From: Candidatus Poribacteria bacterium
GTDB lineage: Bacteria > Poribacteria > WGA-4E > WGA-3G
DNA length: 64,000 bases
Assembly (NCBI GenBank): GCA_965215265.1
Contig: OZ244048.1
Coordinates: forward strand, 320,001 to 384,000
Direction of reading: 5' to 3'
Part shown: positions 1 to 64,000 of the stretch, one piece after another
Position numbering within the stretch: position 1 is the first letter of the stretch
Layout: every line of letters begins with the position of its first letter
Made by a program: the position numbers and the translations under genes
The notes under the pieces: generated by a model
What the model saw: only the letters and a program-made list of their open reading frames with translations
What the model was told of the DNA's origin: nothing
The model's database searches: none

Positions 1-509
1 AGAACATTATAGTCGACCTTGTGCTCTTGCAAAATGCGTAACCCGCGAATTACCTGTTCCGACGATGAGCGGCCGCGCTTGTCATACCTATATTTATCGT
101 GGGTTTCTGGCGGGCCGTCGATGCTGACACCGATTAAAAAGTTATTTTGCTTGAAGAATTGGCCCCATTCATCGTTCAGGAGTGTGGCGTTCGTCTGAAA
201 TGTATTCTGGATCTGCATGCCGGTGCGTCGATACTTTTGCTGATATCTGACTGCGCTGCGGAAAAAGTCCACGCCCATCAATGTCGGTTCTCCGCCTTGC
301 CATGCGAACGTGACCTCGTTGACTTGCTGGGCCTCAATGTACTGCTTGACATAGTTCTCTAGAATCTCGTCTTTCATCCGGAAGGAGCCTGTTTCCGGAT
401 AGAGTTTCTCTTTATCGAGATAAAAGCAGTATTCGCAATCTAAGTTGCATATCGGCCCAATGGGTTTTGTCATCACATGAAATGCGCGCGGTGTTTTGTA
501 TTGAACCAT
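1..509 (-). CDS. Anaerobic sulfatase maturase (radical SAM, AslB/anSME family), 3' end runs off the window
   Basis: Not in the ORF track. Manual translation from ATG 509 gives MVQYKTPRAFHVMTKPIGPICNLDCEYCFY...FAWQGGEPTLMG...QTNATLLNDEW...GVSIDGP, with the CxxxCxxC and GGEPTL motifs. Confidence 0.93.
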   Translation of the reverse strand, partial: MVQYKTPRAFHVMTKPIGPICNLDCEYCFYLDKEKLYPETGSFRMKDEILENYVKQYIEAQQVNEVTFAWQGGEPTLMGVDFFRSAVRYQQKYRRTGMQIQNTFQTNATLLNDEWGQFFKQNNFLIGVSIDGPPETHDKYRYDKRGRSSSEQVIRGLRILQEHKVDYNV

Positions 510-691
510 CTCATTTTCCTTTCGGTTACGGGTTTGCGTTAAAGTTTAGCACAGTTTGCGTCTGTCTGCAAGAAAAAATCGTGAAGATTTTAGATTTTCA
601 TGCCAGAGATAGGATGCTACCGGGGACCTGGCGTTTGAAAGCAGATTCTTAACCGAGGGCGTAAGCAGACTAGAGGGCAGGAGTGTTTGAT

Positions 692-720
692 TTGCAAAAA
701 AGTTCAAAATCCGTTATACT
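692..720 (+). promoter_or_regulatory. sigma70-type promoter
   Basis: TTGCAA-17 nt-TATACT upstream of GGAGG SD and ATG 799. Confidence 0.55.
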
Positions 721-798
721 AAGTGTTTAAGGTGAACTAATGAACCACAACAGTCACAGGACTGTTCACTCTTACAAGACTTTAATGGAGGAATTGCG

Positions 799-1557
799 AT
801 GAAAGTATTGAGTATTAGTATGGCACTGCTCCTATTTCTGTGCTATAGTTAAATGGATGACCCGGCGATCGTTGGTGTTTGACTCTTTGAAGGGGATGCT
901 GACGATGCCACAAAAAACGGTAATGATGGCGATATTAACGGAAATTTTAAGTTTGAAGACGGTAAGTTTGGCAAGGCTGTCGTCGCTGCAGGCGGTGGTA
1001 GCATTGATGTCCAAGATTCCAAGAGTATACAGAGTGTTGTAGATGAGTTGACAGTCGCCGCATGGTTCCGTGTGGACGCGGATTCGGATACCGGTGTGAG
1101 GAAAAATGGCGCGTATCTGCTAGAAGATCAGTCTGGCGGTGAACCGGTACCGGACGGTTTTTCCTTCCGTGTCTGGACTGCGCAAGGCATCACACCCGGA
1201 TTCTACGGGAAAACGGAGCTGGAACAAGGGAAATGGTATCATATCGCCGGGACTTACGATGGCACAAATGTTGAAATGTACATTGATGGCGAACCGGAGA
1301 GTGTAAAAGGGGCACTATCAGCCGATAAAGCAGCGTGGAAGCCGGAATGGGGTGGAAAAGTCGCTGTCGGTCAGGTTTTGCAGCTCAAATACGGTCCGGA
1401 GGCGTTTACTGGTGGCATAGACGAGGTCGTGCTTCTCAGTCGGGCGCTTGCGCAGGAAGAGATCCGGCAGCTACTGAACGGCTGGGAGGATGCTTTCGCT
1501 GTCGAACCGCACGGAAAACTAGCCACAAGCTGGGGAAGAGTTAAGGCAAATCGTTAG
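799..1557 (+). pseudogene. LamG-like (ConA/jelly-roll) secreted protein with two in-frame stops
   Basis: One frame from ATG 799: signal peptide, TAA 850-852, TGA 880-882 at the conserved Trp (VGV*LFE), then GKFGKA...TVAAW...WYHIAGTYDG...GGIDEV and tail AVEPHGKLATSWGRVK; ORF 1048..1557 is its 3' part. Confidence 0.85.
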
Positions 1558-1698
1558 GTGTCAGGAATGAATTTCGCCCATAGTAGATACGCCCCCCTAG
1601 TGATACCCTAATGCAGGAAAAGTGTTAAGGTCAAACGCACAAGTATTGAGAAAAAAGTTTTTAGTCCAAAACCTTAACAATAATAGGAGGCAAAAACA

Positions 1699-2493
1699 GT
1701 GAAAAGGTTATTCTATTTCGCAGGATTTTTCGTACTAATTGCTATAGGTACTGCATTTGGACAAGATGTCGCTGTCTTTTATGACCAACAGGTTGAAAAT
1801 GGCGGTGGCTTGGCGGTGCCAAATCCGAACCAATTAGCAGAAATGATCGTAGAAGAACTTGAATCGAAAAAACTAACCGCAGAAATCGTCGATAGTGATG
1901 GTTTAGCGGAATATATGAAGGCAAACCCACAAGGTATCTATATCATCACGCAAGGGAATACGCCGGGGACAATCTTTAAGAATGAAGGTAAGAAAGACCT
2001 GGTCTATTCTTGGTTAAGAGAAGGGGGTATCGGCGGTTTCATTGGCGATTATGCTTTCTACTACTATTGGGATAAAGGCGCACGGGTTACAGCTGCCGGG
2101 GCAGGTCAGCAAAGTGTTTTTGGCGCGACTGTCACTAACGGTACCGTCACAGCCGTTACGCCGACAGACCTAGGAAAGAAATACATCCCTTCACTCAAAA
2201 AATGGTCTTCAAATCGTCCAACAGGACTCGGCGTTTTGAAGCAAAACGATTTTGAATATGAGAGCTACGCAGACGACGGGGTCAACGCAGATCCCATTGC
2301 TTATCGCACTAAGGATATGGAGGGTTGGTTCATCAATTTCCATACATCATGCTGCGGGACTGCCATCCCCCCTAATGCCCAAATTGCTAAGGAGTACGCC
2401 GAACTGATTTCCAATCGATTTGCAACGGCGAAAACTGTAGATGCAGCTGGGAAGATTAGCATGGTGTGCGGACAACTCAAATCAGGTTGGTAG
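1699..2493 (+). CDS. Secreted hypothetical protein with degenerate GKLxxxWG-type C-terminal tail
   Basis: AGGAGG SD, GTG start, signal peptide, 264 aa, ends TVDAAGKISMVCGQLK. Confidence 0.8.
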   Translation: MKRLFYFAGFFVLIAIGTAFGQDVAVFYDQQVENGGGLAVPNPNQLAEMIVEELESKKLTAEIVDSDGLAEYMKANPQGIYIITQGNTPGTIFKNEGKKDLVYSWLREGGIGGFIGDYAFYYYWDKGARVTAAGAGQQSVFGATVTNGTVTAVTPTDLGKKYIPSLKKWSSNRPTGLGVLKQNDFEYESYADDGVNADPIAYRTKDMEGWFINFHTSCCGTAIPPNAQIAKEYAELISNRFATAKTVDAAGKISMVCGQLKSGW

Positions 2494-2531
2494 GATATTT
2501 TTGTAAGGTAGGTAAATAAAAAATAGGACCG

Positions 2532-3473
2532 ATGCCACAAAAAACGGCGTTCATTCATCATCCAGATTACCTGAACCACGACACGGGCCCAGGTCATCCT
2601 GAGCGTCCTGACCGGATAAGAGCTAGCCTCGCTGCGCTTCAAAAGAGCACCATTTGGGAATACCTCTACCCAATAGATGCAACGCCGGCAAGCGTTACGC
2701 AGCTCGTCTATGTGCATGAATCTCCGTATATTGAACGCGTCCGGCAGGCATGCACGCAGGAAATGGCGCTGAGTTACGATACGCCTGTGGTGAATGCATC
2801 CTTTGACATTGCTCGGCTCTCAACAGGTGGTGTATTACGCGCAGCAGATGCAGTCGTCACAGAAGAGTACGACAATGCGTTCGCGTTGGTGCGTCCGCCA
2901 GGGCATCACGCTACGCAGAATCGGAGTATGGGGTTCTGTCTGTTTAATAACATCGCAATTACGGCGCGCTACCTCCAACGCGAACACAGGTTCGGGAAAG
3001 TCGCGATAGTGGATTGGGATGTGCATCACGGCAATGGTACGCAGGACATCTTCTATGCAGACGCGTCTGTTTTCTTCTTTTCTATTCATCAATCGCCTCT
3101 CTATCCGGGGACAGGCTCTCGGTACGAACGCGGTACCGATGATGCTCGTGGCACAACGTTGAACGTGCCGATGCCATCGGGCAGCGGTGACAGAGATTAC
3201 ATTACGGTTTTTGAGGATGTCCTGATGCCAGCGCTACAGGATTTCTCACCGGAGTTTATCCTAATTTCGGCGGGTTTTGACGCGCACTACCGGGATCCAC
3301 TTGCTACGATTGCACTCACCGCTGAGGGGTTCGCGACTTTAACTGACCTGATGCTTGAATTTGCCATGGAAACAGCATCCGGACGCGTTGTTTCCGTGTT
3401 AGAGGGCGGTTATGACTTGCAAGGGTTATCGGAATCTGTTGTGGCGCATGTAGAACGGTTGGTTAATCGTTGA
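2532..3473 (+). CDS. Histone deacetylase family protein (Zn-dependent deacetylase)
   Basis: [44 protein letters not shown] motifs. Confidence 0.96.
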
Positions 3474-3610
3474 CACACTCACCGTACTAAAGCATCGATG
3501 ACTCTTTTCTCTTCAGAGATAGCCTGCTATTGCAGGTGTCATGTCTGCTCCTGAAAAGGCGGATGCCCCACCTTTACGATGTTAATAGCAGCATGAACAT
3601 CACGTTCATG
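3470..3610 (-). mobile_element. IS200/IS605-family tnpB 3' remnant with omegaRNA-like scaffold and right end
   Basis: Minus strand encodes HERDVHAAINI (degenerate RuvC-III DRDxNAAxNI), then GGTGGGGCATC, a CCTGC-AATA-GCAGG hairpin, a subterminal hairpin with CTTTAG loop and terminal GAGTGTGTCAA. Confidence 0.8.
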
Positions 3611-3616
3611 AAAAGG

Positions 3617-4345
3617 CTACGACCCTCTAGTACTCATTTTTTTCCCAACGTGAATTGCGACGATGCCGAACGTTTTCCGATAAAATCGGACATCCGTGAG
3701 TCCACACTGTTCCATAACTCCTTTTAAGGTATCACAATCCGGAAACTGCATGACAGAACGCGGCAGATACCCGTAAGCGTCGTCTCTATTTCGGGAGATG
3801 AGGTTCCCGATAAAGGGTAAAATCTTGGTGAAATAGAAATAGTAGAGTCGCCGAAACACAGGATTTACGGGTTGCGTAAACTCTAATATGGAAATCCGGC
3901 CTCCGGGAACAGCGACGCGTGCCATCTCACGGATGCCTTTTTCCAGATCTGCAACGTTCCGGATGCCGAATCCAACAGAGACAATGTCGAACGTATTGTC
4001 GAGAAAGGGGAGGGTGAGGGTGTCTGCAGCAATAAACCTTGTCGGCGGCACTGCCGAACCCAACACTGCAGGCGGTGCCACTTTTTGCTTCCCGATAACC
4101 AACATTTCGAAGCAGAAATCGGAACCGATGACGAAGCCGTTCTCGCGGATTTTGTCTGCATAAGCGAGCGCGAGCTCGCCAGTGCCGGTGCAGACATCCA
4201 AAACTTGACTACCCGGTGTAACGTGACTGACTTTAACGGTTTCTTGTCGCCACGTCCTGTCAAGCCGTAGGCTTAAAAGTGAGTTGAGGAAGTCATAGTG
4301 GCGCGCAATGAGCGCGAACATGTTTTTGATTCGGTTCTCGTGCAT
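3617..4345 (-). CDS. ubiE: Demethylmenaquinone/ubiquinone C-methyltransferase UbiE/MenG
   Basis: MFxxIAxxYDxLNxxLS, VLDVCTGTG, FGIRNV, ILEF motifs. Confidence 0.93.
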   Translation of the reverse strand: MHENRIKNMFALIARHYDFLNSLLSLRLDRTWRQETVKVSHVTPGSQVLDVCTGTGELALAYADKIRENGFVIGSDFCFEMLVIGKQKVAPPAVLGSAVPPTRFIAADTLTLPFLDNTFDIVSVGFGIRNVADLEKGIREMARVAVPGGRISILEFTQPVNPVFRRLYYFYFTKILPFIGNLISRNRDDAYGYLPRSVMQFPDCDTLKGVMEQCGLTDVRFYRKTFGIVAIHVGKKMSTRGS

Positions 4346-4411
4346 AGTTTTGCTATCGCGCCCGGCAGCTCGCTCCGTACTCTAAACGGAATCGCTTCTA
4401 CATCTTCTACT

Positions 4412-6802
4412 CTACATTCGGAGCTCTGCACCCAGTTCTCTATTGAGTCGTTCAATAACGTTAGCGTGAACGCTATTGACAGCTTTGTCGGTCAAAGTCC
4501 CGGTGGCAGAGTGATAAGCGATTGTATAAGCGAGGCTCCGCTTACCGTCTGGGACCTGTTCACCCTCATAGACATCAAAGAGGTGTACCGATTCAACTAA
4601 TTCCCCGCCTGCTGCTCGGATGAATTCTATCGGGCGATTTGAGGGTATGTTGGCATCTAGGACAATAGCAAGATCGCGTTGGACCTTTGGATAGATAGAC
4701 ATCGGCTCAAAACGTTTGTTGAATTCAGCGTACTTAGTGAGTGCCTCCAGGTCAAATTCAAAGAGATATGCCTTGTAGGGCAGGTCGTAATTGTCAAGCA
4801 CTTCTGGATGCACCTCACCGAAGATACCGATGCGTTGTGCTGCTAATAAGACTTCAGCATTTCGCCCTGGATGGAACGTAGGTTCTACAGTTTTTGCGAG
4901 CGTATAATCGTTAATGCCGCAGACTTCAAGCATCCCTTCGACAATGCCCTTGATGTCAAGGAAATCGGGATGTCTGTATGGATCTTCATAAACGCCGTTT
5001 CCGATTTGACCGGCGAGGATACCTGCAACACGACTCGGCTCTTTTCCTTGTATGAACACTGTGGAAATCTCGAAGAGCGCGATAGTGTCGACCTGGTGAT
5101 TGTGATTGTGTTGAGCGTTTGCTAGGAGGCTCAGTAGCAGGGTCGTCCGCAGGACTGACATCTCCGGGCTCAACGGATTTTGCAACTGCAGTGCTTCTCG
5201 CCTGGGGTCGTCGGCGTTCAGGCGCATCCTATTAAAACTGTCCGGATTACAGAAACTATAGTTTATCGCTTCCATCATCCCGGTACTGATGAGAAAGTGC
5301 TTAATCTGTCTGCGGACTTCCGTCTGAGTGTCCGAGGTGGGAATCGGAATATCCCCCTTTGGTAGTGCTGTCGGGATGTTATCGTAACCGTAGACGCGCG
5401 CGATCTCTTCAATCAGATCTATTTCGCGAGTCACGTCAGGACGGAACGTGGGTACGGTGACACGGTATTCAGCTGGGCGGGTATCGTTTACATCGAAACC
5501 GAGTCTGGTTAGAATGTCGTGCATCTGCGTTGCTGTCAGCTGAGTCCCCAACACGAAGTTGACCCGGTCTGGACGGAGCTCAACCTGAACCGGTTGACGT
5601 TTCCCTGGATAGACATCAACGATACCGTTACAGATAGTCCCGCCTGCTAATTCAACCATGAGTTGTGCGGCGCGGTTAAGTGCAGGGATGACGGCTTCCG
5701 GATCTGTGCCACGCTCAAACCGGTAGGAGGCTTCTGTCTGTATGCCTAATGCCTTTCCTGTTGCACGTATGCTAGTGGGTTGAAAATAGGCGCTCTCCAG
5801 CAGGATGTCGCAGGTTTCAGCTCTAATTTCAGAATTGTAGCCGCCCATCACGCCGGCAAGAGCGACCGGCTTTTGTGCATCGGCAATGACTAACATAGTG
5901 GAATCTAGTTCGTGTTCGGTTTCGTCTAGTGTGGTCAGCGATTCGCCTTGGATTGCACGCCGCACCACGATGCGGTTTTCATAGAGTTTGTGATAATCAA
6001 AGGCGTGGAGGGGTTGTCCATACTCCATCAACACAAAGTTGGTAATATCAACAATGTTGTTAATAACACCGATGCCGACAGTTTCAAGTCGTCGCTGTAA
6101 CCACGCTGGAGATTGTCCGACTTTCACCCCCTGAATGACACGTGCTGCGTAACGAGGGCACAGGTCTGGGGCTTCAATAGTTACAGACGTAGTCCGTTGA
6201 ATATCCACGTCGCCTTGTCCGAGTTTAACCTCTGGCAATTTTAACGGGTTGCCGGTATCTGCCCGGATTTCGCGCGCCACACCGATAAGGCTGAGGCAAT
6301 CCGGACGGTTAGGGGTAACCTCGAGTTCTAGGACAACATCGTCTAAGCCTAATGCTTTGGCGAGTGGGGTACCGATGGGCATTTCTGTGGGCAATTCCAT
6401 CAAGCCCGCAGCATCGTCCGATAAGCCGAGCTCCTTTTCGGAACAGAGCATTCCGTTTGATTCTGCTCCCCGGAGTTTTGCACGCTTGATTTTCAAGCCG
6501 TTAGGTAGTTCGGTACCGACTGTAGCGACAGGCGCGAGCATGCCTTCCCGCACATTCGGGGCACCGCAGACAATTTGTAATTCACTTTCATCGTCTACAT
6601 CAACCTGACATAGCACAAGTTTATCTGCATCCGGATGTGGGCGAATAGTTGTCACTTTGCCGACAACGACCCCCATTAGTTCAGCACCGAGTTGCTTGAT
6701 GGATTCAACTTCAATGCCCAACATGGCGAGCCGGTCGGCGAGTTCGCTTAGAGAATAGGCAAAATCAGTATAGGTTTTTAGCCAATTTACGGTTACTTTC
6801 AT
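4412..6802 (-). CDS. pheT: Phenylalanine--tRNA ligase beta subunit
   Basis: 796 aa; HPDADKL, IVCGAPNV, TPNRPDCLS, FERG, DLIEEIARVYGY motifs; follows pheS. Confidence 0.99.
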   Translation of the reverse strand: MKVTVNWLKTYTDFAYSLSELADRLAMLGIEVESIKQLGAELMGVVVGKVTTIRPHPDADKLVLCQVDVDDESELQIVCGAPNVREGMLAPVATVGTELPNGLKIKRAKLRGAESNGMLCSEKELGLSDDAAGLMELPTEMPIGTPLAKALGLDDVVLELEVTPNRPDCLSLIGVAREIRADTGNPLKLPEVKLGQGDVDIQRTTSVTIEAPDLCPRYAARVIQGVKVGQSPAWLQRRLETVGIGVINNIVDITNFVLMEYGQPLHAFDYHKLYENRIVVRRAIQGESLTTLDETEHELDSTMLVIADAQKPVALAGVMGGYNSEIRAETCDILLESAYFQPTSIRATGKALGIQTEASYRFERGTDPEAVIPALNRAAQLMVELAGGTICNGIVDVYPGKRQPVQVELRPDRVNFVLGTQLTATQMHDILTRLGFDVNDTRPAEYRVTVPTFRPDVTREIDLIEEIARVYGYDNIPTALPKGDIPIPTSDTQTEVRRQIKHFLISTGMMEAINYSFCNPDSFNRMRLNADDPRREALQLQNPLSPEMSVLRTTLLLSLLANAQHNHNHQVDTIALFEISTVFIQGKEPSRVAGILAGQIGNGVYEDPYRHPDFLDIKGIVEGMLEVCGINDYTLAKTVEPTFHPGRNAEVLLAAQRIGIFGEVHPEVLDNYDLPYKAYLFEFDLEALTKYAEFNKRFEPMSIYPKVQRDLAIVLDANIPSNRPIEFIRAAGGELVESVHLFDVYEGEQVPDGKRSLAYTIAYHSATGTLTDKAVNSVHANVIERLNRELGAELRM

Positions 6803-6964
6803 AAATCAGAACCTTTTTTCTTCGTCACAATAAGCTAGCATCCATTTTTATAGTGAATTAGAAAAATACAGAGATATTTATCTTGAAAGGTATGTCAAAG
6901 AGCGTGGACAAGATTATCAGGGGCTACAGTATCAATCATTCTAAAATCTACTATAAAAGAGGAT

Positions 6965-7987
6965 TCAGAACTGTCGCAAAAAACGGAGGTCGTTTTCATA
7001 GAAAGTACGGATATCCGGTACGCGGAATTGGAGATTCGCGATGCGCTCTACGCCCATGCCGAAGGCAAAGCCGGTCACTTCTTCCGGGTCGTAGTTGACA
7101 GCTTTGAATACCTCCGGATCGACTGCGCCCGCACCCAGGATTTCGAGCCACCCCGTGCCGCCACAAGTGCGACATCCGTTTTCACTACAGACGGTGCAGG
7201 AGATATCCATCTCGGCGCTCGGTTCTGTGAAAGGAAAGAAGTGCGGACGGAACCGCATTCGTGTCTCAGCCCCGAACATCTGCAGGGCAAAGGATACCAG
7301 CACTCCCTTCAATTCGCTAAAGGTGACGTGCGTATCGACGAGTAAGCCTTCTACCTGATGGAACATCGGGGTGTGGGAAACGTCGTAATCGACGCGATAC
7401 GCTCTACCTGGGACAATAATACGCAGAGGTGGTTGTTGCTGCTCCATTGCACGAATCTGAACAGGTGAGGTATGTGTGCGCAGCAGATGTCCATCGTTTA
7501 GGTAGAAAGTATCGTGCAGATCTCGGGCCGGATGGTCAGCAGGCGTGTTGAGTGCGTCAAAGTTATAATACTTTGTCTCAATATCCGGTCCGGTAACCAC
7601 TTGGAATCCCATGTGCTTGAAAATCGTCTCTATCCGGTCCAAGGTTTGCATGACCGGGTGTGCCTTCCCATATTGGGGTTTTCGCCCGGGGAGGGTGATA
7701 TCCACAGTCTCCTGTTCGAGCTGCTGTTGTTGTTGCAGGGCTGCGAGTCGGTTCACCTTGTCCTCAAAAGCTTTTGTTAGGGTGGCGCGTACCTCATTGG
7801 CAAGTTTCCCAGCAGCGGGTCGCTCTTCCTTGGAGAGTTTCCCCATCCGTTTCATCACAGTTGTTAGCTGCCCGTTTCGTCCAAAGTACGCAATGCGTAG
7901 GGATTCCAGTGCATCCTGCGTTTTGATATCTCCTAAAGCGTTAAGTGCGTCAGCTTGAATCTGTTTTAATTCGTCTTGCATAATCAT
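6965..7987 (-). CDS. pheS: Phenylalanine--tRNA ligase alpha subunit
   Basis: NFDALN, HPARD, LRTHTSPVQ, FHQVEG, FPFTEPS, GFAFGMGVER motifs. Confidence 0.99.
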   Translation of the reverse strand: MIMQDELKQIQADALNALGDIKTQDALESLRIAYFGRNGQLTTVMKRMGKLSKEERPAAGKLANEVRATLTKAFEDKVNRLAALQQQQQLEQETVDITLPGRKPQYGKAHPVMQTLDRIETIFKHMGFQVVTGPDIETKYYNFDALNTPADHPARDLHDTFYLNDGHLLRTHTSPVQIRAMEQQQPPLRIIVPGRAYRVDYDVSHTPMFHQVEGLLVDTHVTFSELKGVLVSFALQMFGAETRMRFRPHFFPFTEPSAEMDISCTVCSENGCRTCGGTGWLEILGAGAVDPEVFKAVNYDPEEVTGFAFGMGVERIANLQFRVPDIRTFYENDLRFLRQF

Positions 7988-7994
7988 TTTTTCT

Positions 7995-8297
7995 AAAAAG
8001 AGAAATGCCTGTCACTTGTCCTCTGAAGGTATTTTCCTTCATGGGGACGAAAGCAACAAGCATCTACTTCCGCGGTACCACCCCGCTTGACAAATTCCTA
8101 GCTAGAATGTGTCCACTTCATTTCTGGTTCAATAACGGCGAACGGCCCGGCGCGAACCTACTGACTGCAGTGGTGTTCAGTCCGGCGGCTCCAGGATGAA
8201 ATTCAGCGATTGTGCTCAAAGCCATGCTTCCAACCGGTGGCACAGCCTCTCTGGTTGAACAACCTCAATCGCTTACTCTGTCCCTTCATAGCCTTTA
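7995..8297 (-). promoter_or_regulatory. T-box riboswitch (Phe, UUC specifier) with intrinsic terminator
   Basis: Minus strand: stem I start AAGGCTATGAAGGGACAGAGTA, AG-box CAGAGAG, GGTTGGAAG, specifier loop GAATTTCA (TTC at 8200-8198), AGTAG and CCGTTA boxes, T-box AAGCGGGGTGGTACCGCG (8088-8071) pairing with TTCGTCCCC, then long terminator stem and T-run. Confidence 0.95.
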
Positions 8298-8382
8298 CTC
8301 GTCTCTACTCTAGAGTCGGCGAAAAACGACACGATAAGGCGTTCCTCATTTAACGAAAAACCCTCCAATTTTTTGGTGTGCG

Positions 8383-8730
8383 TTATCCCTTTGCGAGTGC
8401 AGCAAGCTGCTCAAATCCGGCTTCATCATGCACAGCAATATCAGCGAGGACTTTGCGGTCCAAGGCGATACCTGCGTTCTTGAGTCCGTGCATGAATCGG
8501 CTATAGGAGAGTCCGTGCAATCTTGCGGCGGCATTAATCCGTGCGATCCAGAGTCGTCTAAAATCGCGTTTTCGTGCACGTCGGTGTGCGTAGGCGTGAT
8601 TCCACCCCTTCTCGACAGCTTCCATTGCGGTACGTTTGAGGTTATTCCTGCCGCCTCGGTACCCTTTGGAGTGCTTTAGTATCCGTTTGCGCCGTTTGCG
8701 TCGCACACTTCCGGTTTTTACTCGTGCCAT
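8383..8730 (-). CDS. rplT: 50S ribosomal protein L20
   Basis: MARVK...[17 protein letters not shown]...YSRFMHGLK...[10 protein letters not shown]. Confidence 0.99.
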
Positions 8731-8749
8731 TCAAAACTCCTACTGCGTC

Positions 8750-8920
8750 CCGTCTCTCACAAACGGATTGTGAGAGACGGTGCATCAACTATTGCGCTAT
8801 ATCAAATGTATCTACTCCGGACTGCAGACAAAGCGTGCGTGTTTGTCTGTTTCACGGAGTGGCAGGATAGGTAATCAGGTCTCTCCTTTCAGGAGAGACC
8901 TGATTACCTTTTACCTGCCA
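8750..8920 (-). other. Structured rpmI-rplT intergenic element (three long hairpins)
   Basis: Perfect 13-bp stem 8750-8780, imperfect stem 8814-8860, perfect 19-bp stem 8869-8909 extendable to 8860-8920. Confidence 0.7.
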
Positions 8921-8957
8921 CCCATTGGGGTTGACGTTTGGTGCGATTCTAAAATTT

Positions 8958-9152
8958 TCACTGATGAATTAGGCGTTTCAAACGTTTCTCATTGCTCGGG
9001 TCAACAAGGGTTGATTGGCGCAATCTGCGCTTGCGTTGAGATGACTTTGTGAGAAACAGGTGTCCTGCATACGCGCGTTTGCGTCGTATTTTTCCTTTGG
9101 ACGTGAATTTGAAACGTTTGGCTGCGCCTTTATGCGTTTTGATTTTCGGCAT
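8958..9152 (-). CDS. rpmI: 50S ribosomal protein L35
   Basis: MPKIKTHKGAAKRFKFT...KRRLR; between infC and rplT. Confidence 0.99.
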   Translation of the reverse strand: MPKIKTHKGAAKRFKFTSKGKIRRKRAYAGHLFLTKSSQRKRRLRQSTLVDPSNEKRLKRLIHQ

Positions 9153-9714
9153 TAGAACGTCCTTCTTTAGACGAAGATTTTGGTGTGAGAATCATGGACA
9201 TCATCCGTGTTTCCATTTTCGGTGGCTGCTCGATCTCAGCGAGTCCACTAACATCTTCGCTGAGTCGGATAAGCATATTCTTGCCCAGGTTAGTGTGTAG
9301 CATTTCGCGTCCTTTAAACCTTACGGTTGCGCGTACCTTCCAACCATTCCCCAAGAAATCTTCGACGTGCCGTTTCTTGAATTGGTAGTCGTGTTCGGCA
9401 GTATCCGGTCTGAACTGCATCTCTTTCAAGACAATCTTAGTCTGCTTTTTCCGTGCTTCTCTCGCACGCTTGTTCTTTTCGTATTGATACTTGCCGTAGT
9501 CCATAATTTTACAAACAGGCGGATTTGCATTGGGCGAGACCTCTACTAAATCCAAGCCGGCTTCTTCAGCAAGTTTCATAGCGTCGCGCGTCGGTAGAAC
9601 CCCGACCTGCTTATTATTCTGGTCGATGACCAGCACCTCTCTTGCCCGAATCTGATAATTCGAGCGGCTCTGTCTCTGCTTCGTTCTCTGCGTACGTCTA
9701 CCTCTGTAGTGTAT
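9130..9714 (-). CDS. infC: Translation initiation factor IF-3, probable ATA start
   Basis: GLDLVEVSPNANPPVCKIMDYGKY, FKGREM motifs; SD GGGGGTG lies 6 nt before in-frame ATA at 9714 (ORF track uses TTG 9729). Confidence 0.97.
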   Translation of the reverse strand: MHYRGRRTQRTKQRQSRSNYQIRAREVLVIDQNNKQVGVLPTRDAMKLAEEAGLDLVEVSPNANPPVCKIMDYGKYQYEKNKRAREARKKQTKIVLKEMQFRPDTAEHDYQFKKRHVEDFLGNGWKVRATVRFKGREMLHTNLGKNMLIRLSEDVSGLAEIEQPPKMETRMMSMILTPKSSSKEGRSNAENQNA

Positions 9715-10025
9715 TTTCCACACCCCCAACTCGCGAATCTTCTATTTTGGCAAAAGTGAGCCGACCGGTCTGGTAAGCCCCAAACTCATCCCAAGAAACC
9801 TCTTTGAGAACCGGATTAAAAATTAATAGGTTAGCCGTAGATGACACCTTCCTCGCAGCATATCAAAAATATCGACATGAACCGGTTCACACAGAAGTAC
9901 TACAAAACTATTCGTCGTGTCCAACCAAAGTGATTTCGTTTGCTGCTTTGGCGAAGACAAGATGCTATGATAGCAAAACGACTTAACTTAATTAATTATA
10001 CTACATAATTCAATAAAAATGCAAA

Positions 10026-10382
10026 TTAAAAAAAACCTATTGTCCACAAAGTGCGTAATATAATAAGGCCGCCTGCCAAGCCGCCGAATACAAAGATGAA
10101 ACCGAGGCTGACTACAAGTGCCAGCCGCACAATCCGTTCCCCATGTTCCGGCTGCTCGCTTGCCCATGCACGCGCTAAGCTAAAGGTTAAGGCAACGCTA
10201 ACCAGACTCAATAAGGATGCACCCAAAACAGCCAACAGCATCCCTGAAAAATCTACCATCTGCAGGGTTTCTGGAAGCGTCCCGTATTGTGAATAACGGA
10301 GCACCACGACGATGAGCACACCAGCCAACAGGGCGGTAAAACTCAGGAAAACGAGTAAGGCCCTTTTAAACGCGGTTCTCAT
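10026..10382 (-). CDS. Hypothetical membrane protein (about 3 TM)
   Basis: 118 aa with three hydrophobic segments. Confidence 0.7.
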   Translation of the reverse strand: MRTAFKRALLVFLSFTALLAGVLIVVVLRYSQYGTLPETLQMVDFSGMLLAVLGASLLSLVSVALTFSLARAWASEQPEHGERIVRLALVVSLGFIFVFGGLAGGLIILRTLWTIGFF

Positions 10383-10581
10383 TTAGGCAAGTCACCTGAG
10401 AAAACTTGGATTATACCGTTAATTGTAGCATATCCTAGACCTCATTGCAACCTTATTTCTATTTTAACCTTAAATTCCTTGATTTATTCAAAAAAAGATG
10501 GTAAGTTAATTTATTAGATAATTCAAGTCTGAAGTTGATGTAACTTTATTTTGAGGCATTTAATTGCAAAGGAGTTTTTCC

Positions 10582-11172
10582 ATGGGTGTAGTATATACCC
10601 CGGCGATTGCCGATATCATTGATAAATTAGAAGCGGAGCATCCACTTCCGCGACTGGTGCCGCAACAGGAATGGAATCCTGAATTGACAGCCTCCCTCAA
10701 AGACACCTCGACGGACGTGCTTTTTGAAGGGCAGCCGCTCAAAGACACTACGTTTGCTAAGGCGATTAAAAGCGGCTTACTCTTGTGGAACGATGCACTA
10801 GACGTTTCACACACCATCTCGCAAGACCTCTTGAACCCAACCGGGAGCTACTGGCATGGCATCATGCACCGGAGGGAGCCCGACTATAGTAACGCGAAGT
10901 ATTGGTTCGGTAGAGTAGGAACGCATCCTATTTTTCCGGTGCTTCGCGAGCGCACGAGAACGCTTTTGAAAGAGATACAGAATCCATCGCCTGCGCTCAC
11001 CGCAATGGCACAGACTATTGAGGAAAACGCACAGTGGGATGCATACCAGTTTATTGATTGGTGTCAGGCTGCTGAAAGCAGTGGCGACGCAGATGTGATG
11101 CTTTTCTTGCAACAGGTGCAGGCAGAAGAGATTAAACTGTTACTCGCGTATTCCTATCGGAACGCTGTCTGA
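10582..11172 (+). CDS. Conserved hypothetical protein
   Basis: AAGGAG SD before ATG 10582; SHxISQ...YWHGIMHRREPDYSNAKYWF block. Confidence 0.85.
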   Translation: MGVVYTPAIADIIDKLEAEHPLPRLVPQQEWNPELTASLKDTSTDVLFEGQPLKDTTFAKAIKSGLLLWNDALDVSHTISQDLLNPTGSYWHGIMHRREPDYSNAKYWFGRVGTHPIFPVLRERTRTLLKEIQNPSPALTAMAQTIEENAQWDAYQFIDWCQAAESSGDADVMLFLQQVQAEEIKLLLAYSYRNAV

Positions 11173-11218
11173 ATCCTTCAGATAGAAATTCATAGCAACG
11201 TTCTGAAGGAGGTTAATA

Positions 11219-12193
11219 ATGTTCACAACAAGCAAGGCGAATGTTTGGTACCCCTTTGTTATTGTCATGATAGGATTTGTCTTACTCGGCTCCTGCGTGC
11301 CTTCTACTCGACAGAATCCGGGTAAAGTTGGAGCGGAATATCAGGAAATCAAGGCAATTTCTCAACAATTTGCACAGACTCACGAGACCGCTGATTGTGA
11401 AAAGTTAGTAGAAAAAACCAGAACTTTTATTAAGGCATACCCGAAACATAGACAAGTCGACGAGGTGTATTACCTACTCGGCAGTGCCTTGGTGCAACTT
11501 GAACGTGTAGAAGAAGCTATTGGGGTTTTTGAGGAATTGGTTAAGTATTACCCTACCGCAAACTACGTCGCACCTTGTTTATTGGAATTGGGGCTGGCTT
11601 ATGATAAACTCAGCAAGCACGATAAAGCGAATGCAGTCTATGAGAAGTTAGCAGATAAGCCCAAGTATCTCGCAGTACAGCAAGCACAAATTGCTAGGGA
11701 GCTGCTTGAACAAGAACCAACCGAACGAACTGGCAAATTACCGAATTCGTCCGTCTCGCTCCCCAGTTCAAGCGCTTTTATTGGAAAACCTGCACCGGAT
11801 TTTCAGGTGACAGATTTGCGAGGGAATCCTCTCTCGCTAGAGATGTTTCGTGGCCAGATTGTACTTCTCGATTTTTGGGCGACTTGGTGCCCGCCGTGTA
11901 TCGCTGAGATACCAAACCTTAAGAAGACTTATCAGAATTACAGCAATCAGAATTTTGAAATTATCGGCATCAGTTTAGATAGGAGAATGGCACCACTTGA
12001 GGCTTACATTCAGCAAGAAGGAATTGCCTGGCCCCAATTTTTAGACAATCAAGGCAAAATCGCCTCTATGTATCAGGTTACGGCGATTCCGTCGACCTTT
12101 CTCATTGACGGTGATGGCATCGTTCGTAAGACGAACCTCCGTGGGTACCTGCTGGAAACCGCTGTTTCGGACTTGCTGGAAAGTCTGCAGTAG
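11219..12193 (+). CDS. TPR + TlpA-type thioredoxin (redoxin) lipoprotein
   Basis: Lipobox LLGSC, TPR helices, LLDFWATWCPPC. Confidence 0.92.
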   Translation: MFTTSKANVWYPFVIVMIGFVLLGSCVPSTRQNPGKVGAEYQEIKAISQQFAQTHETADCEKLVEKTRTFIKAYPKHRQVDEVYYLLGSALVQLERVEEAIGVFEELVKYYPTANYVAPCLLELGLAYDKLSKHDKANAVYEKLADKPKYLAVQQAQIARELLEQEPTERTGKLPNSSVSLPSSSAFIGKPAPDFQVTDLRGNPLSLEMFRGQIVLLDFWATWCPPCIAEIPNLKKTYQNYSNQNFEIIGISLDRRMAPLEAYIQQEGIAWPQFLDNQGKIASMYQVTAIPSTFLIDGDGIVRKTNLRGYLLETAVSDLLESLQ

Positions 12194-12270
12194 TGCCCAA
12201 TCAGAAGTGAGAGTAAGGCTCTTAGACTCCTTCATCTGCAAGTAGTACAGAATCATAGGGAGGTATAACG

Positions 12271-13287
12271 ATGTTACTGCGACAGGAAACAATCCAATTC
12301 TATGTCCGGCGTTACCTTGGTATTGGGCTCGCTACTGTTATCTTATTCAGTTTTTGTGCAAACTTCGCCGGGGCTGCACCAGTTAAAGTGAGTTACAAAT
12401 ATCAAGAAATTAAAGCAATCTCAAAAAATCTGAAAAAAAGCAAGGATTCAGATGATTTTGAGAAATTGGTTGAGAAGGCCAGAGCGTTTATTAATGAGTA
12501 TCCGCAATACAAAAGAGTGGACGAGGTTTACTACATCCTCGGTAATGCTTTAGTTCAGCAGCAACGGACTGAAGAAGGCATCCTGATCTTTGAAGCGCTC
12601 ATTCAGACGTATCCGGCTGCGCGCTATGTTGAAATTAGTTTATTGAAATTGGGATTGGCTTATGACAAACTCGGCAAGCACGACAAAGCAGATGATGCGT
12701 ATAAAAAATTAGTTAATCATCCGAAATACGGTTCCCGGGCGCAAGCGAAAATTGCAAGGCAGCTTCTTGAACGCGACAGAAGTGAACGGAACGGAGAACT
12801 CAACTCTTCGCCTGCAAATTCATTCATCGGAAAACCGGCACCGGATTTTGAGGTGATAGGACTGAACGGAGAAAAACTTTCATTGGAGAAATATCGTGGG
12901 CAGGTCGTACTCCTTGATTTTTGGGCGACTTGGTGTGCACCGTGTATCGCTGAGATGCCGCATGTCAAAAAGACTTATCAAAAGTACAAAGATCAGGACT
13001 TTGAGATTATCAGCATCAGCTTGGATCAGGCAGTACAGCCGCTTGAAGAATATATTAAGAAAGAAGGGCTCGCCTGGCCCCAATTTTTGGACGATGGACG
13101 CAAAATCTCCAAGTTGTATAATGTTAGTGCAATTCCGTCCACTTTTTTGATTAACGGTGACGGTGTTGTTCGCAAGACAAATCTACGTGGTAGCGCACTT
13201 GAGACTGCCGTAGCCGAATTGGTGAAGGAAAACTTAGCCAAGCAAGTTGAAAAAAAAGCTGCCACAGATTCGCAAGCACCTCAATAG
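12271..13287 (+). CDS. TPR + TlpA-type thioredoxin (redoxin), paralog of preceding gene
   Basis: Signal peptide (AGA), TPR helices, LLDFWATWCAPC. Confidence 0.92.
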   Translation: MLLRQETIQFYVRRYLGIGLATVILFSFCANFAGAAPVKVSYKYQEIKAISKNLKKSKDSDDFEKLVEKARAFINEYPQYKRVDEVYYILGNALVQQQRTEEGILIFEALIQTYPAARYVEISLLKLGLAYDKLGKHDKADDAYKKLVNHPKYGSRAQAKIARQLLERDRSERNGELNSSPANSFIGKPAPDFEVIGLNGEKLSLEKYRGQVVLLDFWATWCAPCIAEMPHVKKTYQKYKDQDFEIISISLDQAVQPLEEYIKKEGLAWPQFLDDGRKISKLYNVSAIPSTFLINGDGVVRKTNLRGSALETAVAELVKENLAKQVEKKAATDSQAPQ

Positions 13288-13341
13288 AAACGTCTATGCT
13301 GCCTGATAACATTAGAACCTTCTAATAGGAAAGGAATAATT

Positions 13342-14454
13342 ATGGCACAGGTCACCTTAAAGAATGTCACCAAGATTTATGATGGCGATGTCCGCGCTGT
13401 CGAACAAGCAGATTTTGAGATTCCCGATGAAAGTTTTACAGTGCTTGTCGGACCGTCCGGGTGTGGCAAATCGACAATCTTGCGGATGATCGCCGGACTA
13501 GAAGAAATTACGGACGGCGATATCTATATTGACGGTGAACGTGTCAACGATATTCCGCCCAAAGCGCGGGACATCGCCATGGTTTTCCAGAACTATGCGC
13601 TCTACCCGCACATGACGGTGTATAAGAACATGGCGTTCGGGTTGAAACTGCGTAAGTACCCTAAAGCAGAGATTGCACAACGTGTGAAAGAAGCCGCAGA
13701 AATCCTGAGTATATCGCATCTGTTAGGGCGAAAACCGAAACATCTCTCCGGCGGTGAACGACAGCGGGTTGCTGTCGGACGCGCGATTGTCCGACAGCCG
13801 AAGGTGTTTCTGTTTGATGAACCGCTGAGCAACCTCGATGCGAAGTTGCGGGTGCAAATGCGGATGGAAATTAGCCGGCTGCACGACCGGCTTAATGCAA
13901 CGATCGTCTACGTCACACACGATCAGGTTGAAGCGATGACAATGGGCGATCAGATTGTAGTACTCAATGCCGGTAAAATACAGCAGATAGCGAACCCGGC
14001 GACGCTCTATCATAAGCCCGCGAACCAATTTGTCGCAGGTTTCATCGGCACACCGCCCATGAATTTTATAAATACCCAAATTGTCAATAACGGCGGTGAC
14101 AACGCACTCCAATTTGATGGATTCAAGTTGGAACTGAACGAAAAACTCCGTGCATCCTTGCATCAGCTCGACGGTTCAGCGGTGACGCTCGGAATCCGTC
14201 CCGAAAATATTCACGTCGGCAGTTCCGATAAAAGCGGATTGTCGGCGCGGGTGGTGCTCGTTGAACCGCTCGGCAATCACGCCCTCTTATATCTTCAGAC
14301 CGGGGAAAATAATTTCATTGCAAATGTTGATGATGTGAACTTGCCCCACACGCATGTATCGCTGCCGATCCATTTTAACATGGAAAAAGCACATCTGTTT
14401 CATACAGAAACCGGCGAGGCGTTGACAGCAACTGAGCCCGTAGGTGCGACCTGA
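13342..14454 (+). CDS. Sugar ABC transporter ATP-binding protein (MalK/UgpC family)
   Basis: GPSGCGKST, VFQNYALYPHM, LSGGERQR, DEPLSNLDAKLR, C-terminal TOBE region. Confidence 0.96.
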   Translation: MAQVTLKNVTKIYDGDVRAVEQADFEIPDESFTVLVGPSGCGKSTILRMIAGLEEITDGDIYIDGERVNDIPPKARDIAMVFQNYALYPHMTVYKNMAFGLKLRKYPKAEIAQRVKEAAEILSISHLLGRKPKHLSGGERQRVAVGRAIVRQPKVFLFDEPLSNLDAKLRVQMRMEISRLHDRLNATIVYVTHDQVEAMTMGDQIVVLNAGKIQQIANPATLYHKPANQFVAGFIGTPPMNFINTQIVNNGGDNALQFDGFKLELNEKLRASLHQLDGSAVTLGIRPENIHVGSSDKSGLSARVVLVEPLGNHALLYLQTGENNFIANVDDVNLPHTHVSLPIHFNMEKAHLFHTETGEALTATEPVGAT

Positions 14455-14531
14455 GCGCCGTAGATCTCGAAATTAAAAATTGCTGTAAGCGTTTCCAAAC
14501 TGTGAGTGCGCTACACATAGGGAAGTGTTAT

Positions 14532-15572
14532 TTAACTGCCTTCTCGCTGTCTAGACTGGGTAACAAGACAAGAGATCTGCCGCCATGTCTCTGCATCTAT
14601 TGGGATTCCTTCTTGTTCTCGTTTGCGCTGCTCCTCCCAACCGCGCTCACCCGGTACCCGAATTTCATCACCTCCTGCCGCGCCCTTGGCCGATTTGAGA
14701 TACTGGATAAATCTCTCTACCTCCTCACTGAAACCGGGGAAGTCTCTGAAGCTAGCGATGTTAATCACAAGTACAAATAAGCCATTGCCGACACGCACGT
14801 CTTCGCCTCGGCTGCACCCGGCAGTTGTGAGCGCGCCCGCCAGGATGTCCACAATAATGCTAAGCCCATAGCCTTTATGCGCACCGAACGGCAATAACGC
14901 AGCAGGCGAAATGCCATAGAAATCGCCAGCGTTAGTCGTTGATAAGCCATCCGCGTTGATGAGCCAGCCGTGCGGCACGTCCTCATTCTGATGCTGTTTG
15001 ACGCGAATTTTTCCCGAAGCCACAACACTGGTAGACATATCCAGTACAATAGGCGGCTGCCCTTCAATCGGAACAGCACACGCTATCGGATTTGTCGAGA
15101 GCCGCGGTTCAACCCCGCCATGCGGCACGACACAAACACCGCCACCGTGGTCGTTCGCCATCAACAATCCGATCATGCCCGTTTCTGCAGCGAGACATGC
15201 GTATCCGCCTAACCGTCCCACTTCATTGCACTGTGAAACCGCAATGGCACTGACATCGCTCTGCTTTGCCTTGCGAATTGCCAAGTCAACTGCTCGCGTC
15301 GCGATGACCGGCCCAAAGCCCCAATTCCCATTCAACACGGCCATGGACGTTGATTCATGCAAGGTCTCTGTCGGCACACCGGGGTGAATTAATCCGGCTC
15401 CCAATTCCTTCACATACTTTGGCAGATGGATAACACCGTGTGAATCGTGCCCGACGCGATTGGCATCCACCATAGAACGCGTGACAATCTCGGCTTCGGT
15501 TCTCGGCACACCCCATTTCTCAAACACATTTAGACAGATCTTAGTGAGTTTTCCAGCTGTAAAATTCGGCAT
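14532..15572 (-). CDS. Ldh_2 family (malate/L-lactate dehydrogenase-like) oxidoreductase
   Basis: GHDSHG, TNPIA, LDMSTS, HKGYGL, PGE motifs; AAGGAG SD before ATG 15572. Confidence 0.93.
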   Translation of the reverse strand: MPNFTAGKLTKICLNVFEKWGVPRTEAEIVTRSMVDANRVGHDSHGVIHLPKYVKELGAGLIHPGVPTETLHESTSMAVLNGNWGFGPVIATRAVDLAIRKAKQSDVSAIAVSQCNEVGRLGGYACLAAETGMIGLLMANDHGGGVCVVPHGGVEPRLSTNPIACAVPIEGQPPIVLDMSTSVVASGKIRVKQHQNEDVPHGWLINADGLSTTNAGDFYGISPAALLPFGAHKGYGLSIIVDILAGALTTAGCSRGEDVRVGNGLFVLVINIASFRDFPGFSEEVERFIQYLKSAKGAAGGDEIRVPGERGWEEQRKREQEGIPIDAETWRQISCLVTQSRQREGS

Positions 15573-15600
15573 TGCGTGGCTCCTTATATGAGATAGCATT

Positions 15601-15629
15601 ATTTTATGCGTCCCCGTTGATGTTGTCAA
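15601..15629 (-). promoter_or_regulatory. sigma70-type promoter of the Ldh_2 gene
   Basis: TTGACA-17 nt-TAAAAT. Confidence 0.65.
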
Positions 15630-15996
15630 GAGCGAAGTCAAACGTGAGTGCTGCTTCCGTTACCTTCACCGTGCTGTTAACACACGGTGAATGCAGGGAA
15701 ATCGTGCAGCAAAGAAAAAGAATAAAAAAAATCACGTTTTATGAGACTTTTTTATCTAACTCGCATTCTTGGTTAATGAAAGTGGAAGACTTTCGCCCTC
15801 ACAATAGGAAGCATAAAAAACAACAACCCGACTTCTCCTGAAAATCTGAAAAGACAGCCAATCCGTGATGCAGATACGCGGATGCAAGCCGTTAATCGTG
15901 CCTCTTGAAACTGCGCGGATTCGTCGTGCAAACCGCGTGCAAAATGCACGCGAACCCCAAAAGGCTGCCTCACAGGCACATTTTTTTTATTTTAAC

Positions 15997-16025
15997 TTGA
16001 CAAACGCATTTTCAGACGGTATCCT
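15997..16025 (+). promoter_or_regulatory. sigma70-type promoter
   Basis: TTGACA-17 nt-TATCCT preceded by a T-rich tract. Confidence 0.55.
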
Positions 16026-16144
16026 TAAAATAACCTTTTGCAAAGAAGGTAAAAGTGTTCTCAGCGCCTTAACTTGAGAACGAATGTCTCTTTACGAGTT
16101 CAAACCGATTCCCTTCCCGGGAATTATAACCTATGGAGTGCCTT

Positions 16145-16915
16145 ATGCTACGTGACATTCTCACAAATAAAGGGGTGCCCGCCTGTCTCCTTTTCTTCAG
16201 TCTCATGGTTGGCGGGAGCCTCTTCTATAGATGGTACGTCAACCGTGCTATTCAGGACGCAGACGCGAAACACCAACAGTTTCTACAGCAGCTAGAAACG
16301 AAAAGAGGAACACGCACCGCACAAGATGTTGGCGTTCCAACAGATATCGAGGTCCCTGGACAAGCGGAACCTATGTCCGTTGAAACTAATGATACGCCCG
16401 AGGAGGTAGCTGGCACAGACACGCCGCCGATGGAATCGGAGGCTCACACAGATTCGGTGGATGGTTTTGAATCTGACGCTATAGCGGATGAAGACTCAGC
16501 CGATATACAGGTCTCGCCCTACGGTTTCGGACCGTATCCTGAATTACCTGAAGGATGGCCTGCTGATCAGATATGGCCATGTATCTCTGCTAATCATGAA
16601 TTGATGACGCGCGTGCAGGTCAAATTAGCCCATCAGGGGATACTTACCAGAGGTTCCATAATGGAGGACGGCTTGGTATACCCAACATACCCTGGTAGCG
16701 TCTATATCAAATGGGCGTATCGAGAAAAAAATGGGACTCTCTATATTACTGATTTGTCTGGTGATTCGGATGCTGTAGATCGCATAAGTGCTATTGAAGA
16801 AGCCAGAGGCGATGGTTTTACCAAGGCAGACATTCCATTAGACATAAAAATGCTATCTTACGAAGAGGCGGGTATTGACCCCTACACTTTTTTAGATTTA
16901 GGAGATAAACGCTGA
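16145..16915 (+). CDS. Hypothetical membrane-anchored protein (N-terminal TM, acidic linker, SPYGFGPYPELP domain)
   Basis: GGAG SD before ATG 16145; bitopic layout; ends GIDPYTFLDL. Confidence 0.8.
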   Translation: MLRDILTNKGVPACLLFFSLMVGGSLFYRWYVNRAIQDADAKHQQFLQQLETKRGTRTAQDVGVPTDIEVPGQAEPMSVETNDTPEEVAGTDTPPMESEAHTDSVDGFESDAIADEDSADIQVSPYGFGPYPELPEGWPADQIWPCISANHELMTRVQVKLAHQGILTRGSIMEDGLVYPTYPGSVYIKWAYREKNGTLYITDLSGDSDAVDRISAIEEARGDGFTKADIPLDIKMLSYEEAGIDPYTFLDLGDKR

Positions 16916-16963
16916 AACGCATACTATCTTATGCCCTACTACTTGGCCTCCTCGGAGGAACAT

Positions 16964-17251
16964 CTATTTAGGCCTATAACAGAAACTCTGGTTCCGGGAG
17001 TAACTAGCGAAAGGGAGTTCGTATTCGTCAAGAATCGCACCGTCAAGCACGATACGGTTTCCGCGTTCCGTACGCATAGCATATTGCGACACAAATACCG
17101 CATCTACCTGTCGCGCACACGTTTGCAGCAGCGTCCCGAGCGGAATACTCACCGCACCTTCGTGGACGATGTGGTTCTGTTCGTAGCGTTCCAGCGTCGT
17201 GTAGTAGTCGCGGACAGATTTACTGTTGGAGTTCAGCCTCAAGTGTCGCAT
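16964..17251 (-). pseudogene. N-terminal remnant of a type ISP/IIG-like restriction-modification enzyme
   Basis: VRDYY...HEGAVS...LL...RIVLDGAILDEYELP resembles the PD-(D/E)xK N-terminus of these enzymes and breaks off before the expected EAK motif. Confidence 0.65.
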
Positions 17252-17601
17252 GCCTTTATCATAGCAGAATTCAAAACAAATGGCAATTCGTATCTTTCAG
17301 CCCCATCAAGGGTTATGTTTTGTCAGCTACTGTGTAAATCCCGTCTTTTCGTCTATTTCAGCGCTATAAAGGCTGCTGCTCTCAAAAAAATAGGGGTAAA
17401 TGAGAATTCGTAAAATAGACATTTCACTTGACAAACTGACTTTATCCGCGTGATGGTTTTTACCAGACATTACCGACCCGAAATTGCGGGATTGAAACGG
17501 ATGAACATTCGGTCTCTATATCTCCTCTCTTTCTCGGTTAAAATAATAAGCATCTCTTTCTATCTATTTCTATTTCGTTGGCACTCAATCGGTCCGATAG
17601 C

Positions 17602-19008
17602 TCAACCTTCAGACTCCTCCATGCTACTTTTTTGTCTGTTTCCTTTCACCGATGCTATAACGGCGGATGCTAACACGGCAAAGCCGAAGAGAGTAAAGGG
17701 CATCTGCCAGAGAAGAAAACTCATGTGGGTATGGATGAATGAGTGTGCCTTGAAGATTACATACCACGATAAAGGTGCCAGAATTGAAAACCACGTTGTC
17801 CAGATCAGTGCGATGGCGTGCTGTCGTCGCTCGGCCATCATCTCTTCATTTCTTTGTAAAAACAGCAGAGCGGACATCATCATAAAAAGAACTATGAGGT
17901 AAAGATAACGTATTTTCAATAGGTAATTAGAGACAAAGGCGTTGGTGTCGGAGAGATAGTTGTTGAGATCTAAGAAGATACCTTTCATGTAAGTCATAAC
18001 CACCGGTATGGTACCGGCTTCAAGACTTGCAGCATATACAGGCGGAAAATTTTCGGACTCTCCGTGTGTTCGCTTTCCGAAGGAATAGAGCACATGCTCA
18101 ACGCCATCCAAGAAGCCGTCCTTCGCGGCACCGATTTGGAAACATAAAAGTATAAGAGCGAAAAGAATTGCTATGCCGGATCCGAGTCCTGCTGCAAGCG
18201 TGCACTTCAGGGATTGGTGCCGGTTCCACTTGTCGAGGATGGCATAATAGATACACGGTGCCATCATCATTACCAGAGTGGTTGTAATATACTCGAATCC
18301 GTTGATGAAACACTTAATGAAAACCGCGCCAAAAATCAGAATTCCGAACTTGATGAGTTGACGGCTCGCTTGGACTCTGTGGCGTTTAAGGAAGTACATG
18401 ACGACAATCATCGGGAAGTAGAAAGCCCATAGACTCCACCAAAGATTTCGACCAAAGACTGTCAACCATTGTGAGAGTAACGTCGAACCTATGACGCATA
18501 TCGCAACCCATCCGCCAAACTCCTCATAGAACCACCCTATAATTGTGGTTAATGCGATTGCTGAGAGTAGGGCGCTCAGCAGATAGAATGCGCGTAACTT
18601 GATTTGAGGCGATAGCGGGATGAGCTTATCAAATAGACTGAAAAGTATCCCTTGACCGCCGGGCAGTGACATGTAAGTCGAGAATTCATCAAAGGCGAGT
18701 TTATTGAGATAAGCAGCGTATTGATTATCAATCTGAATTGAAGATATCCACTGCTGCTGGATATCAGTTGTAATTCCCGCGCCCGTCAGGCCGCCGGCTG
18801 AGAAGATACCGTCTTGACGAGATTTGACCATTCTGCCCAGAATGAGACTTTCGGTGTCTCGCTGATGGTTCTCAAACCATTGCTGTTCGGCAACGTGCCA
18901 TAAATTAGAAAAGAACCCGGAAAATAGGAGTCCGATTGATATTGCCCAGACGGCTATCTTCCGTGCAAGCTCCGATTGACTGAACTGTTTAAGTTGTATA
19001 GCCAGCAT
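17602..19008 (-). CDS. Polytopic membrane protein, possibly a GT-C-fold glycosyltransferase
   Basis: 468 aa, roughly 10 TM segments, periplasmic loop with RDTE, C-terminal SWxxIFKAHSFIHTH; function is inference. Confidence 0.7.
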   Translation of the reverse strand: MLAIQLKQFSQSELARKIAVWAISIGLLFSGFFSNLWHVAEQQWFENHQRDTESLILGRMVKSRQDGIFSAGGLTGAGITTDIQQQWISSIQIDNQYAAYLNKLAFDEFSTYMSLPGGQGILFSLFDKLIPLSPQIKLRAFYLLSALLSAIALTTIIGWFYEEFGGWVAICVIGSTLLSQWLTVFGRNLWWSLWAFYFPMIVVMYFLKRHRVQASRQLIKFGILIFGAVFIKCFINGFEYITTTLVMMMAPCIYYAILDKWNRHQSLKCTLAAGLGSGIAILFALILLCFQIGAAKDGFLDGVEHVLYSFGKRTHGESENFPPVYAASLEAGTIPVVMTYMKGIFLDLNNYLSDTNAFVSNYLLKIRYLYLIVLFMMMSALLFLQRNEEMMAERRQHAIALIWTTWFSILAPLSWYVIFKAHSFIHTHMSFLLWQMPFTLFGFAVLASAVIASVKGNRQKSSMEESEG

Positions 19009-19107
19009 GTCATTTGTGTCCGTTATTTGGGTGGAGTCTGCTGCAAGAGGGTTCTCAGGTGCATTCCAAGTGTTGAGTTGAGCCCCCGTTTTAGTATACT
19101 TCGTCCG

Positions 19108-20001
19108 CTACAGTATCCGCCCTTTGGGTATATGCGAGTTGAGGTACCAGCGAGAATCAGCAGGCGGTTGCGGGTCAGGCGGTTGCATGGAAGCAAACTC
19201 AGCCAACTTCGGTCGGATCTCGTTTTCCCAAATCCCCTCGACATCATCAAACGTCAGTGGTATCGGATTGGAGACTTCTGCTTTATATGCGGCTAGCAAC
19301 TCCGTTGTCTTTTCACCAAAATGTGCGACAATATCTGATACCATCTGTTCTCCGACGAGACGACTGGCGGATTCGTTGAGCTCTCCCATTGCAAAATGAG
19401 GTGCACGTGTTTCATCCGTGGGCATCCGTGACATATCTACACAGTCTGGGGCGACTGCCCACAGCACGGACGTTTCCCCGCGTCCGGCGTGCCCGCCCAA
19501 TCCTTTACCATCCTTGAAGCGCTGGATATCTGCCCCTATACTCATCGAGGAATACATCCGGACGCCGACATGTGCTTGCATAATTTCAATCACGACCGGC
19601 ACGTCTAACCGATGCGGGCCCGAGTGTCCCGAAAACAGAATTGCCCCGTGAAACCCCAATGCATCCACCGCTCGAATGTGATAGCAGATATTCTTCAAAA
19701 ACATCCAAGGCGGTATCGCTGTCAGCCACGGGCGCTCTTGATTAATTTTATTGTGTCCCCATGCCCCGTAGCCGCCAATCTCATGACAGTGCCAATAAAA
19801 CGGGGGGGCGACAATTCCGCCGTGTTCTTGCGCTGCATGACATGAGCATTCGTATGCCCGAATGGCATCCATCCCCACCGCATTATGCCAACCATGCGGT
19901 TCACATAACCCATAAGGTAGATATACCATTGGACATCCCGCGAATGCTGCTTCTAATTCATCTGGAAACATCCGTTCCCATCGCACCTCATTGCGTCTCA
20001 T
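19108..20001 (-). CDS. Creatininase/creatinine amidohydrolase family protein
   Basis: LPYGxCEPHG-H...D, GH, HAGRGETS motifs; AAGGAG SD. Confidence 0.9.
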   Translation of the reverse strand: MRRNEVRWERMFPDELEAAFAGCPMVYLPYGLCEPHGWHNAVGMDAIRAYECSCHAAQEHGGIVAPPFYWHCHEIGGYGAWGHNKINQERPWLTAIPPWMFLKNICYHIRAVDALGFHGAILFSGHSGPHRLDVPVVIEIMQAHVGVRMYSSMSIGADIQRFKDGKGLGGHAGRGETSVLWAVAPDCVDMSRMPTDETRAPHFAMGELNESASRLVGEQMVSDIVAHFGEKTTELLAAYKAEVSNPIPLTFDDVEGIWENEIRPKLAEFASMQPPDPQPPADSRWYLNSHIPKGRIL

Positions 20002-20117
20002 ACGATACTCCTTTCTGAATCTAATGCCTCGTTGAGTTCTTGGGTTAGAATGCCCTGAATGTGTAGGTAGCCTGCCGCATCAAAAGCATAGTTCTCTTCT
20101 CCGTTTATGTGATGCAT
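19998..20117 (-). pseudogene. 39-aa remnant of a phytanoyl-CoA dioxygenase (PhyH)-like gene
   Basis: MHHINGEENYAFDAAGYLHIQGILTQELNEALDSERSIV*; FDxxGYLxIxGxL is the PhyH N-terminal motif; TGA overlaps creatininase ATG (ATGA). Confidence 0.6.
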
Positions 20118-20130
20118 TCAATTGGTGCCG

Positions 20131-21174
20131 TCACTTTCCTAACCCCATCCGATATTTGATGTCGTAGTTGACAATGAAATCTAATTCCTCGTTCGTAAAC
20201 CCATAGTGTTGTGCGAGTACTTGGTCAATTTTATCTATGATGGGCTTGGAATAGCGCGGGAAAAATTCATCATAGATGACGAGGCCTGTTGTTTTGTAAT
20301 AACATTCTTTGCGCTGTGCGTGATTTTTCAGGTCCTGCATCAGTTCGACGGAGAGCTCAGAGAGACGTTGTTTTATTGCCGTGTCCATTTCTGTAATGCC
20401 TATGGGGAAGCTTCTAATTTCACGTACACTCACGACTCTGCAATCCGAGAGAATGATGAACCACCAATAGAAAAGGGAACTGTTCAAAAGTGCGACGACT
20501 GCAGCTGCATCTAATTCCGTTGCTAAGGACAGAGATTTGACACTTGTCGATTTTCGCTCCCCATCTCGTTCATTCCAGAAGTAAGGAATAAAGTTCATTG
20601 CTCTGACCCAATAGCGTGGTGAATTATGGAAGTATATTGTGTGGGAATCTCGCCTCCTCTCAAGATACGTACCTAAAGGTAGGAATTGGGCTAATTTCTC
20701 CCATAGGTTCTGTTCTATTTCATTGTGAAACTTGGGAACTGAATTTTGAAACGACACCTGTGCAACATCGGCATGTTCCATAACGGCAAATAGATGGGAA
20801 CGAGCTTGCTCATGCCATCTATTATAGCGAGACCCGAACAACGTAGGTGTAGGCTTTGCACTGTGCCGAATAATGTAAATCGCCAAGCGTTGATCTGCTC
20901 CAAGGAACAATTTTGCCGGACGAATTCCGTATGTTTGCACCCATCCAGCCCCTTTGGAGCGATGAAATAGAACTTGGAGCGGGGCCATTCTATTTGTGCA
21001 GTAAGCGGAGTGTGGAATTATCATCGATTTCCACCCGCTCTTTTGAAGCAGCTGGAAACTCCTTTCAAACACAAACGCGTAGAGATTACCGCAGCTCTCT
21101 GTCTCATATCTCTTGATGGTGTACTCTTTCTTCACCTTGCTATATTCCACATACGGTGGATTGCCGATAATCAC
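20131..21174 (-). CDS. Eco57I-like (type IIG-type, gamma class) adenine methyltransferase, C-terminal part (NPPY + TRD), frameshifted from 21267..23426
   Basis: Frame is open back to the G9 tract: GNREIIGDAAYQAWLSSHKPFHWFIAFYGILKKGGFDVIIGNPPY. Confidence 0.9.
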   Translation of the reverse strand: MIIGNPPYVEYSKVKKEYTIKRYETESCGNLYAFVFERSFQLLQKSGWKSMIIPHSAYCTNRMAPLQVLFHRSKGAGWVQTYGIRPAKLFLGADQRLAIYIIRHSAKPTPTLFGSRYNRWHEQARSHLFAVMEHADVAQVSFQNSVPKFHNEIEQNLWEKLAQFLPLGTYLERRRDSHTIYFHNSPRYWVRAMNFIPYFWNERDGERKSTSVKSLSLATELDAAAVVALLNSSLFYWWFIILSDCRVVSVREIRSFPIGITEMDTAIKQRLSELSVELMQDLKNHAQRKECYYKTTGLVIYDEFFPRYSKPIIDKIDQVLAQHYGFTNEELDFIVNYDIKYRMGLGK

Positions 21175-21266
21175 ATCGAACCCGCCCTTCTTGAGGATGC
21201 CGTAAAACGCGATGAACCAATGGAACGGCTTATGTGAAGAAAGCCACGCCTGATAAGCAGCGTCAC

Positions 21267-23426
21267 CTATAATTTCTCTATTTCCCCCCCCCTTCCACTA
21301 TACTTTTGTGAAGTCTTCACGCCGTATTCTCCCGCAAGGTACTGATTCAGTTCGGACCCTAACTCCTTCAGTTTACCCTGCAACTTCTGTTTGTCAGCCG
21401 GTTTCACCGTCCCGCCCAATTCGGTTTGCTGCTGGCGAAACAGGGCAAACAGACTTTCAACGTCTTCCACGCGTGCTTGAATCCGCCCCATCGTGTCGTC
21501 AAAGTCGAACTTACCCGTGACTGCACTTTCTACCTCCTCATAAGTCGCATAGCCGACGAGTGTGTTGCCTGCCTGCACGTTAAAGTCTATGTCCGGCAGC
21601 GGTTCAATCTGTTTCACGTTCTCAAGCTGCGCCACCATTTTTAGGAAGAGACGCAGCTTGCAAATTTCGACGGCCTCGTCCATGATGTCTACACCATATA
21701 GGTTGTTGACGATGATGGACTTGAGGATAAAATAGCGGCGGTTTGGGTGCTGCTTAATCCGGTCAAGGAGTTGGCGGAAGTCCGTGTATTTACGGGAATG
21801 TTGCGATGCTTCGTCCAAGAAGGCTTGCATCCGATTTAGGCACGCCTCATAGAGCGGTTCGAGGATATTGAGCGCAGCAAATAAGAAGGCACCGGAGCCG
21901 CACGTCGGATCCAGCACAGTTAGCTGCGTCATCGCCTTCCAAAACGCACGGAGCAGCTCGGGGCCCTCACAACTCTCAATCACGTCTTGCGCGAATTGAC
22001 GAATGTTGAGGTTGTCTGTTATCAGTGCGTTGATGTCCCTGATTTCTCCGTTGGCGAGTTTGGCGCGAACGGTTTCGTAGCGTTGCCGGCGTGCGATGAC
22101 TTCTCGCCACGTTTCCACCGGCAAGGCGTACTCCGCAGGGGCCAACGTGTTCCAGGTTGTCCGTTTGGAGACATCGTCAATGCCAGCAGCGATTTCTGGC
22201 GGTAAATCCAAGTCTACCCCTTTTTTCACTGCATCGTAGAGGTAGCGTTCCGGCACGGCCTGTAGCAGCTGCCACACGGACGTGTCCCCTTCAAATGCGA
22301 TTCTACACGAACGCCGCGCCGCATCAAATAGGAACGGAAGCATCGTATTTTTGCTGATATATTCCGTTATGTCCTCTTTCGTGTAGTATGCACCCATCTG
22401 CTTCTGGTTGATGTACTTTTCAAAGATGTAACCCAGCACATCAGGGTTGATTTCGTTATCGTTTCGCAGCGGGCGCTCGTCTAGATGCCACTGGTAACGT
22501 TCAAAGAAGGTGAAAATCTGTTCAAAAGCCGTGTCGGCAATCTCAATGGTTTCCCCGTGAAGTGTCTCAATCTCGTGTTTCTGAAAGATGCCGCCGTTGA
22601 GGTATGGGATTTTTCCGAGCAAGCGGTGTATCTCTCGGCTGCGTTCCGCTTCCGGTTTCGCAAACCCTTCAAAGAAGAGCGGACAGAGGAAGTGTTTGTA
22701 GTATCTATTGGATGAGGGGGGCGCAGCAGCACTGGCGGCTTGGTTCTCTGCCAGTTTGGTGCGTAGGTAGTTATCGTCGTTATCAAGGAACCCTTTCTTC
22801 TGAATAAAATAGATGAACATCAGCCGGTTGAGCATGACGGAGGCGTACCCACGTTGCATCTCTTCATCGGGAATGCCTTTGAGGAAGTTGAGAAAGGCGG
22901 TGTGTTCCCTCTTGAAATGCTCATAAAACCGTCTGGTGACCTTCTCAACGTCGAAGCCTGCCTGAACGCGTCCAGTCACGTCTGGCAGCGTGAGTTGTTC
23001 TTCCTCCTGCAAACCAAAAGCAAGGGTTTTGAGTTTTTGGATGAGGGAGTCGCCGGATTGTGTTATCTGATACCGATGTTCCCGAGAAGCGGTGGGTTTC
23101 CCTGCCTCATGTTTAACCCACTGCCAGACTTGCGTTTTTCTTTGAGCGTCCGTGTAGATGATAAAGTGTTCATGGACAGATTTTGCGACCTGTTTTTGGA
23201 TTTTGCGGCGTGTTGTGTAATCGGGGATTTGTCCGTCAAGCGATGCGGTGGACTGAAAAACAACCAGGCCGCGTTTTTGGGCGATTGCAGTGAGTTGGTA
23301 GTCGGTTTCATCTACTGTAACGGAGAGCACTTGTGTATGATAATCCCAACCGAGTTCTTCAATAAAGATAGATTCAAATGCGGATGCTCTCAGGTATTGG
23401 CGTATTTCTGGGAGATTGATTTGCAT
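21267..23426 (-). CDS. Eco57I-like adenine methyltransferase, N-terminal part
   Basis: LNRLMFIYF, PYLNGGIF, LGYIFE, GAYYT, VLDPTCGSGAF, LYGVDI, GNTL motifs; stops just after the G9 tract. Confidence 0.9.
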   Translation of the reverse strand: MQINLPEIRQYLRASAFESIFIEELGWDYHTQVLSVTVDETDYQLTAIAQKRGLVVFQSTASLDGQIPDYTTRRKIQKQVAKSVHEHFIIYTDAQRKTQVWQWVKHEAGKPTASREHRYQITQSGDSLIQKLKTLAFGLQEEEQLTLPDVTGRVQAGFDVEKVTRRFYEHFKREHTAFLNFLKGIPDEEMQRGYASVMLNRLMFIYFIQKKGFLDNDDNYLRTKLAENQAASAAAPPSSNRYYKHFLCPLFFEGFAKPEAERSREIHRLLGKIPYLNGGIFQKHEIETLHGETIEIADTAFEQIFTFFERYQWHLDERPLRNDNEINPDVLGYIFEKYINQKQMGAYYTKEDITEYISKNTMLPFLFDAARRSCRIAFEGDTSVWQLLQAVPERYLYDAVKKGVDLDLPPEIAAGIDDVSKRTTWNTLAPAEYALPVETWREVIARRQRYETVRAKLANGEIRDINALITDNLNIRQFAQDVIESCEGPELLRAFWKAMTQLTVLDPTCGSGAFLFAALNILEPLYEACLNRMQAFLDEASQHSRKYTDFRQLLDRIKQHPNRRYFILKSIIVNNLYGVDIMDEAVEICKLRLFLKMVAQLENVKQIEPLPDIDFNVQAGNTLVGYATYEEVESAVTGKFDFDDTMGRIQARVEDVESLFALFRQQQTELGGTVKPADKQKLQGKLKELGSELNQYLAGEYGVKTSQKYSGRGGEIEKL
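21284..21292 (-). repeat. G9 homopolymer (coding strand) at the frameshift
   Basis: C9 on + strand; G10 would give one 1098-aa ORF 23426..20131. Confidence 0.9.
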
Positions 23427-23470
23427 GGGTGTTTTCCTATGAAACCTCTGTGTGGCGAAATAGTAAGCAA

Positions 23471-23499
23471 ATTATACACGATGTCTCAACGGAATTCAA
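23471..23499 (-). promoter_or_regulatory. sigma70-type promoter of the methyltransferase
   Basis: TTGAAT-17 nt-TATAAT about 45 nt above the ATG. Confidence 0.65.
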
Positions 23500-23849
23500 G
23501 ACTTTTAGTACGCGCTGTCTCGAAGCAGTTTGGGGAGCCGCCAGCTGCTGGGAGATTCCTGATTAAATTCTTAATTTTTATCAAAGTGCGCCGAGCCAGG
23601 GTATCCCGTTAATTCTAAGCTTTACTATATTATCGCACATTTCTGCCGCTTGATGGATAACGAATTTCCATTCTGCCAGGGCTATTCGGTTTTTGGCGTT
23701 TTAACTATTTTGGCTGCTACAAGAAAACTGAATGACCTTATAGTGAAAGTATTCCGCGAGTGCACTTTTTTGTGCGCTACCTTATAATGCAACGCAATAT
23801 AACAACATAATTTGGATGAGATTTCTCTGGTTCAGGGAAGGCAGATCGA

Positions 23850-24262
23850 ATGAATATAAAAATAATTTTGACATTGGCTCTGGCGAGCTCGGTTTTACAA
23901 GTGAATCCTTCTCAAAGTCAAGTCGTTAGAGACGGCCTGGTTAACTACTGGAGTTTTGATGCTGCAGATGTTGAAGGCAACACCGTTAAAGACGTTGTGG
24001 GAGGCAATGACGGAACGATTGTAGATGGACCTAAACAGGTTAGAGGCAAATTCGGTGAAGCGTTTGAATTTGCTGGGAAGCCGGACGCGATTGATGTTGG
24101 TTCCCCCACCGATGGTAATCTCGATTTTGGCGATGCCAAAGATTTCTCGATGATGGCATAGATAGGAGTTGGCAAACCGCTAGAATTAGACGGAGAGCCG
24201 TCTAGAATCGTTAGTAAGGGGGATGGGGGTGGCAATGCCAGAATTCTCTGGAAGATTGACAC
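23850..24262 (+). pseudogene. Truncated LamG-like secreted protein
   Basis: Signal peptide, GLVNYWSFD, GKFGEAFEF, TAG at the conserved Trp (FSMMA*I), LamG-like IVSKG...ILWKI continues to about 24262 and is then replaced by the MTase. Confidence 0.85.
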
Positions 24263-25035
24263 AACTTTTGTAGTCTTTCTCGTGCAATTTCGCAGTAATT
24301 TCCATTAATTTCACTACCAAGAAAAATTCTGTGGTTCTTCTCAGCCATTACTGCAACCGTCCCGCTCCCTAAAAATGGATCGTATACCAAATCCCCAGGG
24401 TTGCTCCACGTGATAATATGATCGTTCGCTAATTGCTCGGGGAATATGGCGGGGTGTTTGTGTGCTATTTTATCCGATGCTGAGTGTCCACTGCCGATGA
24501 GATATTCCCAGACGTTCGTGCGTCTACCGTACTCCGCATAGCCCTTTCGCTTCATTCGCAATAAAGAGCCATCACGCAAGCGTTTTGTGCCAATATCGCC
24601 TTTACGTGATTTCTTATTCTTTCGATCTTTGATCAGGTTGATTGTTTTCGGCTGTCCCTTAGAAAACACGAACATATACTCAAATGATTGCCAATAGGTC
24701 TTATTATTGCCGACTGCACCTCTGGGTGGTTTCAAGTAGATCATCGTGTCAAACAAGTTAAATCCGATTTCCTTGAAATAGAGTGCTTGGCGAAATGAGG
24801 TGCCTGACTCGTTCCCTTTTACCGTCTCGTCTCCAATCACCCAAACGACCACTCCGCCCTTTTTAATAATGCGGTACAACTCAACAGCGATCTTTTCAAA
24901 GCCTTCTAACATGTACCCTTCGTACTCACGCATATTGTCATAGGGCGGTGAAGTCACGACAAGGTCAACGAATTCATCGTCCATCAATGCCATCGTGTCT
25001 ATGCAATTTTCATTTTTAATCCGGTTCAATTCCAT
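24211..25035 (-). CDS. Orphan beta-class DNA methyltransferase (N4-cytosine likely)
   Basis: VVTSPPY (motif IV), HPAIFP, VYDPFLGSGT (motif I). Confidence 0.93.
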   Translation of the reverse strand: MELNRIKNENCIDTMALMDDEFVDLVVTSPPYDNMREYEGYMLEGFEKIAVELYRIIKKGGVVVWVIGDETVKGNESGTSFRQALYFKEIGFNLFDTMIYLKPPRGAVGNNKTYWQSFEYMFVFSKGQPKTINLIKDRKNKKSRKGDIGTKRLRDGSLLRMKRKGYAEYGRRTNVWEYLIGSGHSASDKIAHKHPAIFPEQLANDHIITWSNPGDLVYDPFLGSGTVAVMAEKNHRIFLGSEINGNYCEIARERLQKLCQSSREFWHCHPHPPY

Positions 25036-25304
25036 GATACACTTCCTTATAGCAGTCTGTTAGAGACAAGTGATGGAATTTGATTTGAAGTTTCTCTGCG
25101 TTAAATCTTTTACAACTCATAATTTTTTTACGGTATCGTGCCAAATTGTATTTGTCAGGAGCCGCTTCATGCGTACTCAACAAACACTGTTTTTTTTGTA
25201 TACTTCAGTACCATCACCGCTTATGCTTTGCTGGCTCGTGTGTAAATCTCGTGGATTTGGGTGGGCCCAAATCCTCTCTCTGTAATGTTCTAAACATAAG
25301 ATGA

Positions 25305-25376
25305 AAAAAAATAAAGTGATACGTTGCTCCGTTAGCGACCGCACTTCTCACGAAAATTGTGCGGTGGGACAGCAAC
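25305..25376 (-). terminator. Possible intrinsic terminator after the large exported protein
   Basis: GTTGCT...ACCGCAC/GTGCGGT...AGCAAC stem followed on the minus strand by a T-rich run. Confidence 0.4.
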
Positions 25377-25377
25377 T

Positions 25378-28300
25378 CTACTTCCTTAGCAGCATTTTAC
25401 GCGTCGCAGTGAAATCACCTGCCGTGAGCGTGTAGAAATAGACACCACTCGCCACAGGCTCACCCTGTTCATTTTTACCGTCCCAATACACCGCACGACT
25501 CCGGCTCTCATACAGACCCGCCGCCTTATGCCCCAGCGACAATTGCCGAACCACCAGCCCCCGCGCAGAATAGACAGTCAAACTTACATCCGCAGCGTCC
25601 GACAACTGATACGGTATCCACGTCTCTGGGTTGAACGGGTTCGGATAATTCGCCAGCAGCACCGTTTCTTCAGGCAGCAGCGAGGCGAAAAGACTTTGGA
25701 GATTCGCAATCCCTTGTTGGAAAGCGAGTGAGCCATCATTTTCTGCCTGTGCTTGTGTTATCCACGCCCGAACTATCTCTGGAGTTAGTTCCACCCTGTC
25801 TCTCACCCCAGCAAAAGGGGCGGCGGCAGTGGTGGATTCGCCCATGTGTTGTGCCACAAGGATGAGATCTTGGACGTTAATCTTCCCATCGCGATTCACA
25901 TCCGCTTGCGGGTTAGCAGCCGCATCCTCGCCTAAGTAGCGCGCCACCTGAATCATGTCCAGAACGCTCACCTGCCCATCGGCATTCACATCCCAGGTCG
26001 GTTTAGACTCTACAGTAATGGTAAGATTTGGCACACCGGCTGCAATCACCTCACCGGTGCTATCACCAAGTTGGAAGCTAGACAGTGTGAGTTCACTGTC
26101 GCCCGCCCCCCTCGCGGAGAATACCACTGACAGCAATCTCCCGGTGCCGCTCACACCTTTTTCAGAAAGCAACGCAGCGCTGAGCCCCGCAATTTTACCT
26201 GTTGTATTGTCAATCGTGCCTCGCTGGAAGAAGGTCGTCCCACCACCTTTCTTCAGCAAATCCCCCTCGCTGACTTCAACCGCTTCAAGTATCTCAGGGG
26301 AAAATGCTACATCAAATTGCCACCCGGCTAAATCGGTAACCTTTTCTGCACCAATACGAACAGTGAAGGTATCACCAACGCGAACACTCGTTGTGTCTGT
26401 TGAGAGCACGAATCCAGTGCCAGGGTAGACTACGGCATATTCTGCCTCAGGTGCAAACCCAAAGAAGCCGCTCCAATCACCCCATATATTGTCAACAGCC
26501 ACTAATAACATATTTGTACCCTCATTTAGCGTTACAGGGATAATATGCTGATAATTGATAGCAGATGGATCCCAGCCCGGGCCGAACTCCTTGTAAATCA
26601 ACTGCCCGTTGAGCCAGACTTTGACACCATCATCCGCTCCGACAAATATTTTCGTCTGTTGTTCGCGTGGAGAATTCAACAGGATTGAACCGTAGAGAAC
26701 ATAACCAACTGTCTCTTCACCTGTTCCCCAGCCCAGAGCGTTCGTCATGTCGCCGATATTATTTCCTCCTGTGGGTGAAATCTCGTGGATAGTCCATACG
26801 CTATCTGCAACAGTTGCTCCCTCCTTAGCCCCGCGGGTAGCAATCTGTAATTCGGTTACGGCACCGCCACTCGCTTGAGACAGAAAATCTGTTTCTCTAT
26901 TCAGCTCGGGTCCCGGTACCATTGCCCATAACCAGGGACCCACTATTTTCGGGCCGCCTTGCGGGAAACCCGGATTCCTGTACCAGATGATATTTGCATC
27001 GGCGGGTAACCGGTTCAAATGCGAGATGTCTGATATATCATTGTGGCCCAGGTGTACCCATTGCAAATTGTGCAAAGATGCAAGCGGTGAGACATCTGAT
27101 ATATGGTTGCTTTGCAGGTGTAGCCGTCTCAACTTGCGCATGGATGCAAGCGGCGAAATATCTGATATGTCATGATTTTCAAATAACTCCAATTCTTCCA
27201 AATGAATCAATCCTACTAAGGGTGAGATATCTGAGATTCCACTCCGTGCGGCACTTAGTTCTTTCAGACCCACGAGTCCTTTCAAAGGTGCAAGGCTCGG
27301 GCTCTCTGCGTAGAAAAATCTCAGCCTTTCCAAATTTGTTAATCCGGCGAGTGGCGACAGGTCCGATACTGGTGAGTGAGTGAACCATATAGACTTCAGT
27401 TTTGAAAGCCCTGCAAGAGGCGATAAATCAGATACATCGGTATCCCCGAACCGAAGAAACTCTAGGTTGATTAATCCTGCAAGTGGCGACAGGTCTGATA
27501 TTGATTTGCTCGAAAAGGTGAGACGGTGCAATTTTGTTAATCCGGCGAGAGGTGATAGATCCGATATGAACCCCAAATCATCCTCCGACCCCACGTCAAT
27601 AAATAATCTTTCCAAATTTGTTGCAAACTCAATCCCTGTCAATTCTCGGACTTCCCGCACACCAATGTCCACAATCGTTGCCATTTCCTTGACTGTAATC
27701 GGGGTGCCAGGGGCTTTGCCAATTGCTTCTTCAATCACGGCACGCAGGTTTGCGTCAGGGATGTGAACAGTCGCCCCAGGGAGACGTTCTGTCTGAGTCG
27801 CAACAGGCACCGCTACGCTCTCCACAGGGAAATCCAGCGCAAACATCACTTCACTAAAGTGCACCGTCCAAGTGTCCCGTTTCACAGTGCCGTTTTCGCC
27901 CAACAGCGAACCCAATAAGTTTTGCAAACTCGCGTTCTCACGAATCTTTCCCACAAAGGCATCCGTTTCTAACCCAACGGCGGCGGCAGCGTGCGCCGCA
28001 TCCAGCGGCGCTTGGAACGCCTCGTGGAATCGCTGAATCGGCTCAATACCACCGAATACACCACCGGTGTCTTTAAGTGCCGCCCTATAACGCGCGGTAT
28101 CCTCAGCAACTAACTCATCCATCACACCTTTCTCTGTATAGAGACGTAAAGCCTGCGCTCTATTGAAGGGCGGGTTCGCATTCTCCCATACAACCGCACG
28201 CACCTCATCTTCAAGCGGCTTCATCCCTTTTGTATGGCAACCTATGCAGGACAGCCCGTTCCGCACCGTCGGATCGCTCGCCGCAGGATTTGAGACGATG

Positions 28301-29469
28301 CTTATCGGCGCTTCATCCAGGCGATTCCCACCCGCATCTACCAGATAGTACGCCTGCAAGCCGTTCGGCAGGTTAAAGATAATCTCCCCGCCGTCGTGTC
28401 TGAAAGAGAGGGGATGCGTGAAGATATTCTGCGTGCCCGCACTCCCTGCGAAGTCGTAGCTTTTCCAATACGCCCCATATCGCGAGAGATGTCTTTCAAC
28501 AACACGGTTGTGATTAGAGACACCGGAGTCGTTGAAACCCGCACGCCACACGCGCCGCCCCGCCGCATTCCGCAGGTTTTCAACAACGTTCACCTCAAGA
28601 CGTGCCTCTAATTCCCGGTCTGTCGCAGGCAGCGCCAAAATATCATGATAGAGCGGGGGCAAGGAGGCGTTTGCCAGAAACCAATCCACATGGATAAACG
28701 GCACTTCGCATTGCATCGCTTCACGCAGGCGCGCCAAGGTTTCCTGCAGATGTGTCTGTGTGGGTGCTGCATAGTTATTTTTATACGGATAGGCGCTTTC
28801 AATCTGTGTCCATCGGTTACTGCCTATCTCCCATTCGTAGTCGCGAAGGTCTATGTAGAAAATCGTGGCTTCCGCGTCAATCGATTGTGGGTTGATAACC
28901 TCGCGCCCCCAGGAGAGGCTATTGACGAGTTTGGAGAGGGCGCGTTGATAGGCGTGTAGTGCCTCCGCACTCTCGCCTGCGTTATAGAGGTGTGTGAGCG
29001 TGAAATAGCGTGCAAATCCCCGGTCAAAAGGGGCGAGCGAGTTGACATGCTTCTCAATGGTATTGAACATCTCCTCGGTTGTGATGAAGCCGCCGTGTGT
29101 GGCGGTGGTTTGCCAATCTGGGGCACCTGCGGCAATCCACAATTGGATGAGAAAAATATCGTCATCGGACAGCCGGGGTAGGTTTAACGGCATCCGTTCC
29201 GCAGGATTCTCTGTTATTAAGCGTTGATAGAGCAAGGAGGCATCGGTGTCTCGTGGGATGACGTTTTGAGACGCGATGAGCTCGGCATGCTGCATTGTCA
29301 GTTCATCGGCGTAAGCCCCGAATTCACCATGGCAATTCAGGCAGTGTTGTTCAAAGATAGCGTAAACTTTTTGTGCGAGCGGCTGTTGTGCCTCACCGTT
29401 TTGATAAGCCACGAGGAGCATGAATATGCAGATAAAACCGCGCCAGATGATGCTTTTAGATTTTCTCAT
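25378..29469 (-). CDS. Large exported protein: c-type cytochrome domains, internalin-like LRRs, cohesin, dockerin, FlgD/T9SS type A-like CTD
   Basis: AAAGGAG SD before ATG 29469 (1363 aa); signal peptide; CLNCH and CIGCH; about 9 ISDLSPLAGL repeats; DLAGWQFDVAF cohesin; DVNADGQVSVLD/DVNRDGKINVQD dockerin; NYPNPFNPETWIPY...SGVYFY...RKMLLRK. Confidence 0.92.
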   Translation of the reverse strand: MRKSKSIIWRGFICIFMLLVAYQNGEAQQPLAQKVYAIFEQHCLNCHGEFGAYADELTMQHAELIASQNVIPRDTDASLLYQRLITENPAERMPLNLPRLSDDDIFLIQLWIAAGAPDWQTTATHGGFITTEEMFNTIEKHVNSLAPFDRGFARYFTLTHLYNAGESAEALHAYQRALSKLVNSLSWGREVINPQSIDAEATIFYIDLRDYEWEIGSNRWTQIESAYPYKNNYAAPTQTHLQETLARLREAMQCEVPFIHVDWFLANASLPPLYHDILALPATDRELEARLEVNVVENLRNAAGRRVWRAGFNDSGVSNHNRVVERHLSRYGAYWKSYDFAGSAGTQNIFTHPLSFRHDGGEIIFNLPNGLQAYYLVDAGGNRLDEAPISIVSNPAASDPTVRNGLSCIGCHTKGMKPLEDEVRAVVWENANPPFNRAQALRLYTEKGVMDELVAEDTARYRAALKDTGGVFGGIEPIQRFHEAFQAPLDAAHAAAAVGLETDAFVGKIRENASLQNLLGSLLGENGTVKRDTWTVHFSEVMFALDFPVESVAVPVATQTERLPGATVHIPDANLRAVIEEAIGKAPGTPITVKEMATIVDIGVREVRELTGIEFATNLERLFIDVGSEDDLGFISDLSPLAGLTKLHRLTFSSKSISDLSPLAGLINLEFLRFGDTDVSDLSPLAGLSKLKSIWFTHSPVSDLSPLAGLTNLERLRFFYAESPSLAPLKGLVGLKELSAARSGISDISPLVGLIHLEELELFENHDISDISPLASMRKLRRLHLQSNHISDVSPLASLHNLQWVHLGHNDISDISHLNRLPADANIIWYRNPGFPQGGPKIVGPWLWAMVPGPELNRETDFLSQASGGAVTELQIATRGAKEGATVADSVWTIHEISPTGGNNIGDMTNALGWGTGEETVGYVLYGSILLNSPREQQTKIFVGADDGVKVWLNGQLIYKEFGPGWDPSAINYQHIIPVTLNEGTNMLLVAVDNIWGDWSGFFGFAPEAEYAVVYPGTGFVLSTDTTSVRVGDTFTVRIGAEKVTDLAGWQFDVAFSPEILEAVEVSEGDLLKKGGGTTFFQRGTIDNTTGKIAGLSAALLSEKGVSGTGRLLSVVFSARGAGDSELTLSSFQLGDSTGEVIAAGVPNLTITVESKPTWDVNADGQVSVLDMIQVARYLGEDAAANPQADVNRDGKINVQDLILVAQHMGESTTAAAPFAGVRDRVELTPEIVRAWITQAQAENDGSLAFQQGIANLQSLFASLLPEETVLLANYPNPFNPETWIPYQLSDAADVSLTVYSARGLVVRQLSLGHKAAGLYESRSRAVYWDGKNEQGEPVASGVYFYTLTAGDFTATRKMLLRK
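27010..27570 (-). repeat. Coding LRR tandem array (about 66-nt period)
   Basis: About 9 copies of 22-aa SDxSPLxxLxxL units; boundaries approximate. Confidence 0.8.
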
Positions 29470-29705
29470 TTTATGATTTCTCCTTTGGACACGCGAATCC
29501 GTGCAGCTTGTTTTGAGAAAAGAATTCATCCCTGCAAGCAGGGAGAACTTCTTATTGGAATGAGGTCTCACCGTCTCATTTTTCGGACGATGGGACGTTT
29601 TATAGTGAACTCCGTCCTTAATACTTGATAAGTTAACATGATTCCGAGAAAATGTCAAGTTATTTTTAGTTCTTAGCACAATACGAATATTGAACGTTCC
29701 AAGAT

Positions 29706-30653
29706 CTAAACTTCTTGCATTGTAGCCAGTCCAGTCTGCCATTCCTGACCTTTCTTGCCTGCGTAGAGCATGGCGTAGGTACCGCCGATTTCAAAGATCT
29801 GTCCCGTCAAAACCCCGTCGCAATCAAACGCATCCGGGTCTTCCGATGGTGTAAAAACAGGGTTATAAGGGTTGGGTTCAAAGGTTCGGAAATCGCGAGT
29901 GCGCACATGCCCGATGCGCCAGACTTTTCCGTCGTATCCGCCGTAAAGGATGTGGAAGTAGTGTGGTTCTTTGAACAATTCGGTTTCACGAACGGCTTGC
30001 CTGTCCCATGCTTGCCCACTCCCTCTGAAAACAGGATTGGTAGTATTTTTTGTGACCGACGCTGGGTTTTCGGTCGGTGCGGTTGCGTGACACATCGTCA
30101 GGCCGTCCGCGAACGACCGGGTCGCCTTCCCAGTATAAACAATGTGAATCGTGTTGCCTACGACCGCGACAGACGGGTGCGTTGAGCCGTATCGTTCGTG
30201 TTCGGTATCTGCAGGGATAACAGGAGTTCGCTGGACGCGCCGCCACTCGCCGAGGTCTCCATTGCTCACAAGCAAGCCGGTCTGTTCAGGTGTTGTTTTC
30301 CCTTTTCCACGATAGTACATGTAGAATTTACCATCAGCAGGATTTAGGAACGGAAAGGGGTATTCGACGGCTGTACTATCGAAACCATCAACTGAAGGCT
30401 CAAGGATAGGGTTCCGCGAATCCTGAGTAATGTCAGTAGGGGCACTGATGGGAGCTGTCGCGTGCATCATCACCCATCGAACATCAGGCTCGCGTTTACA
30501 CCAGATGTAGTGTAGCGTATCATCAACGATGATAGCATGGGTTGCTGCCGCCCAGCGCGGCGGTGGCAGCGAGATAATTGGATTACCTGTTTCTATTCTC
30601 TTGAAACTGGCAAATACTTCAAATGGGATGGTATCTTTCGGCGGATATGCCAT
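29706..30653 (-). CDS. Five-bladed beta-propeller glycosidase-like protein (GH43/32/130-like)
   Basis: GAGGTG SD before ATG 30653 (MAYPP, 315 aa); repeated NPxxxP...FD and MYY.G blades; ends WQTGLAT. Confidence 0.8.
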   Translation of the reverse strand: MAYPPKDTIPFEVFASFKRIETGNPIISLPPPRWAAATHAIIVDDTLHYIWCKREPDVRWVMMHATAPISAPTDITQDSRNPILEPSVDGFDSTAVEYPFPFLNPADGKFYMYYRGKGKTTPEQTGLLVSNGDLGEWRRVQRTPVIPADTEHERYGSTHPSVAVVGNTIHIVYTGKATRSFADGLTMCHATAPTENPASVTKNTTNPVFRGSGQAWDRQAVRETELFKEPHYFHILYGGYDGKVWRIGHVRTRDFRTFEPNPYNPVFTPSEDPDAFDCDGVLTGQIFEIGGTYAMLYAGKKGQEWQTGLATMQEV

Positions 30654-31244
30654 TAATTTCACCTCTGTTTTACGGGACACGGCTGGGAAGCGCGCCGCAT
30701 CCCTATTACTTTCCTTAAACCGTAACATCTGCGGTTCACGTGCAGAGAGCCCGAAGCGATCTTGCCACGTCAGACGCATTTCCGTTGGCGTGTTTAAAAG
30801 GATTGCTTCGGTAATCAGGCTCGCCCCAGTTACCTGTTGTGGAACATCGTTCAAGGTTGCCTCTGCGAGTTCCTGTATGGTTGTGGCTTCGAGTGCCGTA
30901 GTGCTACCCTTCAGCACCCGAACTATTCCACCGCGTACATCTACGTTCAGTGGTTCTTGGTGCTGTAGATAGGCGGGCAATTCGACTTTGGCAATCAATT
31001 GTTTCAACAACGCCATCGTCTCAGCAAATCGGCTCACCAGAAGCGTCTTTGCCAACCCGGGGACACCCATCAACAGTGCATGCCCCTGAGAAAATAGACA
31101 GATGGCTAAATGTTCAATAACCTTTTCCTGCCCGATGATGATCTTGGCGAGCGATTCTTTTAATTGCTCATAGACGTTGCGAAGTTCGTCAATCGCAGCA
31201 ACATCGTCAGCGCGCATTGTGTCAATGTTTTGGGGTGTCTGCAT
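30654..31244 (-). pseudogene. Chimeric relic: MoxR AAA+ ATPase N-terminus fused to an internal fragment of another gene
   Basis: IIGQEKVI...GHALLMGVPGLAKT (MoxR Walker A) ends near aa 80 with no Walker B; followed by unrelated VELPAYLQ...WQDRFGL. Confidence 0.75.
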
Positions 31245-31770
31245 AATATACCTTTTCTAAATAGTTTTTAGTTAATAACGTATCGTTATAGAATTATACT
31301 ATAAATCTAATTAAAAATGTATGCATACCGAAAAGAGATACAGTCATTTGGTTTTTCTAGTCCGTTGGGAATAGGCTAATTTAGGGCACGTCTCTATCAA
31401 AAGCGAGTCGTGAGACACTTCGCCGCGGAGATATATAGGTTGTATTTACAGTCATGTTTCAACGCTGCACGTTTTGTTGTGACGCATACCACAAATAATT
31501 TACAAAAAAGTTGCATTTTTTTGCTATAGAAATTAAAAAGTGAAACGTTTATCTTTTTCTAATACTGCCAAATCAGGATAGGCACGTGAGAAATCAGTTT
31601 GCGTGCAGCACAACATCCATAAAAAAGATTTGCAATACACTGTACTATCTGGTAAAATGAATGTAAAAGTAAAAAGGTAATTTTAGTTTAACCATAAAAG
31701 AATTTCAGTTTAAACTCAATACAAAAATCGGTTATGACGTTAATCAATACAAAATAGGAGAAATTAGAGA

Positions 31771-32397
31771 ATGACACGTTTAATTTTCTGCTTGAATTGT
31801 CTCTTTCTGAGTACTGTTTTCAGTCTCACGACTCACGCACAAAAAACTGACTTCACTAGGAATTTTGAACTTGCTAATACCTTGGAAGCCAATAACCGTG
31901 AGTCGCAAAGAACAGACTTTACCAAAAATTTCGGAATCGGATTTCAGGGGGCCACCCCTGCTTTTGGTGGAATTAGTTTCCGTTACACGGGACTCGCCCC
32001 CATCTATCTTCAAACCGTTGGACGTTTTATTCTCAATAATCAGGATAGCGATCATATGTTAGGGGCTGGGGTTTCTTACGCCATCTTTCAGCACGAAAAT
32101 AGATTTGGCATATCGCGGCTTTATTTTACCTTACAGGGAGGCTGGCGAGATAAGAGACAGGAGGAGTACTACTTCCAGAAGGAGGACGACTTTCATAAGG
32201 AAATCCAGACTACGACACAGACTACGACACTCGGAGCTGGGCTCGCTTTTGGCGGAGAATTGGTGGTTTCCCTGATGGGGATTCCGCTCGGACTCAACAT
32301 GGAAATAGGACAAGGGGTTGGCAGAGAAACAGAGGGTTCGCAATCCAAAGGGATTGCTGGGATTTATGTAGGAGGCGGCGTACATGCCTATTTCTAA
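31771..32397 (+). CDS. Probable outer-membrane beta-barrel protein
   Basis: Signal peptide, alternating amphipathic strands, C-terminal GVHAYF. Confidence 0.75.
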   Translation: MTRLIFCLNCLFLSTVFSLTTHAQKTDFTRNFELANTLEANNRESQRTDFTKNFGIGFQGATPAFGGISFRYTGLAPIYLQTVGRFILNNQDSDHMLGAGVSYAIFQHENRFGISRLYFTLQGGWRDKRQEEYYFQKEDDFHKEIQTTTQTTTLGAGLAFGGELVVSLMGIPLGLNMEIGQGVGRETEGSQSKGIAGIYVGGGVHAYF

Positions 32398-33949
32398 ATT
32401 TCTCTTTCACCGCTTGTTCTTCATACTGCTTTTTTGTATCTACTTCTCCGGATGCTCAGCACTATTTGACGAAGAAGTCAAACCGATGATACCTACTTCC
32501 AGCGAATTCACTTTTGAGCGCTACGAAGTCATCACCGGCTTGACGAAACGTCAGACTGTGTTGAGCGGATTCTTGCTGAGCGGTGCTATGGCGGAGCTTG
32601 CCGTACTCAACGACGACCGGCGCTTGCACATCTACACGTTTGAGAATAGAAGATGGGTTCCCAAGATTGACTTAATTCTACGTCCGGGTGTGTTGTTCGT
32701 CGACGTTGTCAACATCGGTGGACAGGACTGCTTGATTACCTATGAAGAGGGTTCTCTCAACTGTTTCGATTCGGAATTAGCATCGGAACGCGTGCTGCTA
32801 ACGGTTACGGCTATTAAACCGCCTCACAGTGGCGAGATTCCTCATGTTGACATCACCAGAGACGTAAACCACGATGGCATCGATGATCTGGTGGTGCCGG
32901 ATGTCGATGGTTTCCAAGTATTCATCCAAAAGCATGATGGCACTTTCGCCGAACCTATAAAACTTGGCACCGCACCCGAATTCGACGAACACTACGAAGC
33001 CGGTGGCTATCGATACACCCCTTGGAATCAGAGCCGCATCCACGAGATTGACTACAACCGCGATGGACGGAGCGACTTGGTATTCTGGAACGAAGATCAC
33101 TTCGTGGCTCATCTCCAAGATGAGCAGGGGCTATTTGTACCGGAGCCAAAGACCTTCACGACTGATGTTGTTTTTGATTCGAACGAGCTCGCCTCACTCG
33201 CCGCACCGAAAGGCGTACGCAGTCGACGTAAGGATAACATGCCGACCGGCGCGATGACAGGAAGGGTACTGCACTCATTAGCCGACTTAAACGGCGATAA
33301 CATCGCCGACCTCTCCGTTTTCTCACTAAAAGGGGGCGGGCTGTGGAACATGCACTCCACCTACGAGGTGCATTTCGGAATCCCCACACCTGATGGCGGC
33401 ACCGTGTTCTCTCCCGAAATCGCCACCACGATTGAATCGGATGGTATTCCGTTCGGGGTAGAGCAGCACGACTTTGACCAGGACGGCCAGGTCGATATGA
33501 TGTTCACAACCATTAACCCAGGCGTTTTTAAGGCCATCGGCATGCTCGTCAGTTCGATTCTGACGCGTTCTGTGTTACTGGACCTTCACTGCTATTATAT
33601 GGAAAACGGTAGCTATTCCAATAAAGCCAACACTATCCGCAAAATTAAATCGCAAACCCCTGATGAGACAATGGAAAAAACTTTGTTCCCAGCCGTACTG
33701 CTCGGAAATGTGAACGGTGATAAATACACAGACCTGGTGATGGGATGGGGACGAAAAGAGCTTCACGTCTTTCCTGGCGTGCCGGGACCTGACGTGTTCG
33801 CTCGGAAGCCCAAGAAGATAGCCGTCGCTATGCCCAATGAGGAATACACTTGGCTGGTGGACCTCAACAAGGATGGCAAACAGGACATCCTCCTCCACCA
33901 TCTTTCTACCACCGAACCCCACCGGGTGACAATATTAATCGCCCAATGA
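32384..33949 (+). CDS. FG-GAP/VCBS-repeat lipoprotein
   Basis: Lipobox FSGC; repeated DxNxDGxxDL motifs. Confidence 0.88.
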   Translation: MPISKFLFHRLFFILLFCIYFSGCSALFDEEVKPMIPTSSEFTFERYEVITGLTKRQTVLSGFLLSGAMAELAVLNDDRRLHIYTFENRRWVPKIDLILRPGVLFVDVVNIGGQDCLITYEEGSLNCFDSELASERVLLTVTAIKPPHSGEIPHVDITRDVNHDGIDDLVVPDVDGFQVFIQKHDGTFAEPIKLGTAPEFDEHYEAGGYRYTPWNQSRIHEIDYNRDGRSDLVFWNEDHFVAHLQDEQGLFVPEPKTFTTDVVFDSNELASLAAPKGVRSRRKDNMPTGAMTGRVLHSLADLNGDNIADLSVFSLKGGGLWNMHSTYEVHFGIPTPDGGTVFSPEIATTIESDGIPFGVEQHDFDQDGQVDMMFTTINPGVFKAIGMLVSSILTRSVLLDLHCYYMENGSYSNKANTIRKIKSQTPDETMEKTLFPAVLLGNVNGDKYTDLVMGWGRKELHVFPGVPGPDVFARKPKKIAVAMPNEEYTWLVDLNKDGKQDILLHHLSTTEPHRVTILIAQ

Positions 33950-34047
33950 ACAAAATCCGTGGGTTTATCAAATGCTACCACCCAAAACTTCCTATTTCAA
34001 TTGACGTATATTCAGATCTGTTATATCAGACGCTTACGGAGTTAACC

Positions 34048-34905
34048 ATGAACACAACATCAACGCCCGAAGCCAGGCGTTTCGCGCTAAGTCCCGACGA
34101 ACTCTCATACTGGAACGAAAACGGTTACATCGTCCGATTGGACGTATTTACCGCTGAAGAAAATGCAGCACTCCGCCAAGTCGCTGAAGACATTGTAGAT
34201 AGGAAACGGCCGTTTCCGGCCGCGCATATAGATCAGAATGCACTTGTGAGAGACGGAAAAGTGGAGCAGTCAGGTATCTATGCGATGCATAAAATCCACC
34301 ATCCGAGTTGTTACTGTCCAGAATTTCTCGAGCGAGTACGCGATGCCCGTCTAACAGATCCGGTCGTTGACATGCTCGGCCCTAATATTCTCGGCATCAA
34401 CAATCTCTTTATCTGGAAAGCACCCAAAATAGGCCTCGGCTTTCCATGGCACCAAGACAAATTCTACTTCCGCACTCGGTTTAAGACCGAAACGACCATC
34501 GGGACCTGGACTGCTATTGACGCGGCAGATCGGGAGAACGGCTGCCTCTATGTTATCCCCGGCAGCCACACGGGCGATATTTTTCAGCACGACGAACTTG
34601 AAGGCTCACAACAAGGTGAGTTCAAGCTCGCACGCGGGGTGCGCGATGAAGACGGTGTCGCTATAGAAGTACCACCCGGCGCAGTTATTTGGTTCCACAG
34701 CCACCTTTTGCATAAGAGTACAGACAATCACAGCCTCCGCTTCCGTCGAAGTTACGTCTCCCATTACCTCAGCGCTCACGCCGAATGGTCATCGCCTAAG
34801 CCGGCCGGTAGAGGGCAACCTATTATGTGGATTCGTGGTGAGACCTTCTCTGGCAAGGTTCGCGAAGTTGAACGTGACATAGTGCCTGTTTCGGAATCAG
34901 GTTGA
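34048..34905 (+). CDS. Phytanoyl-CoA dioxygenase (PhyH) family protein
   Basis: GGAG SD before ATG 34048; ENGY, WHQD, NGCLYVIPGSH, LLHKS...R. Confidence 0.93.
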   Translation: MNTTSTPEARRFALSPDELSYWNENGYIVRLDVFTAEENAALRQVAEDIVDRKRPFPAAHIDQNALVRDGKVEQSGIYAMHKIHHPSCYCPEFLERVRDARLTDPVVDMLGPNILGINNLFIWKAPKIGLGFPWHQDKFYFRTRFKTETTIGTWTAIDAADRENGCLYVIPGSHTGDIFQHDELEGSQQGEFKLARGVRDEDGVAIEVPPGAVIWFHSHLLHKSTDNHSLRFRRSYVSHYLSAHAEWSSPKPAGRGQPIMWIRGETFSGKVREVERDIVPVSESG

Positions 34906-34944
34906 TATGTAAACTCAAACAGATAGCGCAATGGAGAATCAAGA

Positions 34945-35763
34945 ATGGAGAACATGATATCCACTGTTAGAGAATTGCTTATCGTGATTTTGATAGTGCT
35001 AATAGGCTTGTTGTGTAGTTCCGACCTCGCTATAGCAGATGTATTAGAGGATGCACTTGTTGCTGCGTGGTTTTTTGACGAGGACCAAGGCAATAAAGCG
35101 AGTGATGCCTCTGGGAACGGGCATACCGGTGATATTCAGGGTGCGAAATGGGTCCAAGGAAAAAGAGGTAGCGCTTTGGAATTCAACGGTGCAGGCAATA
35201 TCGTGGAAATTCCACATCAGGATACATTTAACCTCCTCACTTACACAGTATCCGCTTGGATCAGAACGCAGCCCAACGGCAAATGGCAAACGGTGCTCGG
35301 GAAGGAACCTATTGCTGGGAATCCACGGAATTATGGTGTCTTCATTGCCGGGGATACAAAATTGCTGGGTGTTAATTATACCACAGGAGGTCAGTGGAAG
35401 ACTGCCTTTAGCAAGACGATCGCGGCAGATGGTAAATGGCATCACGTTGCCGCTACCTATGATGGAAAGATGCTTCGGGCATATATGGACGGCAATATGG
35501 AGGGTGAAACCGCCACGAATATCCCGCCAGACCATAACACTGAACCAGTCAGAATTGGACGCTGGGGAGCACCGAGAGGTGACTTCATGGAAGGTATTAT
35601 TGATGACGTTGCCATTTTCAGTGAGGCACTGACTGCTAATGAAATCCGCGATATTACCATGAATCTATCAGACGCGTTAGCGGTTGAGGCATCCGGGAAA
35701 CTGACGATAAAATGGGGAATGATAAAGCAGCACTTCAAGGTATCCCCTGATAAAAGTCTTTGA
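34945..35763 (+). CDS. LamG-like secreted protein
   Basis: Signal peptide, LVAAWFFDE, WHHVAATYDG, GIIDDV, tail AVEASGKLTIKWGMIK. Confidence 0.93.
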   Translation: MENMISTVRELLIVILIVLIGLLCSSDLAIADVLEDALVAAWFFDEDQGNKASDASGNGHTGDIQGAKWVQGKRGSALEFNGAGNIVEIPHQDTFNLLTYTVSAWIRTQPNGKWQTVLGKEPIAGNPRNYGVFIAGDTKLLGVNYTTGGQWKTAFSKTIAADGKWHHVAATYDGKMLRAYMDGNMEGETATNIPPDHNTEPVRIGRWGAPRGDFMEGIIDDVAIFSEALTANEIRDITMNLSDALAVEASGKLTIKWGMIKQHFKVSPDKSL

Positions 35764-35834
35764 AAACCCATCGTGTCTTTTTCGGTGTTGCAGGACGGAA
35801 CCAAACCGCCCTCGGCGGATTCTGAAGCTTCAAA

Positions 35835-36050
35835 TGCCATCAAGGCTTGCAGGAACGCTTCAAAACTGGGTATCTCAACGGTGCTGAGATGCAGCTGCTT
35901 GAGCCGCGCCAGCTCCGGTATCGCTTCAAGGCGCGGTAGGATCGTCTGCACGTCGCTCTGTGGGAACCGTGCGGTGAGCACCGTGATGACGTTTTCTATC
36001 GCAGTCCGGCGTGCACCTTGTTCTATCCCTTGCTCAATCCCAAATTGAAG
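35835..36050 (-). pseudogene. C-terminal remnant of an Rpn/YhgA-like (PD-(D/E)xK putative transposase) gene
   Basis: GIEQGIEQG...VLTARF...LEAIPELARLKQLHLSTVEIPSFEAFLQAL; no nuclease domain. Confidence 0.7.
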
Positions 36051-36175
36051 AAAAGGGCACACCTCGCCCACTCATAAAATAAATTATCTTGAAAAATATC
36101 CGAAACTGTAGTAAACTTAATAACGAACTGTTAGGTTGTATTATTATCTGGTTGCTACAAGGAGACTTAATACAG

Positions 36176-37465
36176 ATGAAACGCTTCTTGAAAAAAAGAA
36201 AAGCCGCTTTCGTTCACATTAACATCTTGTTTCTATTATTGTTGGGATTTAGCCTGTGCGTTGTTTTAGGCGTTACCTCCGCTAGTGAGTTAACCTCCGG
36301 AGAATCGTCCTCTGCTGGGAAACGCATCGCCGTGCTCTATTTCGAGGACTCCACTCAATTCGATTCCTCCACCGGCTGTGGCTGTGTGCCGAACTTCATC
36401 GGGCAAATCTTCGGTACCAAGAAACGGTGGGATTTGGAGGCCGGATTCGCCAAGATACTCAGCCGAAAATTAGTTGAAACAAGCGTGTATAAACCCCTAA
36501 GTAGAGATGAGCTGCTTGATGCTATGGCACAGATGACGCTTTCTCGAGACAACTTAAAAAAACTGGATAAAGCACAGCGGGCAGAGTTCGCAAAATTGCT
36601 CAACGCAGATGTCCTTGTTACCGGGGATATCCGTAGGTTTAACCAGGAACGTCTAAAAACAAACGCCTCCCGCACGCTAAGAGAAGGCGGACGGGATAAC
36701 CGATCTTCCGCCAGCTTCATTGCACCCATCCAGGTGCTGGGTTACCTACACCGTGCAACAGTGAAATTGGACATGAAGTTTTATAACCCTGCCGGTGACA
36801 TCATCGCAGCACCGAACATTGCCGCAAGCCGCGACCATTCCCTCGCCGGCACAAGAGTTGCCTCCCTGCAAGCTAGTGTAACTGAGGACGGAACAAATCT
36901 CTCCTTTGGGCAGACAACAGCAAAGCAGCGGAAAAACCAAAAACCGATTGTCAGACCCACTGAACTCAACCGAATTCAGTTTGCAAGTACTGAATACGAC
37001 AGAACGCTGCTCGGCGTGGTAACCAACGAGGCTTTGATTAAGGTAGTGATGGCACTGCGAGATAACGTCGGCCCGAACTTCATTACCCCATGGGAAACAC
37101 AACCTGCAACCGACAAAAAGGAAACGAATTCAGCCGAAAGAGACTCGGATGAGCCCATCAAAGGGAAAATTCAATATGTCGATAGCGAAGATTTGGACAA
37201 AATCTATGTCAGCATCGGTGCTGCTAAAGGTATCGCGATTAACCAACAGTTCGCTGTCTACACACAAGGGAAACCGATACGAGATATAGACACGGGTGAA
37301 ATCTTGACATATATGCCGCGCAAAATCGCTACCGTCGCTGTTGCTGAAATTCTGAATAATAAAATTTCGATTTTCCGTCTCGTTGAAGGTGAAGATACGC
37401 TTAAAATAGGTGATGTCGTTCGTGAAATCACACCCGAGGATGCGGAGAAAAGCGAAGAAAAATAA
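36176..37465 (+). CDS. CsgG/FlgT-like periplasmic or outer-membrane-associated protein
   Basis: AAGGAG SD; signal; KRIAVLYF...ADVLVTGDI CsgG-like region; C-terminal IGxxxGI...DxDTGExL...GDVV FlgT_C-like region. Confidence 0.75.
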   Translation: MKRFLKKRKAAFVHINILFLLLLGFSLCVVLGVTSASELTSGESSSAGKRIAVLYFEDSTQFDSSTGCGCVPNFIGQIFGTKKRWDLEAGFAKILSRKLVETSVYKPLSRDELLDAMAQMTLSRDNLKKLDKAQRAEFAKLLNADVLVTGDIRRFNQERLKTNASRTLREGGRDNRSSASFIAPIQVLGYLHRATVKLDMKFYNPAGDIIAAPNIAASRDHSLAGTRVASLQASVTEDGTNLSFGQTTAKQRKNQKPIVRPTELNRIQFASTEYDRTLLGVVTNEALIKVVMALRDNVGPNFITPWETQPATDKKETNSAERDSDEPIKGKIQYVDSEDLDKIYVSIGAAKGIAINQQFAVYTQGKPIRDIDTGEILTYMPRKIATVAVAEILNNKISIFRLVEGEDTLKIGDVVREITPEDAEKSEEK

Positions 37466-37475
37466 GGAGTTTGAC

Positions 37476-38564
37476 ATGAACCGTCTGAATTTCAAGCCGT
37501 TGCCCTGCTTCTTGTTCCTTATCAGTTTGACATGGATCATCACAAACGGATTGTTCTGCACTGGATGCGAAGATCCGGGTGCCAGAAAAAAAGGTGAACA
37601 GAACGCTACCACCGAGAGCCAGAAAATTAAAATCGGTTTATCCATGGATTCCTTGCGCGTCGAACGTTGGCAGAAGGACCGGGATATCTTCAAAGCCGAG
37701 GCAGAGAAACTGGGCGCAGAAGTTATCGTGCAGTCTGCTGATGGCGACGAACGTCGACAAAACGAGCAAGCCGAGAATATGATTACGCAGGGCGTGGATG
37801 TGCTTGTCGTCATTCCGAAAGATAGTGTCGCCGCTGCACAGATTGTACAAGCCGCGCACGCTGAAGACATCAAAGTCATCGCTTACGATCGGTTAATTCG
37901 CGAGAGCGAACCGGATCTTTACATCTCTTTTGATAACGAACAGGTCGGGTACCTACAAGCAGAATACCTGCTTCGTCAAAAACCGGCGGGGAATTACTTC
38001 CTACTGGGTGGCGCGCCGACTGATAACAATGCACAACTGCTTCGGAAAGGTCAGCTTCGCGCCCTGCAAACGGCTATTGATGCCGGGGATATTCGCTTAG
38101 TCGCTGGCGGAAAACATTGGGCCGTCAATTGGGACCCGCGCGACGCACTGAAGAAAACAGAACAGGTTCTCACACAGACGAATAACCGAATAGATGCCGT
38201 GGTTGCTTCTAACGACGGCACCGCCGGTGGAGCGATTCAGGCACTTGAAGGGCAAAACTTAGCAGGGAAAGTGCTTGTCTCCGGACAGGATGCCGAACTT
38301 GCCGCCTGCCAGCGAATTGTCAAAGGCACGCAAACCATGACGGTTTACAAACCGATTCATCTCATCGCAACGAAAGCCGCACAGGCCGCCGTCACCCTTG
38401 CCAAAGGGGAACCCATCGCCCAAACTACACAAATCGTTAACAACGGTAAAATTGATGTCCCCTCCATCTTGCTGAACCCGATTCAAATCGATAGTGCGAA
38501 CCTCGACGAGGTTGTCATCAAAGATGGATTCCATCCCGTCGAGGCTGTCTATCAGACACAGTAG
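37476..38564 (+). CDS. xylF: D-xylose-type sugar ABC transporter substrate-binding protein
   Basis: ERWQKDRDIF, AYDRLI, YISFDN, PTDNNA, ASNDGTAGG, SGQDA, QTMTVYKPI. Confidence 0.88.
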   Translation: MNRLNFKPLPCFLFLISLTWIITNGLFCTGCEDPGARKKGEQNATTESQKIKIGLSMDSLRVERWQKDRDIFKAEAEKLGAEVIVQSADGDERRQNEQAENMITQGVDVLVVIPKDSVAAAQIVQAAHAEDIKVIAYDRLIRESEPDLYISFDNEQVGYLQAEYLLRQKPAGNYFLLGGAPTDNNAQLLRKGQLRALQTAIDAGDIRLVAGGKHWAVNWDPRDALKKTEQVLTQTNNRIDAVVASNDGTAGGAIQALEGQNLAGKVLVSGQDAELAACQRIVKGTQTMTVYKPIHLIATKAAQAAVTLAKGEPIAQTTQIVNNGKIDVPSILLNPIQIDSANLDEVVIKDGFHPVEAVYQTQ

Positions 38565-38613
38565 CCGCAGCAAAGGTTATTTCACATCTCTTTTTAGAGA
38601 CATAGGAGAAAAA

Positions 38614-38802
38614 ATGTCAAACCAAACCCAATCGTCCACGTTAGAACAACTTTGCAAGAAAATTGAAACCTCGGATACGAGCCGACATCTCGCCCGCGCC
38701 GCACGAGAGATTCTCCTTGCGATGCAATCCACTGTGGATGCTATTATCGAAACCAAAACACGCAGAACGGAAACAGAGGTAGAGAAAGTTACAATCGAGT
38801 AA
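38614..38802 (+). CDS. Small hypothetical protein (62 aa)
   Basis: AGGAG SD, ATG 38614, HLxxAxREILLA helix. Confidence 0.6.
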   Translation: MSNQTQSSTLEQLCKKIETSDTSRHLARAAREILLAMQSTVDAIIETKTRRTETEVEKVTIE

Positions 38803-38887
38803 TTTTCCATACAAGTCCGGCGTGAGTCCAACCAAACCCAAGGTGTGATGCGAATAGAAATAGAAACAGAACGCTAGTATAGATAAA

Positions 38888-40075
38888 ATGCCTATCTTTC
38901 TTTTAGGAATAGACACAAGAGATATCCAAACCGGCGACCGGATCGACTGGATGTGGCATTCTGGTGCATATCAGAACCTGATTGTTATCGCCCTTATCCT
39001 TACAGGCGCATGGCTAATTCGCTACGTTTCACAGAGAGAGTATTGGCGTAACGCGGCGAGACAAATTCGCCACAACCGTCTCGCGCTCGTATGCCTCGGT
39101 ATCCTCGTCTGCTACCTGCTCATTGGCGTATTGGATAGCATCGCTTGGCGGGACCCGCTCATAAAGCGCGGATCCTCGAACGGTGTAACAACGTTAACCC
39201 GGAATGAAAGGGGGCAGGTTGTTTATAAACCACACGGCTTGAGTCTCCTCGATAGACTCTGTACACCGCTGCGCGAAAAAACCGAAAAGACCTATTCCGC
39301 GCCGTTAGCCACACAGCTCTACGCGAAGAGCACTATCCAGACCCCAGATGGACAGACAATTCGGGAATACCCACCGCTTAACCACCCGCGCACGCATCTT
39401 TTCGGCACTGACAAAGTCGGAAACGATGTCCTCTATCGTGCACTGAAAGGCATCCGCACCGGACTCATTATAGGCGGATTCACAACCCTCATCATCGTGC
39501 CGTTTGCGATCTTCTTCGGTGTCGTGGCAGGGTACTTTGGCGGCTGGGTAGACGATGCGGTGCAATATCTCTATTCTACACTCGCCTCAATCCCGAGTAT
39601 CTTGCTCATTGTCTCCTTCATGCTGTTATTCGGCCAAGGACTCTTCAACCTCTGCCTGATTATGGGCATTAGCAGTTGGACAGGACTGTGCCGTGTGCTA
39701 CGCGGTGAGACCTTAAAACTTCGGGAACAAGAATATATCCAAGCCGCGGAGGCGTTCGGGGTCAACCGCGTCGCGATTATCCTCAAACATTTAATTCCGA
39801 ACCTTATGCACATCGTCCTGATCTTCGCCATCTTGCGGTTTAGCGGCTTGGTATTGACAGAGGCGTTGCTGAGTTATCTGCAAATCGGAGTGGAACCGAC
39901 AACCGGGAGCTGGGGCAATATGATTAACACCGCACGCTTGGAGTTGGCACGCGACCCGATTGTTTGGTGGAATCTAACGGCGGCATTCGTCTTCATGTTT
40001 GGCTTAGTCCTGCCCGCAAACTTGTTCGGGGATGCCGTTCGCGATGCCTTGGATCCGAGGCTAAGGACAGAGTAA
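38888..40075 (+). CDS. Peptide/nickel ABC transporter permease (DppC/OppC family)
   Basis: HLFGTDKVGND, GYFGGWVD, EYIQAAEAFG (EAA loop), NLFGDAVRDALDPR. Confidence 0.95.
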   Translation: MPIFLLGIDTRDIQTGDRIDWMWHSGAYQNLIVIALILTGAWLIRYVSQREYWRNAARQIRHNRLALVCLGILVCYLLIGVLDSIAWRDPLIKRGSSNGVTTLTRNERGQVVYKPHGLSLLDRLCTPLREKTEKTYSAPLATQLYAKSTIQTPDGQTIREYPPLNHPRTHLFGTDKVGNDVLYRALKGIRTGLIIGGFTTLIIVPFAIFFGVVAGYFGGWVDDAVQYLYSTLASIPSILLIVSFMLLFGQGLFNLCLIMGISSWTGLCRVLRGETLKLREQEYIQAAEAFGVNRVAIILKHLIPNLMHIVLIFAILRFSGLVLTEALLSYLQIGVEPTTGSWGNMINTARLELARDPIVWWNLTAAFVFMFGLVLPANLFGDAVRDALDPRLRTE

Positions 40076-40217
40076 CCCTTTATTAACAACCTTATTAATA
40101 ACGTAAAAACGAACAATGAACCATCTGGCCCATTGTTCGTTTCGTACTGTGTTGTCTATGTCGGAGTGTTTCAGACTGTCTGTCGGGCGAGTACCCGAGC
40201 ACGATATCCTGAAAAAA

Positions 40218-40679
40218 TTAGTCTTTTTCAAATTCCCTGAGGAATCCTATAAATTCCCTCCGATGTTTTTCTTCATCGGCAAGGAGTTTGATGCAAAGAT
40301 CTTGTGTAACGTAGTCAATCCCATCGCTCAGTCGAATAATCTTGTTGTACTGGTCAATCGCAAGGTTTTCTGCCTCAATGACACCTTGGATAGTTGTCAC
40401 AAGATCTGTGGGGTCTTCAGGTGGTTGCAGCGATACTTGTTCTGCCTTAAAGGCTAACGAACCTGGGACACGTCCACCGAGTTCCTTGACGCGATTTGCA
40501 AGTTCCTGAGCATGTGTTAATTCAACTTGGATATCTGTTGCTAGTGACTTTTTAATCTCTTCCGCCCGGATACCATCCAAATCTACAGAAATCGCCAGAT
40601 AGTTAATTGTAGCCTCAACTTCCAGCCAATAGGCGGAGGTAAGTTCAGTGATAATTTCTTCTCTTTTTGCTGAATTCAT
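40218..40679 (-). CDS. Ferritin-like di-iron protein (bacterioferritin/Dps-like)
   Basis: E...ELTH...E...EEKH ferroxidase ligands; RVKELGG. Confidence 0.9.
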   Translation of the reverse strand: MNSAKREEIITELTSAYWLEVEATINYLAISVDLDGIRAEEIKKSLATDIQVELTHAQELANRVKELGGRVPGSLAFKAEQVSLQPPEDPTDLVTTIQGVIEAENLAIDQYNKIIRLSDGIDYVTQDLCIKLLADEEKHRREFIGFLREFEKD

Positions 40680-40690
40680 TATATATCTCC

Positions 40691-40766
40691 TATGATAACA
40701 TTTAAGATTGAATTGTCCACTGTTTTATGATAGCATATTTAAGGTTGAATTGTCCACTGTTTTATG
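40691..40766. repeat. Tandem duplication (30-nt core, period 37) upstream of the ferritin-like gene
   Basis: ATTTAAG(A/G)TTGAATTGTCCACTGTTTTATG at 40700-40729 and 40737-40766, one mismatch. Confidence 0.9.
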
Positions 40767-41086
40767 TTAGTCAATAGTATATCACAAATTATAACCAATT
40801 TCAAAGTTTTTCTTTTTAATTTCATACCGAGAACCATTTAGTTATCTGTTAATAACAGACTCTAAATCACAAGACTCTCCGGTGGGATAGATCTCTAAAT
40901 CGCGACCTCCTTGGCAAATCTGAGAAAATGCGGTTTCTAAATCTGAAAATAAGTCGCCATTTTGGTGGACAAACTTGCAAAGACACCTTGCCTCGGAAGA
41001 CGAGACGGGAACTCTCGCCGGGCACAATGTCTAAATAATTGTAAAATCTACTATAATCAAAACCCTCAAATAGGCGGCTAAATTTT

Positions 41087-42646
41087 ATGGAAAAGCAACC
41101 TACTATAACAAAGAGATTCATAGATTCATTTTGCACCGGCGTTCTCACCAATCTCCGAATCTGTTTTCGCCAGCCAGCACTTCTGCACAGATGCCAGCTT
41201 CTTGTATGTGTCGGTATTTTCGTGCTGATTCCGAATGGGTTTGCGGCCGAAACCCCAGCTGTTCCCGCATTTCCAGGCGCAGAAGGTTATGGCGCAATGA
41301 CGCGCGGAGGGCGCGGCGGAAAAGTGATTCCGGTGACGAATCTAAACGACTCTGGACCGGGCAGCTTGCGCGATGCCTGCGAAGCTGAAGGGCCGCGGAT
41401 CGTCGTGTTCACGGTTTCAGGGACTATCACGCTTGACAGTCGATTGAGGCTTTCCAATCCATATATCACCATCGCCGGACAGACAGCACCGGGAGACGGT
41501 ATCTGTATTAAGAAATACCCGCTCTCAATTAATGCAAGTGAGGTTATTATCAGATATATAAGGGTGAGATTAGGTGACGAAACCGGTAATGATGCAGATG
41601 CCATATCCGGAAGGTATCACAAAAACATTATCATTGACCACGTGTCAGCAAGTTGGAGTGTTGATGAAACAGTCTCTATTTACCATTGCGAAAATGTAAC
41701 CATTCAATGGTGTCTGATAGCAGAAAGTATGTACAATGCAGGGCACGTCAAAGGTACGCATGGGTTTGGCGGAATCTGGGGCTCAAACCGCAGCACCTAC
41801 CACCATAATCTGCTGGCACACCACAGCAGTCGAAATCCACGTTTCGCTTCTGGCTGCGGATATAACGATTTCAGAAATAACGTCGTCTATAACTGGGGTT
41901 ATAATAGTGCCTATGGTGGTGAGAAACAACAACCAGGCAAGGAGAATTTGAACTTTGCGGTTATCAACATGGTTGCCAATTATTATAAGCCGGGGCCCGC
42001 AACCCGTCCGGGCGAGGTGACATCTCGAATTGTTAATCCGTACTCACGTAATTCCCCAGAGGGCTTTGGCAAATGGTACGTTGTCGATAATGTTGTTCAT
42101 GGCAATGCAGCTGTCACAGCCAACAACTGGAACGGGGGCGTGCAGCCGCAAGGCGGTGAAGCACATATTGCGAGATTAAAACTTGACCAACCTTTCGCAG
42201 CTGTACCTATCAACCAACAAACCGCTGAAGAAGCCTATTATTCTGTTCTTGACAGCGTCGGTGCCTCCTTGCCGCAACGCGATACAGCCGATGCACGCAT
42301 TATTGACGAAACCCGCCATGGCTATGCAACTTATGAAGGCGTAACATATAAAAAGAATAAGTCCGTTCCCGATAAATCCAAAAAATGCGGTATTATTGAC
42401 TCACAGAAAGATGTCGGCGGATGGCCCGAACTCAAGAGCCTGCCTGCAATGCTTGACAGCGATCGCGACGGTATGCCCGACGAATGGGAAAAGAGATACG
42501 GATTTGATCTTCATGACCCTTCCAACGCCTCACAGGACAACGACAGCGACGGGTACACCAACATTGAGGAATACCTCAACGGAACCGACCCGACGGAGTT
42601 TGTAGACTATACCAAGCCCGAAAACAACGTAAACACGCTGCAGTAA
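41087..42646 (+). CDS. Pectate lyase (PL1-like) family protein
   Basis: AFPGAEGYG, GGRGG, DSGPGSLR, IAGQTAPG, IDHVSASWSVDE, RNPR; C-terminal DSDRDGMPDEWE Ca-binding repeats. Confidence 0.93.
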   Translation: MEKQPTITKRFIDSFCTGVLTNLRICFRQPALLHRCQLLVCVGIFVLIPNGFAAETPAVPAFPGAEGYGAMTRGGRGGKVIPVTNLNDSGPGSLRDACEAEGPRIVVFTVSGTITLDSRLRLSNPYITIAGQTAPGDGICIKKYPLSINASEVIIRYIRVRLGDETGNDADAISGRYHKNIIIDHVSASWSVDETVSIYHCENVTIQWCLIAESMYNAGHVKGTHGFGGIWGSNRSTYHHNLLAHHSSRNPRFASGCGYNDFRNNVVYNWGYNSAYGGEKQQPGKENLNFAVINMVANYYKPGPATRPGEVTSRIVNPYSRNSPEGFGKWYVVDNVVHGNAAVTANNWNGGVQPQGGEAHIARLKLDQPFAAVPINQQTAEEAYYSVLDSVGASLPQRDTADARIIDETRHGYATYEGVTYKKNKSVPDKSKKCGIIDSQKDVGGWPELKSLPAMLDSDRDGMPDEWEKRYGFDLHDPSNASQDNDSDGYTNIEEYLNGTDPTEFVDYTKPENNVNTLQ

Positions 42647-42967
42647 CATGCTGCTTGGAGTTATTGCCTAAATAACAGACATTACAGTTCTGACAGTCTG
42701 TTTGCGGTATTTATTTCGCTGACATAGCGTCTGTCCGCACAGATAATAGGATACGCACCGCAGACCCACAGCCCCGCACTCGCTCACAATCATTGGGTGC
42801 TTCGGAAAAAAAACGAAATAGCACAAGTCGTTAATTTTACTGAAATTAGAGACGCTTTCGTGTATAATTATCTCAATAGAGACTGACGCAAATTCCATGT
42901 GCATAATTTCTATGAAAAATTCGGTGACATTCAATCAATAGAGTGAGGAAAGTAGAAAGGATTTCAA

Positions 42968-43255
42968 ATGATACTTGGAAAGGTGACAGGGACAGTTGTC
43001 GCTACGCAGAAAGACGAAAAACTGGTAGGCAGCAAACTGATGATTGTCCAAGATGTAAATCTGGATGGAGAAGTGGATCGCAAATACACCGTTGCGGTTG
43101 ACGCTGTGGGCGCAGGCATCGGTGAAATCGTGCTGATTGCCACAGGCAGCTCAGCACGGCAGACGCGCGTAACCAGCAATAAGCCAGTGGATGCAGTTAT
43201 CATGGCGATTGTGGATACTGTAGAAGTCTGCGGTACAGTTCGATATCAGAAATGA
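42968..43255 (+). CDS. EutN/CcmL family microcompartment vertex protein (BMC-P)
   Basis: GKVTGTVVATQK, AVDAVGAGIGE, GSSAR, DAVIMAIVD. Confidence 0.96.
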   Translation: MILGKVTGTVVATQKDEKLVGSKLMIVQDVNLDGEVDRKYTVAVDAVGAGIGEIVLIATGSSARQTRVTSNKPVDAVIMAIVDTVEVCGTVRYQK

Positions 43256-43857
43256 ATCTCTCTAAACGGGACTACTTAAATGGAACTGCAAGAAAACGGG
43301 AAGCACTGCGTGCCGAAATTCAACTGCGCCGCGATGAGCTCTCACCGGTGCACCGGACCGCACTCAGTACACAGATTGTCAGTCATCTTAGCAGTTGGAT
43401 GTATGCCAAAGACTTTAATTCAGTGATGCTCTATCTGAACATGAAAAGCGAAGTGGAAACGATGAGCTTGCTTGAATGCCTGCTGCAAGCGGAAAAACAG
43501 GTCAGCGCACCGGTTGTAGATGCACAAAACCAGCAGCTCATTCCGCGTCGAATCCGGCATCCAGAGACTGAATTAGTACGCCATAATTACATTATGCTGG
43601 AACCGAAGGCAACCTGCCCGACTGTTCCTCTATCGGAGCTTGAACTGATTCTCGTCCCGGGCCTCGTCTTCGATCGGCGGGGCCATCGACTTGGATACGG
43701 GACAGGTTTCTATGATAGATTTTTACCGAAGTGCCCTCGCGCCGTAGCAGTTGGAGCCGCTTACGAACTACAACTGGTTGCGGATATCTTCCCGCAACCG
43801 TGGGATATCCCGCTTCATCATATCTTTACAGAAAATGGTGTAGTTACTCCACTGTGA
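43252..43857 (+). CDS. 5-formyltetrahydrofolate cyclo-ligase
   Basis: SEVET, LEP, VPGLVFDRRGHRLGYGTGFYDR, WD motifs. Confidence 0.95.
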   Translation: MNLSKRDYLNGTARKREALRAEIQLRRDELSPVHRTALSTQIVSHLSSWMYAKDFNSVMLYLNMKSEVETMSLLECLLQAEKQVSAPVVDAQNQQLIPRRIRHPETELVRHNYIMLEPKATCPTVPLSELELILVPGLVFDRRGHRLGYGTGFYDRFLPKCPRAVAVGAAYELQLVADIFPQPWDIPLHHIFTENGVVTPL

Positions 43858-44272
43858 TGAAGGGCTTCAATTGTGCTAATGTTTTCTCGCCAATTCCCTT
43901 TACATTTCCTAAAGCATCAATAGAAGCGAAGCGGCCGTGTTTTTCACGGTACTGTATAATTTTGTGTGCCGTTTGGGGGCCAATTTTCGGCAGCGTTTGG
44001 AGTTGGGTTGCCGTTGCAGTGTTAATATTGAGCAGCGCGAAGTCCAGATTCTTGTTATCTGTGCCGGAATTTCCGTCTACCTGTTCGGATAAGCGCCGCT
44101 CCTCAGGAACAGCGATAAAATCTGGTTTTCCGAGAAACAGTGCCGGAGAGAACCGCCGTAGCCCCCAGAATCCACTGCCAATTAAAATGAGTACCACCAG
44201 AAAAGCTACCGCTTTCCAATAGTGGCGTTCAATATGTGAGTGCTTTGCCGGCCGGAATTCGTTGTTGCTCAC
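43844..44272 (-). CDS. comEA: ComEA family helix-hairpin-helix DNA-binding protein
   Basis: N-terminal TM; ININTA-like LNINTAT, LPKIGP, VKGIGEKT. Confidence 0.88.
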   Translation of the reverse strand: MSNNEFRPAKHSHIERHYWKAVAFLVVLILIGSGFWGLRRFSPALFLGKPDFIAVPEERRLSEQVDGNSGTDNKNLDFALLNINTATATQLQTLPKIGPQTAHKIIQYREKHGRFASIDALGNVKGIGEKTLAQLKPFITVE

Positions 44273-44273
44273 A

Positions 44274-45995
44274 TTAATTTTCCTTAATAACTATCACCTG
44301 ATTTGCAGAGACGTTCTCTACGGTTTGCTCGGTGCCGCTTTGCCAACGTACCACAATGCTATCTACCTGTACCGCTTTGCCGAGCCCGAAATGAAGTCTC
44401 AAATCTCGCTGCGAGAGGTAACCGTCGCCGCTGCGCACCTCACGTATCTGTGTTATATTCCCAGCCGTTACCGTGACGCGTGTACCGATTGCTTCTGCAG
44501 CACCGCTTCGACCGGACAAGTCGATTTGGATCCAATTATTGCGGTTTCCTCCGTCGTTTCGTAACAGCCGAGGAGGTGTATTGGAATTCGTGATGCAAAT
44601 ATCAGTGTCCCCATCTAGATCGTAATCGGCAAAAGTGGCACCGCGGCTTACATCCATTCGTTTCATGCCGGGTCCAAGAATCTCAGAGACTTCAGCAAAA
44701 GTTCCATCGTGCCTGTTTTCAAAAATCAGGTTCCGCTGCCCGTAGGGACCCTCCTGCCCAAGCTCCTCAAGGTTTTCGTGCAGATGGCCATTTGCAACAA
44801 ACACATCAACATAGCCATCGTTATTGTAATCAATAAATGCTGTCGACCAGCCGAGATATGGATACGTGATATGTGCGGTTTTTGTAGAAACCGTCTCATC
44901 CGTGAAGAACCCATCCGTATCGTTATGGTAGACTGTGTTCGTCTGCTCAGCATAGTTCGTGACGGTGAGATCTAACCAGCCGTCGTTGTCCCAATCGCCA
45001 AACGCTGTGCCCATGCCATTTTCAGGTGCCCCGTTCTCGCTGAGAGCGACCCCAATTATGAACCCTACCTCCTCAAATGTGCCGTCGCCCTTATTGCGAT
45101 AAAAGAGATTCTCCGTGGAATCATTTGCAACATAGATATCCGGTGCACCGTCGTTATCATAGTCTCCCCATACAACGCCTAAGCCTTTGCCGGTACGGTT
45201 GTAAATTCCTGACGTTTTCGTCACATCTGTAAAGGTACCGTCTCCATTGTTGCGGAACAACGTATCCGCTTGGGCAGGAAAGTTATCCGGTTCACAGTAA
45301 GCACGTACACCCTTCTCCTTAAGTCCACACCACGGATTTTCATCAAGACTGAAAACGATGTAGTTGACAACATACAGATCGAGATATCCATCTCTATCGT
45401 AATCAGCAAAGGCACAACTGGTACTCCATTTCGGTTCGGCTACTCCTGCCATCGCTGTGACATCCGTAAACGTGCCGTCGCCATTATTACGGTAAAGCCG
45501 GTTCTCACTGTAGTTCGTAACGTACAGGTCGAGATGTCCATCGTTATCGTAGTCGCCTACAGCACAACCGTGCCCGTAACCCGTATCTCCCACACCTGCT
45601 TTTTGGGTTACATCACGAAAAGTGCCATCACCTTGGTTTTGATAGAGAACATTGGTCGGGATTTGTGCAGGCGTGTAACCAGGGAGGGGGGCACCGTTAA
45701 CAAGATACAAATCCGCATCTCCGTCGGAATCGTAATCAAAGAAAGCCGCCCCGGAGCCGAGTGTTTCCATAAAGTATTTTTGTCCGCTGCGACCGTCTAT
45801 GTGCGTCCAATCAATGCCTGCTTTTTGGGTTACATCAACGAATTTAATCCCGGTACCTGAAAAAGCGTCGAATGCTAAGGTTAGGAGAATCAGAAATGCT
45901 ATCCGTATAGAATAAGTTTGCAAGTTAATCGACCAAAACCTCCACGATGCGCAATTCTGTTTAAATAGGATAACATAAGTGAGAGAACGTGTCAA
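44274..45995 (-). CDS. CRTAC1-family protein (FG-GAP repeats + ASPIC/UnbV)
   Basis: Repeated GDYDNDG, LYRNNGDGTFTDVT; C-terminal GYLSQ...LHFGLG...VRW; exact start uncertain. Confidence 0.93.
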   Translation of the reverse strand: MTRSLTYVILFKQNCASWRFWSINLQTYSIRIAFLILLTLAFDAFSGTGIKFVDVTQKAGIDWTHIDGRSGQKYFMETLGSGAAFFDYDSDGDADLYLVNGAPLPGYTPAQIPTNVLYQNQGDGTFRDVTQKAGVGDTGYGHGCAVGDYDNDGHLDLYVTNYSENRLYRNNGDGTFTDVTAMAGVAEPKWSTSCAFADYDRDGYLDLYVVNYIVFSLDENPWCGLKEKGVRAYCEPDNFPAQADTLFRNNGDGTFTDVTKTSGIYNRTGKGLGVVWGDYDNDGAPDIYVANDSTENLFYRNKGDGTFEEVGFIIGVALSENGAPENGMGTAFGDWDNDGWLDLTVTNYAEQTNTVYHNDTDGFFTDETVSTKTAHITYPYLGWSTAFIDYNNDGYVDVFVANGHLHENLEELGQEGPYGQRNLIFENRHDGTFAEVSEILGPGMKRMDVSRGATFADYDLDGDTDICITNSNTPPRLLRNDGGNRNNWIQIDLSGRSGAAEAIGTRVTVTAGNITQIREVRSGDGYLSQRDLRLHFGLGKAVQVDSIVVRWQSGTEQTVENVSANQVIVIKEN

Positions 45996-46062
45996 GGATG
46001 ATATCCATTTTTCGACACACGAGACAATATTTCCTGACTCACCCTAAGGGATTGGGCTCTTT

Positions 46063-47703
46063 TTAGGGATCCTCTTTATATTGTTGAATTTCTACCAAAG
46101 TTTTGTGGAAGTTGCGGTTTTGTGGAGAAATTTTTATCGCAGCACGAATTGCCTTCAACGCATACTGATGCTCTCCTGCTTGGAAATAGGCTAAAGCAAG
46201 CGTTTGAAGATACTGCGGAGCAGGTGCTAAACGGAACGCTTTTTCTGCAAAGGCGATGGCAGTCTCTATCTGGACATTTTTCTGCACGTAAAGTCTCGCC
46301 AGTCCATTGAGTGCATAATGTGCCTCTTCATCCAGCTTTAATGTTGCTTGATAGGCCCGAATTGCCTCGTCAAGCTGGCCGCGGTGATGGTGGATAGCAG
46401 CAATACCGGCCTGTGCTGGAGCTAATGACGGATTAAGTGCGAGCGCATCCGTATAGGCGGTAAATGCCTCATCCAGCCGCCCTTGTTGGTAATAGACAGC
46501 ACCTAAGCCAGCGAGTGGCGCTGCTTGTCCTGGTTCCAGGGTGATTGCCTGGAGATAGGCAGCCTCTGCTGCGTGAAGATTCTCGTTGCGAAAATGCAAT
46601 AAGCCCAATTTGTAATAGGCTGCAGCACGGTAATTCTCACTACCCAGACGCTGATGTTCAAGCAGTGGGCGCTCTACCGTACGTTGATATGCTGCAATGG
46701 CTTCATCAAATTTCGCATACTTTTCGTAGGTTAACCCAAGTTGATAATGTTTTTGCGGGTTGCTCGGTTCAATAACGGTAGCCCGCTCTCGAGTCTCAAT
46801 CTCCTGAGCAATTGCGTTTAAGCGACGGTAAGTTTCCATCGCACGCTGTCCGGCTTTCACCTCTTTCAGCCGGAATAGTGCCTGCGCCAGATTATAGTGT
46901 GCACCGACATGATCAGCTTGTTGTGTGATAACCTGTCGGTATTCTGTCGCTGCGCGTTGAAAATCCCGTTTTTTCATGAGGATTAACCCAAGGCTGTAAC
47001 GAGCAGCGGTGAAATCTGGGTCCAGGCGGACAGCGGCCTCCAAAAACGGAAGTGCCTCGTCAAGTTCGCCCTGCTTTTGATAAATAGCCCCTAAGTTGCC
47101 ATTCGCCATCGGAAGCTCTGGCTGTAGCGCTAACGCTGCTTTGTAATAGTGAATCGCCTTCTCTTTTTCACTAATTGCCTCATAGCAGGAAGCAAGATTC
47201 GTCATCGCTGCCGCAAGATTCGGTGAATGCTTAAGACACTCGTGATATGTCTCAATCGCCTCCACAAATCGGTTCGCTTGCTGATAAGCAGAGGCGAGCC
47301 CGAGCCGTGTCTGTAGCGAATCTGGTTGCAGTTGAATGATATTTTGATAACTGTCAATAGCCTTGTTCACGCGTCCAGTTTTGGCGTAGAGTAACGCAAG
47401 ATTCGCTCTCGCTTGAAAAAGGGTAGGTGCAATCTCCGATGCTCGGTTGAGCGAAATTTCCGCTTCTGCAAAATTTCCAAGTTGGAGATGAACTGTACCT
47501 AATGCAGCATGTGCTTTTGCAAAACGCGCGTCTAATTCAACGGCTTGCTGAAAATTTTGAAGCGCCAATTTGGACTCACCGCGGCGCACTGCTACCATAC
47601 CGCGCGAGTAAAAACCCTCAGCAGTCTCTGCAGAAACGGACACCGCCATATCAATCAGAACGAAACAGAGAAAAATAGCCTGCTGTAACCTTTTTTGCCA
47701 CAT
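46063..47703 (-). CDS. Secreted tetratricopeptide repeat protein
   Basis: Signal peptide, then continuous TPR motifs over about 500 aa. Confidence 0.93.
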   Translation of the reverse strand: MWQKRLQQAIFLCFVLIDMAVSVSAETAEGFYSRGMVAVRRGESKLALQNFQQAVELDARFAKAHAALGTVHLQLGNFAEAEISLNRASEIAPTLFQARANLALLYAKTGRVNKAIDSYQNIIQLQPDSLQTRLGLASAYQQANRFVEAIETYHECLKHSPNLAAAMTNLASCYEAISEKEKAIHYYKAALALQPELPMANGNLGAIYQKQGELDEALPFLEAAVRLDPDFTAARYSLGLILMKKRDFQRAATEYRQVITQQADHVGAHYNLAQALFRLKEVKAGQRAMETYRRLNAIAQEIETRERATVIEPSNPQKHYQLGLTYEKYAKFDEAIAAYQRTVERPLLEHQRLGSENYRAAAYYKLGLLHFRNENLHAAEAAYLQAITLEPGQAAPLAGLGAVYYQQGRLDEAFTAYTDALALNPSLAPAQAGIAAIHHHRGQLDEAIRAYQATLKLDEEAHYALNGLARLYVQKNVQIETAIAFAEKAFRLAPAPQYLQTLALAYFQAGEHQYALKAIRAAIKISPQNRNFHKTLVEIQQYKEDP

Positions 47704-47954
47704 TATGTTGATCCCGAGTATATTGAGTCGCGTGGGATACGATGAAGATGAAAATGATGATGAAATTTTAGCTTAGTCTCTAATCGTGTCGTTATTATAC
47801 ATGTGATTCGTTACATTTGTCAATATTTTCCCTGACATTAAAGCGAAAACCCAACACTTTTCTAGTAAGCATCAAAATTAATTGCTTTCTCGTTCAATTT
47901 CGTGTAAAATTGGAATTTTGGAGGCCATGTAGAAAAAATCAGAATGGAGAAACG

Positions 47955-49880
47955 ATGGAACAAACAAGAGCCAAAGGCGTTACAGGTTTTGAAGCACAGC
48001 GTTCTGAACTAAAAGGAGCTGCAAAGTGGATTTTTGAAATCGGCGCGGTCGGTTTCGTCTTCTTTTATCTCTATAGTGCCGGTTTTGGCAGTGCCGGTGA
48101 ACAGTACCACCTCGGTTTCTATCTGCTGGGGACGTTTGTGCTAATCGGCATACTCTACAAGTTTCGGCCGGAATCCCCTACTACTCGCCCATCTCTATTT
48201 GATATAGGGTTGATTGCACTGAGCGTCGCTTCCATCGGTTATTGGATTGTAGAATACACTGCTTTGGCATATCGTGCCGGGAACTATACCGCGTTGGATA
48301 TCGGGATGGGTGCGCTCGCGCTCGTCATTAGTCTTGAAGCGAGCCGGCGCACCGTCGGCTGGGGGTTACCGGTTATCGCAGCGGTTTGCATCCTCTACGC
48401 GCTCTTTGGCCGCTCTATGCCGGATGCTATTGCACACAAAGGTTTTACACTGTCGCGCATTATCGAGTACTGCTTTTTTAGTCAAGCAGGTATCTTCGGA
48501 ATCATGGCGAATGTGATGGCGACGTATGTGATACTCTTCATTTTCTTCGGTGCGTTCTTAGAGAAATCCGGTGTTGGACAATTTTTTATTAATCTGCCGA
48601 TGTCACTTACGGGAAAATCGATTGGCGGTGCAGCGAAAGTTTCAGTGATTACGTCTGGTTTTTTTGGCTCTGTTGCAGGAAGTGCAATCGCGAACACAGT
48701 AGCGACCGGCGCGTTTACGATACCGTTGATGAAGCGAACCGGCTTCCGCCCACACATCGCAGGGGCAGTTGAGGCATCTGCCTCAGTTGGCGGTCAGTTC
48801 CTACCGCCGGTGATGGGGGCAGGCGCGTTTTTGATGGCAGAACGGACAGGACTCCCCTACAGTCAAATTGCCCTTTTATCTATTGTACCCGCAATACTCT
48901 ATTTCTTATCCGTTTGGGTAATGGTACACTTTGAGGCGAAAAAACAACAGCTAGAAAGCATCCCTGCAGAAGAAATCCCCAAGCTTTTACCGTTGCTCAA
49001 AAACGGGTGGTATTACTTATTGCCATTGCTGACGCTAATAAGTATCCTTATCGCCCGGTATACCGCCTATAAAGCCGCATTTTTCTCGATCCTTGTCACA
49101 ATCGGCGTAAGTTATTTCCGGTCCGACACACGGTTAACACTCAAACGCCTCTGGGAAGCCATGATCATAGGCGGGAAGAATTCGCTCGCCATCGGCGGTG
49201 CTGTCGGTACCATTGGCATCATCGTCGCTGTTATAGACTTAACAGGCTTAGGGCGGATTTTTCCGGAGCTCGTTCTATCTGTCGCAGGTGATAATCGGGC
49301 GATCGCCGTGCTCCTTCTGGCCGCAGCTTCATTAATTTTGGGAATGGGTATTCCGGTCACTGCAGCCTACTTGATTACCTCTGAGCTTGCTGTTCCGATT
49401 CTCATTTCTCCTGAAATGGGTGTCTCTGTCATCGGGGCACATCTGATTATCTTCTGGCTTAGCCAAGATTCTAATATAACGCCGCCTGTTGCTTTAGGTG
49501 CTTATGCCGGTGCCGCTATTGCACGTGCGGATCCATGGAAAACCGGCTGGGCATGCTTTAAGTTCGCCAAACTCTTATACGTTATGCCGCTGCTGTTCGC
49601 CTATACCCATATCTTGTTCGACGGAACGCTCGTTCAAAACACTTTGTCTGTCGTGACAGCTGTTGTCGGAACCGTCATCTTTTCGATGGTAACGATGGGG
49701 TATTTTGTGCAAAAGACAAAATGGTACGAGTGGTGCCTCTTGGCACTTTCTGCGTTCCTCGCGTACATCTATAACATCTGGTCTTTCATGATTGCCGTAG
49801 CCATAGTCACTGTCATCTATTTTGTTCAAAAAAAACGAGAAGTGTCAATCCGCGGCAATGGCGGGAACACAGCGATATAG
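47955..49880 (+). CDS. TRAP transporter 4TM/12TM fusion permease
   Basis: GGAG SD before ATG 47955; GSAIAN, TIPLMKRTG, EASASVGGQFLPPVMGAGAF, ITPPVAL. Confidence 0.94.
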   Translation: MEQTRAKGVTGFEAQRSELKGAAKWIFEIGAVGFVFFYLYSAGFGSAGEQYHLGFYLLGTFVLIGILYKFRPESPTTRPSLFDIGLIALSVASIGYWIVEYTALAYRAGNYTALDIGMGALALVISLEASRRTVGWGLPVIAAVCILYALFGRSMPDAIAHKGFTLSRIIEYCFFSQAGIFGIMANVMATYVILFIFFGAFLEKSGVGQFFINLPMSLTGKSIGGAAKVSVITSGFFGSVAGSAIANTVATGAFTIPLMKRTGFRPHIAGAVEASASVGGQFLPPVMGAGAFLMAERTGLPYSQIALLSIVPAILYFLSVWVMVHFEAKKQQLESIPAEEIPKLLPLLKNGWYYLLPLLTLISILIARYTAYKAAFFSILVTIGVSYFRSDTRLTLKRLWEAMIIGGKNSLAIGGAVGTIGIIVAVIDLTGLGRIFPELVLSVAGDNRAIAVLLLAAASLILGMGIPVTAAYLITSELAVPILISPEMGVSVIGAHLIIFWLSQDSNITPPVALGAYAGAAIARADPWKTGWACFKFAKLLYVMPLLFAYTHILFDGTLVQNTLSVVTAVVGTVIFSMVTMGYFVQKTKWYEWCLLALSAFLAYIYNIWSFMIAVAIVTVIYFVQKKREVSIRGNGGNTAI

Positions 49881-49894
49881 TAAGTTCTCATGGC

Positions 49895-50797
49895 TCATCG
49901 CTCATCGACAATTTCCTGAAGTCGCTGTAAAATATTTTCAGCAGCGAGGCGGGCTGTCCGATCATTAAATTCCTCTACCGCTTTTCCAGCACGATAGGGG
50001 TTTCCTTGATAGTAACGTGCAAAAATATAGGTTGCCCACAAAATAGCATCAATGTAGTGCCCATCTAATATAGCATCAACGGTAACAAATCCGAGTGCCC
50101 CGTTTAGGATAAGTGCATTTAACCCGTCTTGCCAATTTCCAGCGTAGACCTGGCCTGCTCCAGGCAAGATTGCTGATAGCAGCTTTGCCAATTTAACAGA
50201 TTTTCGTGGGGCATTGCGGGCTTGCTCAAAAAGTAACCGAAGCCTTCCGTCGTTAGTGTAGACTTGCAATGCCTCGTGTGCTTCTCCCAACCGAAACTGG
50301 TAAAGGTAAGCGATGCCTTCCAAGAACCGTGCTCGCTGATATAGCGCCGCCGAAGGTTTCCGCATCCTCATTTTTATCAATTCAAGTACGCCAAGATCGT
50401 AATTTCCACTGGCAATTAGTATGACAGCCAGCTCTAATTGTCGTTCCGATTTCTCTACTTCATTCGTAGTGTATTGGAACGCGGTGCGCATCGCAGCAAT
50501 TGCCTCTGGCCACATTCTCTGTGCCCGGTAAGCAAACCCGATGTTGCGGTACGCTTCTCCTACGCTTACATTATCAGGCTGGAAGAAGAGGAAACGTTTA
50601 TACTCAGTGATGGCAGCGTCATAGTTACCCAGGAAAAAAAAATGGTCACCGAGGGCTAAGGGTGTCTCTGCAGCTTTGGGTAAATTCTGCTGTTCTGCGT
50701 TTATACTGAAACAGCAAAACAGCGAAAAGAGTATGAATATGAAGAAGAGAGGGAATACCGGTTGTTTTAAGAGCACCAGGGCACTAGTTTTTCTCAT
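49895..50797 (-). CDS. TPR protein with C-terminal TM2/DUF5683-like hydrophobic domain
   Basis: Signal peptide; AITEYKRFLFF TPR; LSAILPGAGQVYAG; paralog of 54273..55157. Confidence 0.85.
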   Translation of the reverse strand: MRKTSALVLLKQPVFPLFFIFILFSLFCCFSINAEQQNLPKAAETPLALGDHFFFLGNYDAAITEYKRFLFFQPDNVSVGEAYRNIGFAYRAQRMWPEAIAAMRTAFQYTTNEVEKSERQLELAVILIASGNYDLGVLELIKMRMRKPSAALYQRARFLEGIAYLYQFRLGEAHEALQVYTNDGRLRLLFEQARNAPRKSVKLAKLLSAILPGAGQVYAGNWQDGLNALILNGALGFVTVDAILDGHYIDAILWATYIFARYYQGNPYRAGKAVEEFNDRTARLAAENILQRLQEIVDER

Positions 50798-50861
50798 CCC
50801 TTTATGATATATGATTTAGTTTGCTTTCGGCAGTGTTTAAACTGTAGTAAGGATCTGATTC

Positions 50862-51215
50862 TCATCCTAGTGTCTCCGCTTCAGTTAGAGGGTGCCATTC
50901 GCATCGATAAAACTCAAAATCCTCTAGTGTGGGTTCAAGGGTTGCCTTGCTAGCTAGCTCTGTTACTCGTTTCTGTAACTTCACAATTAACATCACATCC
51001 CCGATTTCCAGATCTGCCTGTTCGCGAGACACTGCAATTTCGACATTTGTCAACCCCTTGATTAGGCGAGCCGTTTCGGGATAACCGATATAACTCCGGA
51101 AGTTCGCCGCTGCATCGGCATCCTTCAACATGGTGCAAAATTCAGAACGTGAAATCTGTTTCAGGGTATATTGTCCCTCAGTAGGCATAACAGCGGCATT
51201 AAGTAATAGAATCAT
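50862..51215 (-). CDS. DUF1874 (STIV B116 / YddF / AcrIII-1-Crn2)-like protein
   Basis: 117 aa; LLN...IS..EF...SYIGYPETA.LI..L....I.VSR...L..GD..L..L..R...FEFY pattern. Confidence 0.75.
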   Translation of the reverse strand: MILLLNAAVMPTEGQYTLKQISRSEFCTMLKDADAAANFRSYIGYPETARLIKGLTNVEIAVSREQADLEIGDVMLIVKLQKRVTELASKATLEPTLEDFEFYRCEWHPLTEAETLG

Positions 51216-51264
51216 TTTTTATTAGGTTGAGCGAGCATTATATGCAAATTAGCTTGATAGCTTA

Positions 51265-51293
51265 AGTATACCACAAGTCTGTTGGGATTTCAA
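51265..51293 (-). promoter_or_regulatory. sigma70-type promoter of the DUF1874 gene
   Basis: TTGAAA-17 nt-TATACT with TG extension. Confidence 0.65.
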
Positions 51294-51414
51294 GTTTTTT
51301 TAATTGCCTGGGAATCCAGAGATATAAAGAGCTCTAAATTTCGGCGAACTTTTTTCGCCGCTGCGTGTGTACTTATAATAAATTTATTCCAATCTTTAAT
51401 AGACGCTACAATCG

Positions 51415-52035
51415 ATGGAAACAAATCCAATTTTAAATTCAATGACTTTTATAAAAAAACGGATAAAAACCCTATTTACTGCCCAAGCCTCTAAGCCCGC
51501 ACGGTTAGCCGAGATTAAACTCTCCCGCTTAACACCATTTCAACGTGCGCTGCTCGTTACCGATGGTACCGTAACGCGTTTTATTGAGGCGTACACATTC
51601 TCACCGGTCGAAGTTGTCCTGCTGCACCAAGCACAAGAGACGTTATGTGCTGAGCACGTCTGGCTTGAGCTGCCAACAGACACCCAGATCCTTAAGCGGC
51701 AAGTCGTACTACAGACACCGGCCACGAACAGCCACGCACCAAGAATTCATGCATACGCAGCATCGCAAATTGTCACCGAGCGATTGCCAAAAAGCATTTT
51801 GGATGGATTAGAATCCGGTATTGAAGGTGTCGGGATGCTTTTGAAAAAGAGCATGATAGAAACACGCCGGAACCTTTTATGGTGGGGTGTTGAACACGAT
51901 GTAGATTTGCCTAAGTCCATCCAGCATCTTGAAACAGAACCACTTCTCAGCCGTACCTACAACGTCATTGCAGAGGGGCTGCCTATCATGCTGATCACCG
52001 AAAAATTTCCACTTGATGAACCTGTTCCGGTTTGA
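51415..52035 (+). CDS. Chorismate pyruvate-lyase family protein (DUF98/Rv2949c-like)
   Basis: QRALLVTDGTVT..IEAY, RQVVL, YAAS, SRTY, ITEKFP. Confidence 0.85.
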   Translation: METNPILNSMTFIKKRIKTLFTAQASKPARLAEIKLSRLTPFQRALLVTDGTVTRFIEAYTFSPVEVVLLHQAQETLCAEHVWLELPTDTQILKRQVVLQTPATNSHAPRIHAYAASQIVTERLPKSILDGLESGIEGVGMLLKKSMIETRRNLLWWGVEHDVDLPKSIQHLETEPLLSRTYNVIAEGLPIMLITEKFPLDEPVPV

Positions 52036-52228
52036 TGATGCACCGAAATAACTTGCGGCGATGCGTTAGACATCCGGCATTTTAGCCTGAAGAGCACTGT
52101 GATGGACAAGCGAGATAAAGAGCAGTTCATAAATCGTATAAACGGCTGTGGTTTTTGGATAAATACGCTATAGAGGAAAGCCCATGGATTGGCAAATGGC
52201 AGCTTGGGTTATAATGAACACTGTTCAC

Positions 52229-52277
52229 TCCCGAATAGCATATTTTCCTTGAAAAGTTTTGCTATTTGGGATATCAT
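52229..52277 (+). promoter_or_regulatory. mod promoter embedded in an inverted repeat
   Basis: TTGAAA(52249)-17 nt-TATCAT; arms TCCCGAATAGCA (52229-40) and TGCTATTTGGGA (52260-71). Confidence 0.55.
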
Positions 52278-52337
52278 TAATACTTAAATGATGCTGGAAA
52301 ACAGCTTGAACACCCACTGAAAATAAGGAGATCTCTT

Positions 52338-53486
52338 TTGGCAATACAAACGCAATTCACTACTTCCGAACCCAGCGAATCCGTTGAAAACTATGAATTT
52401 GAACCCATCCAAGGCTACCCGAGGCTCAGCTGGAAAGGAAAGCGCCCGTTCCGCGCTACCCAATACTATCCCGCCCAACTCAAAGAGACACACGGCGAGA
52501 AAGTCAACGACTGGCGAAATAAAATCTATTGGGGGGATAACCTACAAGTCATGAGCCACCTGCTCAAGACATACCGCGGCAAGATGAAACTGATTTACAT
52601 AGATCCGCCGTTTGACTCGAAAGCTGACTATAAGAAAAAAATAGAGCTGAAGGGGAAAAAGGTAGAGAACGACCGCACCGCTTTTGAAGAGAAACAGTAC
52701 ACGGACATCTGGACGAATGATGAATACCTCCAATTCATGTATGAACGGTTGATTCTACTACGCGAATTGCTATCGGATAATGGGTCCATCTACCTGCATT
52801 GTGATTGGCGAATGAATAGTTATCTTAGGTTAGTGTTGGACGAAATTTTTGGCAAGGATAAATTTCGGAATGAGATTATATGGAAGAAATATTCAGGAGT
52901 AAAAAATCAATCTTCCAGAAAATTTACTACGCAGACAGATACAATTTTTTGGTATGTGAAAAGTGAGAGTGCAATTTTTAATCAACAGTACAAACCTTTA
53001 AGTGATAATTATATAAAACAAGAATATAAGTACGTAGATGCAGATGGTAGGAGATATGCAAAATTGAGAGGACGGGGTTATCAAAATAAAAAAGGGGAGA
53101 CAAGCGTAAAATATCTAGATGAAAATCCAGGGATACCAGCTACAAGTCTATGGGATGAAGATGGATTACAGTTAAACACATCTACTTCAGAAAGGATAGG
53201 CTACCCTACCCAAAAGCCTGAAGCACTTCTTGAACGTATCATCAAAGTGTCATCCAATCCCGGAGATCTTGTCTTCGACTGCTTCATGGGCAGCGGCACT
53301 ACGCAAGCGGTTGCGATGAAACTCGGCCGCCGGTTCATCGGCGCTGACATCAACCTCGGCGCCGTCGAGACTACCTCAAAACGCATCATAAATCTCGCAG
53401 CAAACATTGAACAGAACACACGTCAACAGAAAATTGACTTTGAAGCGGAAAAAATCGAAAATACCCCCCCCCTTCTTATGTGTTAA
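52338..53486 (+). CDS. Type III R-M Mod-like adenine methyltransferase, N-terminal catalytic part
   Basis: AAGGAG SD + TTG; GDNL, LIYIDPPF, FRNEIIW, YPTQKPEALLERII, DCFMGSGTT; stops just after the C9 tract. Confidence 0.92.
   Translation: MAIQTQFTTSEPSESVENYEFEPIQGYPRLSWKGKRPFRATQYYPAQLKETHGEKVNDWRNKIYWGDNLQVMSHLLKTYRGKMKLIYIDPPFDSKADYKKKIELKGKKVENDRTAFEEKQYTDIWTNDEYLQFMYERLILLRELLSDNGSIYLHCDWRMNSYLRLVLDEIFGKDKFRNEIIWKKYSGVKNQSSRKFTTQTDTIFWYVKSESAIFNQQYKPLSDNYIKQEYKYVDADGRRYAKLRGRGYQNKKGETSVKYLDENPGIPATSLWDEDGLQLNTSTSERIGYPTQKPEALLERIIKVSSNPGDLVFDCFMGSGTTQAVAMKLGRRFIGADINLGAVETTSKRIINLAANIEQNTRQQKIDFEAEKIENTPPLLMC
53464..53472 (+). repeat. C9 homopolymer at the frameshift
   Basis: C10 would give one 615-aa ORF 52338..54184. 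Confidence 0.9.
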
Positions 53487-54184
53487 GTTCTTATACAGGA
53501 TTTGAGGTGTATAACGTCAATCACTACGACGTATTCCGCAATCCTATTGAGGCAAAAGCACTCCTCATCGAGGCACTGGAAATACAGCCCATGCCTTCCA
53601 GTGCAATATACGACGGCGAAAAAGACGGACACCTCGTCAAAATCATGCCTATCAATCGCATTGCTACTCGCGCTGACATCAACGAACTCATCGCAGGATT
53701 AGATTACAAAACTTTTGAGAAACGCCAAGAACAACACCCTACCCGTCCCGTCGAAAAGTTGTTGCTCGTCTGTATGGGACATGAACCTGACCTCGCCGCC
53801 GCGTTGCAAAGTGAAGTGCCTTACAAACTTGACATAGAAGTGATGGATATCCTGCGTGACAAATCCGGGTTAGCGTTCAAACGCGAATCCGAAGCGAATA
53901 TCGTTCGTAGCAACGGCCAAGTCAGCATAGAGCAGTTCTACCCAATGAACCTGCTCGAGAAGTTAAGTCTGATGAAAGAGCACGTTGAAGACTGGCGTGA
54001 ATTGGTCGAATCGGTGAAAGTTGACTTTAACTACGACGGTGCGGTGCTGAATCCGTCGGTGGTAGATGTGCCGGAAAAAGAGGGGTGGGTCAAAGGGGCT
54101 TACCGCATCCCTAAAGACGCAGGCATAATCCGCGTAAAAATTACCGATCTGTTATCAGAATCTCTCGAAGTGACAGTGGAATGA
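53480..54184 (+). CDS. Type III Mod-like methyltransferase, C-terminal part (frameshifted)
   Basis: GFEVYNVNHY...DWRELVESV..DFNYDG...VKITDLL; frame open back to the C9 tract. Confidence 0.85.
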   Translation: MLSSYTGFEVYNVNHYDVFRNPIEAKALLIEALEIQPMPSSAIYDGEKDGHLVKIMPINRIATRADINELIAGLDYKTFEKRQEQHPTRPVEKLLLVCMGHEPDLAAALQSEVPYKLDIEVMDILRDKSGLAFKRESEANIVRSNGQVSIEQFYPMNLLEKLSLMKEHVEDWRELVESVKVDFNYDGAVLNPSVVDVPEKEGWVKGAYRIPKDAGIIRVKITDLLSESLEVTVE

Positions 54185-54272
54185 CGCGTCTATGGCGAAT
54201 TCGGCAGGTCATATTAGTTCGCTTGACACCTATAAGCTGTAAAGTTTTCATATACTCACGAAATGAGACAGT

Positions 54273-55157
54273 TTAATACAGAAATTCTATTGACAACGTT
54301 GTCAAAAATTCGTTTTCTACCTCACGATTGTAAACTTGCGCTGAGATAATCGAACCGTAGATATTGCCCAGATAGAAAATTCCCCCGATGGTTCCTAAGC
54401 TCCATCCCTTTACGGATGCGATGCCATCTCTGCGGAATCCGTCGTAAGCCTGCCACCCTGTTACCCCGACAATTAGCAAACTGGTAATTGCATCGCCGGT
54501 GCGCCCGGTGTAAAGTCTTCCGCTCCCCGGCAGCACTGTTGAAAAAAGTCCTGCCAAAAACGGGCTGCGGGTGGGAAGCCGGGTGCCCTGTTCCGCATAA
54601 TCTAGATATAACGTTGCCTTAGACCGAACCTCTGCGAGATCCGATTCTTGCAATTTCTTGAAAACCTCACTTGCCTCCGGCCACTTCTTCCGCATCAGGT
54701 AAGAGAGACCTATGAGTTGTTCTGATTCAGAGCGATATCGCACATCCACAATGTGCTGCATCGTTTCATGCAGAAATAGTTCTGACTGTTCAAACTGCTC
54801 CAGCAGAAAATAGGAGGCACCAATTTGATAGTAAGCACGGTTTCTTAGTGGACTGTCTGGGTGATTCTTTAAGAGTGCTTCAAAGGCGCGGATTGCTTGT
54901 TCTGACTCGCCCCCTAAGCGATAACAGAAAGCAATTTTATACTGAATGTGTTCACTGTCTTGGGGCTGATAAAAAAGATAGCGTTGATACTCTCCAGCGG
55001 CACGTAGATAATCACCTTCGTCGTATAGAAAATCCGCGAATCGGCGGATGTTCTCTGGAGTGTAGAGGTTAACCGACTCAGCACGCACATCCCCTTGGCT
55101 GAAACATAGGAGCATCAAGAGAAGTTTAGGCAGTACACACAGTGGGATTTTATTCAT
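54273..55157 (-). CDS. TPR protein with C-terminal TM2/DUF5683-like hydrophobic domain
   Basis: Signal peptide; FADFLY..GDY.RA..EYQR TPR; RSPFLAGLFSTVLPGSGRLYTG. Confidence 0.88.
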   Translation of the reverse strand: MNKIPLCVLPKLLLMLLCFSQGDVRAESVNLYTPENIRRFADFLYDEGDYLRAAGEYQRYLFYQPQDSEHIQYKIAFCYRLGGESEQAIRAFEALLKNHPDSPLRNRAYYQIGASYFLLEQFEQSELFLHETMQHIVDVRYRSESEQLIGLSYLMRKKWPEASEVFKKLQESDLAEVRSKATLYLDYAEQGTRLPTRSPFLAGLFSTVLPGSGRLYTGRTGDAITSLLIVGVTGWQAYDGFRRDGIASVKGWSLGTIGGIFYLGNIYGSIISAQVYNREVENEFLTTLSIEFLY

Positions 55158-55591
55158 CGAGCGAAGGACTCCGAGCCATAAGTAGAAACCGGGTCAAGGT
55201 ACTTTCCGGTCGACTCATCTTTATGATAATGCGCAGCTTGCGTGCCGTTGCACCGGAGTAACCTATCAGCCGTGAGCAGTAAACCGCGTAATATCCCATA
55301 TTCTTGGATGGATTCCATTCCGAACCGAGAACAACTCGGGGTGAAATTGCATGTCGGTCCATCTTGGCTAGAGATGAATTTTTGATACAGACGTATGAGC
55401 CCCGTAGCGGCCAATTTCAACTCTGAGCTCTCCCGCAGGTTAAAACGGATAACTTCTTGCTGCTCTGGTGTTATGATAGGGTTAACTTTGCGGATAAAAG
55501 CGAGGTCGCTTGCCTCCTCGGCGAAAGCAGGGAAAACGCAACCGCTAACTATCAAGCAGATTAGGCAGAGAATTGAAGTGTGCATCACCAT
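55154..55591 (-). CDS. YidD-like (membrane protein insertion efficiency factor/haemolytic domain) protein with signal peptide
   Basis: LIRLYQKFIS...CNFTPSCS...G..RG......RLLRCN; N-terminal signal ending AFA. Confidence 0.88.
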   Translation of the reverse strand: MVMHTSILCLICLIVSGCVFPAFAEEASDLAFIRKVNPIITPEQQEVIRFNLRESSELKLAATGLIRLYQKFISSQDGPTCNFTPSCSRFGMESIQEYGILRGLLLTADRLLRCNGTQAAHYHKDESTGKYLDPVSTYGSESFAR

Positions 55592-56367
55592 TTAACCTCT
55601 TTGACTTTTACTGACTCTGGAATTGTGAAATCCAGAATCGGATTTAACGGTTCCTGATTCATCCGTGGATTGCTATAGATGATGTGTTCGTGTTGTAGCA
55701 GTTCTGATTTAGGACCATACAGACTGGACGTGACCTCCATCGGGATATTGTAATTGCCCAGTTTACGATGACGTTGATAGCGCGAACTCGCCGCAAGATT
55801 GCCATCCGGATTTTTAACCTCCGCAGAAATGAGAAAATCATCTCGCATTCTCAGAATCACCGTTCCGAGTTTATCTTTCTCCTCGTCAGGTGGCACCCAA
55901 TGAGTATAAAGTACATCGTCCTTGATATCATGTTTCTCCAAAGAATATCCGACGGCAGTGAGCCCATATTCTGCTTGCGTTGCTTGAAGAATCGCTTCAA
56001 TAAAAGGCAATGGGATCCGGCCTCGCGAGATAAAGCGGAACGCTTCTTTCTGCACAGGGTAATAAATTTCCAAGACTTTGCCCTTGACAATCATAATTTG
56101 CATCAATGGCTCTGTGACTTCAACGACAACCCGTTTCGCTTTTACATCGTAGTGGAGCGTCCCCTCAGTCCTTTCCACTTTACCTTTTTCGGCATCTTTG
56201 ACGTTCAATGGCACCTCTTTTAACTGACGGTTGAAATCCAGAGAGAGGGTTTTTAGGGACGCGGCATGGAGTGAAGAGACGAGGAATGTGAGGAAAAACG
56301 TAATCGGAAGTTGGAAGTTTTTTAACATTTTAATTTTCACGAAATATTTTCTATTTGAATGCGACAT
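55585..56367 (-). CDS. LolA-like outer-membrane lipoprotein carrier-fold protein
   Basis: Signal peptide; DF.R...G.L.Y...EP..Q....G....YYP; C-terminal FTIPESVKV. Confidence 0.65.
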   Translation of the reverse strand: MSHSNRKYFVKIKMLKNFQLPITFFLTFLVSSLHAASLKTLSLDFNRQLKEVPLNVKDAEKGKVERTEGTLHYDVKAKRVVVEVTEPLMQIMIVKGKVLEIYYPVQKEAFRFISRGRIPLPFIEAILQATQAEYGLTAVGYSLEKHDIKDDVLYTHWVPPDEEKDKLGTVILRMRDDFLISAEVKNPDGNLAASSRYQRHRKLGNYNIPMEVTSSLYGPKSELLQHEHIIYSNPRMNQEPLNPILDFTIPESVKVKEVKW

Positions 56368-56683
56368 TTACAATATAGATAAGCCCACTGGCAATTAGTA
56401 TAAAAATCATAAATCCCAAAGCAACAGCCGTAATAAGGCCAATGACTGCCCAACGTCCTTGGAGCCTTCCGAGTCTGGTTTTGTAGCTATCTGTGTAAAA
56501 CGCGGCATATTCCGGCGACTTCCCGAGGAGCCTTGACGCAGGCGGTAACGGCTTATACGCATAAGCAATGAGAATTCCGACTATGTTCCCAAAAAAACCG
56601 ATGAAAAACCACAAAAATTTGTTAACATCTACTTCTGCATCTTGCGAGACAGCAGTTAATGCTGGGCGTTGATCTGAATGCAT
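56351..56683 (-). CDS. Small membrane protein
   Basis: Probable ATG 56683; two hydrophobic segments around P.PP.SRLLGKSPEY. Confidence 0.7.
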   Translation of the reverse strand: MHSDQRPALTAVSQDAEVDVNKFLWFFIGFFGNIVGILIAYAYKPLPPASRLLGKSPEYAAFYTDSYKTRLGRLQGRWAVIGLITAVALGFMIFILIASGLIYIVNVAFK

Positions 56684-56908
56684 CTCTCTGTTCCCTTCTT
56701 TAGACTTACACTGATAAAAAACAGAAAAACCCTTCCACACCGCGGATAAAATCTTTGATAGACATATTATCATGACTTTACCAGAAAAGTCAACTCTCCG
56801 ATCACTGTAAAATTCTAATTATGGTATCTATGCCAAAATTTTCGCGTAACCTATTTTAGAAAATATGCTATAATGGTTTCACATAAATTTCAAAAGCAGG
56901 ATTTGAAG

Positions 56909-58384
56909 ATGAGTCAAGAAGAGAAAAAAGCGTCTGAAGGGCAGTCATCCGAGGAAAAGGACACGCCTACGCCCGAAGATAAACTCTCTGTTACGCATCA
57001 TAGCGTTATAATTAACGGTGAAGAAATTCGCTATACAGCCACAGCAGGCACGCTCGTTCTGAAGGAAGAAACCGACAAAGAGGGAGAAAAGGCGAAAGCA
57101 TCAATTTTTTTCATCGCCTATACCCGTGACGATGTAGTCGACCTCTCTAAACGAGCCGTAACGTTCTCTTTCAACGGTGGCCCCGGTTCATCCTCGGTCT
57201 GGTTGCATTTAGGCGTGTTAGGACCGCGTCGTGTGGAACCGGCCCCGATAGGAGAACCCCTAAAACCGCCATATCAATTGATGAATAATGACTGCTCGAT
57301 TTTGGACAAAACCGATTTAGTCTTCATAGACCCGGTAAGTACCGGTTTCAGTAGAGCAGTGCCGGGAGAAGAGGCCAAGGAGTTCCACGGGTTCAAAAAA
57401 GACATTGAATCTGTCGGCAATTTTATCCTTCTCTACTTAGGACGTTACAAGCGGTGGCGTTCACCGAAGTTTCTCATCGGTGAAAGTTATGGAACAACGC
57501 GTGCAGGAGGGCTCTCTGGTTACCTTCAAGAAGAGCACGGCACCTACCTCAACGGTATTATGCTCGTCTCGGTCGTACTTAATTTCCAAACGATTCGGTT
57601 TGCCCCCGGCAACGATTTGCCTTACATTCTCTATTTACCGACTTATGCAGCAACAGCTCAATACCACGGGAAAGTTGAAGACCCAGAATTTGGGACAATC
57701 GTCGATGCCGCGAAAAAATTCGCAATGGGAGATTACAATCTCGCCTTGATGCAAGGCTCCGCACTGTCTGACGACAAACGTGCTGATATTGTTCGGCAAT
57801 TGGCTGCCTTTAGCAGTTTGACAGCGGAATACATAGAGCAAACAGATCTGCGTATTAACATTATGCGGTTTTGCAAGCAGTTATTGCGTGACGAGGGGCG
57901 CACCGTTGGACGTTTTGATAGCCGATATACAGGCATTGACCGGGATTCAGCAGGCGAAAACTTTGAGTATGATCCGAGCTCTGCGGTGATTCAGGGCGCT
58001 TACACCGGAACTCTCAACGACTATGTCCGACGCGAATTAAAATTTGAGAGCGATTTGCCTTATGAAATCCTGAGTCGCCGGGTGCATCCTTGGAATTACG
58101 CAGAGCATCAAAATGAATACGTGAACGTCGCAGATACCCTCCGTAAGTCCATGACTATTAACCCCGCACTGAAACTCTTTGTCGCCAGCGGTTATTACGA
58201 TTTGGCCACACCCTTCCTTGCAACAGAATATACCTTCACTCACCTGGGTCTGGATAAATCCTTGCAAGACAATATCACTATGGCGTATTATAAGGCGGGC
58301 CACATGATGTATATTGACATGGAAGAGTTGCAAAAAATGAAAAAGGATCTGGATGCGTTCCTTGACAGTTCAAAACCGGATTAA
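56909..58384 (+). CDS. Peptidase S10 (serine carboxypeptidase)
   Basis: [38 protein letters not shown]. Confidence 0.96.
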
Positions 58385-58389
58385 GACGG

Positions 58390-59436
58390 ATGAGTTACCA
58401 AAGAGAATTTGAAAATAAATTGAATGTTGCAGTGGTCGGTGTCGGTTCCCACGGTTACCGGAATATTTTGCCGACACTGACGTTTCTCCCGATTCAGCTG
58501 AAAGCATTTTGTGATGTCAATGTCGACCGGGCAGCAGTCACCGCGCAACAGTACGGGGTTCAAAGGTGGTATAAGAAGACGGCAGACATGTTTCGGAATG
58601 AAGAATTGGATGCTATAATCCTCTGTGTACCGCCACGTCTGCATCCGGAATTAACGTGTGAGGCACTGGATGCAGGCGTACATGTATGGTTAGAAAAACC
58701 GCCGGGGATGTTCGCCAGTGAGGTTGAAGAAATGATACGCCATCGAAAAGATAAAGTGGTGGTTGTCGGTTTCAAAAAAGCGTTTATGCCCGCAACACAG
58801 AAAATTATTGAGATTTTCGCTAAAGAGGAATATGGCCCGTTGCGAACCGCACTCGGGGTTTATCCTATGACGATTCCCCAAGATGGAAAGCGGGTACTCC
58901 GTGAAAAGGAACATACTAATTGGTTACAGAACGGGTGTCATCCGTTATCACTCCTCTTGGCAGTAGGTGGAAAGGTAGCTGCTGTGACGGTTCATCGTGG
59001 GCAACGCGGCGGAGGTGCATGTATCTTGGAATTCGCCTCCGGTGCACTCGGTAACTTTCATTTAGCAGATGGTGCCCTACACGGACAACCCTCGGAACTT
59101 TACCAATTTTTCGGTGACGGCTGCCATGCCGAAATTACCAACGGAAACCGCGTCTTACTGCAACGCGGGATGCGGTTTGATTACAGCGGCAGCACTGACT
59201 TTGTACCAGAAGGTTTCGACAGCGGTGCCATCGTCTGGGAACCGCAAAACAGTCTCGGAACGCTCGAGAATAAAGGACTTTTCATACAAGGGTTCTACCA
59301 GGAATTGCGTTATTTCTGCGACTGTATTCTGGCGGATGAACCTGCCCAAAAAGGTTCACTTGAATTCGCTTTGGAAGTCATGAAGGTATGCGAGGCAGGG
59401 CTCCGTTCCGGAGGGGATAGAATTCAGGTTTTATAA
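58390..59436 (+). CDS. Gfo/Idh/MocA family oxidoreductase
   Basis: VVGVGSHG Rossmann motif, GVHVWLEKP. Confidence 0.93.
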
Positions 59437-59445
59437 GGGAAAAAC

Positions 59446-60459
59446 ATGGAATATAGAAGATTGGGCAGCAGTGGACTAAAGGTGTCTGAAATTTGCTTGG
59501 GCACGATGACCTTCGGACACGGCGCAGACGAAACTGAAACTCACCGCATGGTGCATCTTGCTTGGGATGCCGGTGTTAACTTTTACGATACCGCGAATTC
59601 GTACGCCGATGGAGAATCAGAAATCCTTCTCGGTAAAGCGCTTAAAGGCAGACGTCGCGATGCCATTGTCGCCACAAAGTTTTTCAATCCGATGGGACCT
59701 GGTCCCAATGATTCAGGGATGTCCCGGGTACACATCATGCAGGCAATTGACGACAGTCTCAAACGACTGCAGATGGATTACGTGGATATCTACTATATCC
59801 ACCATGTGGATACGCAAACGCCGTTAGAAGAGATGCTCCGGGCCTTGGACGATCTGGTTCATCAAGGGAAAGTGCGCTATACGGCATGTAGCAACTACCA
59901 AGCTTGGCGATTATCTGAGGCGTTATGGTTGAGCGATTCGCTTAGTTTGACACGATTTAGCTGCTATCAACCCCAATATAGTCTCGTCGTCCGAGATATT
60001 GAGCAAGAATTAGTCCCACTCTGTCAGCACAAAGGGCTTGGCGTAGTGGTATGGAGTCCCCTGGCAGGCGGCTTCTTATCCGGTAAATACAAGCCCGGTG
60101 AACGGACGCAAGACGGCACGCGCTCAGCAGAAGGGTGGGCATATCCACAACGCTATTTCGCAGCAAACGCCGATGAAACACTGCAAGCACTGTATGAAGT
60201 TTCCGATGGATTAGGATATAGTCCAGCGCAAGTCGCACTCCGATGGGTACTTGAACAGCCCGCAATAACCTCCGTTATTGTGGGTGCCCGACATGCAGAA
60301 CATCTCCGCGATAACTTGGAAACTACCGGATGGTTATTAGAGGGAGAAGCACTTCAAAAACTGAACGCCGTTTCACATCTGCCGCATCGCTACCCGGAAG
60401 CGATGGAAAAGAATATGCACGAACGTCGTGACAGTGCCGTTAACATGCCGTTTTTATAA
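59446..60459 (+). CDS. Aldo/keto reductase
   Basis: LGSSGLKVSEICLGTMTFG, DTANSY, ATK, SLKRL, WSPLAGG. Confidence 0.96.
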   Translation: MEYRRLGSSGLKVSEICLGTMTFGHGADETETHRMVHLAWDAGVNFYDTANSYADGESEILLGKALKGRRRDAIVATKFFNPMGPGPNDSGMSRVHIMQAIDDSLKRLQMDYVDIYYIHHVDTQTPLEEMLRALDDLVHQGKVRYTACSNYQAWRLSEALWLSDSLSLTRFSCYQPQYSLVVRDIEQELVPLCQHKGLGVVVWSPLAGGFLSGKYKPGERTQDGTRSAEGWAYPQRYFAANADETLQALYEVSDGLGYSPAQVALRWVLEQPAITSVIVGARHAEHLRDNLETTGWLLEGEALQKLNAVSHLPHRYPEAMEKNMHERRDSAVNMPFL

Positions 60460-60549
60460 AAAACGAACTTTCCTAAAGTTTGATTTGACTAAAATGTAAC
60501 CAGCACATCCTGAACAGTAGAACCGGAATAAAACAGGGAGAGTTTTGTT

Positions 60550-62658
60550 ATGAAAAGATGGAAACTTATCGCTATTATCGCCGGAGTCGTTATCGTTGTG
60601 GGCACTGCTTTCGTTGTAGGCCGGATTGTATTGGCAACTAAAAATGGGGCGAACGATTCCGACAGTCCAACAATCCAAACCGCAATGGTTGAACGCGGCG
60701 ACATTGCCGTAACAATCGACGCAACAGGCACGATCAAACCACTGAATATCGTCGAAGTCAGTTCCAAAGCGAGTGGAAAAATTTTGCAACTCAACGTTGA
60801 CGCGGGCGATTACGTTGAGAAGGACGATATCATCGCTGTTATCGAAACGACTTACGTTCAGATTAGTTTGGAACAAGCTGAAGCAGATCTTCGGGCAGCA
60901 GAAGCGCGCCTCCAACAGTCACAAATAGACATTCAACTCCAACGTGAACAGTCCGAAATTCAGATTCGGCAAGCCCGCGAAGCACTCGCTGAAGCCGAGA
61001 AGCGACTTGAGCAGCTGAGAGAACAAATTCGGCTTGAGAAAATTGCCAATAAACGTGGTATCATGGATGCCGAAAATAGTTTGGAGATTGCTAAACTTCG
61101 GTATAAATTACTCACATCGGATGAGGTCCGTGACGAGAGTAAAAAACGTGCTGAAGCCTCTTTAGAGCAGGAAGAGGCAAATCTTGAATTGGCAAGGGCG
61201 GAGCATGAAAGAAATAAGCAGCTCTACGAGAAAGAGCTCATTTCCCAAGCGGCTTGGGACACTTCACAAGCGCAGCTGCGCTCTGCTCAGGCACGCTATA
61301 ATTCTGCAGCAGAACAGGTCAAACTGGTTAAGAAACCGGCGAGTGAGGCAGAGTTAAAATTGGCCGAGGCAGATATTAAAAAATCAGAATTCAACCTTCA
61401 GCTTGCTAATGAGCGCGTTGAAGCCGAAAAATCGCGCGATATGGATATTACATTGCAGAAAAATCGGATCGCGCAAGCACAAGACGCTTTAAATCTCGCA
61501 CTCACGAATCAGAAGCAGATTGATCGGAAAGAGAGAGATTTGGAGAGCGCACGCGCTTCCCTCAAACGGAGCCAAGGGCAGCTTGACCTCCGGAAAATTG
61601 AGTACGAAGATACTGTGATCAAGGCACCCATCTCCGGAACGGTTTTAGAAAAAAAGGTTGAAGAAGGACAGTTGATTACGTCACGACTCTCTTCGCTCGC
61701 TTCTTCGGAGGGCCAGACAATCGTCACCATGGCAGATCTTGACACTGTCTACGTTGTTACCGAGGTTGATGAAACAGATATCGGCAAGGTAAAAATCGGG
61801 CAGCCGGTGACAATTACGGTGGAGGCGTACCCAGATCAGCCGTTTGAAGGCGAGGTGTTGAAAATCGCACCGCAAGGACAAGTGATTCAGAACATCACGA
61901 CATTTGAGGTGACTTCCGAACTGAAAAACGTCAGAACTAGTACAACAGACGGGAGCAGGGCACGTGGCGAAGGACGCGAGGGATGGAACCGCGGCGGTAA
62001 TTTCGGAAATCTGACTGACGAACAACGTCAGCGTTTCAGAGAAAGGCGGCGGCAAGACGGGGCAGAGGCAGGCCAATTTGCTGGAGGACGCAGCACCCCA
62101 CCTGAAGAAACTACTGCTCAAGTGGAAGAACCGAGCAGCGTAGAAAGCAAAAGCGCTGATAGCACATCCACAGAACCGGACTTAACTCAGGCAACGGAAA
62201 CCGATGAAAACGACTGGGGCGCACTCTTCGGAGGATTTTTCGACGAGGAGCCCGCTGTAGAAGTATCCAATACAGCACAACCGGCACAACCTGAGACAGA
62301 AGAAAACATGCCATTTCTCAAACCCGGCATGAACGCTTCTGTACAGATATCAGCCGTCAATAAAACAGGTATCCTCACGTTACCAAACGAAGCTATTCTT
62401 GATATGCGAGGCAGGAAAATGGTCCGGATTGTTGCAGAAGATGGGCAACCCGGCCGGCCACAACCCATTGTAACAGGCGTGAGCAGCTTTGATAGAACAG
62501 AAATCATCTCCGGACTCGCTGAGGGTGAACTTGTTGCAATCGGGGGTTTCCAACGAGGTGGAGGTAGCGGAGAAGATTGGCGCCGCCGCATGATGCAAAA
62601 CCCAGCATCAACGATGCGCAGAATGGGGGGCGGAGGAGGCCCAGGAAGAGGACGGTAA
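60550..62658 (+). CDS. MacA/HlyD-type periplasmic adaptor subunit with long coiled coil
   Basis: N-terminal TM, lipoyl halves (V.SKASGKI; IKAPISGTV), VDETDIGKV, LKPGMNA; low-complexity insert. Confidence 0.92.
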   Translation: MKRWKLIAIIAGVVIVVGTAFVVGRIVLATKNGANDSDSPTIQTAMVERGDIAVTIDATGTIKPLNIVEVSSKASGKILQLNVDAGDYVEKDDIIAVIETTYVQISLEQAEADLRAAEARLQQSQIDIQLQREQSEIQIRQAREALAEAEKRLEQLREQIRLEKIANKRGIMDAENSLEIAKLRYKLLTSDEVRDESKKRAEASLEQEEANLELARAEHERNKQLYEKELISQAAWDTSQAQLRSAQARYNSAAEQVKLVKKPASEAELKLAEADIKKSEFNLQLANERVEAEKSRDMDITLQKNRIAQAQDALNLALTNQKQIDRKERDLESARASLKRSQGQLDLRKIEYEDTVIKAPISGTVLEKKVEEGQLITSRLSSLASSEGQTIVTMADLDTVYVVTEVDETDIGKVKIGQPVTITVEAYPDQPFEGEVLKIAPQGQVIQNITTFEVTSELKNVRTSTTDGSRARGEGREGWNRGGNFGNLTDEQRQRFRERRRQDGAEAGQFAGGRSTPPEETTAQVEEPSSVESKSADSTSTEPDLTQATETDENDWGALFGGFFDEEPAVEVSNTAQPAQPETEENMPFLKPGMNASVQISAVNKTGILTLPNEAILDMRGRKMVRIVAEDGQPGRPQPIVTGVSSFDRTEIISGLAEGELVAIGGFQRGGGSGEDWRRRMMQNPASTMRRMGGGGGPGRGR

Positions 62659-62662
62659 AACT

Positions 62663-63874
62663 ATGAGCATTCTTGAAAGTCTTGCGAACGCATTACGTGG
62701 ATTACTAGCAAATAAACTCAGATCTATTTTGACGATGCTCGGTGTTATCATCGGTGTCGGGGCTATTATTACGACAACGTCAATTGGTGAGGGCGCGAAG
62801 GCAGACATTACCGAACGGATCCAAACCTTGGGTGCTAACATTCTCGCAGTCCGTCCAGGGCAAAGCCGGTTCCGTGGACGCGCTTCCGCCGACACCAGGA
62901 AGAGTTTAAAGGTAGAAGACATTGAATTTTTAAAAGAACGGGCCCAGAATTTCGGATATATTACACCTGAAGTCAGCAGCCGGGCACAGGTCAAATACCT
63001 GAATAAAAACACAAACACAACCATTGTTGGAACATCCCCAGAGTACTTGATAACCGCAAATTTCACAGTCGAAAAGGGGAAATTTTTCACGGATACAGAT
63101 ATTCTCTACCGACAACGCGTCTGTGTACTCGGGAAAACGGTTGCGGACGACCTGTTTGAGCAAGTGGAGCCGGTCGGCAAAAGTGTGAAAATCCGGAATG
63201 TCCGGTTCCACGTACTAGGCGTGATGAAAGAAAAAGGCGCGAGCGGATGGCGGAACCCCGATGATCAGGTGTTTATTCCGTACTCTACCGCTATGAAACG
63301 GGTCTTCGGATCCGATTACCTGTCCAGCATTAGTATACAAGCCACTAATGAAAAACTCTTAACTGCAGCCGAAACCGAGGTAACCGAACTCCTCCGCAAG
63401 CAACACAAAATCCCACCTAATCAGGAAGCGGACTTCCACGTCCGCAATCAGGCAGAATTCATGGAAACCTTGGAAGAATCAAGTCAGACCTTTACCAACA
63501 TGATTTTAGGCATTGCTGTGGTCTCACTCGTTGTAGGAGGCATAGGTATTATGAATATCATGCTCGTCTCTGTCACCGAACGGACGAAAGAGATAGGTCT
63601 GCGTAAAGCAGTCGGTGCACAGCGGATTGATATCCTCTTTCAGTTCCTCGTTGAATCGACAACATTGGCTTTAGTAGGCGGGATAATCGGTGTCGGTGTA
63701 GGGATAATCGGGGCGGAAATGGTGCCTTCGCTCTGGGGTTGGCGAACCGTTATCTCACTCATCTACAGTGGGGCCTCCTTTATTGTAAGCGCCTTAGTCG
63801 GCATTTTCTTTGGTGCCTATCCTGCCTGGAAAGCGGCGAAACTCCATCCCATCGACGCACTCAGGCATGAATAA
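62663..63874 (+). CDS. MacB/FtsX-type ABC transporter permease
   Basis: NKLRSILTMLGVIIGV, GGIGIMNIMLVSVTERTKEIGLRKAVGA, PIDALRHE. Confidence 0.96.
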   Translation: MSILESLANALRGLLANKLRSILTMLGVIIGVGAIITTTSIGEGAKADITERIQTLGANILAVRPGQSRFRGRASADTRKSLKVEDIEFLKERAQNFGYITPEVSSRAQVKYLNKNTNTTIVGTSPEYLITANFTVEKGKFFTDTDILYRQRVCVLGKTVADDLFEQVEPVGKSVKIRNVRFHVLGVMKEKGASGWRNPDDQVFIPYSTAMKRVFGSDYLSSISIQATNEKLLTAAETEVTELLRKQHKIPPNQEADFHVRNQAEFMETLEESSQTFTNMILGIAVVSLVVGGIGIMNIMLVSVTERTKEIGLRKAVGAQRIDILFQFLVESTTLALVGGIIGVGVGIIGAEMVPSLWGWRTVISLIYSGASFIVSALVGIFFGAYPAWKAAKLHPIDALRHE

Positions 63875-63887
63875 ACCCGAATTAGCA

Positions 63888-63919
63888 GAGAAGTGCAGAC
63901 GTTGGCATCTGCACTTCTC
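63888..63919 (+). terminator. Hairpin downstream of permease (terminator-like)
   Basis: GAGAAGTGCAGA / TCTGCACTTCTC perfect 12-bp stem; weak U-tail. Confidence 0.5.
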
Positions 63920-64000
63920 GTCTTGTAGAAAAGGTAGAAAAGAAAACGATACGAATTCAAACCGATTGGTATAAGGAAAATATTCAGTATGTCCCAAAAA

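Follow-up and report, generated by a model that had tools for sequence, protein, structure and literature searches.

Two nine-base cytosine runs, each interrupting a DNA methyltransferase gene, raise the question of whether this locus carries genuine on/off switches. The window, the whole 64,000-base stretch of DNA that was analyzed, has a GC content of 0.478 and contains two G/C runs of at least 8 bases. Both are C9 on the + strand and both are followed directly by TTC; the runner-up is a single G7 at 19802. The geometric decay of run lengths 5–7 over the whole genome gives an expectation of 0.018 G/C runs of at least 9 bases per 64 kb, compared with the 2 found. At each junction the frame is off by 2 and is restored at 10 bases, so one additional base rejoins each gene. 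These data bear out a sequence-only reading of the window, which had stated that it holds only two 9-nt G/C runs, that both break the frame, that +1 repairs both and that both read C9-TTC. Pfam and PADLOC profile searches detected three DNA methyltransferase genes in the window and no separate endonuclease gene beside them. The features, in window coordinates, are as follows.

20131–21283, minus strand: gene 1, 3′ part, in the other frame, with the NPPY motif and the target-recognition part (PADLOC, sequence).
21267–23426, minus strand: gene 1, 5′ part, 719 aa, with the N-terminal region, DUF7814 and the start of an MmeI/Eco57I-type methyltransferase domain (Pfam, PADLOC).
21284–21292: tract 1, C9 on the + strand and G9 in the gene sense, in-frame length 10 (or 7).
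21308–21314, plus strand: GTGAAGT, 15 bases 3′ of tract 1 and one mismatch from GTTAAGT (flank comparison; a weak match).
24211–25035, minus strand: intact, tract-less N6_N4 DNA methyltransferase of 274 aa (PF01555, 2.2e-39).
52338–53486, plus strand: gene 2, 5′ part, 382 aa, with a complete N6_N4 methyltransferase domain (PF01555, 7.1e-55).
53464–53472: tract 2, C9, in the linker that joins the methyltransferase and C-terminal domains, in-frame length 10 (or 7).
53480–54184, plus strand: gene 2, 3′ part, a 234-aa C-terminal domain of no known family.
53482–53488, plus strand: GTTAAGT, the conserved block 3′ of tract 2 (flank comparison).

The two parts of gene 1 align with successive segments of one 1100-position PADLOC profile, PDLC03628, the 5′ part with positions 1–721 (E = 8.7e-239) and the 3′ part with positions 752–1095 (E = 9.9e-85). 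MmeI_Mtase and Eco57I domains are present by Pfam, and the placement of two ORFs on one profile identifies gene 1, as judged from its sequence, as a Type IIG restriction enzyme-methyltransferase fusion. The reading frame of the 3′ part is open from 5 bases before tract 1, and its first listed start codon is at 21174 (ORF 20131–21174, 347 aa). Tract 1 falls between positions 25 and 78 of the Eco57I profile, with the AdoMet-binding region on one side and the NPPY motif, present as IIGNPPY just downstream of the tract, on the other. Because the cut lies between these two elements, the OFF product of gene 1 would lack catalysis and DNA recognition. Type IIG enzymes combine, on a single chain, a nuclease region at the N terminus, a gamma-class N6-adenine methyltransferase (NPPY) and a recognition domain; the motif of the nuclease region is PD-(D/E)XK (D...EXK). 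Inspection of the first 150 residues by eye placed no unambiguous D...EXK motif, and there was no PDB sequence match. The GTGAAGT downstream of tract 1 is either a relative of the GTTAAGT block or may be a chance occurrence.

The 5′ part of gene 2 matches the PADLOC MTase_III profile PDLC03633 (1.6e-67, positions 65–361 of 616), and this Type III Mod match together with the beta-class N6_N4 domain classifies the predicted product as a Type III-like Mod. The 5′ ORF ends at the TAA within GTTAAGT, a block that provides this stop in the C9 frame and is translated TTA AGT (Leu-Ser) when the gene is ON. Tract 2 cuts gene 2 between its methyltransferase and C-terminal domains. The 234-aa C-terminal domain was assigned to no family by Pfam and PADLOC profile searches, and comparison with PDB sequences and a protein atlas returned only chance-level or unnamed matches; one atlas cluster that matches the domain at 0.90 carries PF01555 on 13% of its members. 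A domain of this type is fused to the methyltransferase domain in unbroken frames of 603 and 598 aa in one relative, and it is probably the DNA-recognition part. No res gene adjoins gene 2, which has a chorismate lyase-like gene and a TPR gene as neighbors; its paralog at genome position 467605 is followed directly by a 915-aa ResIII plus TnsA-like gene. The third methyltransferase matches the PADLOC orphan profile PDLC03714 (oMTase) over its full length (4e-92) and has no G/C run of 7 or more bases inside the gene. The earlier description of these genes as orphans with no cognate endonuclease beside them is correct for separate endonuclease genes, but the two ORFs of gene 1 together fit a full-length Type IIG REase-MTase profile, and gene 2 lacks res while its paralog has it; the term orphan fits the tract-less third gene alone. 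Likewise, the proposed location of both runs in methyltransferase linkers is right for tract 2, which lies in a true linker, and wrong for tract 1, which lies inside the methyltransferase domain.

The same type of tract is abundant across the genome. The 4.83-Mb sequence contains 100 G/C runs of 8–11 bases, compared with the ~10 runs of 8 or more expected from the extrapolated decay of lengths 5–7, a surplus of roughly 90 tracts. Counts by length are 36, 20, 27 and 1 for C runs of 7, 8, 9 and 10 and 30, 24, 19, 3 and 6 for G runs of 7, 8, 9, 10 and 11. Forty-seven of the 100 are no more than 2 kb away from a PF01555 (N6_N4) or PF07669 (Eco57I) match where 8.0 are expected, this zone being 8% of the genome (binomial P = 3e-25, a value inflated by paralogs). 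Control runs fall in the methyltransferase zone far less often: 91 of 666 G/C runs of 6–7 (13.7%) and 8 of 123 A/T runs of at least 9 (6.5%). A tract is present at 45 of 88 merged methyltransferase loci, and Pfam analysis of 49 representative loci placed tracts in no fewer than 16 distinct methyltransferase or specificity families. Tracts also occur in a family of LRR lipoprotein-like genes, in ComEC and at promoter-proximal sites of defence and surface genes. The genome-wide enrichment called for by the sequence-only reading is thus strongly positive, and its view that the two window runs are no coincidence is upheld. Elsewhere in the genome, numerous tract-bearing mod genes adjoin ResIII-domain genes, and the 10-copy L039 mod family has no res within the 9-kb loci examined. 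Because so many tract-bearing mod genes adjoin ResIII genes, the set would be a switchable restriction-modification repertoire at least as much as a set of regulators. MutS, MutS2 and MutL are all intact. No replication-strand bias in the orientation of the tract or its flanking motif was seen, and the GC skew of the genome is not bipartite.

The methyltransferase tracts have a characteristic frame state. In this assembly 2 of 42 are in frame and 40 are not (39 split, 1 ambiguous), compared with about one third expected under free drift (P(≤2/42) = 1e-5). Thirty-eight of the 39 split tracts require exactly 10 bases and read 8, 9 or, in one case, 11; a change in tract length thus restores or breaks the frame, both window tracts and these 38 being in frame at 10. 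The LRR family of 13 has 6 members in frame and 7 out of frame. Single PADLOC profiles extend across the junction of gene 1 and across those of loci L037, L039 and L010, and relatives have uninterrupted frames of ~600–670 aa; these alignments indicate that the split halves are one gene and not two. Among 30 paralog pairs whose flanks are at least 90% identical, 11 differ in tract length; in one pair 300 of 300 flanking bases agree and the tracts are 9 and 8 bases long. Since paralogs with identical flanks differ in length, the DNA itself varies. Fully identical repeat copies share the same 9. Locus L030 is G9 and split, and its same-genus orthologue L065 is G10 and in frame. Tract 1 is also 9 in a strain that is ~5% diverged (contig from another study, X1 record 1, 0 gaps), and no tract 1 length difference is among the 12 of 19 indels listed for contigs X1, X3 and X7 from three studies. 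Reads of the Illumina Hi-C run X8 fell in 5 of 30 bins; their depth exceeded 1 only at a repeat at 25.5–26.2 kb, and the tract 1 region was uncovered. A scan of metagenome contigs for the junction of the 7-copy Type IIG family with a variable run gave 0 matches.

We interpret the tracts as slipped-strand contingency loci that switch a large restriction-modification and methylome repertoire, a reading to which we assign a probability of about 0.6. The genome-wide set looks like an unusually large array of stochastic on/off switches. Slipped-strand mispairing during replication would add or remove one base, and the change in length, as the sequences of the junctions show, would shift the downstream half of the gene into or out of frame. 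Nearly all methyltransferase tracts would be ON at 10, and both window genes are OFF in the consensus because the assembly reads 9. Each cell would then likely make only a few of the restriction-modification specificities and surface proteins, drawn at random. Such variety would hedge bets against phage and perhaps in host recognition; methylomes would differ between cells as a side effect, with or without consequences for gene regulation. The near-universal OFF state of the assembly counts against a contingency reading, as do the identical copies at 9, the intact mismatch repair and tract 1, where the listed contigs revealed no variation within a population and the diverged strain also reads 9. 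Campylobacter and Helicobacter are not known to have the mismatch repair (MutS, MutS2 and MutL) that is intact here, and switching need not be as fast as in those genera.

A consensus artefact, in which the true tracts are 10 bases long, the genes are intact and long-read assembly or majority calling under-reports the length, is improbable. It would account for the need of every split methyltransferase tract but one for 10 bases, and it agrees with a comparison to two fragmented multi-contig MAGs, where 7 of 23 tracts read at least 10 compared with 10 of 100 here (Fisher, 0.018) and 5 of 12 coding-like tracts are in frame (four with 10 bases) compared with 2 of 42 here (Fisher, 0.004). However, split ORFs are found at 18 of 44 G/C8 and 27 of 46 G/C9 runs and at 0 of 66 G/C7 and 2 of 123 A/T runs of at least 9, and this rarity or absence of splitting at G/C7 and A/T runs makes a general homopolymer error unlikely. 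Lengths of 9, 10 and 11 are callable, as C9, C10 and C11 runs stand in frame within ORFs of 780, 1424 and 737 aa, and the contig from another strain and study also reads 9 at tract 1, although the platform used to sequence it is not recorded. Were the artefact real, a set of ~90 hypermutable 10-mers clustered in restriction-modification genes would qualify as contingency loci all the same. That the tracts mark knocked-out, decaying methyltransferase and restriction genes is very hard to credit. The 40 of 42 methyltransferase tracts that are not in frame would fit such inactivation, but downstream frames are open up to 984 aa in all copies, and in six paralog families the downstream halves have dN/dS of 0.09–0.44 at dS 0.1–0.9. 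Upstream halves have dN/dS of 0.15–0.39, except for one 55-codon piece at 0.73; the values for the 5′ and 3′ halves are 0.15 and 0.17 in the Type IIG family of gene 1 and 0.39 and 0.09 in the mod family of gene 2. These ratios indicate that both halves are under purifying selection and that the split genes are not decaying pseudogenes. The tract is also kept among paralogs up to dS 0.9 and across genera; the pattern was not found in one genus (0 of 6 genomes), whose mod orthologues have no tract.

Programmed recoding, in which 8 and 9 are the working states and full-length enzyme is made at a set low level, also seems rather improbable. The routes would be RNA-polymerase slippage or ribosomal frameshifting, −1 on G GGG GGG at length 9 and +1 at GGG-TAA at length 8. 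Purifying selection on both halves is as expected from recoding, and so are the 38 of 39 split methyltransferase tracts 1 or 2 bases short of the in-frame length (one at 11 is above it) and the length of 9 common to identical repeats and, at tract 1, to the diverged strain. In the G orientation TAA or TAG directly follows the run, so at G8 the upstream frame stops right behind a Shine-Dalgarno-like G run, an arrangement that resembles the prfB +1 site. The tracts share with slippage and frameshift sites (dnaX, IS elements and prfB) a homopolymer at the junction of two selected frames and this adjacent stop codon. Known slippage sites are mostly A/T runs, whereas these are G/C runs whose DNA length differs among paralogs and orthologues and for which in-frame alleles exist. 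Relatives have in-frame 10-mers at orthologous or comparable loci (L065, L056, L107, L144 and L148), which argue against recoding, as do the paralogs with identical flanks at 8 and 9 and the lack of a conserved stimulatory hairpin in 76 flanks (median z +0.3). The same element is found in both gene orientations, a better fit to a DNA-level element than to an mRNA signal.

That element is a conserved GTTAAGT block beside half of the 100 runs. Its full form is TTA-C(8-12)-(0-9 bases)-YAYATnY-GTTAAGT-AT, and it stands, in both orientations, within genes that are unrelated to one another and also in upstream regions. It is always ON at 10, and its translation is invariably Leu-Ser one way round and Leu-Asn the other. 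The block is nearly confined to Poribacteria, and poribacterial sponge symbionts are among the public records that share it, which agrees with the earlier proposal that this organism is a sponge symbiont. Simple slippage has no need of a conserved block. Four accounts of the flank were rejected. Folding of the 76 dereplicated 3′ flanks revealed no general structure beside the tract, with 21% at or below −2 kcal. Copying of the spacer within the genome is not apparent after strict paralog removal (3.76 of 8 matches within and 3.45 between genomes; permutation p = 0.095). A sigma-70-type promoter with the tract as its spacer would imply spacings of ~14–24 with no single geometry, judged from the flanks by eye. 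The G-orientation motif is a by-product of the conserved Type III mod ELNK...GG peptide in the L037 family; other G-oriented families have unrelated protein contexts. On the strength of its settings, its constant ON length and translation and its near restriction to Poribacteria, the block might tentatively be seen as a lineage-specific portable contingency cassette, a programmed system atop simple slippage, but we consider this unlikely. In such a system a trans-acting factor (a DNA-binding protein, a nickase or a methyltransferase that reads GTTAAGT) could set or tune tract length, or an NTG-TTAA start/stop overlap at length 9 could make two coupled polypeptides, with methylation kept and restriction off, for example.

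As slipped-strand contingency loci, the tracts resemble two known systems. In the Type III mod phasevarions of Haemophilus, Neisseria, Helicobacter and Moraxella, as here, a simple repeat interrupts the ORF of a beta-class N6-adenine methyltransferase, the frame sets ON or OFF, and some copies are without res (the window mod and the L039 family in its 9-kb loci). What defines a phasevarion is the effect of a switching methyltransferase on the expression of other genes; the likeness noted here is one of sequence. This single genome differs in having ~45 tract-bearing methyltransferase loci, many copies with adjacent res and a conserved flanking block, and in belonging to an uncultured sponge symbiont whose MutS and MutL are intact. 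A survey reports up to four independent Type III mod phasevarions per genome (PMC5909438). Campylobacter jejuni contingency loci likewise consist of G/C runs of 8–11 in ORFs and near promoters, and their targets are surface and restriction-modification genes; the median number of poly-G tracts in a C. jejuni genome is 20 (PMC6321876). The Type IIG enzyme Cj0031 of C. jejuni is phase-variable and is switched by a G tract (PMC4889913). The present genome differs from C. jejuni in its 100 runs of at least 8, nearly half of them in DNA methyltransferase genes, and in that nearly all tracts are ON at 10 and read OFF. We know of no flanking consensus reported for Campylobacter tracts. The literature searched yielded no description of such switches in Poribacteria, and the sequence-only reading likewise knew of no earlier description of such a system in a sponge symbiont.

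Most known phase-variable methyltransferases come from host-adapted pathogens with small genomes, which have a few apiece. Here, a mismatch-repair-proficient, uncultured sponge symbiont appears to have placed dozens of specificities, LRR surface proteins and a DNA-uptake channel on one type of switch. The flanking block provides a handle for locating such loci in other genomes and may point to a factor that controls slippage. If the tracts vary in situ, MAG annotation would miscount ‘frameshifted’ defence genes as pseudogenes. Each cell would then have its own methylome and restriction barrier, which would bear on the phage survival of dense sponge microbiomes and on gene flow among symbionts.

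The window spans positions 320001-384000 of a single 4,833,177-b contig (GC 0.48), and in a homopolymer scan just two of its G/C runs reach a length of 8. Both are C9 runs directly followed by TTC, and the next longest G/C run is one G7. The decay of genome run lengths from 5 to 7 predicts 0.018 G/C runs ≥9 per 64 kb. The features at issue are as follows.

20131-21174, 347-aa ORF of gene 1, the split Type IIG gene
21284-21292, tract 1, C9 (G9 on the coding strand), between the ORFs of gene 1
21267-23426, 719-aa ORF of gene 1
24211-25035, gene 3, the third methyltransferase gene, intact and tract-less
52338-53486, 382-aa ORF of gene 2, the split Type III-like mod gene
53464-53472, tract 2, C9, between the ORFs of gene 2
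53480-54184, 234-aa ORF of gene 2

The downstream frame is shifted by 2 at both junctions, and the halves are joined at a tract length of 10 (or 7). The scan and the frames bear out the sequence-only reading that the window holds just two 9-nt G/C runs, both breaking methyltransferase genes, and that one added base restores the frame.

The 719-aa ORF of gene 1 matches positions 1-721 of 1100 in the PADLOC profile PDLC03628 (Type IIG restriction enzyme-methyltransferase; E = 8.7e-239), and the 347-aa ORF continues on this profile over positions 752-1095 (E = 9.9e-85). The Pfam domains are DUF7814, MmeI_Mtase and Eco57I. Relative to the Eco57I profile, the break comes after position 25 and before position 78, and IIGNPPY is located just 3' of it. 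Gene 1 is therefore, by profile, a single restriction-modification fusion gene whose methyltransferase domain is interrupted, and not an orphan. Inspection by eye did not confirm its nuclease catalytic residues. In the diverged strain of run X1, window positions 20190-21070 and 23518-24267 give way to unrelated sequence of 828 and 799 letters, with the flanks aligned. The first replacement is in the Type IIG recognition part, which suggests allelic exchange of specificity domains, and the second falls in the stretch that separates the Type IIG gene from the orphan methyltransferase.

Gene 2 encodes a complete N6_N4 domain with Type III Mod as its best profile match. Pfam, PADLOC, PDB sequences and the protein atlas gave no family for the 234-aa ORF 3' of the tract. 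Its closest relatives (74% identity, another genus) are parts of unbroken frames, 603 and 598 aa long, with the methyltransferase domain at their start. Their junction reads ...EDNTEGIPTIYTGF... without a tract versus ...ENTPPPSYVLSSYTGF... here at C10, placing tract 2 in a true linker. The proposal that the runs occupy methyltransferase linkers is correct for tract 2 and incorrect for tract 1. No res gene adjoins gene 2, in line with the proposed lack of a cognate endonuclease, but directly downstream of its paralog (genome position 467605) is one 915-aa gene that is ResIII plus TnsA-like. Gene 3 is a full-length match to an orphan-methyltransferase profile, so the claim of three orphan methyltransferases survives for gene 3 and fails for gene 1. 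Elsewhere in the window, all four runs contribute reads and contigs to a pile-up at 25601-25647 (depth 1632 in run X7), and these continue into many different sequences. This stretch encodes the C-terminal FlgD_ig/secretion-tail part of a 1454-aa LRR-cohesin-dockerin protein and is evidently a module common to many genes.

Genome counts of G/C runs fall through 3152, 500 and 66 at lengths 5, 6 and 7 and are 44, 46, 4 and 6 at lengths 8, 9, 10 and 11, giving 100 runs ≥8 (hereafter tracts) versus ~10 expected. For A/T runs the fall in counts with each added base is 0.31-0.33 between lengths 5 and 7, 0.47 between 7 and 8 and 0.17 between 8 and 9, a small bump at length 8. Many tracts mark the point where one long ORF gives way to another in a different frame: such splits are seen at 18/44 G/C8 and 27/46 G/C9 runs, compared to 0/66 G/C7 runs and 2/123 A/T runs ≥9 as controls. 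Domain scans of the flanking frames at 49 representative loci identified at least 16 different tract-bearing N6_N4, Eco57I-type or HsdS families. When all tracts were assigned to families through their flanks by eye, 42/100 fell in methyltransferase or specificity genes. The 65 PF01555 and 27 PF07669 hits in the genome merge into 88 loci, an unusually large repertoire for 4.83 Mb even without the tracts. Tracts lie within 2 kb of these loci in 47/100 cases versus 8.0 expected, and 45 of the 88 loci have one. Among control runs the share is 13.7% (G/C, length 6-7) and 6.5% (A/T, ≥9). The proposed genome-wide test for a concentration of long G/C runs in methyltransferase genes is therefore positive.

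A ResIII-domain gene adjoins the tract-bearing mod at eight examined loci (L001, L010, L022, L023, L035, L038, L045 and L049), and none was found within 4.5 kb of the mod at L037, L039 and L040. At locus L010 (genome 65044-74044) a res gene accompanies a G9-bearing Type III mod (387+706 aa), and a YhgA-like transposase gene adjoins. The mod is repeated with identical flanks at ~627 kb, as is a second C9 run 2151 b away, and a third copy of the mod junction at ~2.12 Mb has 98% identical flanks. The L010 unit may be a mobile restriction-modification unit.

Tracts also occur outside methyltransferase genes. A 13-member LRR (internalin-like) family has its tract a few codons past the start, in the signal peptide. 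Its members (L002, L003 and 11 paralogs, for example at genome 4031912 and 2278266) carry one and the same RBS-ATG-AAG-AGA-AGA-ATG-CA-C(8-9) leader with GTTAAGT after it; 6 are in frame and 7 out. In the ComEC/Rec2 DNA-uptake channel gene (L042, genome 3229028), a C8 run with an ATTAAGT block splits 147+726 aa that would be in frame at 9, a possible on/off switch of natural competence. Further tracts precede defence-like genes (DUF4007, DUF499 with HEPN, SNF2 with ResIII) or genes of cohesin/dockerin or sulfatase-maturase type. A nine-copy, non-coding-looking element, GTTAAG-ACGATTGA-C(8-11)-TAACTTCACGT..GTTAAC, is found at L012 and eight further sites (for example genome 1693316, 766585 and 4152748), and downstream of the L012 copy are the genes of a small secretion-tail protein and a dockerin/sulfatase-maturase. 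This element is a candidate phase-variable promoter region.

Searches oriented with the run as C revealed a conserved flanking block. GTTAAG lies ≤18 b downstream of 50/100 runs ≥8, 0.2-0.3% of runs of 4-5 and 0/500 runs of 6. With paralogs removed and relatives added, 44 instances give the consensus Y-A-Y-A-T-n-Y-G-TTAAG-T-A-T-T/A, with G at -1 in 43/44 and T after in 42/44; TTA often precedes the run. The block is present in unrelated genes and in both orientations. Genes along the C strand read it in frame as TTA AGT (Leu-Ser; ...PPP-x3-5-LS...) and genes along the G strand as CTT AAC (Leu-Asn; ...LN-x2-4-GGG-V...). At C9 the upstream frame stops at the TAA within the block, and at G8 at the TAA immediately after the run. 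In one Type III mod family, LN and GG are those of the ELNK...DGG peptide that is conserved after motif I, and tract-less orthologues of this family use other codons at this site; in the remaining G-oriented families the block is in unrelated contexts. C8-N4-17-GTTAAGT occurs in 10/18 other genomes of the same family, covering 5/6 of its genera, and in 0/12 genomes from other families of the order, and its reversed control gave 0 in every genome searched. TTTA-C8-N4-17-GTTAAGTA had 57 hits in a 185,579-species collection, 40 in 13 Candidatus or uncultured Poribacteria records and 17 scattered. The Poribacteria titles of these records agree with the suggestion of a sponge symbiont. Folding of the flanks found no hairpin at the tract, no strand bias of tract or block was found, and within-genome homogenisation of the spacer was not significant. 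The flanking block is real, lineage-specific and unexplained.

Tract length differs in 11/30 paralog pairs with flanks ≥90% identical, including one pair at 9 versus 8 with 300/300 identical flanking bases. L030 is G9 and split (1145+63 aa), and its same-genus orthologue L065 is G10 and in frame. Between paralogs, dN/dS calculated with our own NG86 script (5/7 and 6/10 members used for the two largest families) is 0.09-0.44 at dS 0.1-0.9 for the halves 3' of the tract and 0.15-0.39 for the upstream halves, with one 55-codon piece at 0.73. The window families give 0.15 and 0.17 (Type IIG) and 0.39 and 0.09 (mod). These low values indicate that the out-of-frame halves have been translated over evolutionary time.

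Only 2/42 methyltransferase tracts are in frame in this assembly (G8 at genome 1362474 and C11 at 4693743), where free drift predicts ~1/3 (P = 1e-5). Among the 39 clearly split tracts, 38 need exactly 10 and read 8, 9 or once 11; one further tract is ambiguous. The OFF state could be favoured or could be the mutational mode. Long G/C runs could also be under-called. In two fragmented multi-contig MAGs, 5/12 tracts flanked on either side by a long frame are in frame (four at 10, one at 8), versus 2/42 methyltransferase tracts here (Fisher 0.004), and tracts ≥10 number 7/23 there versus 10/100 here (Fisher 0.018). However, A/T runs are clean, C9, C10 and C11 runs are in frame within long ORFs, and an X1 contig from a different study (~5% diverged strain, platform not on record) crosses tract 1 with no gap, all of which argue against a general assembly fault. 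Among the 12 indels listed of 19, none falls at tract 1; all runs compared are contigs except one of raw reads, which left the region uncovered. Lengths 8 and 9 could alternatively be working states through slippage of polymerase or ribosome. MutS, MutS2 and MutL are present in the genome.

Repeat-switched Type III mod genes are common (662/3805); a single genome holds up to 4 independent phasevarions, and environmental species are included (PMC5909438). In C. jejuni the median number of poly-G/C tracts in a genome is 20, and the nine homology groups include restriction-modification genes (PMC6321876). PMC4889913 describes a Type IIG enzyme that is phase-variable. Given these precedents the kind of system is already known. 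Among the titles and abstract openings listed, no study of phase variation in Poribacteria was found, and the one paper naming both is by title a general review of single-cell tools. No description was found of this scale, of an ON length uniformly at 10 or of the block either, and survey supplementary tables may list poribacterial entries. The labels 'orphan' and 'phasevarion' go beyond the evidence. The finding is real and larger than could be seen from the window alone: at the level of sequence, restriction-modification and surface genes make up a very large switchable repertoire in this genome.

Follow-up and report, generated by a model that had tools for sequence, protein, structure and literature searches.

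Within the 64,000-nucleotide stretch of a sponge-symbiont Poribacteria genome that we analyzed (hereafter, the window), a mod gene of the Type III family is split by a run of nine cytosines (C9) into a 382-aa open reading frame (ORF1) and a 234-aa open reading frame (ORF2). ORF1 (52338..53486, plus strand) starts at a TTG codon, 7 bases downstream of a ribosome-binding site AGGAG (52326..52330, plus strand), and encodes an N-terminal domain, a beta-class N6/N4 methyltransferase core, and a target-recognition insert. The C9 homopolymer (53464..53472, plus strand) lies in the interdomain linker, where the sequence reads AAT ACC CCC CCC CTT CTT ATG TGT TAA, and in the C9 frame ORF1 terminates at this TAA (53484-53486). 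One additional C or two fewer (C10 or C7) would give access to the frame of ORF2 (53480..54184, plus strand), which encodes a conserved C-terminal domain that matches no Pfam family and is predicted to dock Res. A C10 allele would join both ORFs into a protein of 381 + 234 = 615 aa, reading ...TPPPSYVLSSYTGFEVY. The GTG start codon of ORF2 shares bases with the stop of ORF1 (GTGTTAA). Ahead of this GTG there is no Shine-Dalgarno sequence, the upstream 16 bases consisting of the C run and pyrimidines. Nine bases 3' of the C9 run is a GTTAAGT motif (53482..53488, plus strand), which supplies the TAA that ends ORF1 when the run is C9. ORF1 is preceded by a chorismate-lyase-like gene; downstream, a convergent TPR-repeat gene (54273..55157, minus strand) occupies the place where relatives have res, and no res adjacent to mod was present in the ORF list of the window. 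The tract, the frameshift, the 382-aa and 615-aa products, and the convergent TPR gene in place of res had all been described in an earlier, sequence-only reading of this DNA, and our coordinates agree with it.

The same reading had assigned the gene to the Type III mod family, an assignment that is borne out by its homologues and by mod-res operons in its relatives. Pfam PF01555 matched ORF1 over residues 84-346 (profile positions 2-219 of 221, E = 7.1e-55), and PADLOC was split between MTase_III (1.6e-67) and MTase_II (8.4e-67). A phmmer search with P0002, an 82%-identical homologue, retrieved 4zcf_A (E = 1.6e-16, query residues 25-223, chain residues 53-264) and 6k0w_B (4.7e-14), and the best Foldseek matches were 6k0w_B (2.2e-17), 4zcf_A (7.8e-17), and then 7dsu_A. 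The nearest solved relatives in sequence and in fold are the Mod subunits of EcoP15I, Mbo45V, and 6k0w. ORF1 shows the beta-class order of motifs, with motif IV (DPPF, 52602..52613, plus strand) followed by the recognition insert and then by motifs X and I, the latter being the SAM-binding FMGSG (53283..53297, plus strand). By their coordinates, DPPF, the variable middle, and motif I all lie 5' of the tract, as had been proposed. All methylase motifs are therefore retained in the short ORF, and the claim that the run cuts off only the C-terminal domain stands.

The C9 run is genuine and does not stem from faulty assembly. Contigs from two runs of one study (X4 and X5, depths of 23.9 and 11.8) confirmed C9 with 0 differences. 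In X1, an Illumina run from another study with an Illumina adapter in a loose end, the contig nearest this copy carried C8 (depth of 71.7) and a paralog-like contig carried C9 (depth of 77.5). As X4 and X5 may themselves derive from the source sample, only X1 counts as independent. Contigs thus carried C9 (X4, X5) or C8 (X1) rather than the uniform C10 that the sequence-only reading had named as evidence against itself. The length differs among samples (C9 versus C8) while the flanks stay alike, a feature of contingency loci; this polymorphism is known from two lengths in two studies, with one contig per sample. No in-frame allele (C10 or C7) was seen at the locus in the three sample sets, whose contigs hide minority variants. 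In a Hi-C raw-read run (X8), 27 reads matched, all at 52769-52902 and with 90-95% likeness, so that the run itself was covered by none of them. Two further runs, X3 and X9, contained little or nothing of this sequence, and the linker with the variable run gave 0 matches in a metagenome scan. PMC5909438 sets nine bases as the mononucleotide-repeat criterion for phase-variable mod genes, and the C9 run is of that length.

The homologous linker occurs elsewhere in Poribacteria in both in-frame and out-of-frame states. Five relatives (P0033, P0134, P0147, P0174, and P0199) have in-frame G runs in the same linker, and a linker stop or shift was present in 10 of the 203 proteins listed, two of the 10 being from this genome. 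Outside Poribacteria, 63 of 71 loci are fused, with an open frame of at least 550 aa, and a linker run was seen in L016 only (G10, out of frame). Separate gene calls for the C-terminal domain alone (217-255 aa, 75-82% identity) were also found, many of them in Poribacteria-like assemblies. In a DNA alignment of linkers, in which L014 and L015 were uninformative, the other rows showed no clean insertion borders.

A long same-strand ORF stands upstream of mod in all 13 loci that we inspected in other phyla and other Poribacteria. Downstream, 12 of the 13 have a res-sized ORF, the exception being L016, where a second mod is followed by res. UvrD_C and PD-(D/E)XK domains were present in the upstream ORFs of three loci, and ResIII in the post-mod ORFs of five. 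This mod belongs to a clade that elsewhere forms a UvrD-Cas4-like / Mod / Res cassette; such a cassette, comprising a UvrD-Cas4-like helicase-nuclease with a Type III Mod and Res, is described in Hudaiberdiev et al. 2017 (PMC5704561). The relatives resemble it in having mod flanked by the upstream long ORF and the downstream res, whereas the mod studied here has neither neighbor and its paralog (see below) has res without the UvrD-Cas4 gene. No UvrD-Cas4 gene stands beside either mod copy, and a search of the genome with a fragment from L018 found none, a result that holds for that query.

The absence of res claimed by the sequence-only reading is correct for the locus only. Searching the genome revealed, 94 kb downstream, a res that is intact and belongs to the matching clade (C1:468348-471029). 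It encodes 893 aa, comprising ResIII and a TnsA-like nuclease, and is directly preceded by a second mod. The two mods share a 5' segment (52380..52883, plus strand; 91.7% DNA identity over 505 bp by blastn) and a 3' segment (53212..54199, plus strand; 95.6% over 992 bp by blastn) that covers motifs X and I, the linker, the run, and the entire C-terminal domain, which is 98% identical between the copies. The middle segment, i.e. the target-recognition region (52884..53211, plus strand), falls in the gap between the blastn segments and has no DNA match to the paralog, which has a different target-recognition domain. Both gene halves are under purifying selection: dN/dS between the paralogs was 0.03 for the N-terminus, 0.05 for motifs X-I, and 0.10 for the C-terminal domain (14.5 synonymous and 5.5 non-synonymous changes). 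The 234-codon downstream frame is unbroken in both copies, and 8 of the 12 strain differences listed 3' of the run in X1 contigs fall at third codon positions of that frame. The paralogous mod also carries C9 (C1:467605) and is likewise out of frame, one C short; a 3-base difference shortly 3' of the run distinguishes the two copies. We noted that the mod of the Res partner is thus itself out of frame and that both paralogs need the identical +1 C; each of these observations counts against the switch considered below.

The C-terminal domain is built of an alpha/beta subdomain and a beta-sandwich, and in the model of P0002 it sits behind a disordered linker (pLDDT below 50 at residues 366-375). 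When the domain was modeled together with Res residues 1-760, the median ipSAE was 0.65, compared with 0.00 for the best of three controls. This value passes a mark that 116 of 157 solved complexes and 2 of 215 mismatched pairs also attained, counts that are only a rough guide here because the alignments were self-supplied. Contacts agreed by at least 70% between runs, partner pLDDT was at least 76, and the predicted interface is built from residues that are invariant in both alignments, among them the Y154-S163 stretch; on Res, the predicted contact surface comprises residues 583-701, behind the RecA2 domain. By these in silico results, the C-terminal domain is predicted to bind Res. A Foldseek search with the domain gave no match at an E value of 0.001 or better, and NCBIfam gave partial matches only, far below threshold. 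VIA-align returned only generic beta-sandwich rows for residues 134-234 (Z 6-7.4) and, for residues 21-132, nuclease-like rows (1y88_A, Z 6.8; 2vld_B, Z 6.0) that are too weak to name.

Upon surveying the 4.83-Mb genome, we found 66 G/C runs of length 7, 44 of length 8, 46 of length 9, four of length 10, and six of length 11. The counts show a second peak rather than a geometric decay, hence the runs exceed chance. One hundred runs are 8-11 bases long, of which 42 lie within restriction-modification (R-M) genes and form 16 flank clusters. These R-M runs are placed at 5' ends, in mid-gene positions, and in 3' linkers, and 40 of the 42 are out of frame. The sequence-only reading had held the placement of the run to be unlike the 5' repeats of typical mod genes; its position after the methylase motifs agrees with this, but the locus is not singular, being one of 42 homopolymer-bearing R-M loci. 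Among the R-M clusters in which all runs are 9 long, 10 of 11 need exactly one more base (one-sided binomial, ~0.006). In four clusters the upstream frame is short, and the length required there is uncertain. Decay or slippage of the polymerase or ribosome would account for this bias no less well than a switch biased toward contraction.

The GTTAAGT motif recurs near long C runs and is carried by 16 genomes. Here, just under half of the flank clusters have it; it may point either way with respect to the coding strand and may stand before or after the run. A role as a promoter on the G strand, with the run inside its spacer, was rejected, as the spacing would span 14 to 23 bases, and so was a role as an off-frame stop codon, as the motif occurs on either coding strand and on either side of the run. 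The idea of a target-site duplication around GTGTTAAG was dropped too, as it was seen in this gene pair alone. Across 61 genomes, the flank pattern of a second methylase family recovered the eight copies of this genome and an unrelated match in G019, with no allele series.

We propose, with a probability of roughly 0.55, that the length-unstable poly-C run in the linker switches this mod between a 615-aa form that carries a Res dock and a 382-aa form that does not. Slipped-strand mispairing at replication would alter the run length. With C10 or C7, the product would be a 615-aa Mod, whose C-terminal domain could dock the Res encoded 94 kb away. At C9, as in the assembly, or at C8, as in the population of the other study, translation would end after 382 aa, and this short Mod would have complete catalytic and recognition parts and lack the predicted Res dock. 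Restriction by this specificity would thus be switched on and off, and methylation might stay untouched. Given the ~100 such unstable runs in the genome, the most likely interpretation is a known type of slippage switch in an unusual position. The position in the linker, the predicted docking of Res, and the role of the CTD in EcoP15I together make long and short isoforms mechanistically reasonable. The sequence-only reading had already suggested toggling between isoforms; the predicted dock behind the linker and the C9/C8 polymorphism argue for it, while the in-frame allele was not seen in the samples.

Mod genes with mononucleotide runs that are phase-variable in Type III systems include modH, modJ, and modL of H. 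pylori and modU of C. upsaliensis (PMC5909438). The present gene resembles these phasevarion mods in being a Type III-family mod with a G/C run of nine in its ORF, in having several such genes per genome, and in having allelic copies that share their 5' and 3' parts around a variable central recognition region. It differs in the position of the run, which is 3' of every methylase motif and within the linker that leads to the C-terminal domain; out of frame, the gene would therefore yield a complete methylase core and not a short N-terminal stub. The host, too, is different, being an uncultured sponge symbiont rather than a pathogen, and it has 42 run-bearing R-M genes versus the three or four per strain given in the available part of PMC5909438.

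For the consequence of losing the C-terminal domain, a close model is EcoP15I, in which the ModA CTD contacts Res, dimerization is via the NTD and MTase domains, and Mod2 methylates alone, as described in PMC4490356. The EcoP15I Mod2Res1 structure (PDB 4ZCF), the second-best Foldseek match after 6k0w (613 columns), has the same NTD-MTase-TRD-CTD layout, and its ModA CTD-Res contact would be mirrored by the role predicted for the C-terminal domain here. However, the CTD of EcoP15I is 106 aa long, whereas that of the present protein is 234 aa and alpha/beta plus beta-sandwich. No sequence or fold likeness between the two domains was detectable, hence the likeness is functional only.

Two further systems bear on the comparison. 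In Campylobacter jejuni, poly-G contingency loci, including the Type IIG gene cj0031, number in the tens per genome; their G/C runs measure 8-11 bases, most often 9, and are located, as here, in surface-protein and R-M genes. The present genome differs in having about three times as many runs, which are mostly in R-M genes and nearly always have an out-of-frame consensus length, and we know of no conserved companion motif like GTTAAGT from Campylobacter. In the NgoAV Type I system of Neisseria gonorrhoeae, a poly-G tract in hsdS reportedly shortens the specificity subunit and alters its specificity. There, a homopolymer alternates an R-M protein between two functional forms instead of turning it on and off, which sets a precedent for the present proposal. 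NgoAV is of another R-M type and concerns another subunit, and what changes there is specificity, as opposed to the loss of nuclease coupling proposed here.

Other explanations have to be weighed against this switch. The gene might be a decaying orphan, i.e. a duplicated mod that lost its res, whose run drifted out of frame, and whose full-length protein is no longer selected; such a copy may at most store a different target-recognition segment that the res-linked paralog could acquire by recombination. A res that is not adjacent, a run that is out of frame in every sample seen and has two different lengths among them, and the 40 of 42 R-M runs out of frame genome-wide would all follow from decay, and the mosaic identity of the copies (flanks of 505 bp and 992 bp around an unrelated middle) resembles that of a recombination donor. 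Nevertheless, we consider decay rather unlikely in light of the dN/dS of 0.03-0.10 on both halves, the 234-codon frame that is intact in two copies, the eight of 12 strain differences at third codon positions of that frame in X1 contigs, and the preserved ribosome-binding site and start. The upkeep of a downstream frame that is out of frame would instead be expected if the DNA is fixed at C9 and programmed recoding, by RNA-polymerase slippage (+1 C) or by -1 ribosomal frameshifting, produces a fixed ratio of short to long Mod. A homopolymer of nine bases spans the RNA-DNA hybrid, and the same +1 is required by both paralogs and in 10 of the 11 all-9 R-M clusters. We nevertheless regard recoding as decidedly unlikely: the X1 population at C8 would need +2 or -1, relatives have in-frame runs or none, and 63 of 71 loci are fused and have no run. 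Moreover, the 90 bases 3' of the run fold no better than shuffled sequences (z = -1.54, 15 of 200 at least as good), and the orientation of GTTAAGT relative to the coding strand varies.

It is very unlikely that the two ORFs constitute a functional split gene, in which ORF2 would be made at C9 by termination-reinitiation to give two subunits, or in which a free C-terminal domain would titrate Res. The GTG lacks a Shine-Dalgarno-like sequence, the gene is fused at 63 of the 71 loci from other species, and C8 ends ORF1 elsewhere and so breaks the GTG/TAA overlap. These points outweigh the GTGTTAA start/stop overlap, the many CTD-only gene calls in Poribacteria-like assemblies, and the in silico Res-binding mark that the C-terminal domain reaches on its own, each of which would suit a split gene. 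Finally, a homopolymer miscall of a true C10 would be conceivable in a long-read assembly, as the single 4.83-Mb contig suggests this one to be, and the observed lengths are consistently one or two below the in-frame length. With C9 repeated in the X4 and X5 contigs, and with C8 and C9 for the two copies in the Illumina data of the other study, this explanation is already largely refuted, and we give it almost no credence.

A broader version of the switch is also conceivable, although we hold it to be unlikely. The C run and GTTAAGT might together be a dedicated switch module that has been put into dozens of R-M and surface-protein genes and that uncouples methylation from restriction at this locus. 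Some Poribacteria lineages would place the module, in either orientation, in domain linkers and at 5' ends, where a trans-acting factor would recognize it or polymerase slippage would read through it; either would explain why runs of nine are nearly always one base short. At the mod locus, the module would remove the Res-docking domain alone, and methylation would thereby be uncoupled from restriction.

A literature search found no paper on such switches in Poribacteria or sponge symbionts. A set of 42 run-bearing R-M genes in a single uncultured sponge symbiont would, to our knowledge, be the largest stochastic defense or epigenetic repertoire, and the conserved motif near the runs may indicate that more than plain slippage is at work. 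Two mods with shared flanks and a shared predicted Res dock but different recognition domains, with one res between them, suggest a shared nuclease with interchangeable and independently switchable methylases. If the short form still methylates, restriction by one specificity would be toggled without exposing the chromosome. Specificities might then be safely tried or retired, unlike with the all-or-none 5' switches of mod genes.

The mod gene of the window is interrupted by a homopolymer of nine C's, read directly from the sequence at window 53464–53472 on the forward strand. ORF1 (52338–53486, +; 382 aa) starts at a TTG codon behind an AGGAG site and ends with a TAA twelve bases past the run, while ORF2 (53480–54184, +; 234 aa) occupies the frame reached by one extra C or two fewer; joining them gives a 615-aa protein. 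The PF01555 methyltransferase domain is complete in ORF1 (profile positions 2–219 of 221, E = 7.1e-55, Pfam), with DPPF, then a variable insert, then FMGSG, and ORF2 had no match to any Pfam, NCBIfam or PADLOC family. The mod is flanked by a chorismate-lyase-like gene upstream and by a convergent TPR gene on its 3' side. The sequence-only reading had described a 382-aa and a 615-aa form split by the C9 run, DPPF, variable insert and motif I (FMGSG) all before the run, and a TPR gene in place of res, and each of these points was confirmed. Its proposal that a switch would take away only the C-terminal domain also held, as the methylase motifs all lie in ORF1 and the domain entirely in ORF2. Two genes upstream of mod, a small ORF (window 50862–51212, minus strand) matched the STIV B116-like family (PF08960, E = 3.3e-12).

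ORF1 has at least 7,999 relatives, the best 120 of which are mostly 550–670 aa long. A search with ORF2 among longer proteins gave 7,704 matches; the best 120 are methylases of 417–654 aa, 75–82% identical over the domain, and three of these are named Candidatus Poribacteria site-specific DNA-methyltransferases. Since its matches sit in full-length methylases, the ORF2 domain is, judged by sequence, the normal C-terminus of the family, and it is better conserved than the N-terminal half (54–85% identical). The family is spread over many phyla (85 confirmed stretches, yielding 78 loci, in species-representative genomes). Of the 71 loci whose upstream flank is complete, 63 keep an open frame of at least 550 aa running through the domain, and a G/C run in the linker occurs in only one of the 71, L016 from a Poribacteria MAG, where it is a G10 and out of frame. 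All 13 inspected loci share a uniform neighbourhood, bar L016, where a second mod stands before res. The ORF upstream of mod ends in UvrD_C and PD-(D/E)XK/Cas4-like domains (three loci scanned). Downstream of mod stands an ORF longer than 820 aa; each of the four examined for domains has ResIII, and so has the start of L016's shorter res. This is the layout of the UvrD-Cas4/Type III Mod/Res cassette in Hudaiberdiev et al., 2017 (PMC5704561). L016:1429–5691 comprises a helicase-nuclease gene, a mod split at the G10 (362 + 232 aa), an intact mod (578 aa) and res, an example of tandem alternative mods before a single res.

P0002, a listed relative 82% identical to ORF1, has M.MboIIA as its best sequence match (4.4e-23); among longer chains it matches the EcoP15I Mod (4zcf_A, 1.6e-16, region before motif IV included) and also the Mod 6k0w_B. 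The best Foldseek matches of its model (pLDDT 72.4, pTM 0.69) include the Type III Mods 6k0w, 4zcf and 7dsu. Because of these matches in sequence and fold, and of the relatives' mod-res neighbourhood, the earlier identification as a Type III mod is upheld, and we file the window gene as a Type III-family mod whose defining neighbour, res, is missing at the locus.

The methylase core of the P0002 model closes with a long helix (residues 340–363), residues 366–375 have a pLDDT below 50, and the C-terminal domain begins at residue 383; since the low-confidence residues are the equivalent ones, the run is predicted to sit in a disordered linker. Folded alone, the 234-aa domain (pLDDT 79.8) has two parts: an alpha/beta part (residues 21–132) with weak nuclease-like resemblances (Z 6–6.8) and a beta-sandwich (residues 134–234) with generic matches (Z up to 7.4). 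We then predicted the complex of Res residues 1–760 with this domain, supplying an alignment for each. The median ipSAE was 0.65, versus 0.00 for the best of three controls; the individual predictions had 70% or more of their contacts in common, with a partner pLDDT of 76 or higher. In the benchmark, 116 of 157 solved complexes attain this mark, and so do 2 of 215 mismatched pairs; both counts apply only roughly here, as our own alignments were used. The predicted interface joins Res residues 583–701 to domain residues 59–69, 99–103 and 123–172, and both sides include alignment-invariant columns. The prediction supports binding of the C-terminal domain to Res, and recall from the predictor's memory seems less likely because no like domain has been solved. 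In EcoP15I, according to PMC4490356, the CTD of ModA makes the contact with Res, the NTD and MTase domains mediate dimerisation, and Mod2 is a standalone methyltransferase. By these models, the 382-aa product would retain the dimerising, recognising and methylating parts and lose the predicted Res dock.

Since the genome is a single 4.83-Mb contig (C1), a long-read homopolymer miscall at C9 needed to be excluded. The window occupies C1:320001–384000. Seven public sequencing runs contain the window stretch wholly or partly, six of them holding at least half of its sampled words, and four were used to compare run length. Contigs from X4 and X5, two runs of one study and possibly of the assembly's source sample, span the tract without difference (C9); a second contig in each represents a paralogous mod, with three extra bases downstream and also C9. 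In X1, from a different study and with an Illumina adapter in a loose contig end, the contig nearest the window copy has one C fewer (C8, depth 71.7) and the paralog-like contig has C9 (depth 77.5). The raw-read run X8 contributed no read over the tract. Because C9 recurs in X4 and X5 and C8 is found in X1, the run is real and its length varies between populations, which leaves a miscalled run length a negligible explanation. The tract variation foreseen by the sequence-only reading was thus found in part: lengths were C9 and C8 and not a uniform C10, and no in-frame length occurred at the window locus among the contigs compared, which drop rare variants.

That reading had also stated that there was no res gene. 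None adjoins the window mod; a search of the genome with a relative's Res, however, recovered an uninterrupted gene, 77% identical, at C1:468363–470900, whose called product of 893 aa combines a ResIII helicase with a TnsA-like nuclease end. It directly follows the paralogous mod (P0011, 364 aa, plus a 234-aa ORF), which is divided by a C9 of its own, at C1:467605, and likewise needs C10. The UvrD-Cas4 gene is absent from both mod loci, and none was found in the genome with the query from L018, a locus of another genome. At the 5' end the two mods share 91.7% identity over 505 bp, and at the 3' end 95.6% over 992 bp; the middle (approximately window 52884–53211), which corresponds to the recognition region, is unrelated. 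Five residues of 234 distinguish their C-terminal domains. Because the res of the same genome follows a paralog with a nearly identical C-terminal domain, the window mod is orphaned in position alone. It resembles an allele of alternative specificity that might draw on this Res or else trade its recognition segment with the res-linked copy through recombination.

Across the genome there are 100 G/C runs of at least eight bases (44 of 8, 46 of 9, 4 of 10 and 6 of 11), compared with 66 runs of seven bases and 500 of six. Flank similarity sorts the 100 into 46 clusters. Representatives of 17 were scanned against Pfam, and 16 of these clusters, with 42 runs between them, proved to be restriction-modification genes, among them N6_N4 methylases, fused enzymes of the Eco57I/MmeI type, a Type III mod carrying TypeIII_RM_meth, an HsdS and an Mrr fusion. 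A ten-copy methylase family among the 16 shows 29–32% identity to the ORF2 domain in its C-terminal part, and each copy bears a G8 or G9 some 700 bp upstream. A phasevarion survey (PMC5909438) mentions, in the part consulted, as many as three or four mod genes with runs in a strain. Joining the longest frame before each run to the longest one after it left 2 of the 42 restriction-modification runs in frame, a G8 at C1:1362474 and a C11 at C1:4693743, and 40 out of frame. Exactly one more base was needed in 10 of the 11 clusters with all runs nine long (binomial approximately 0.006 by our own arithmetic), the needed length being uncertain in four clusters with a short upstream frame. The remaining scanned cluster, a 14-copy LRR protein family, is unlike these in mixing in-frame and out-of-frame copies; its C8 or C9 (C1:80858 and 13 further copies) lies a few codons past an ATG with a GGAG site.

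Several other loci were noted. The window holds a second nine-base G/C run (21284–21292; C1:341284) between minus-strand ORFs of 726 and 383 codons, which needs one more base; it clusters with runs at C1:17857 and C1:1557766. The two halves at C1:17857 match MmeI_Mtase/Eco57I, the mark of a Type IIG/IIL-like fused restriction-methylase. A second locus resembling Type III spans C1:1192738–1198843: an open frame of 927 aa, res-like and 33–37% identical to L018 Res, precedes a tandem pair of mods from the ten-copy family, each with a G9 or G8 run (1195626 and 1197434). A single C8 at C1:3229028, an 18th representative, separates two frames that are out of register, one of 140 codons and one of 719 codons with ComEC/Competence and metallo-beta-lactamase domains, and DNA uptake may therefore also be switchable.

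The runs have a companion motif. GTTAAG, mostly GTTAAGT, lies within 26 bases 3' of the run on the C strand in 21 of 46 clusters (chance, 0.17), and near 6 of 3,152 runs of 5, none of 500 of 6 and 1 of 66 of 7. At window 53482–53488 it provides the ORF1 stop; further examples lie at C1:69544, 434253, 1605410 and 3122558. The pattern of C8 or more, 6–17 bases and GTTAAGT occurs in 16 of 61 related genomes (this one included), all in one family and five genera, and in none for the reversed control. The motif is found on the coding or the non-coding strand, gene by gene, which speaks for a role at the DNA level. Neither a promoter with the run in its spacer nor an off-frame stop fitted. In a ten-copy repeat (C1:766585, 1416349 and eight further copies), GTTAAG stands 8 bases before a C8–C11 run, with several TTAAC/GTTAA half-sites after it and only short open frames on its flanks.

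As far as the Illumina check at the window locus reaches, the bias towards runs one base short is real, and it is compatible with a contraction-biased, mostly-off switch, with decay, or with expression by slippage. That the window gene is a decaying orphan or a recombination donor is an unlikely but serious alternative. The dN/dS between the paralogs is 0.10 in the C-terminal domain (14.5 synonymous versus 5.5 non-synonymous changes), 0.03 in the shared N-terminus and 0.05 from motifs X–I up to the linker, and, by hand count, 8 of the 12 X1 differences listed downstream of the run fall at third positions of the downstream frame. Because of both, the downstream frame must have been translated while the copies diverged, which argues against a long-dead pseudogene. 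Programmed slippage, by which the full-length protein would be made from the out-of-frame gene, is improbable, and a working split gene, with ORF1 and ORF2 both functional as separate products, more so. Our literature search turned up no description of such switches in either Poribacteria or sponge symbionts. We favour, at a probability of roughly 55%, a slippage-driven contingency switch of known kind: slippage at the C run would move the gene between states, and the off state would leave a Type III-family Mod that lacks only its Res-coupling domain.
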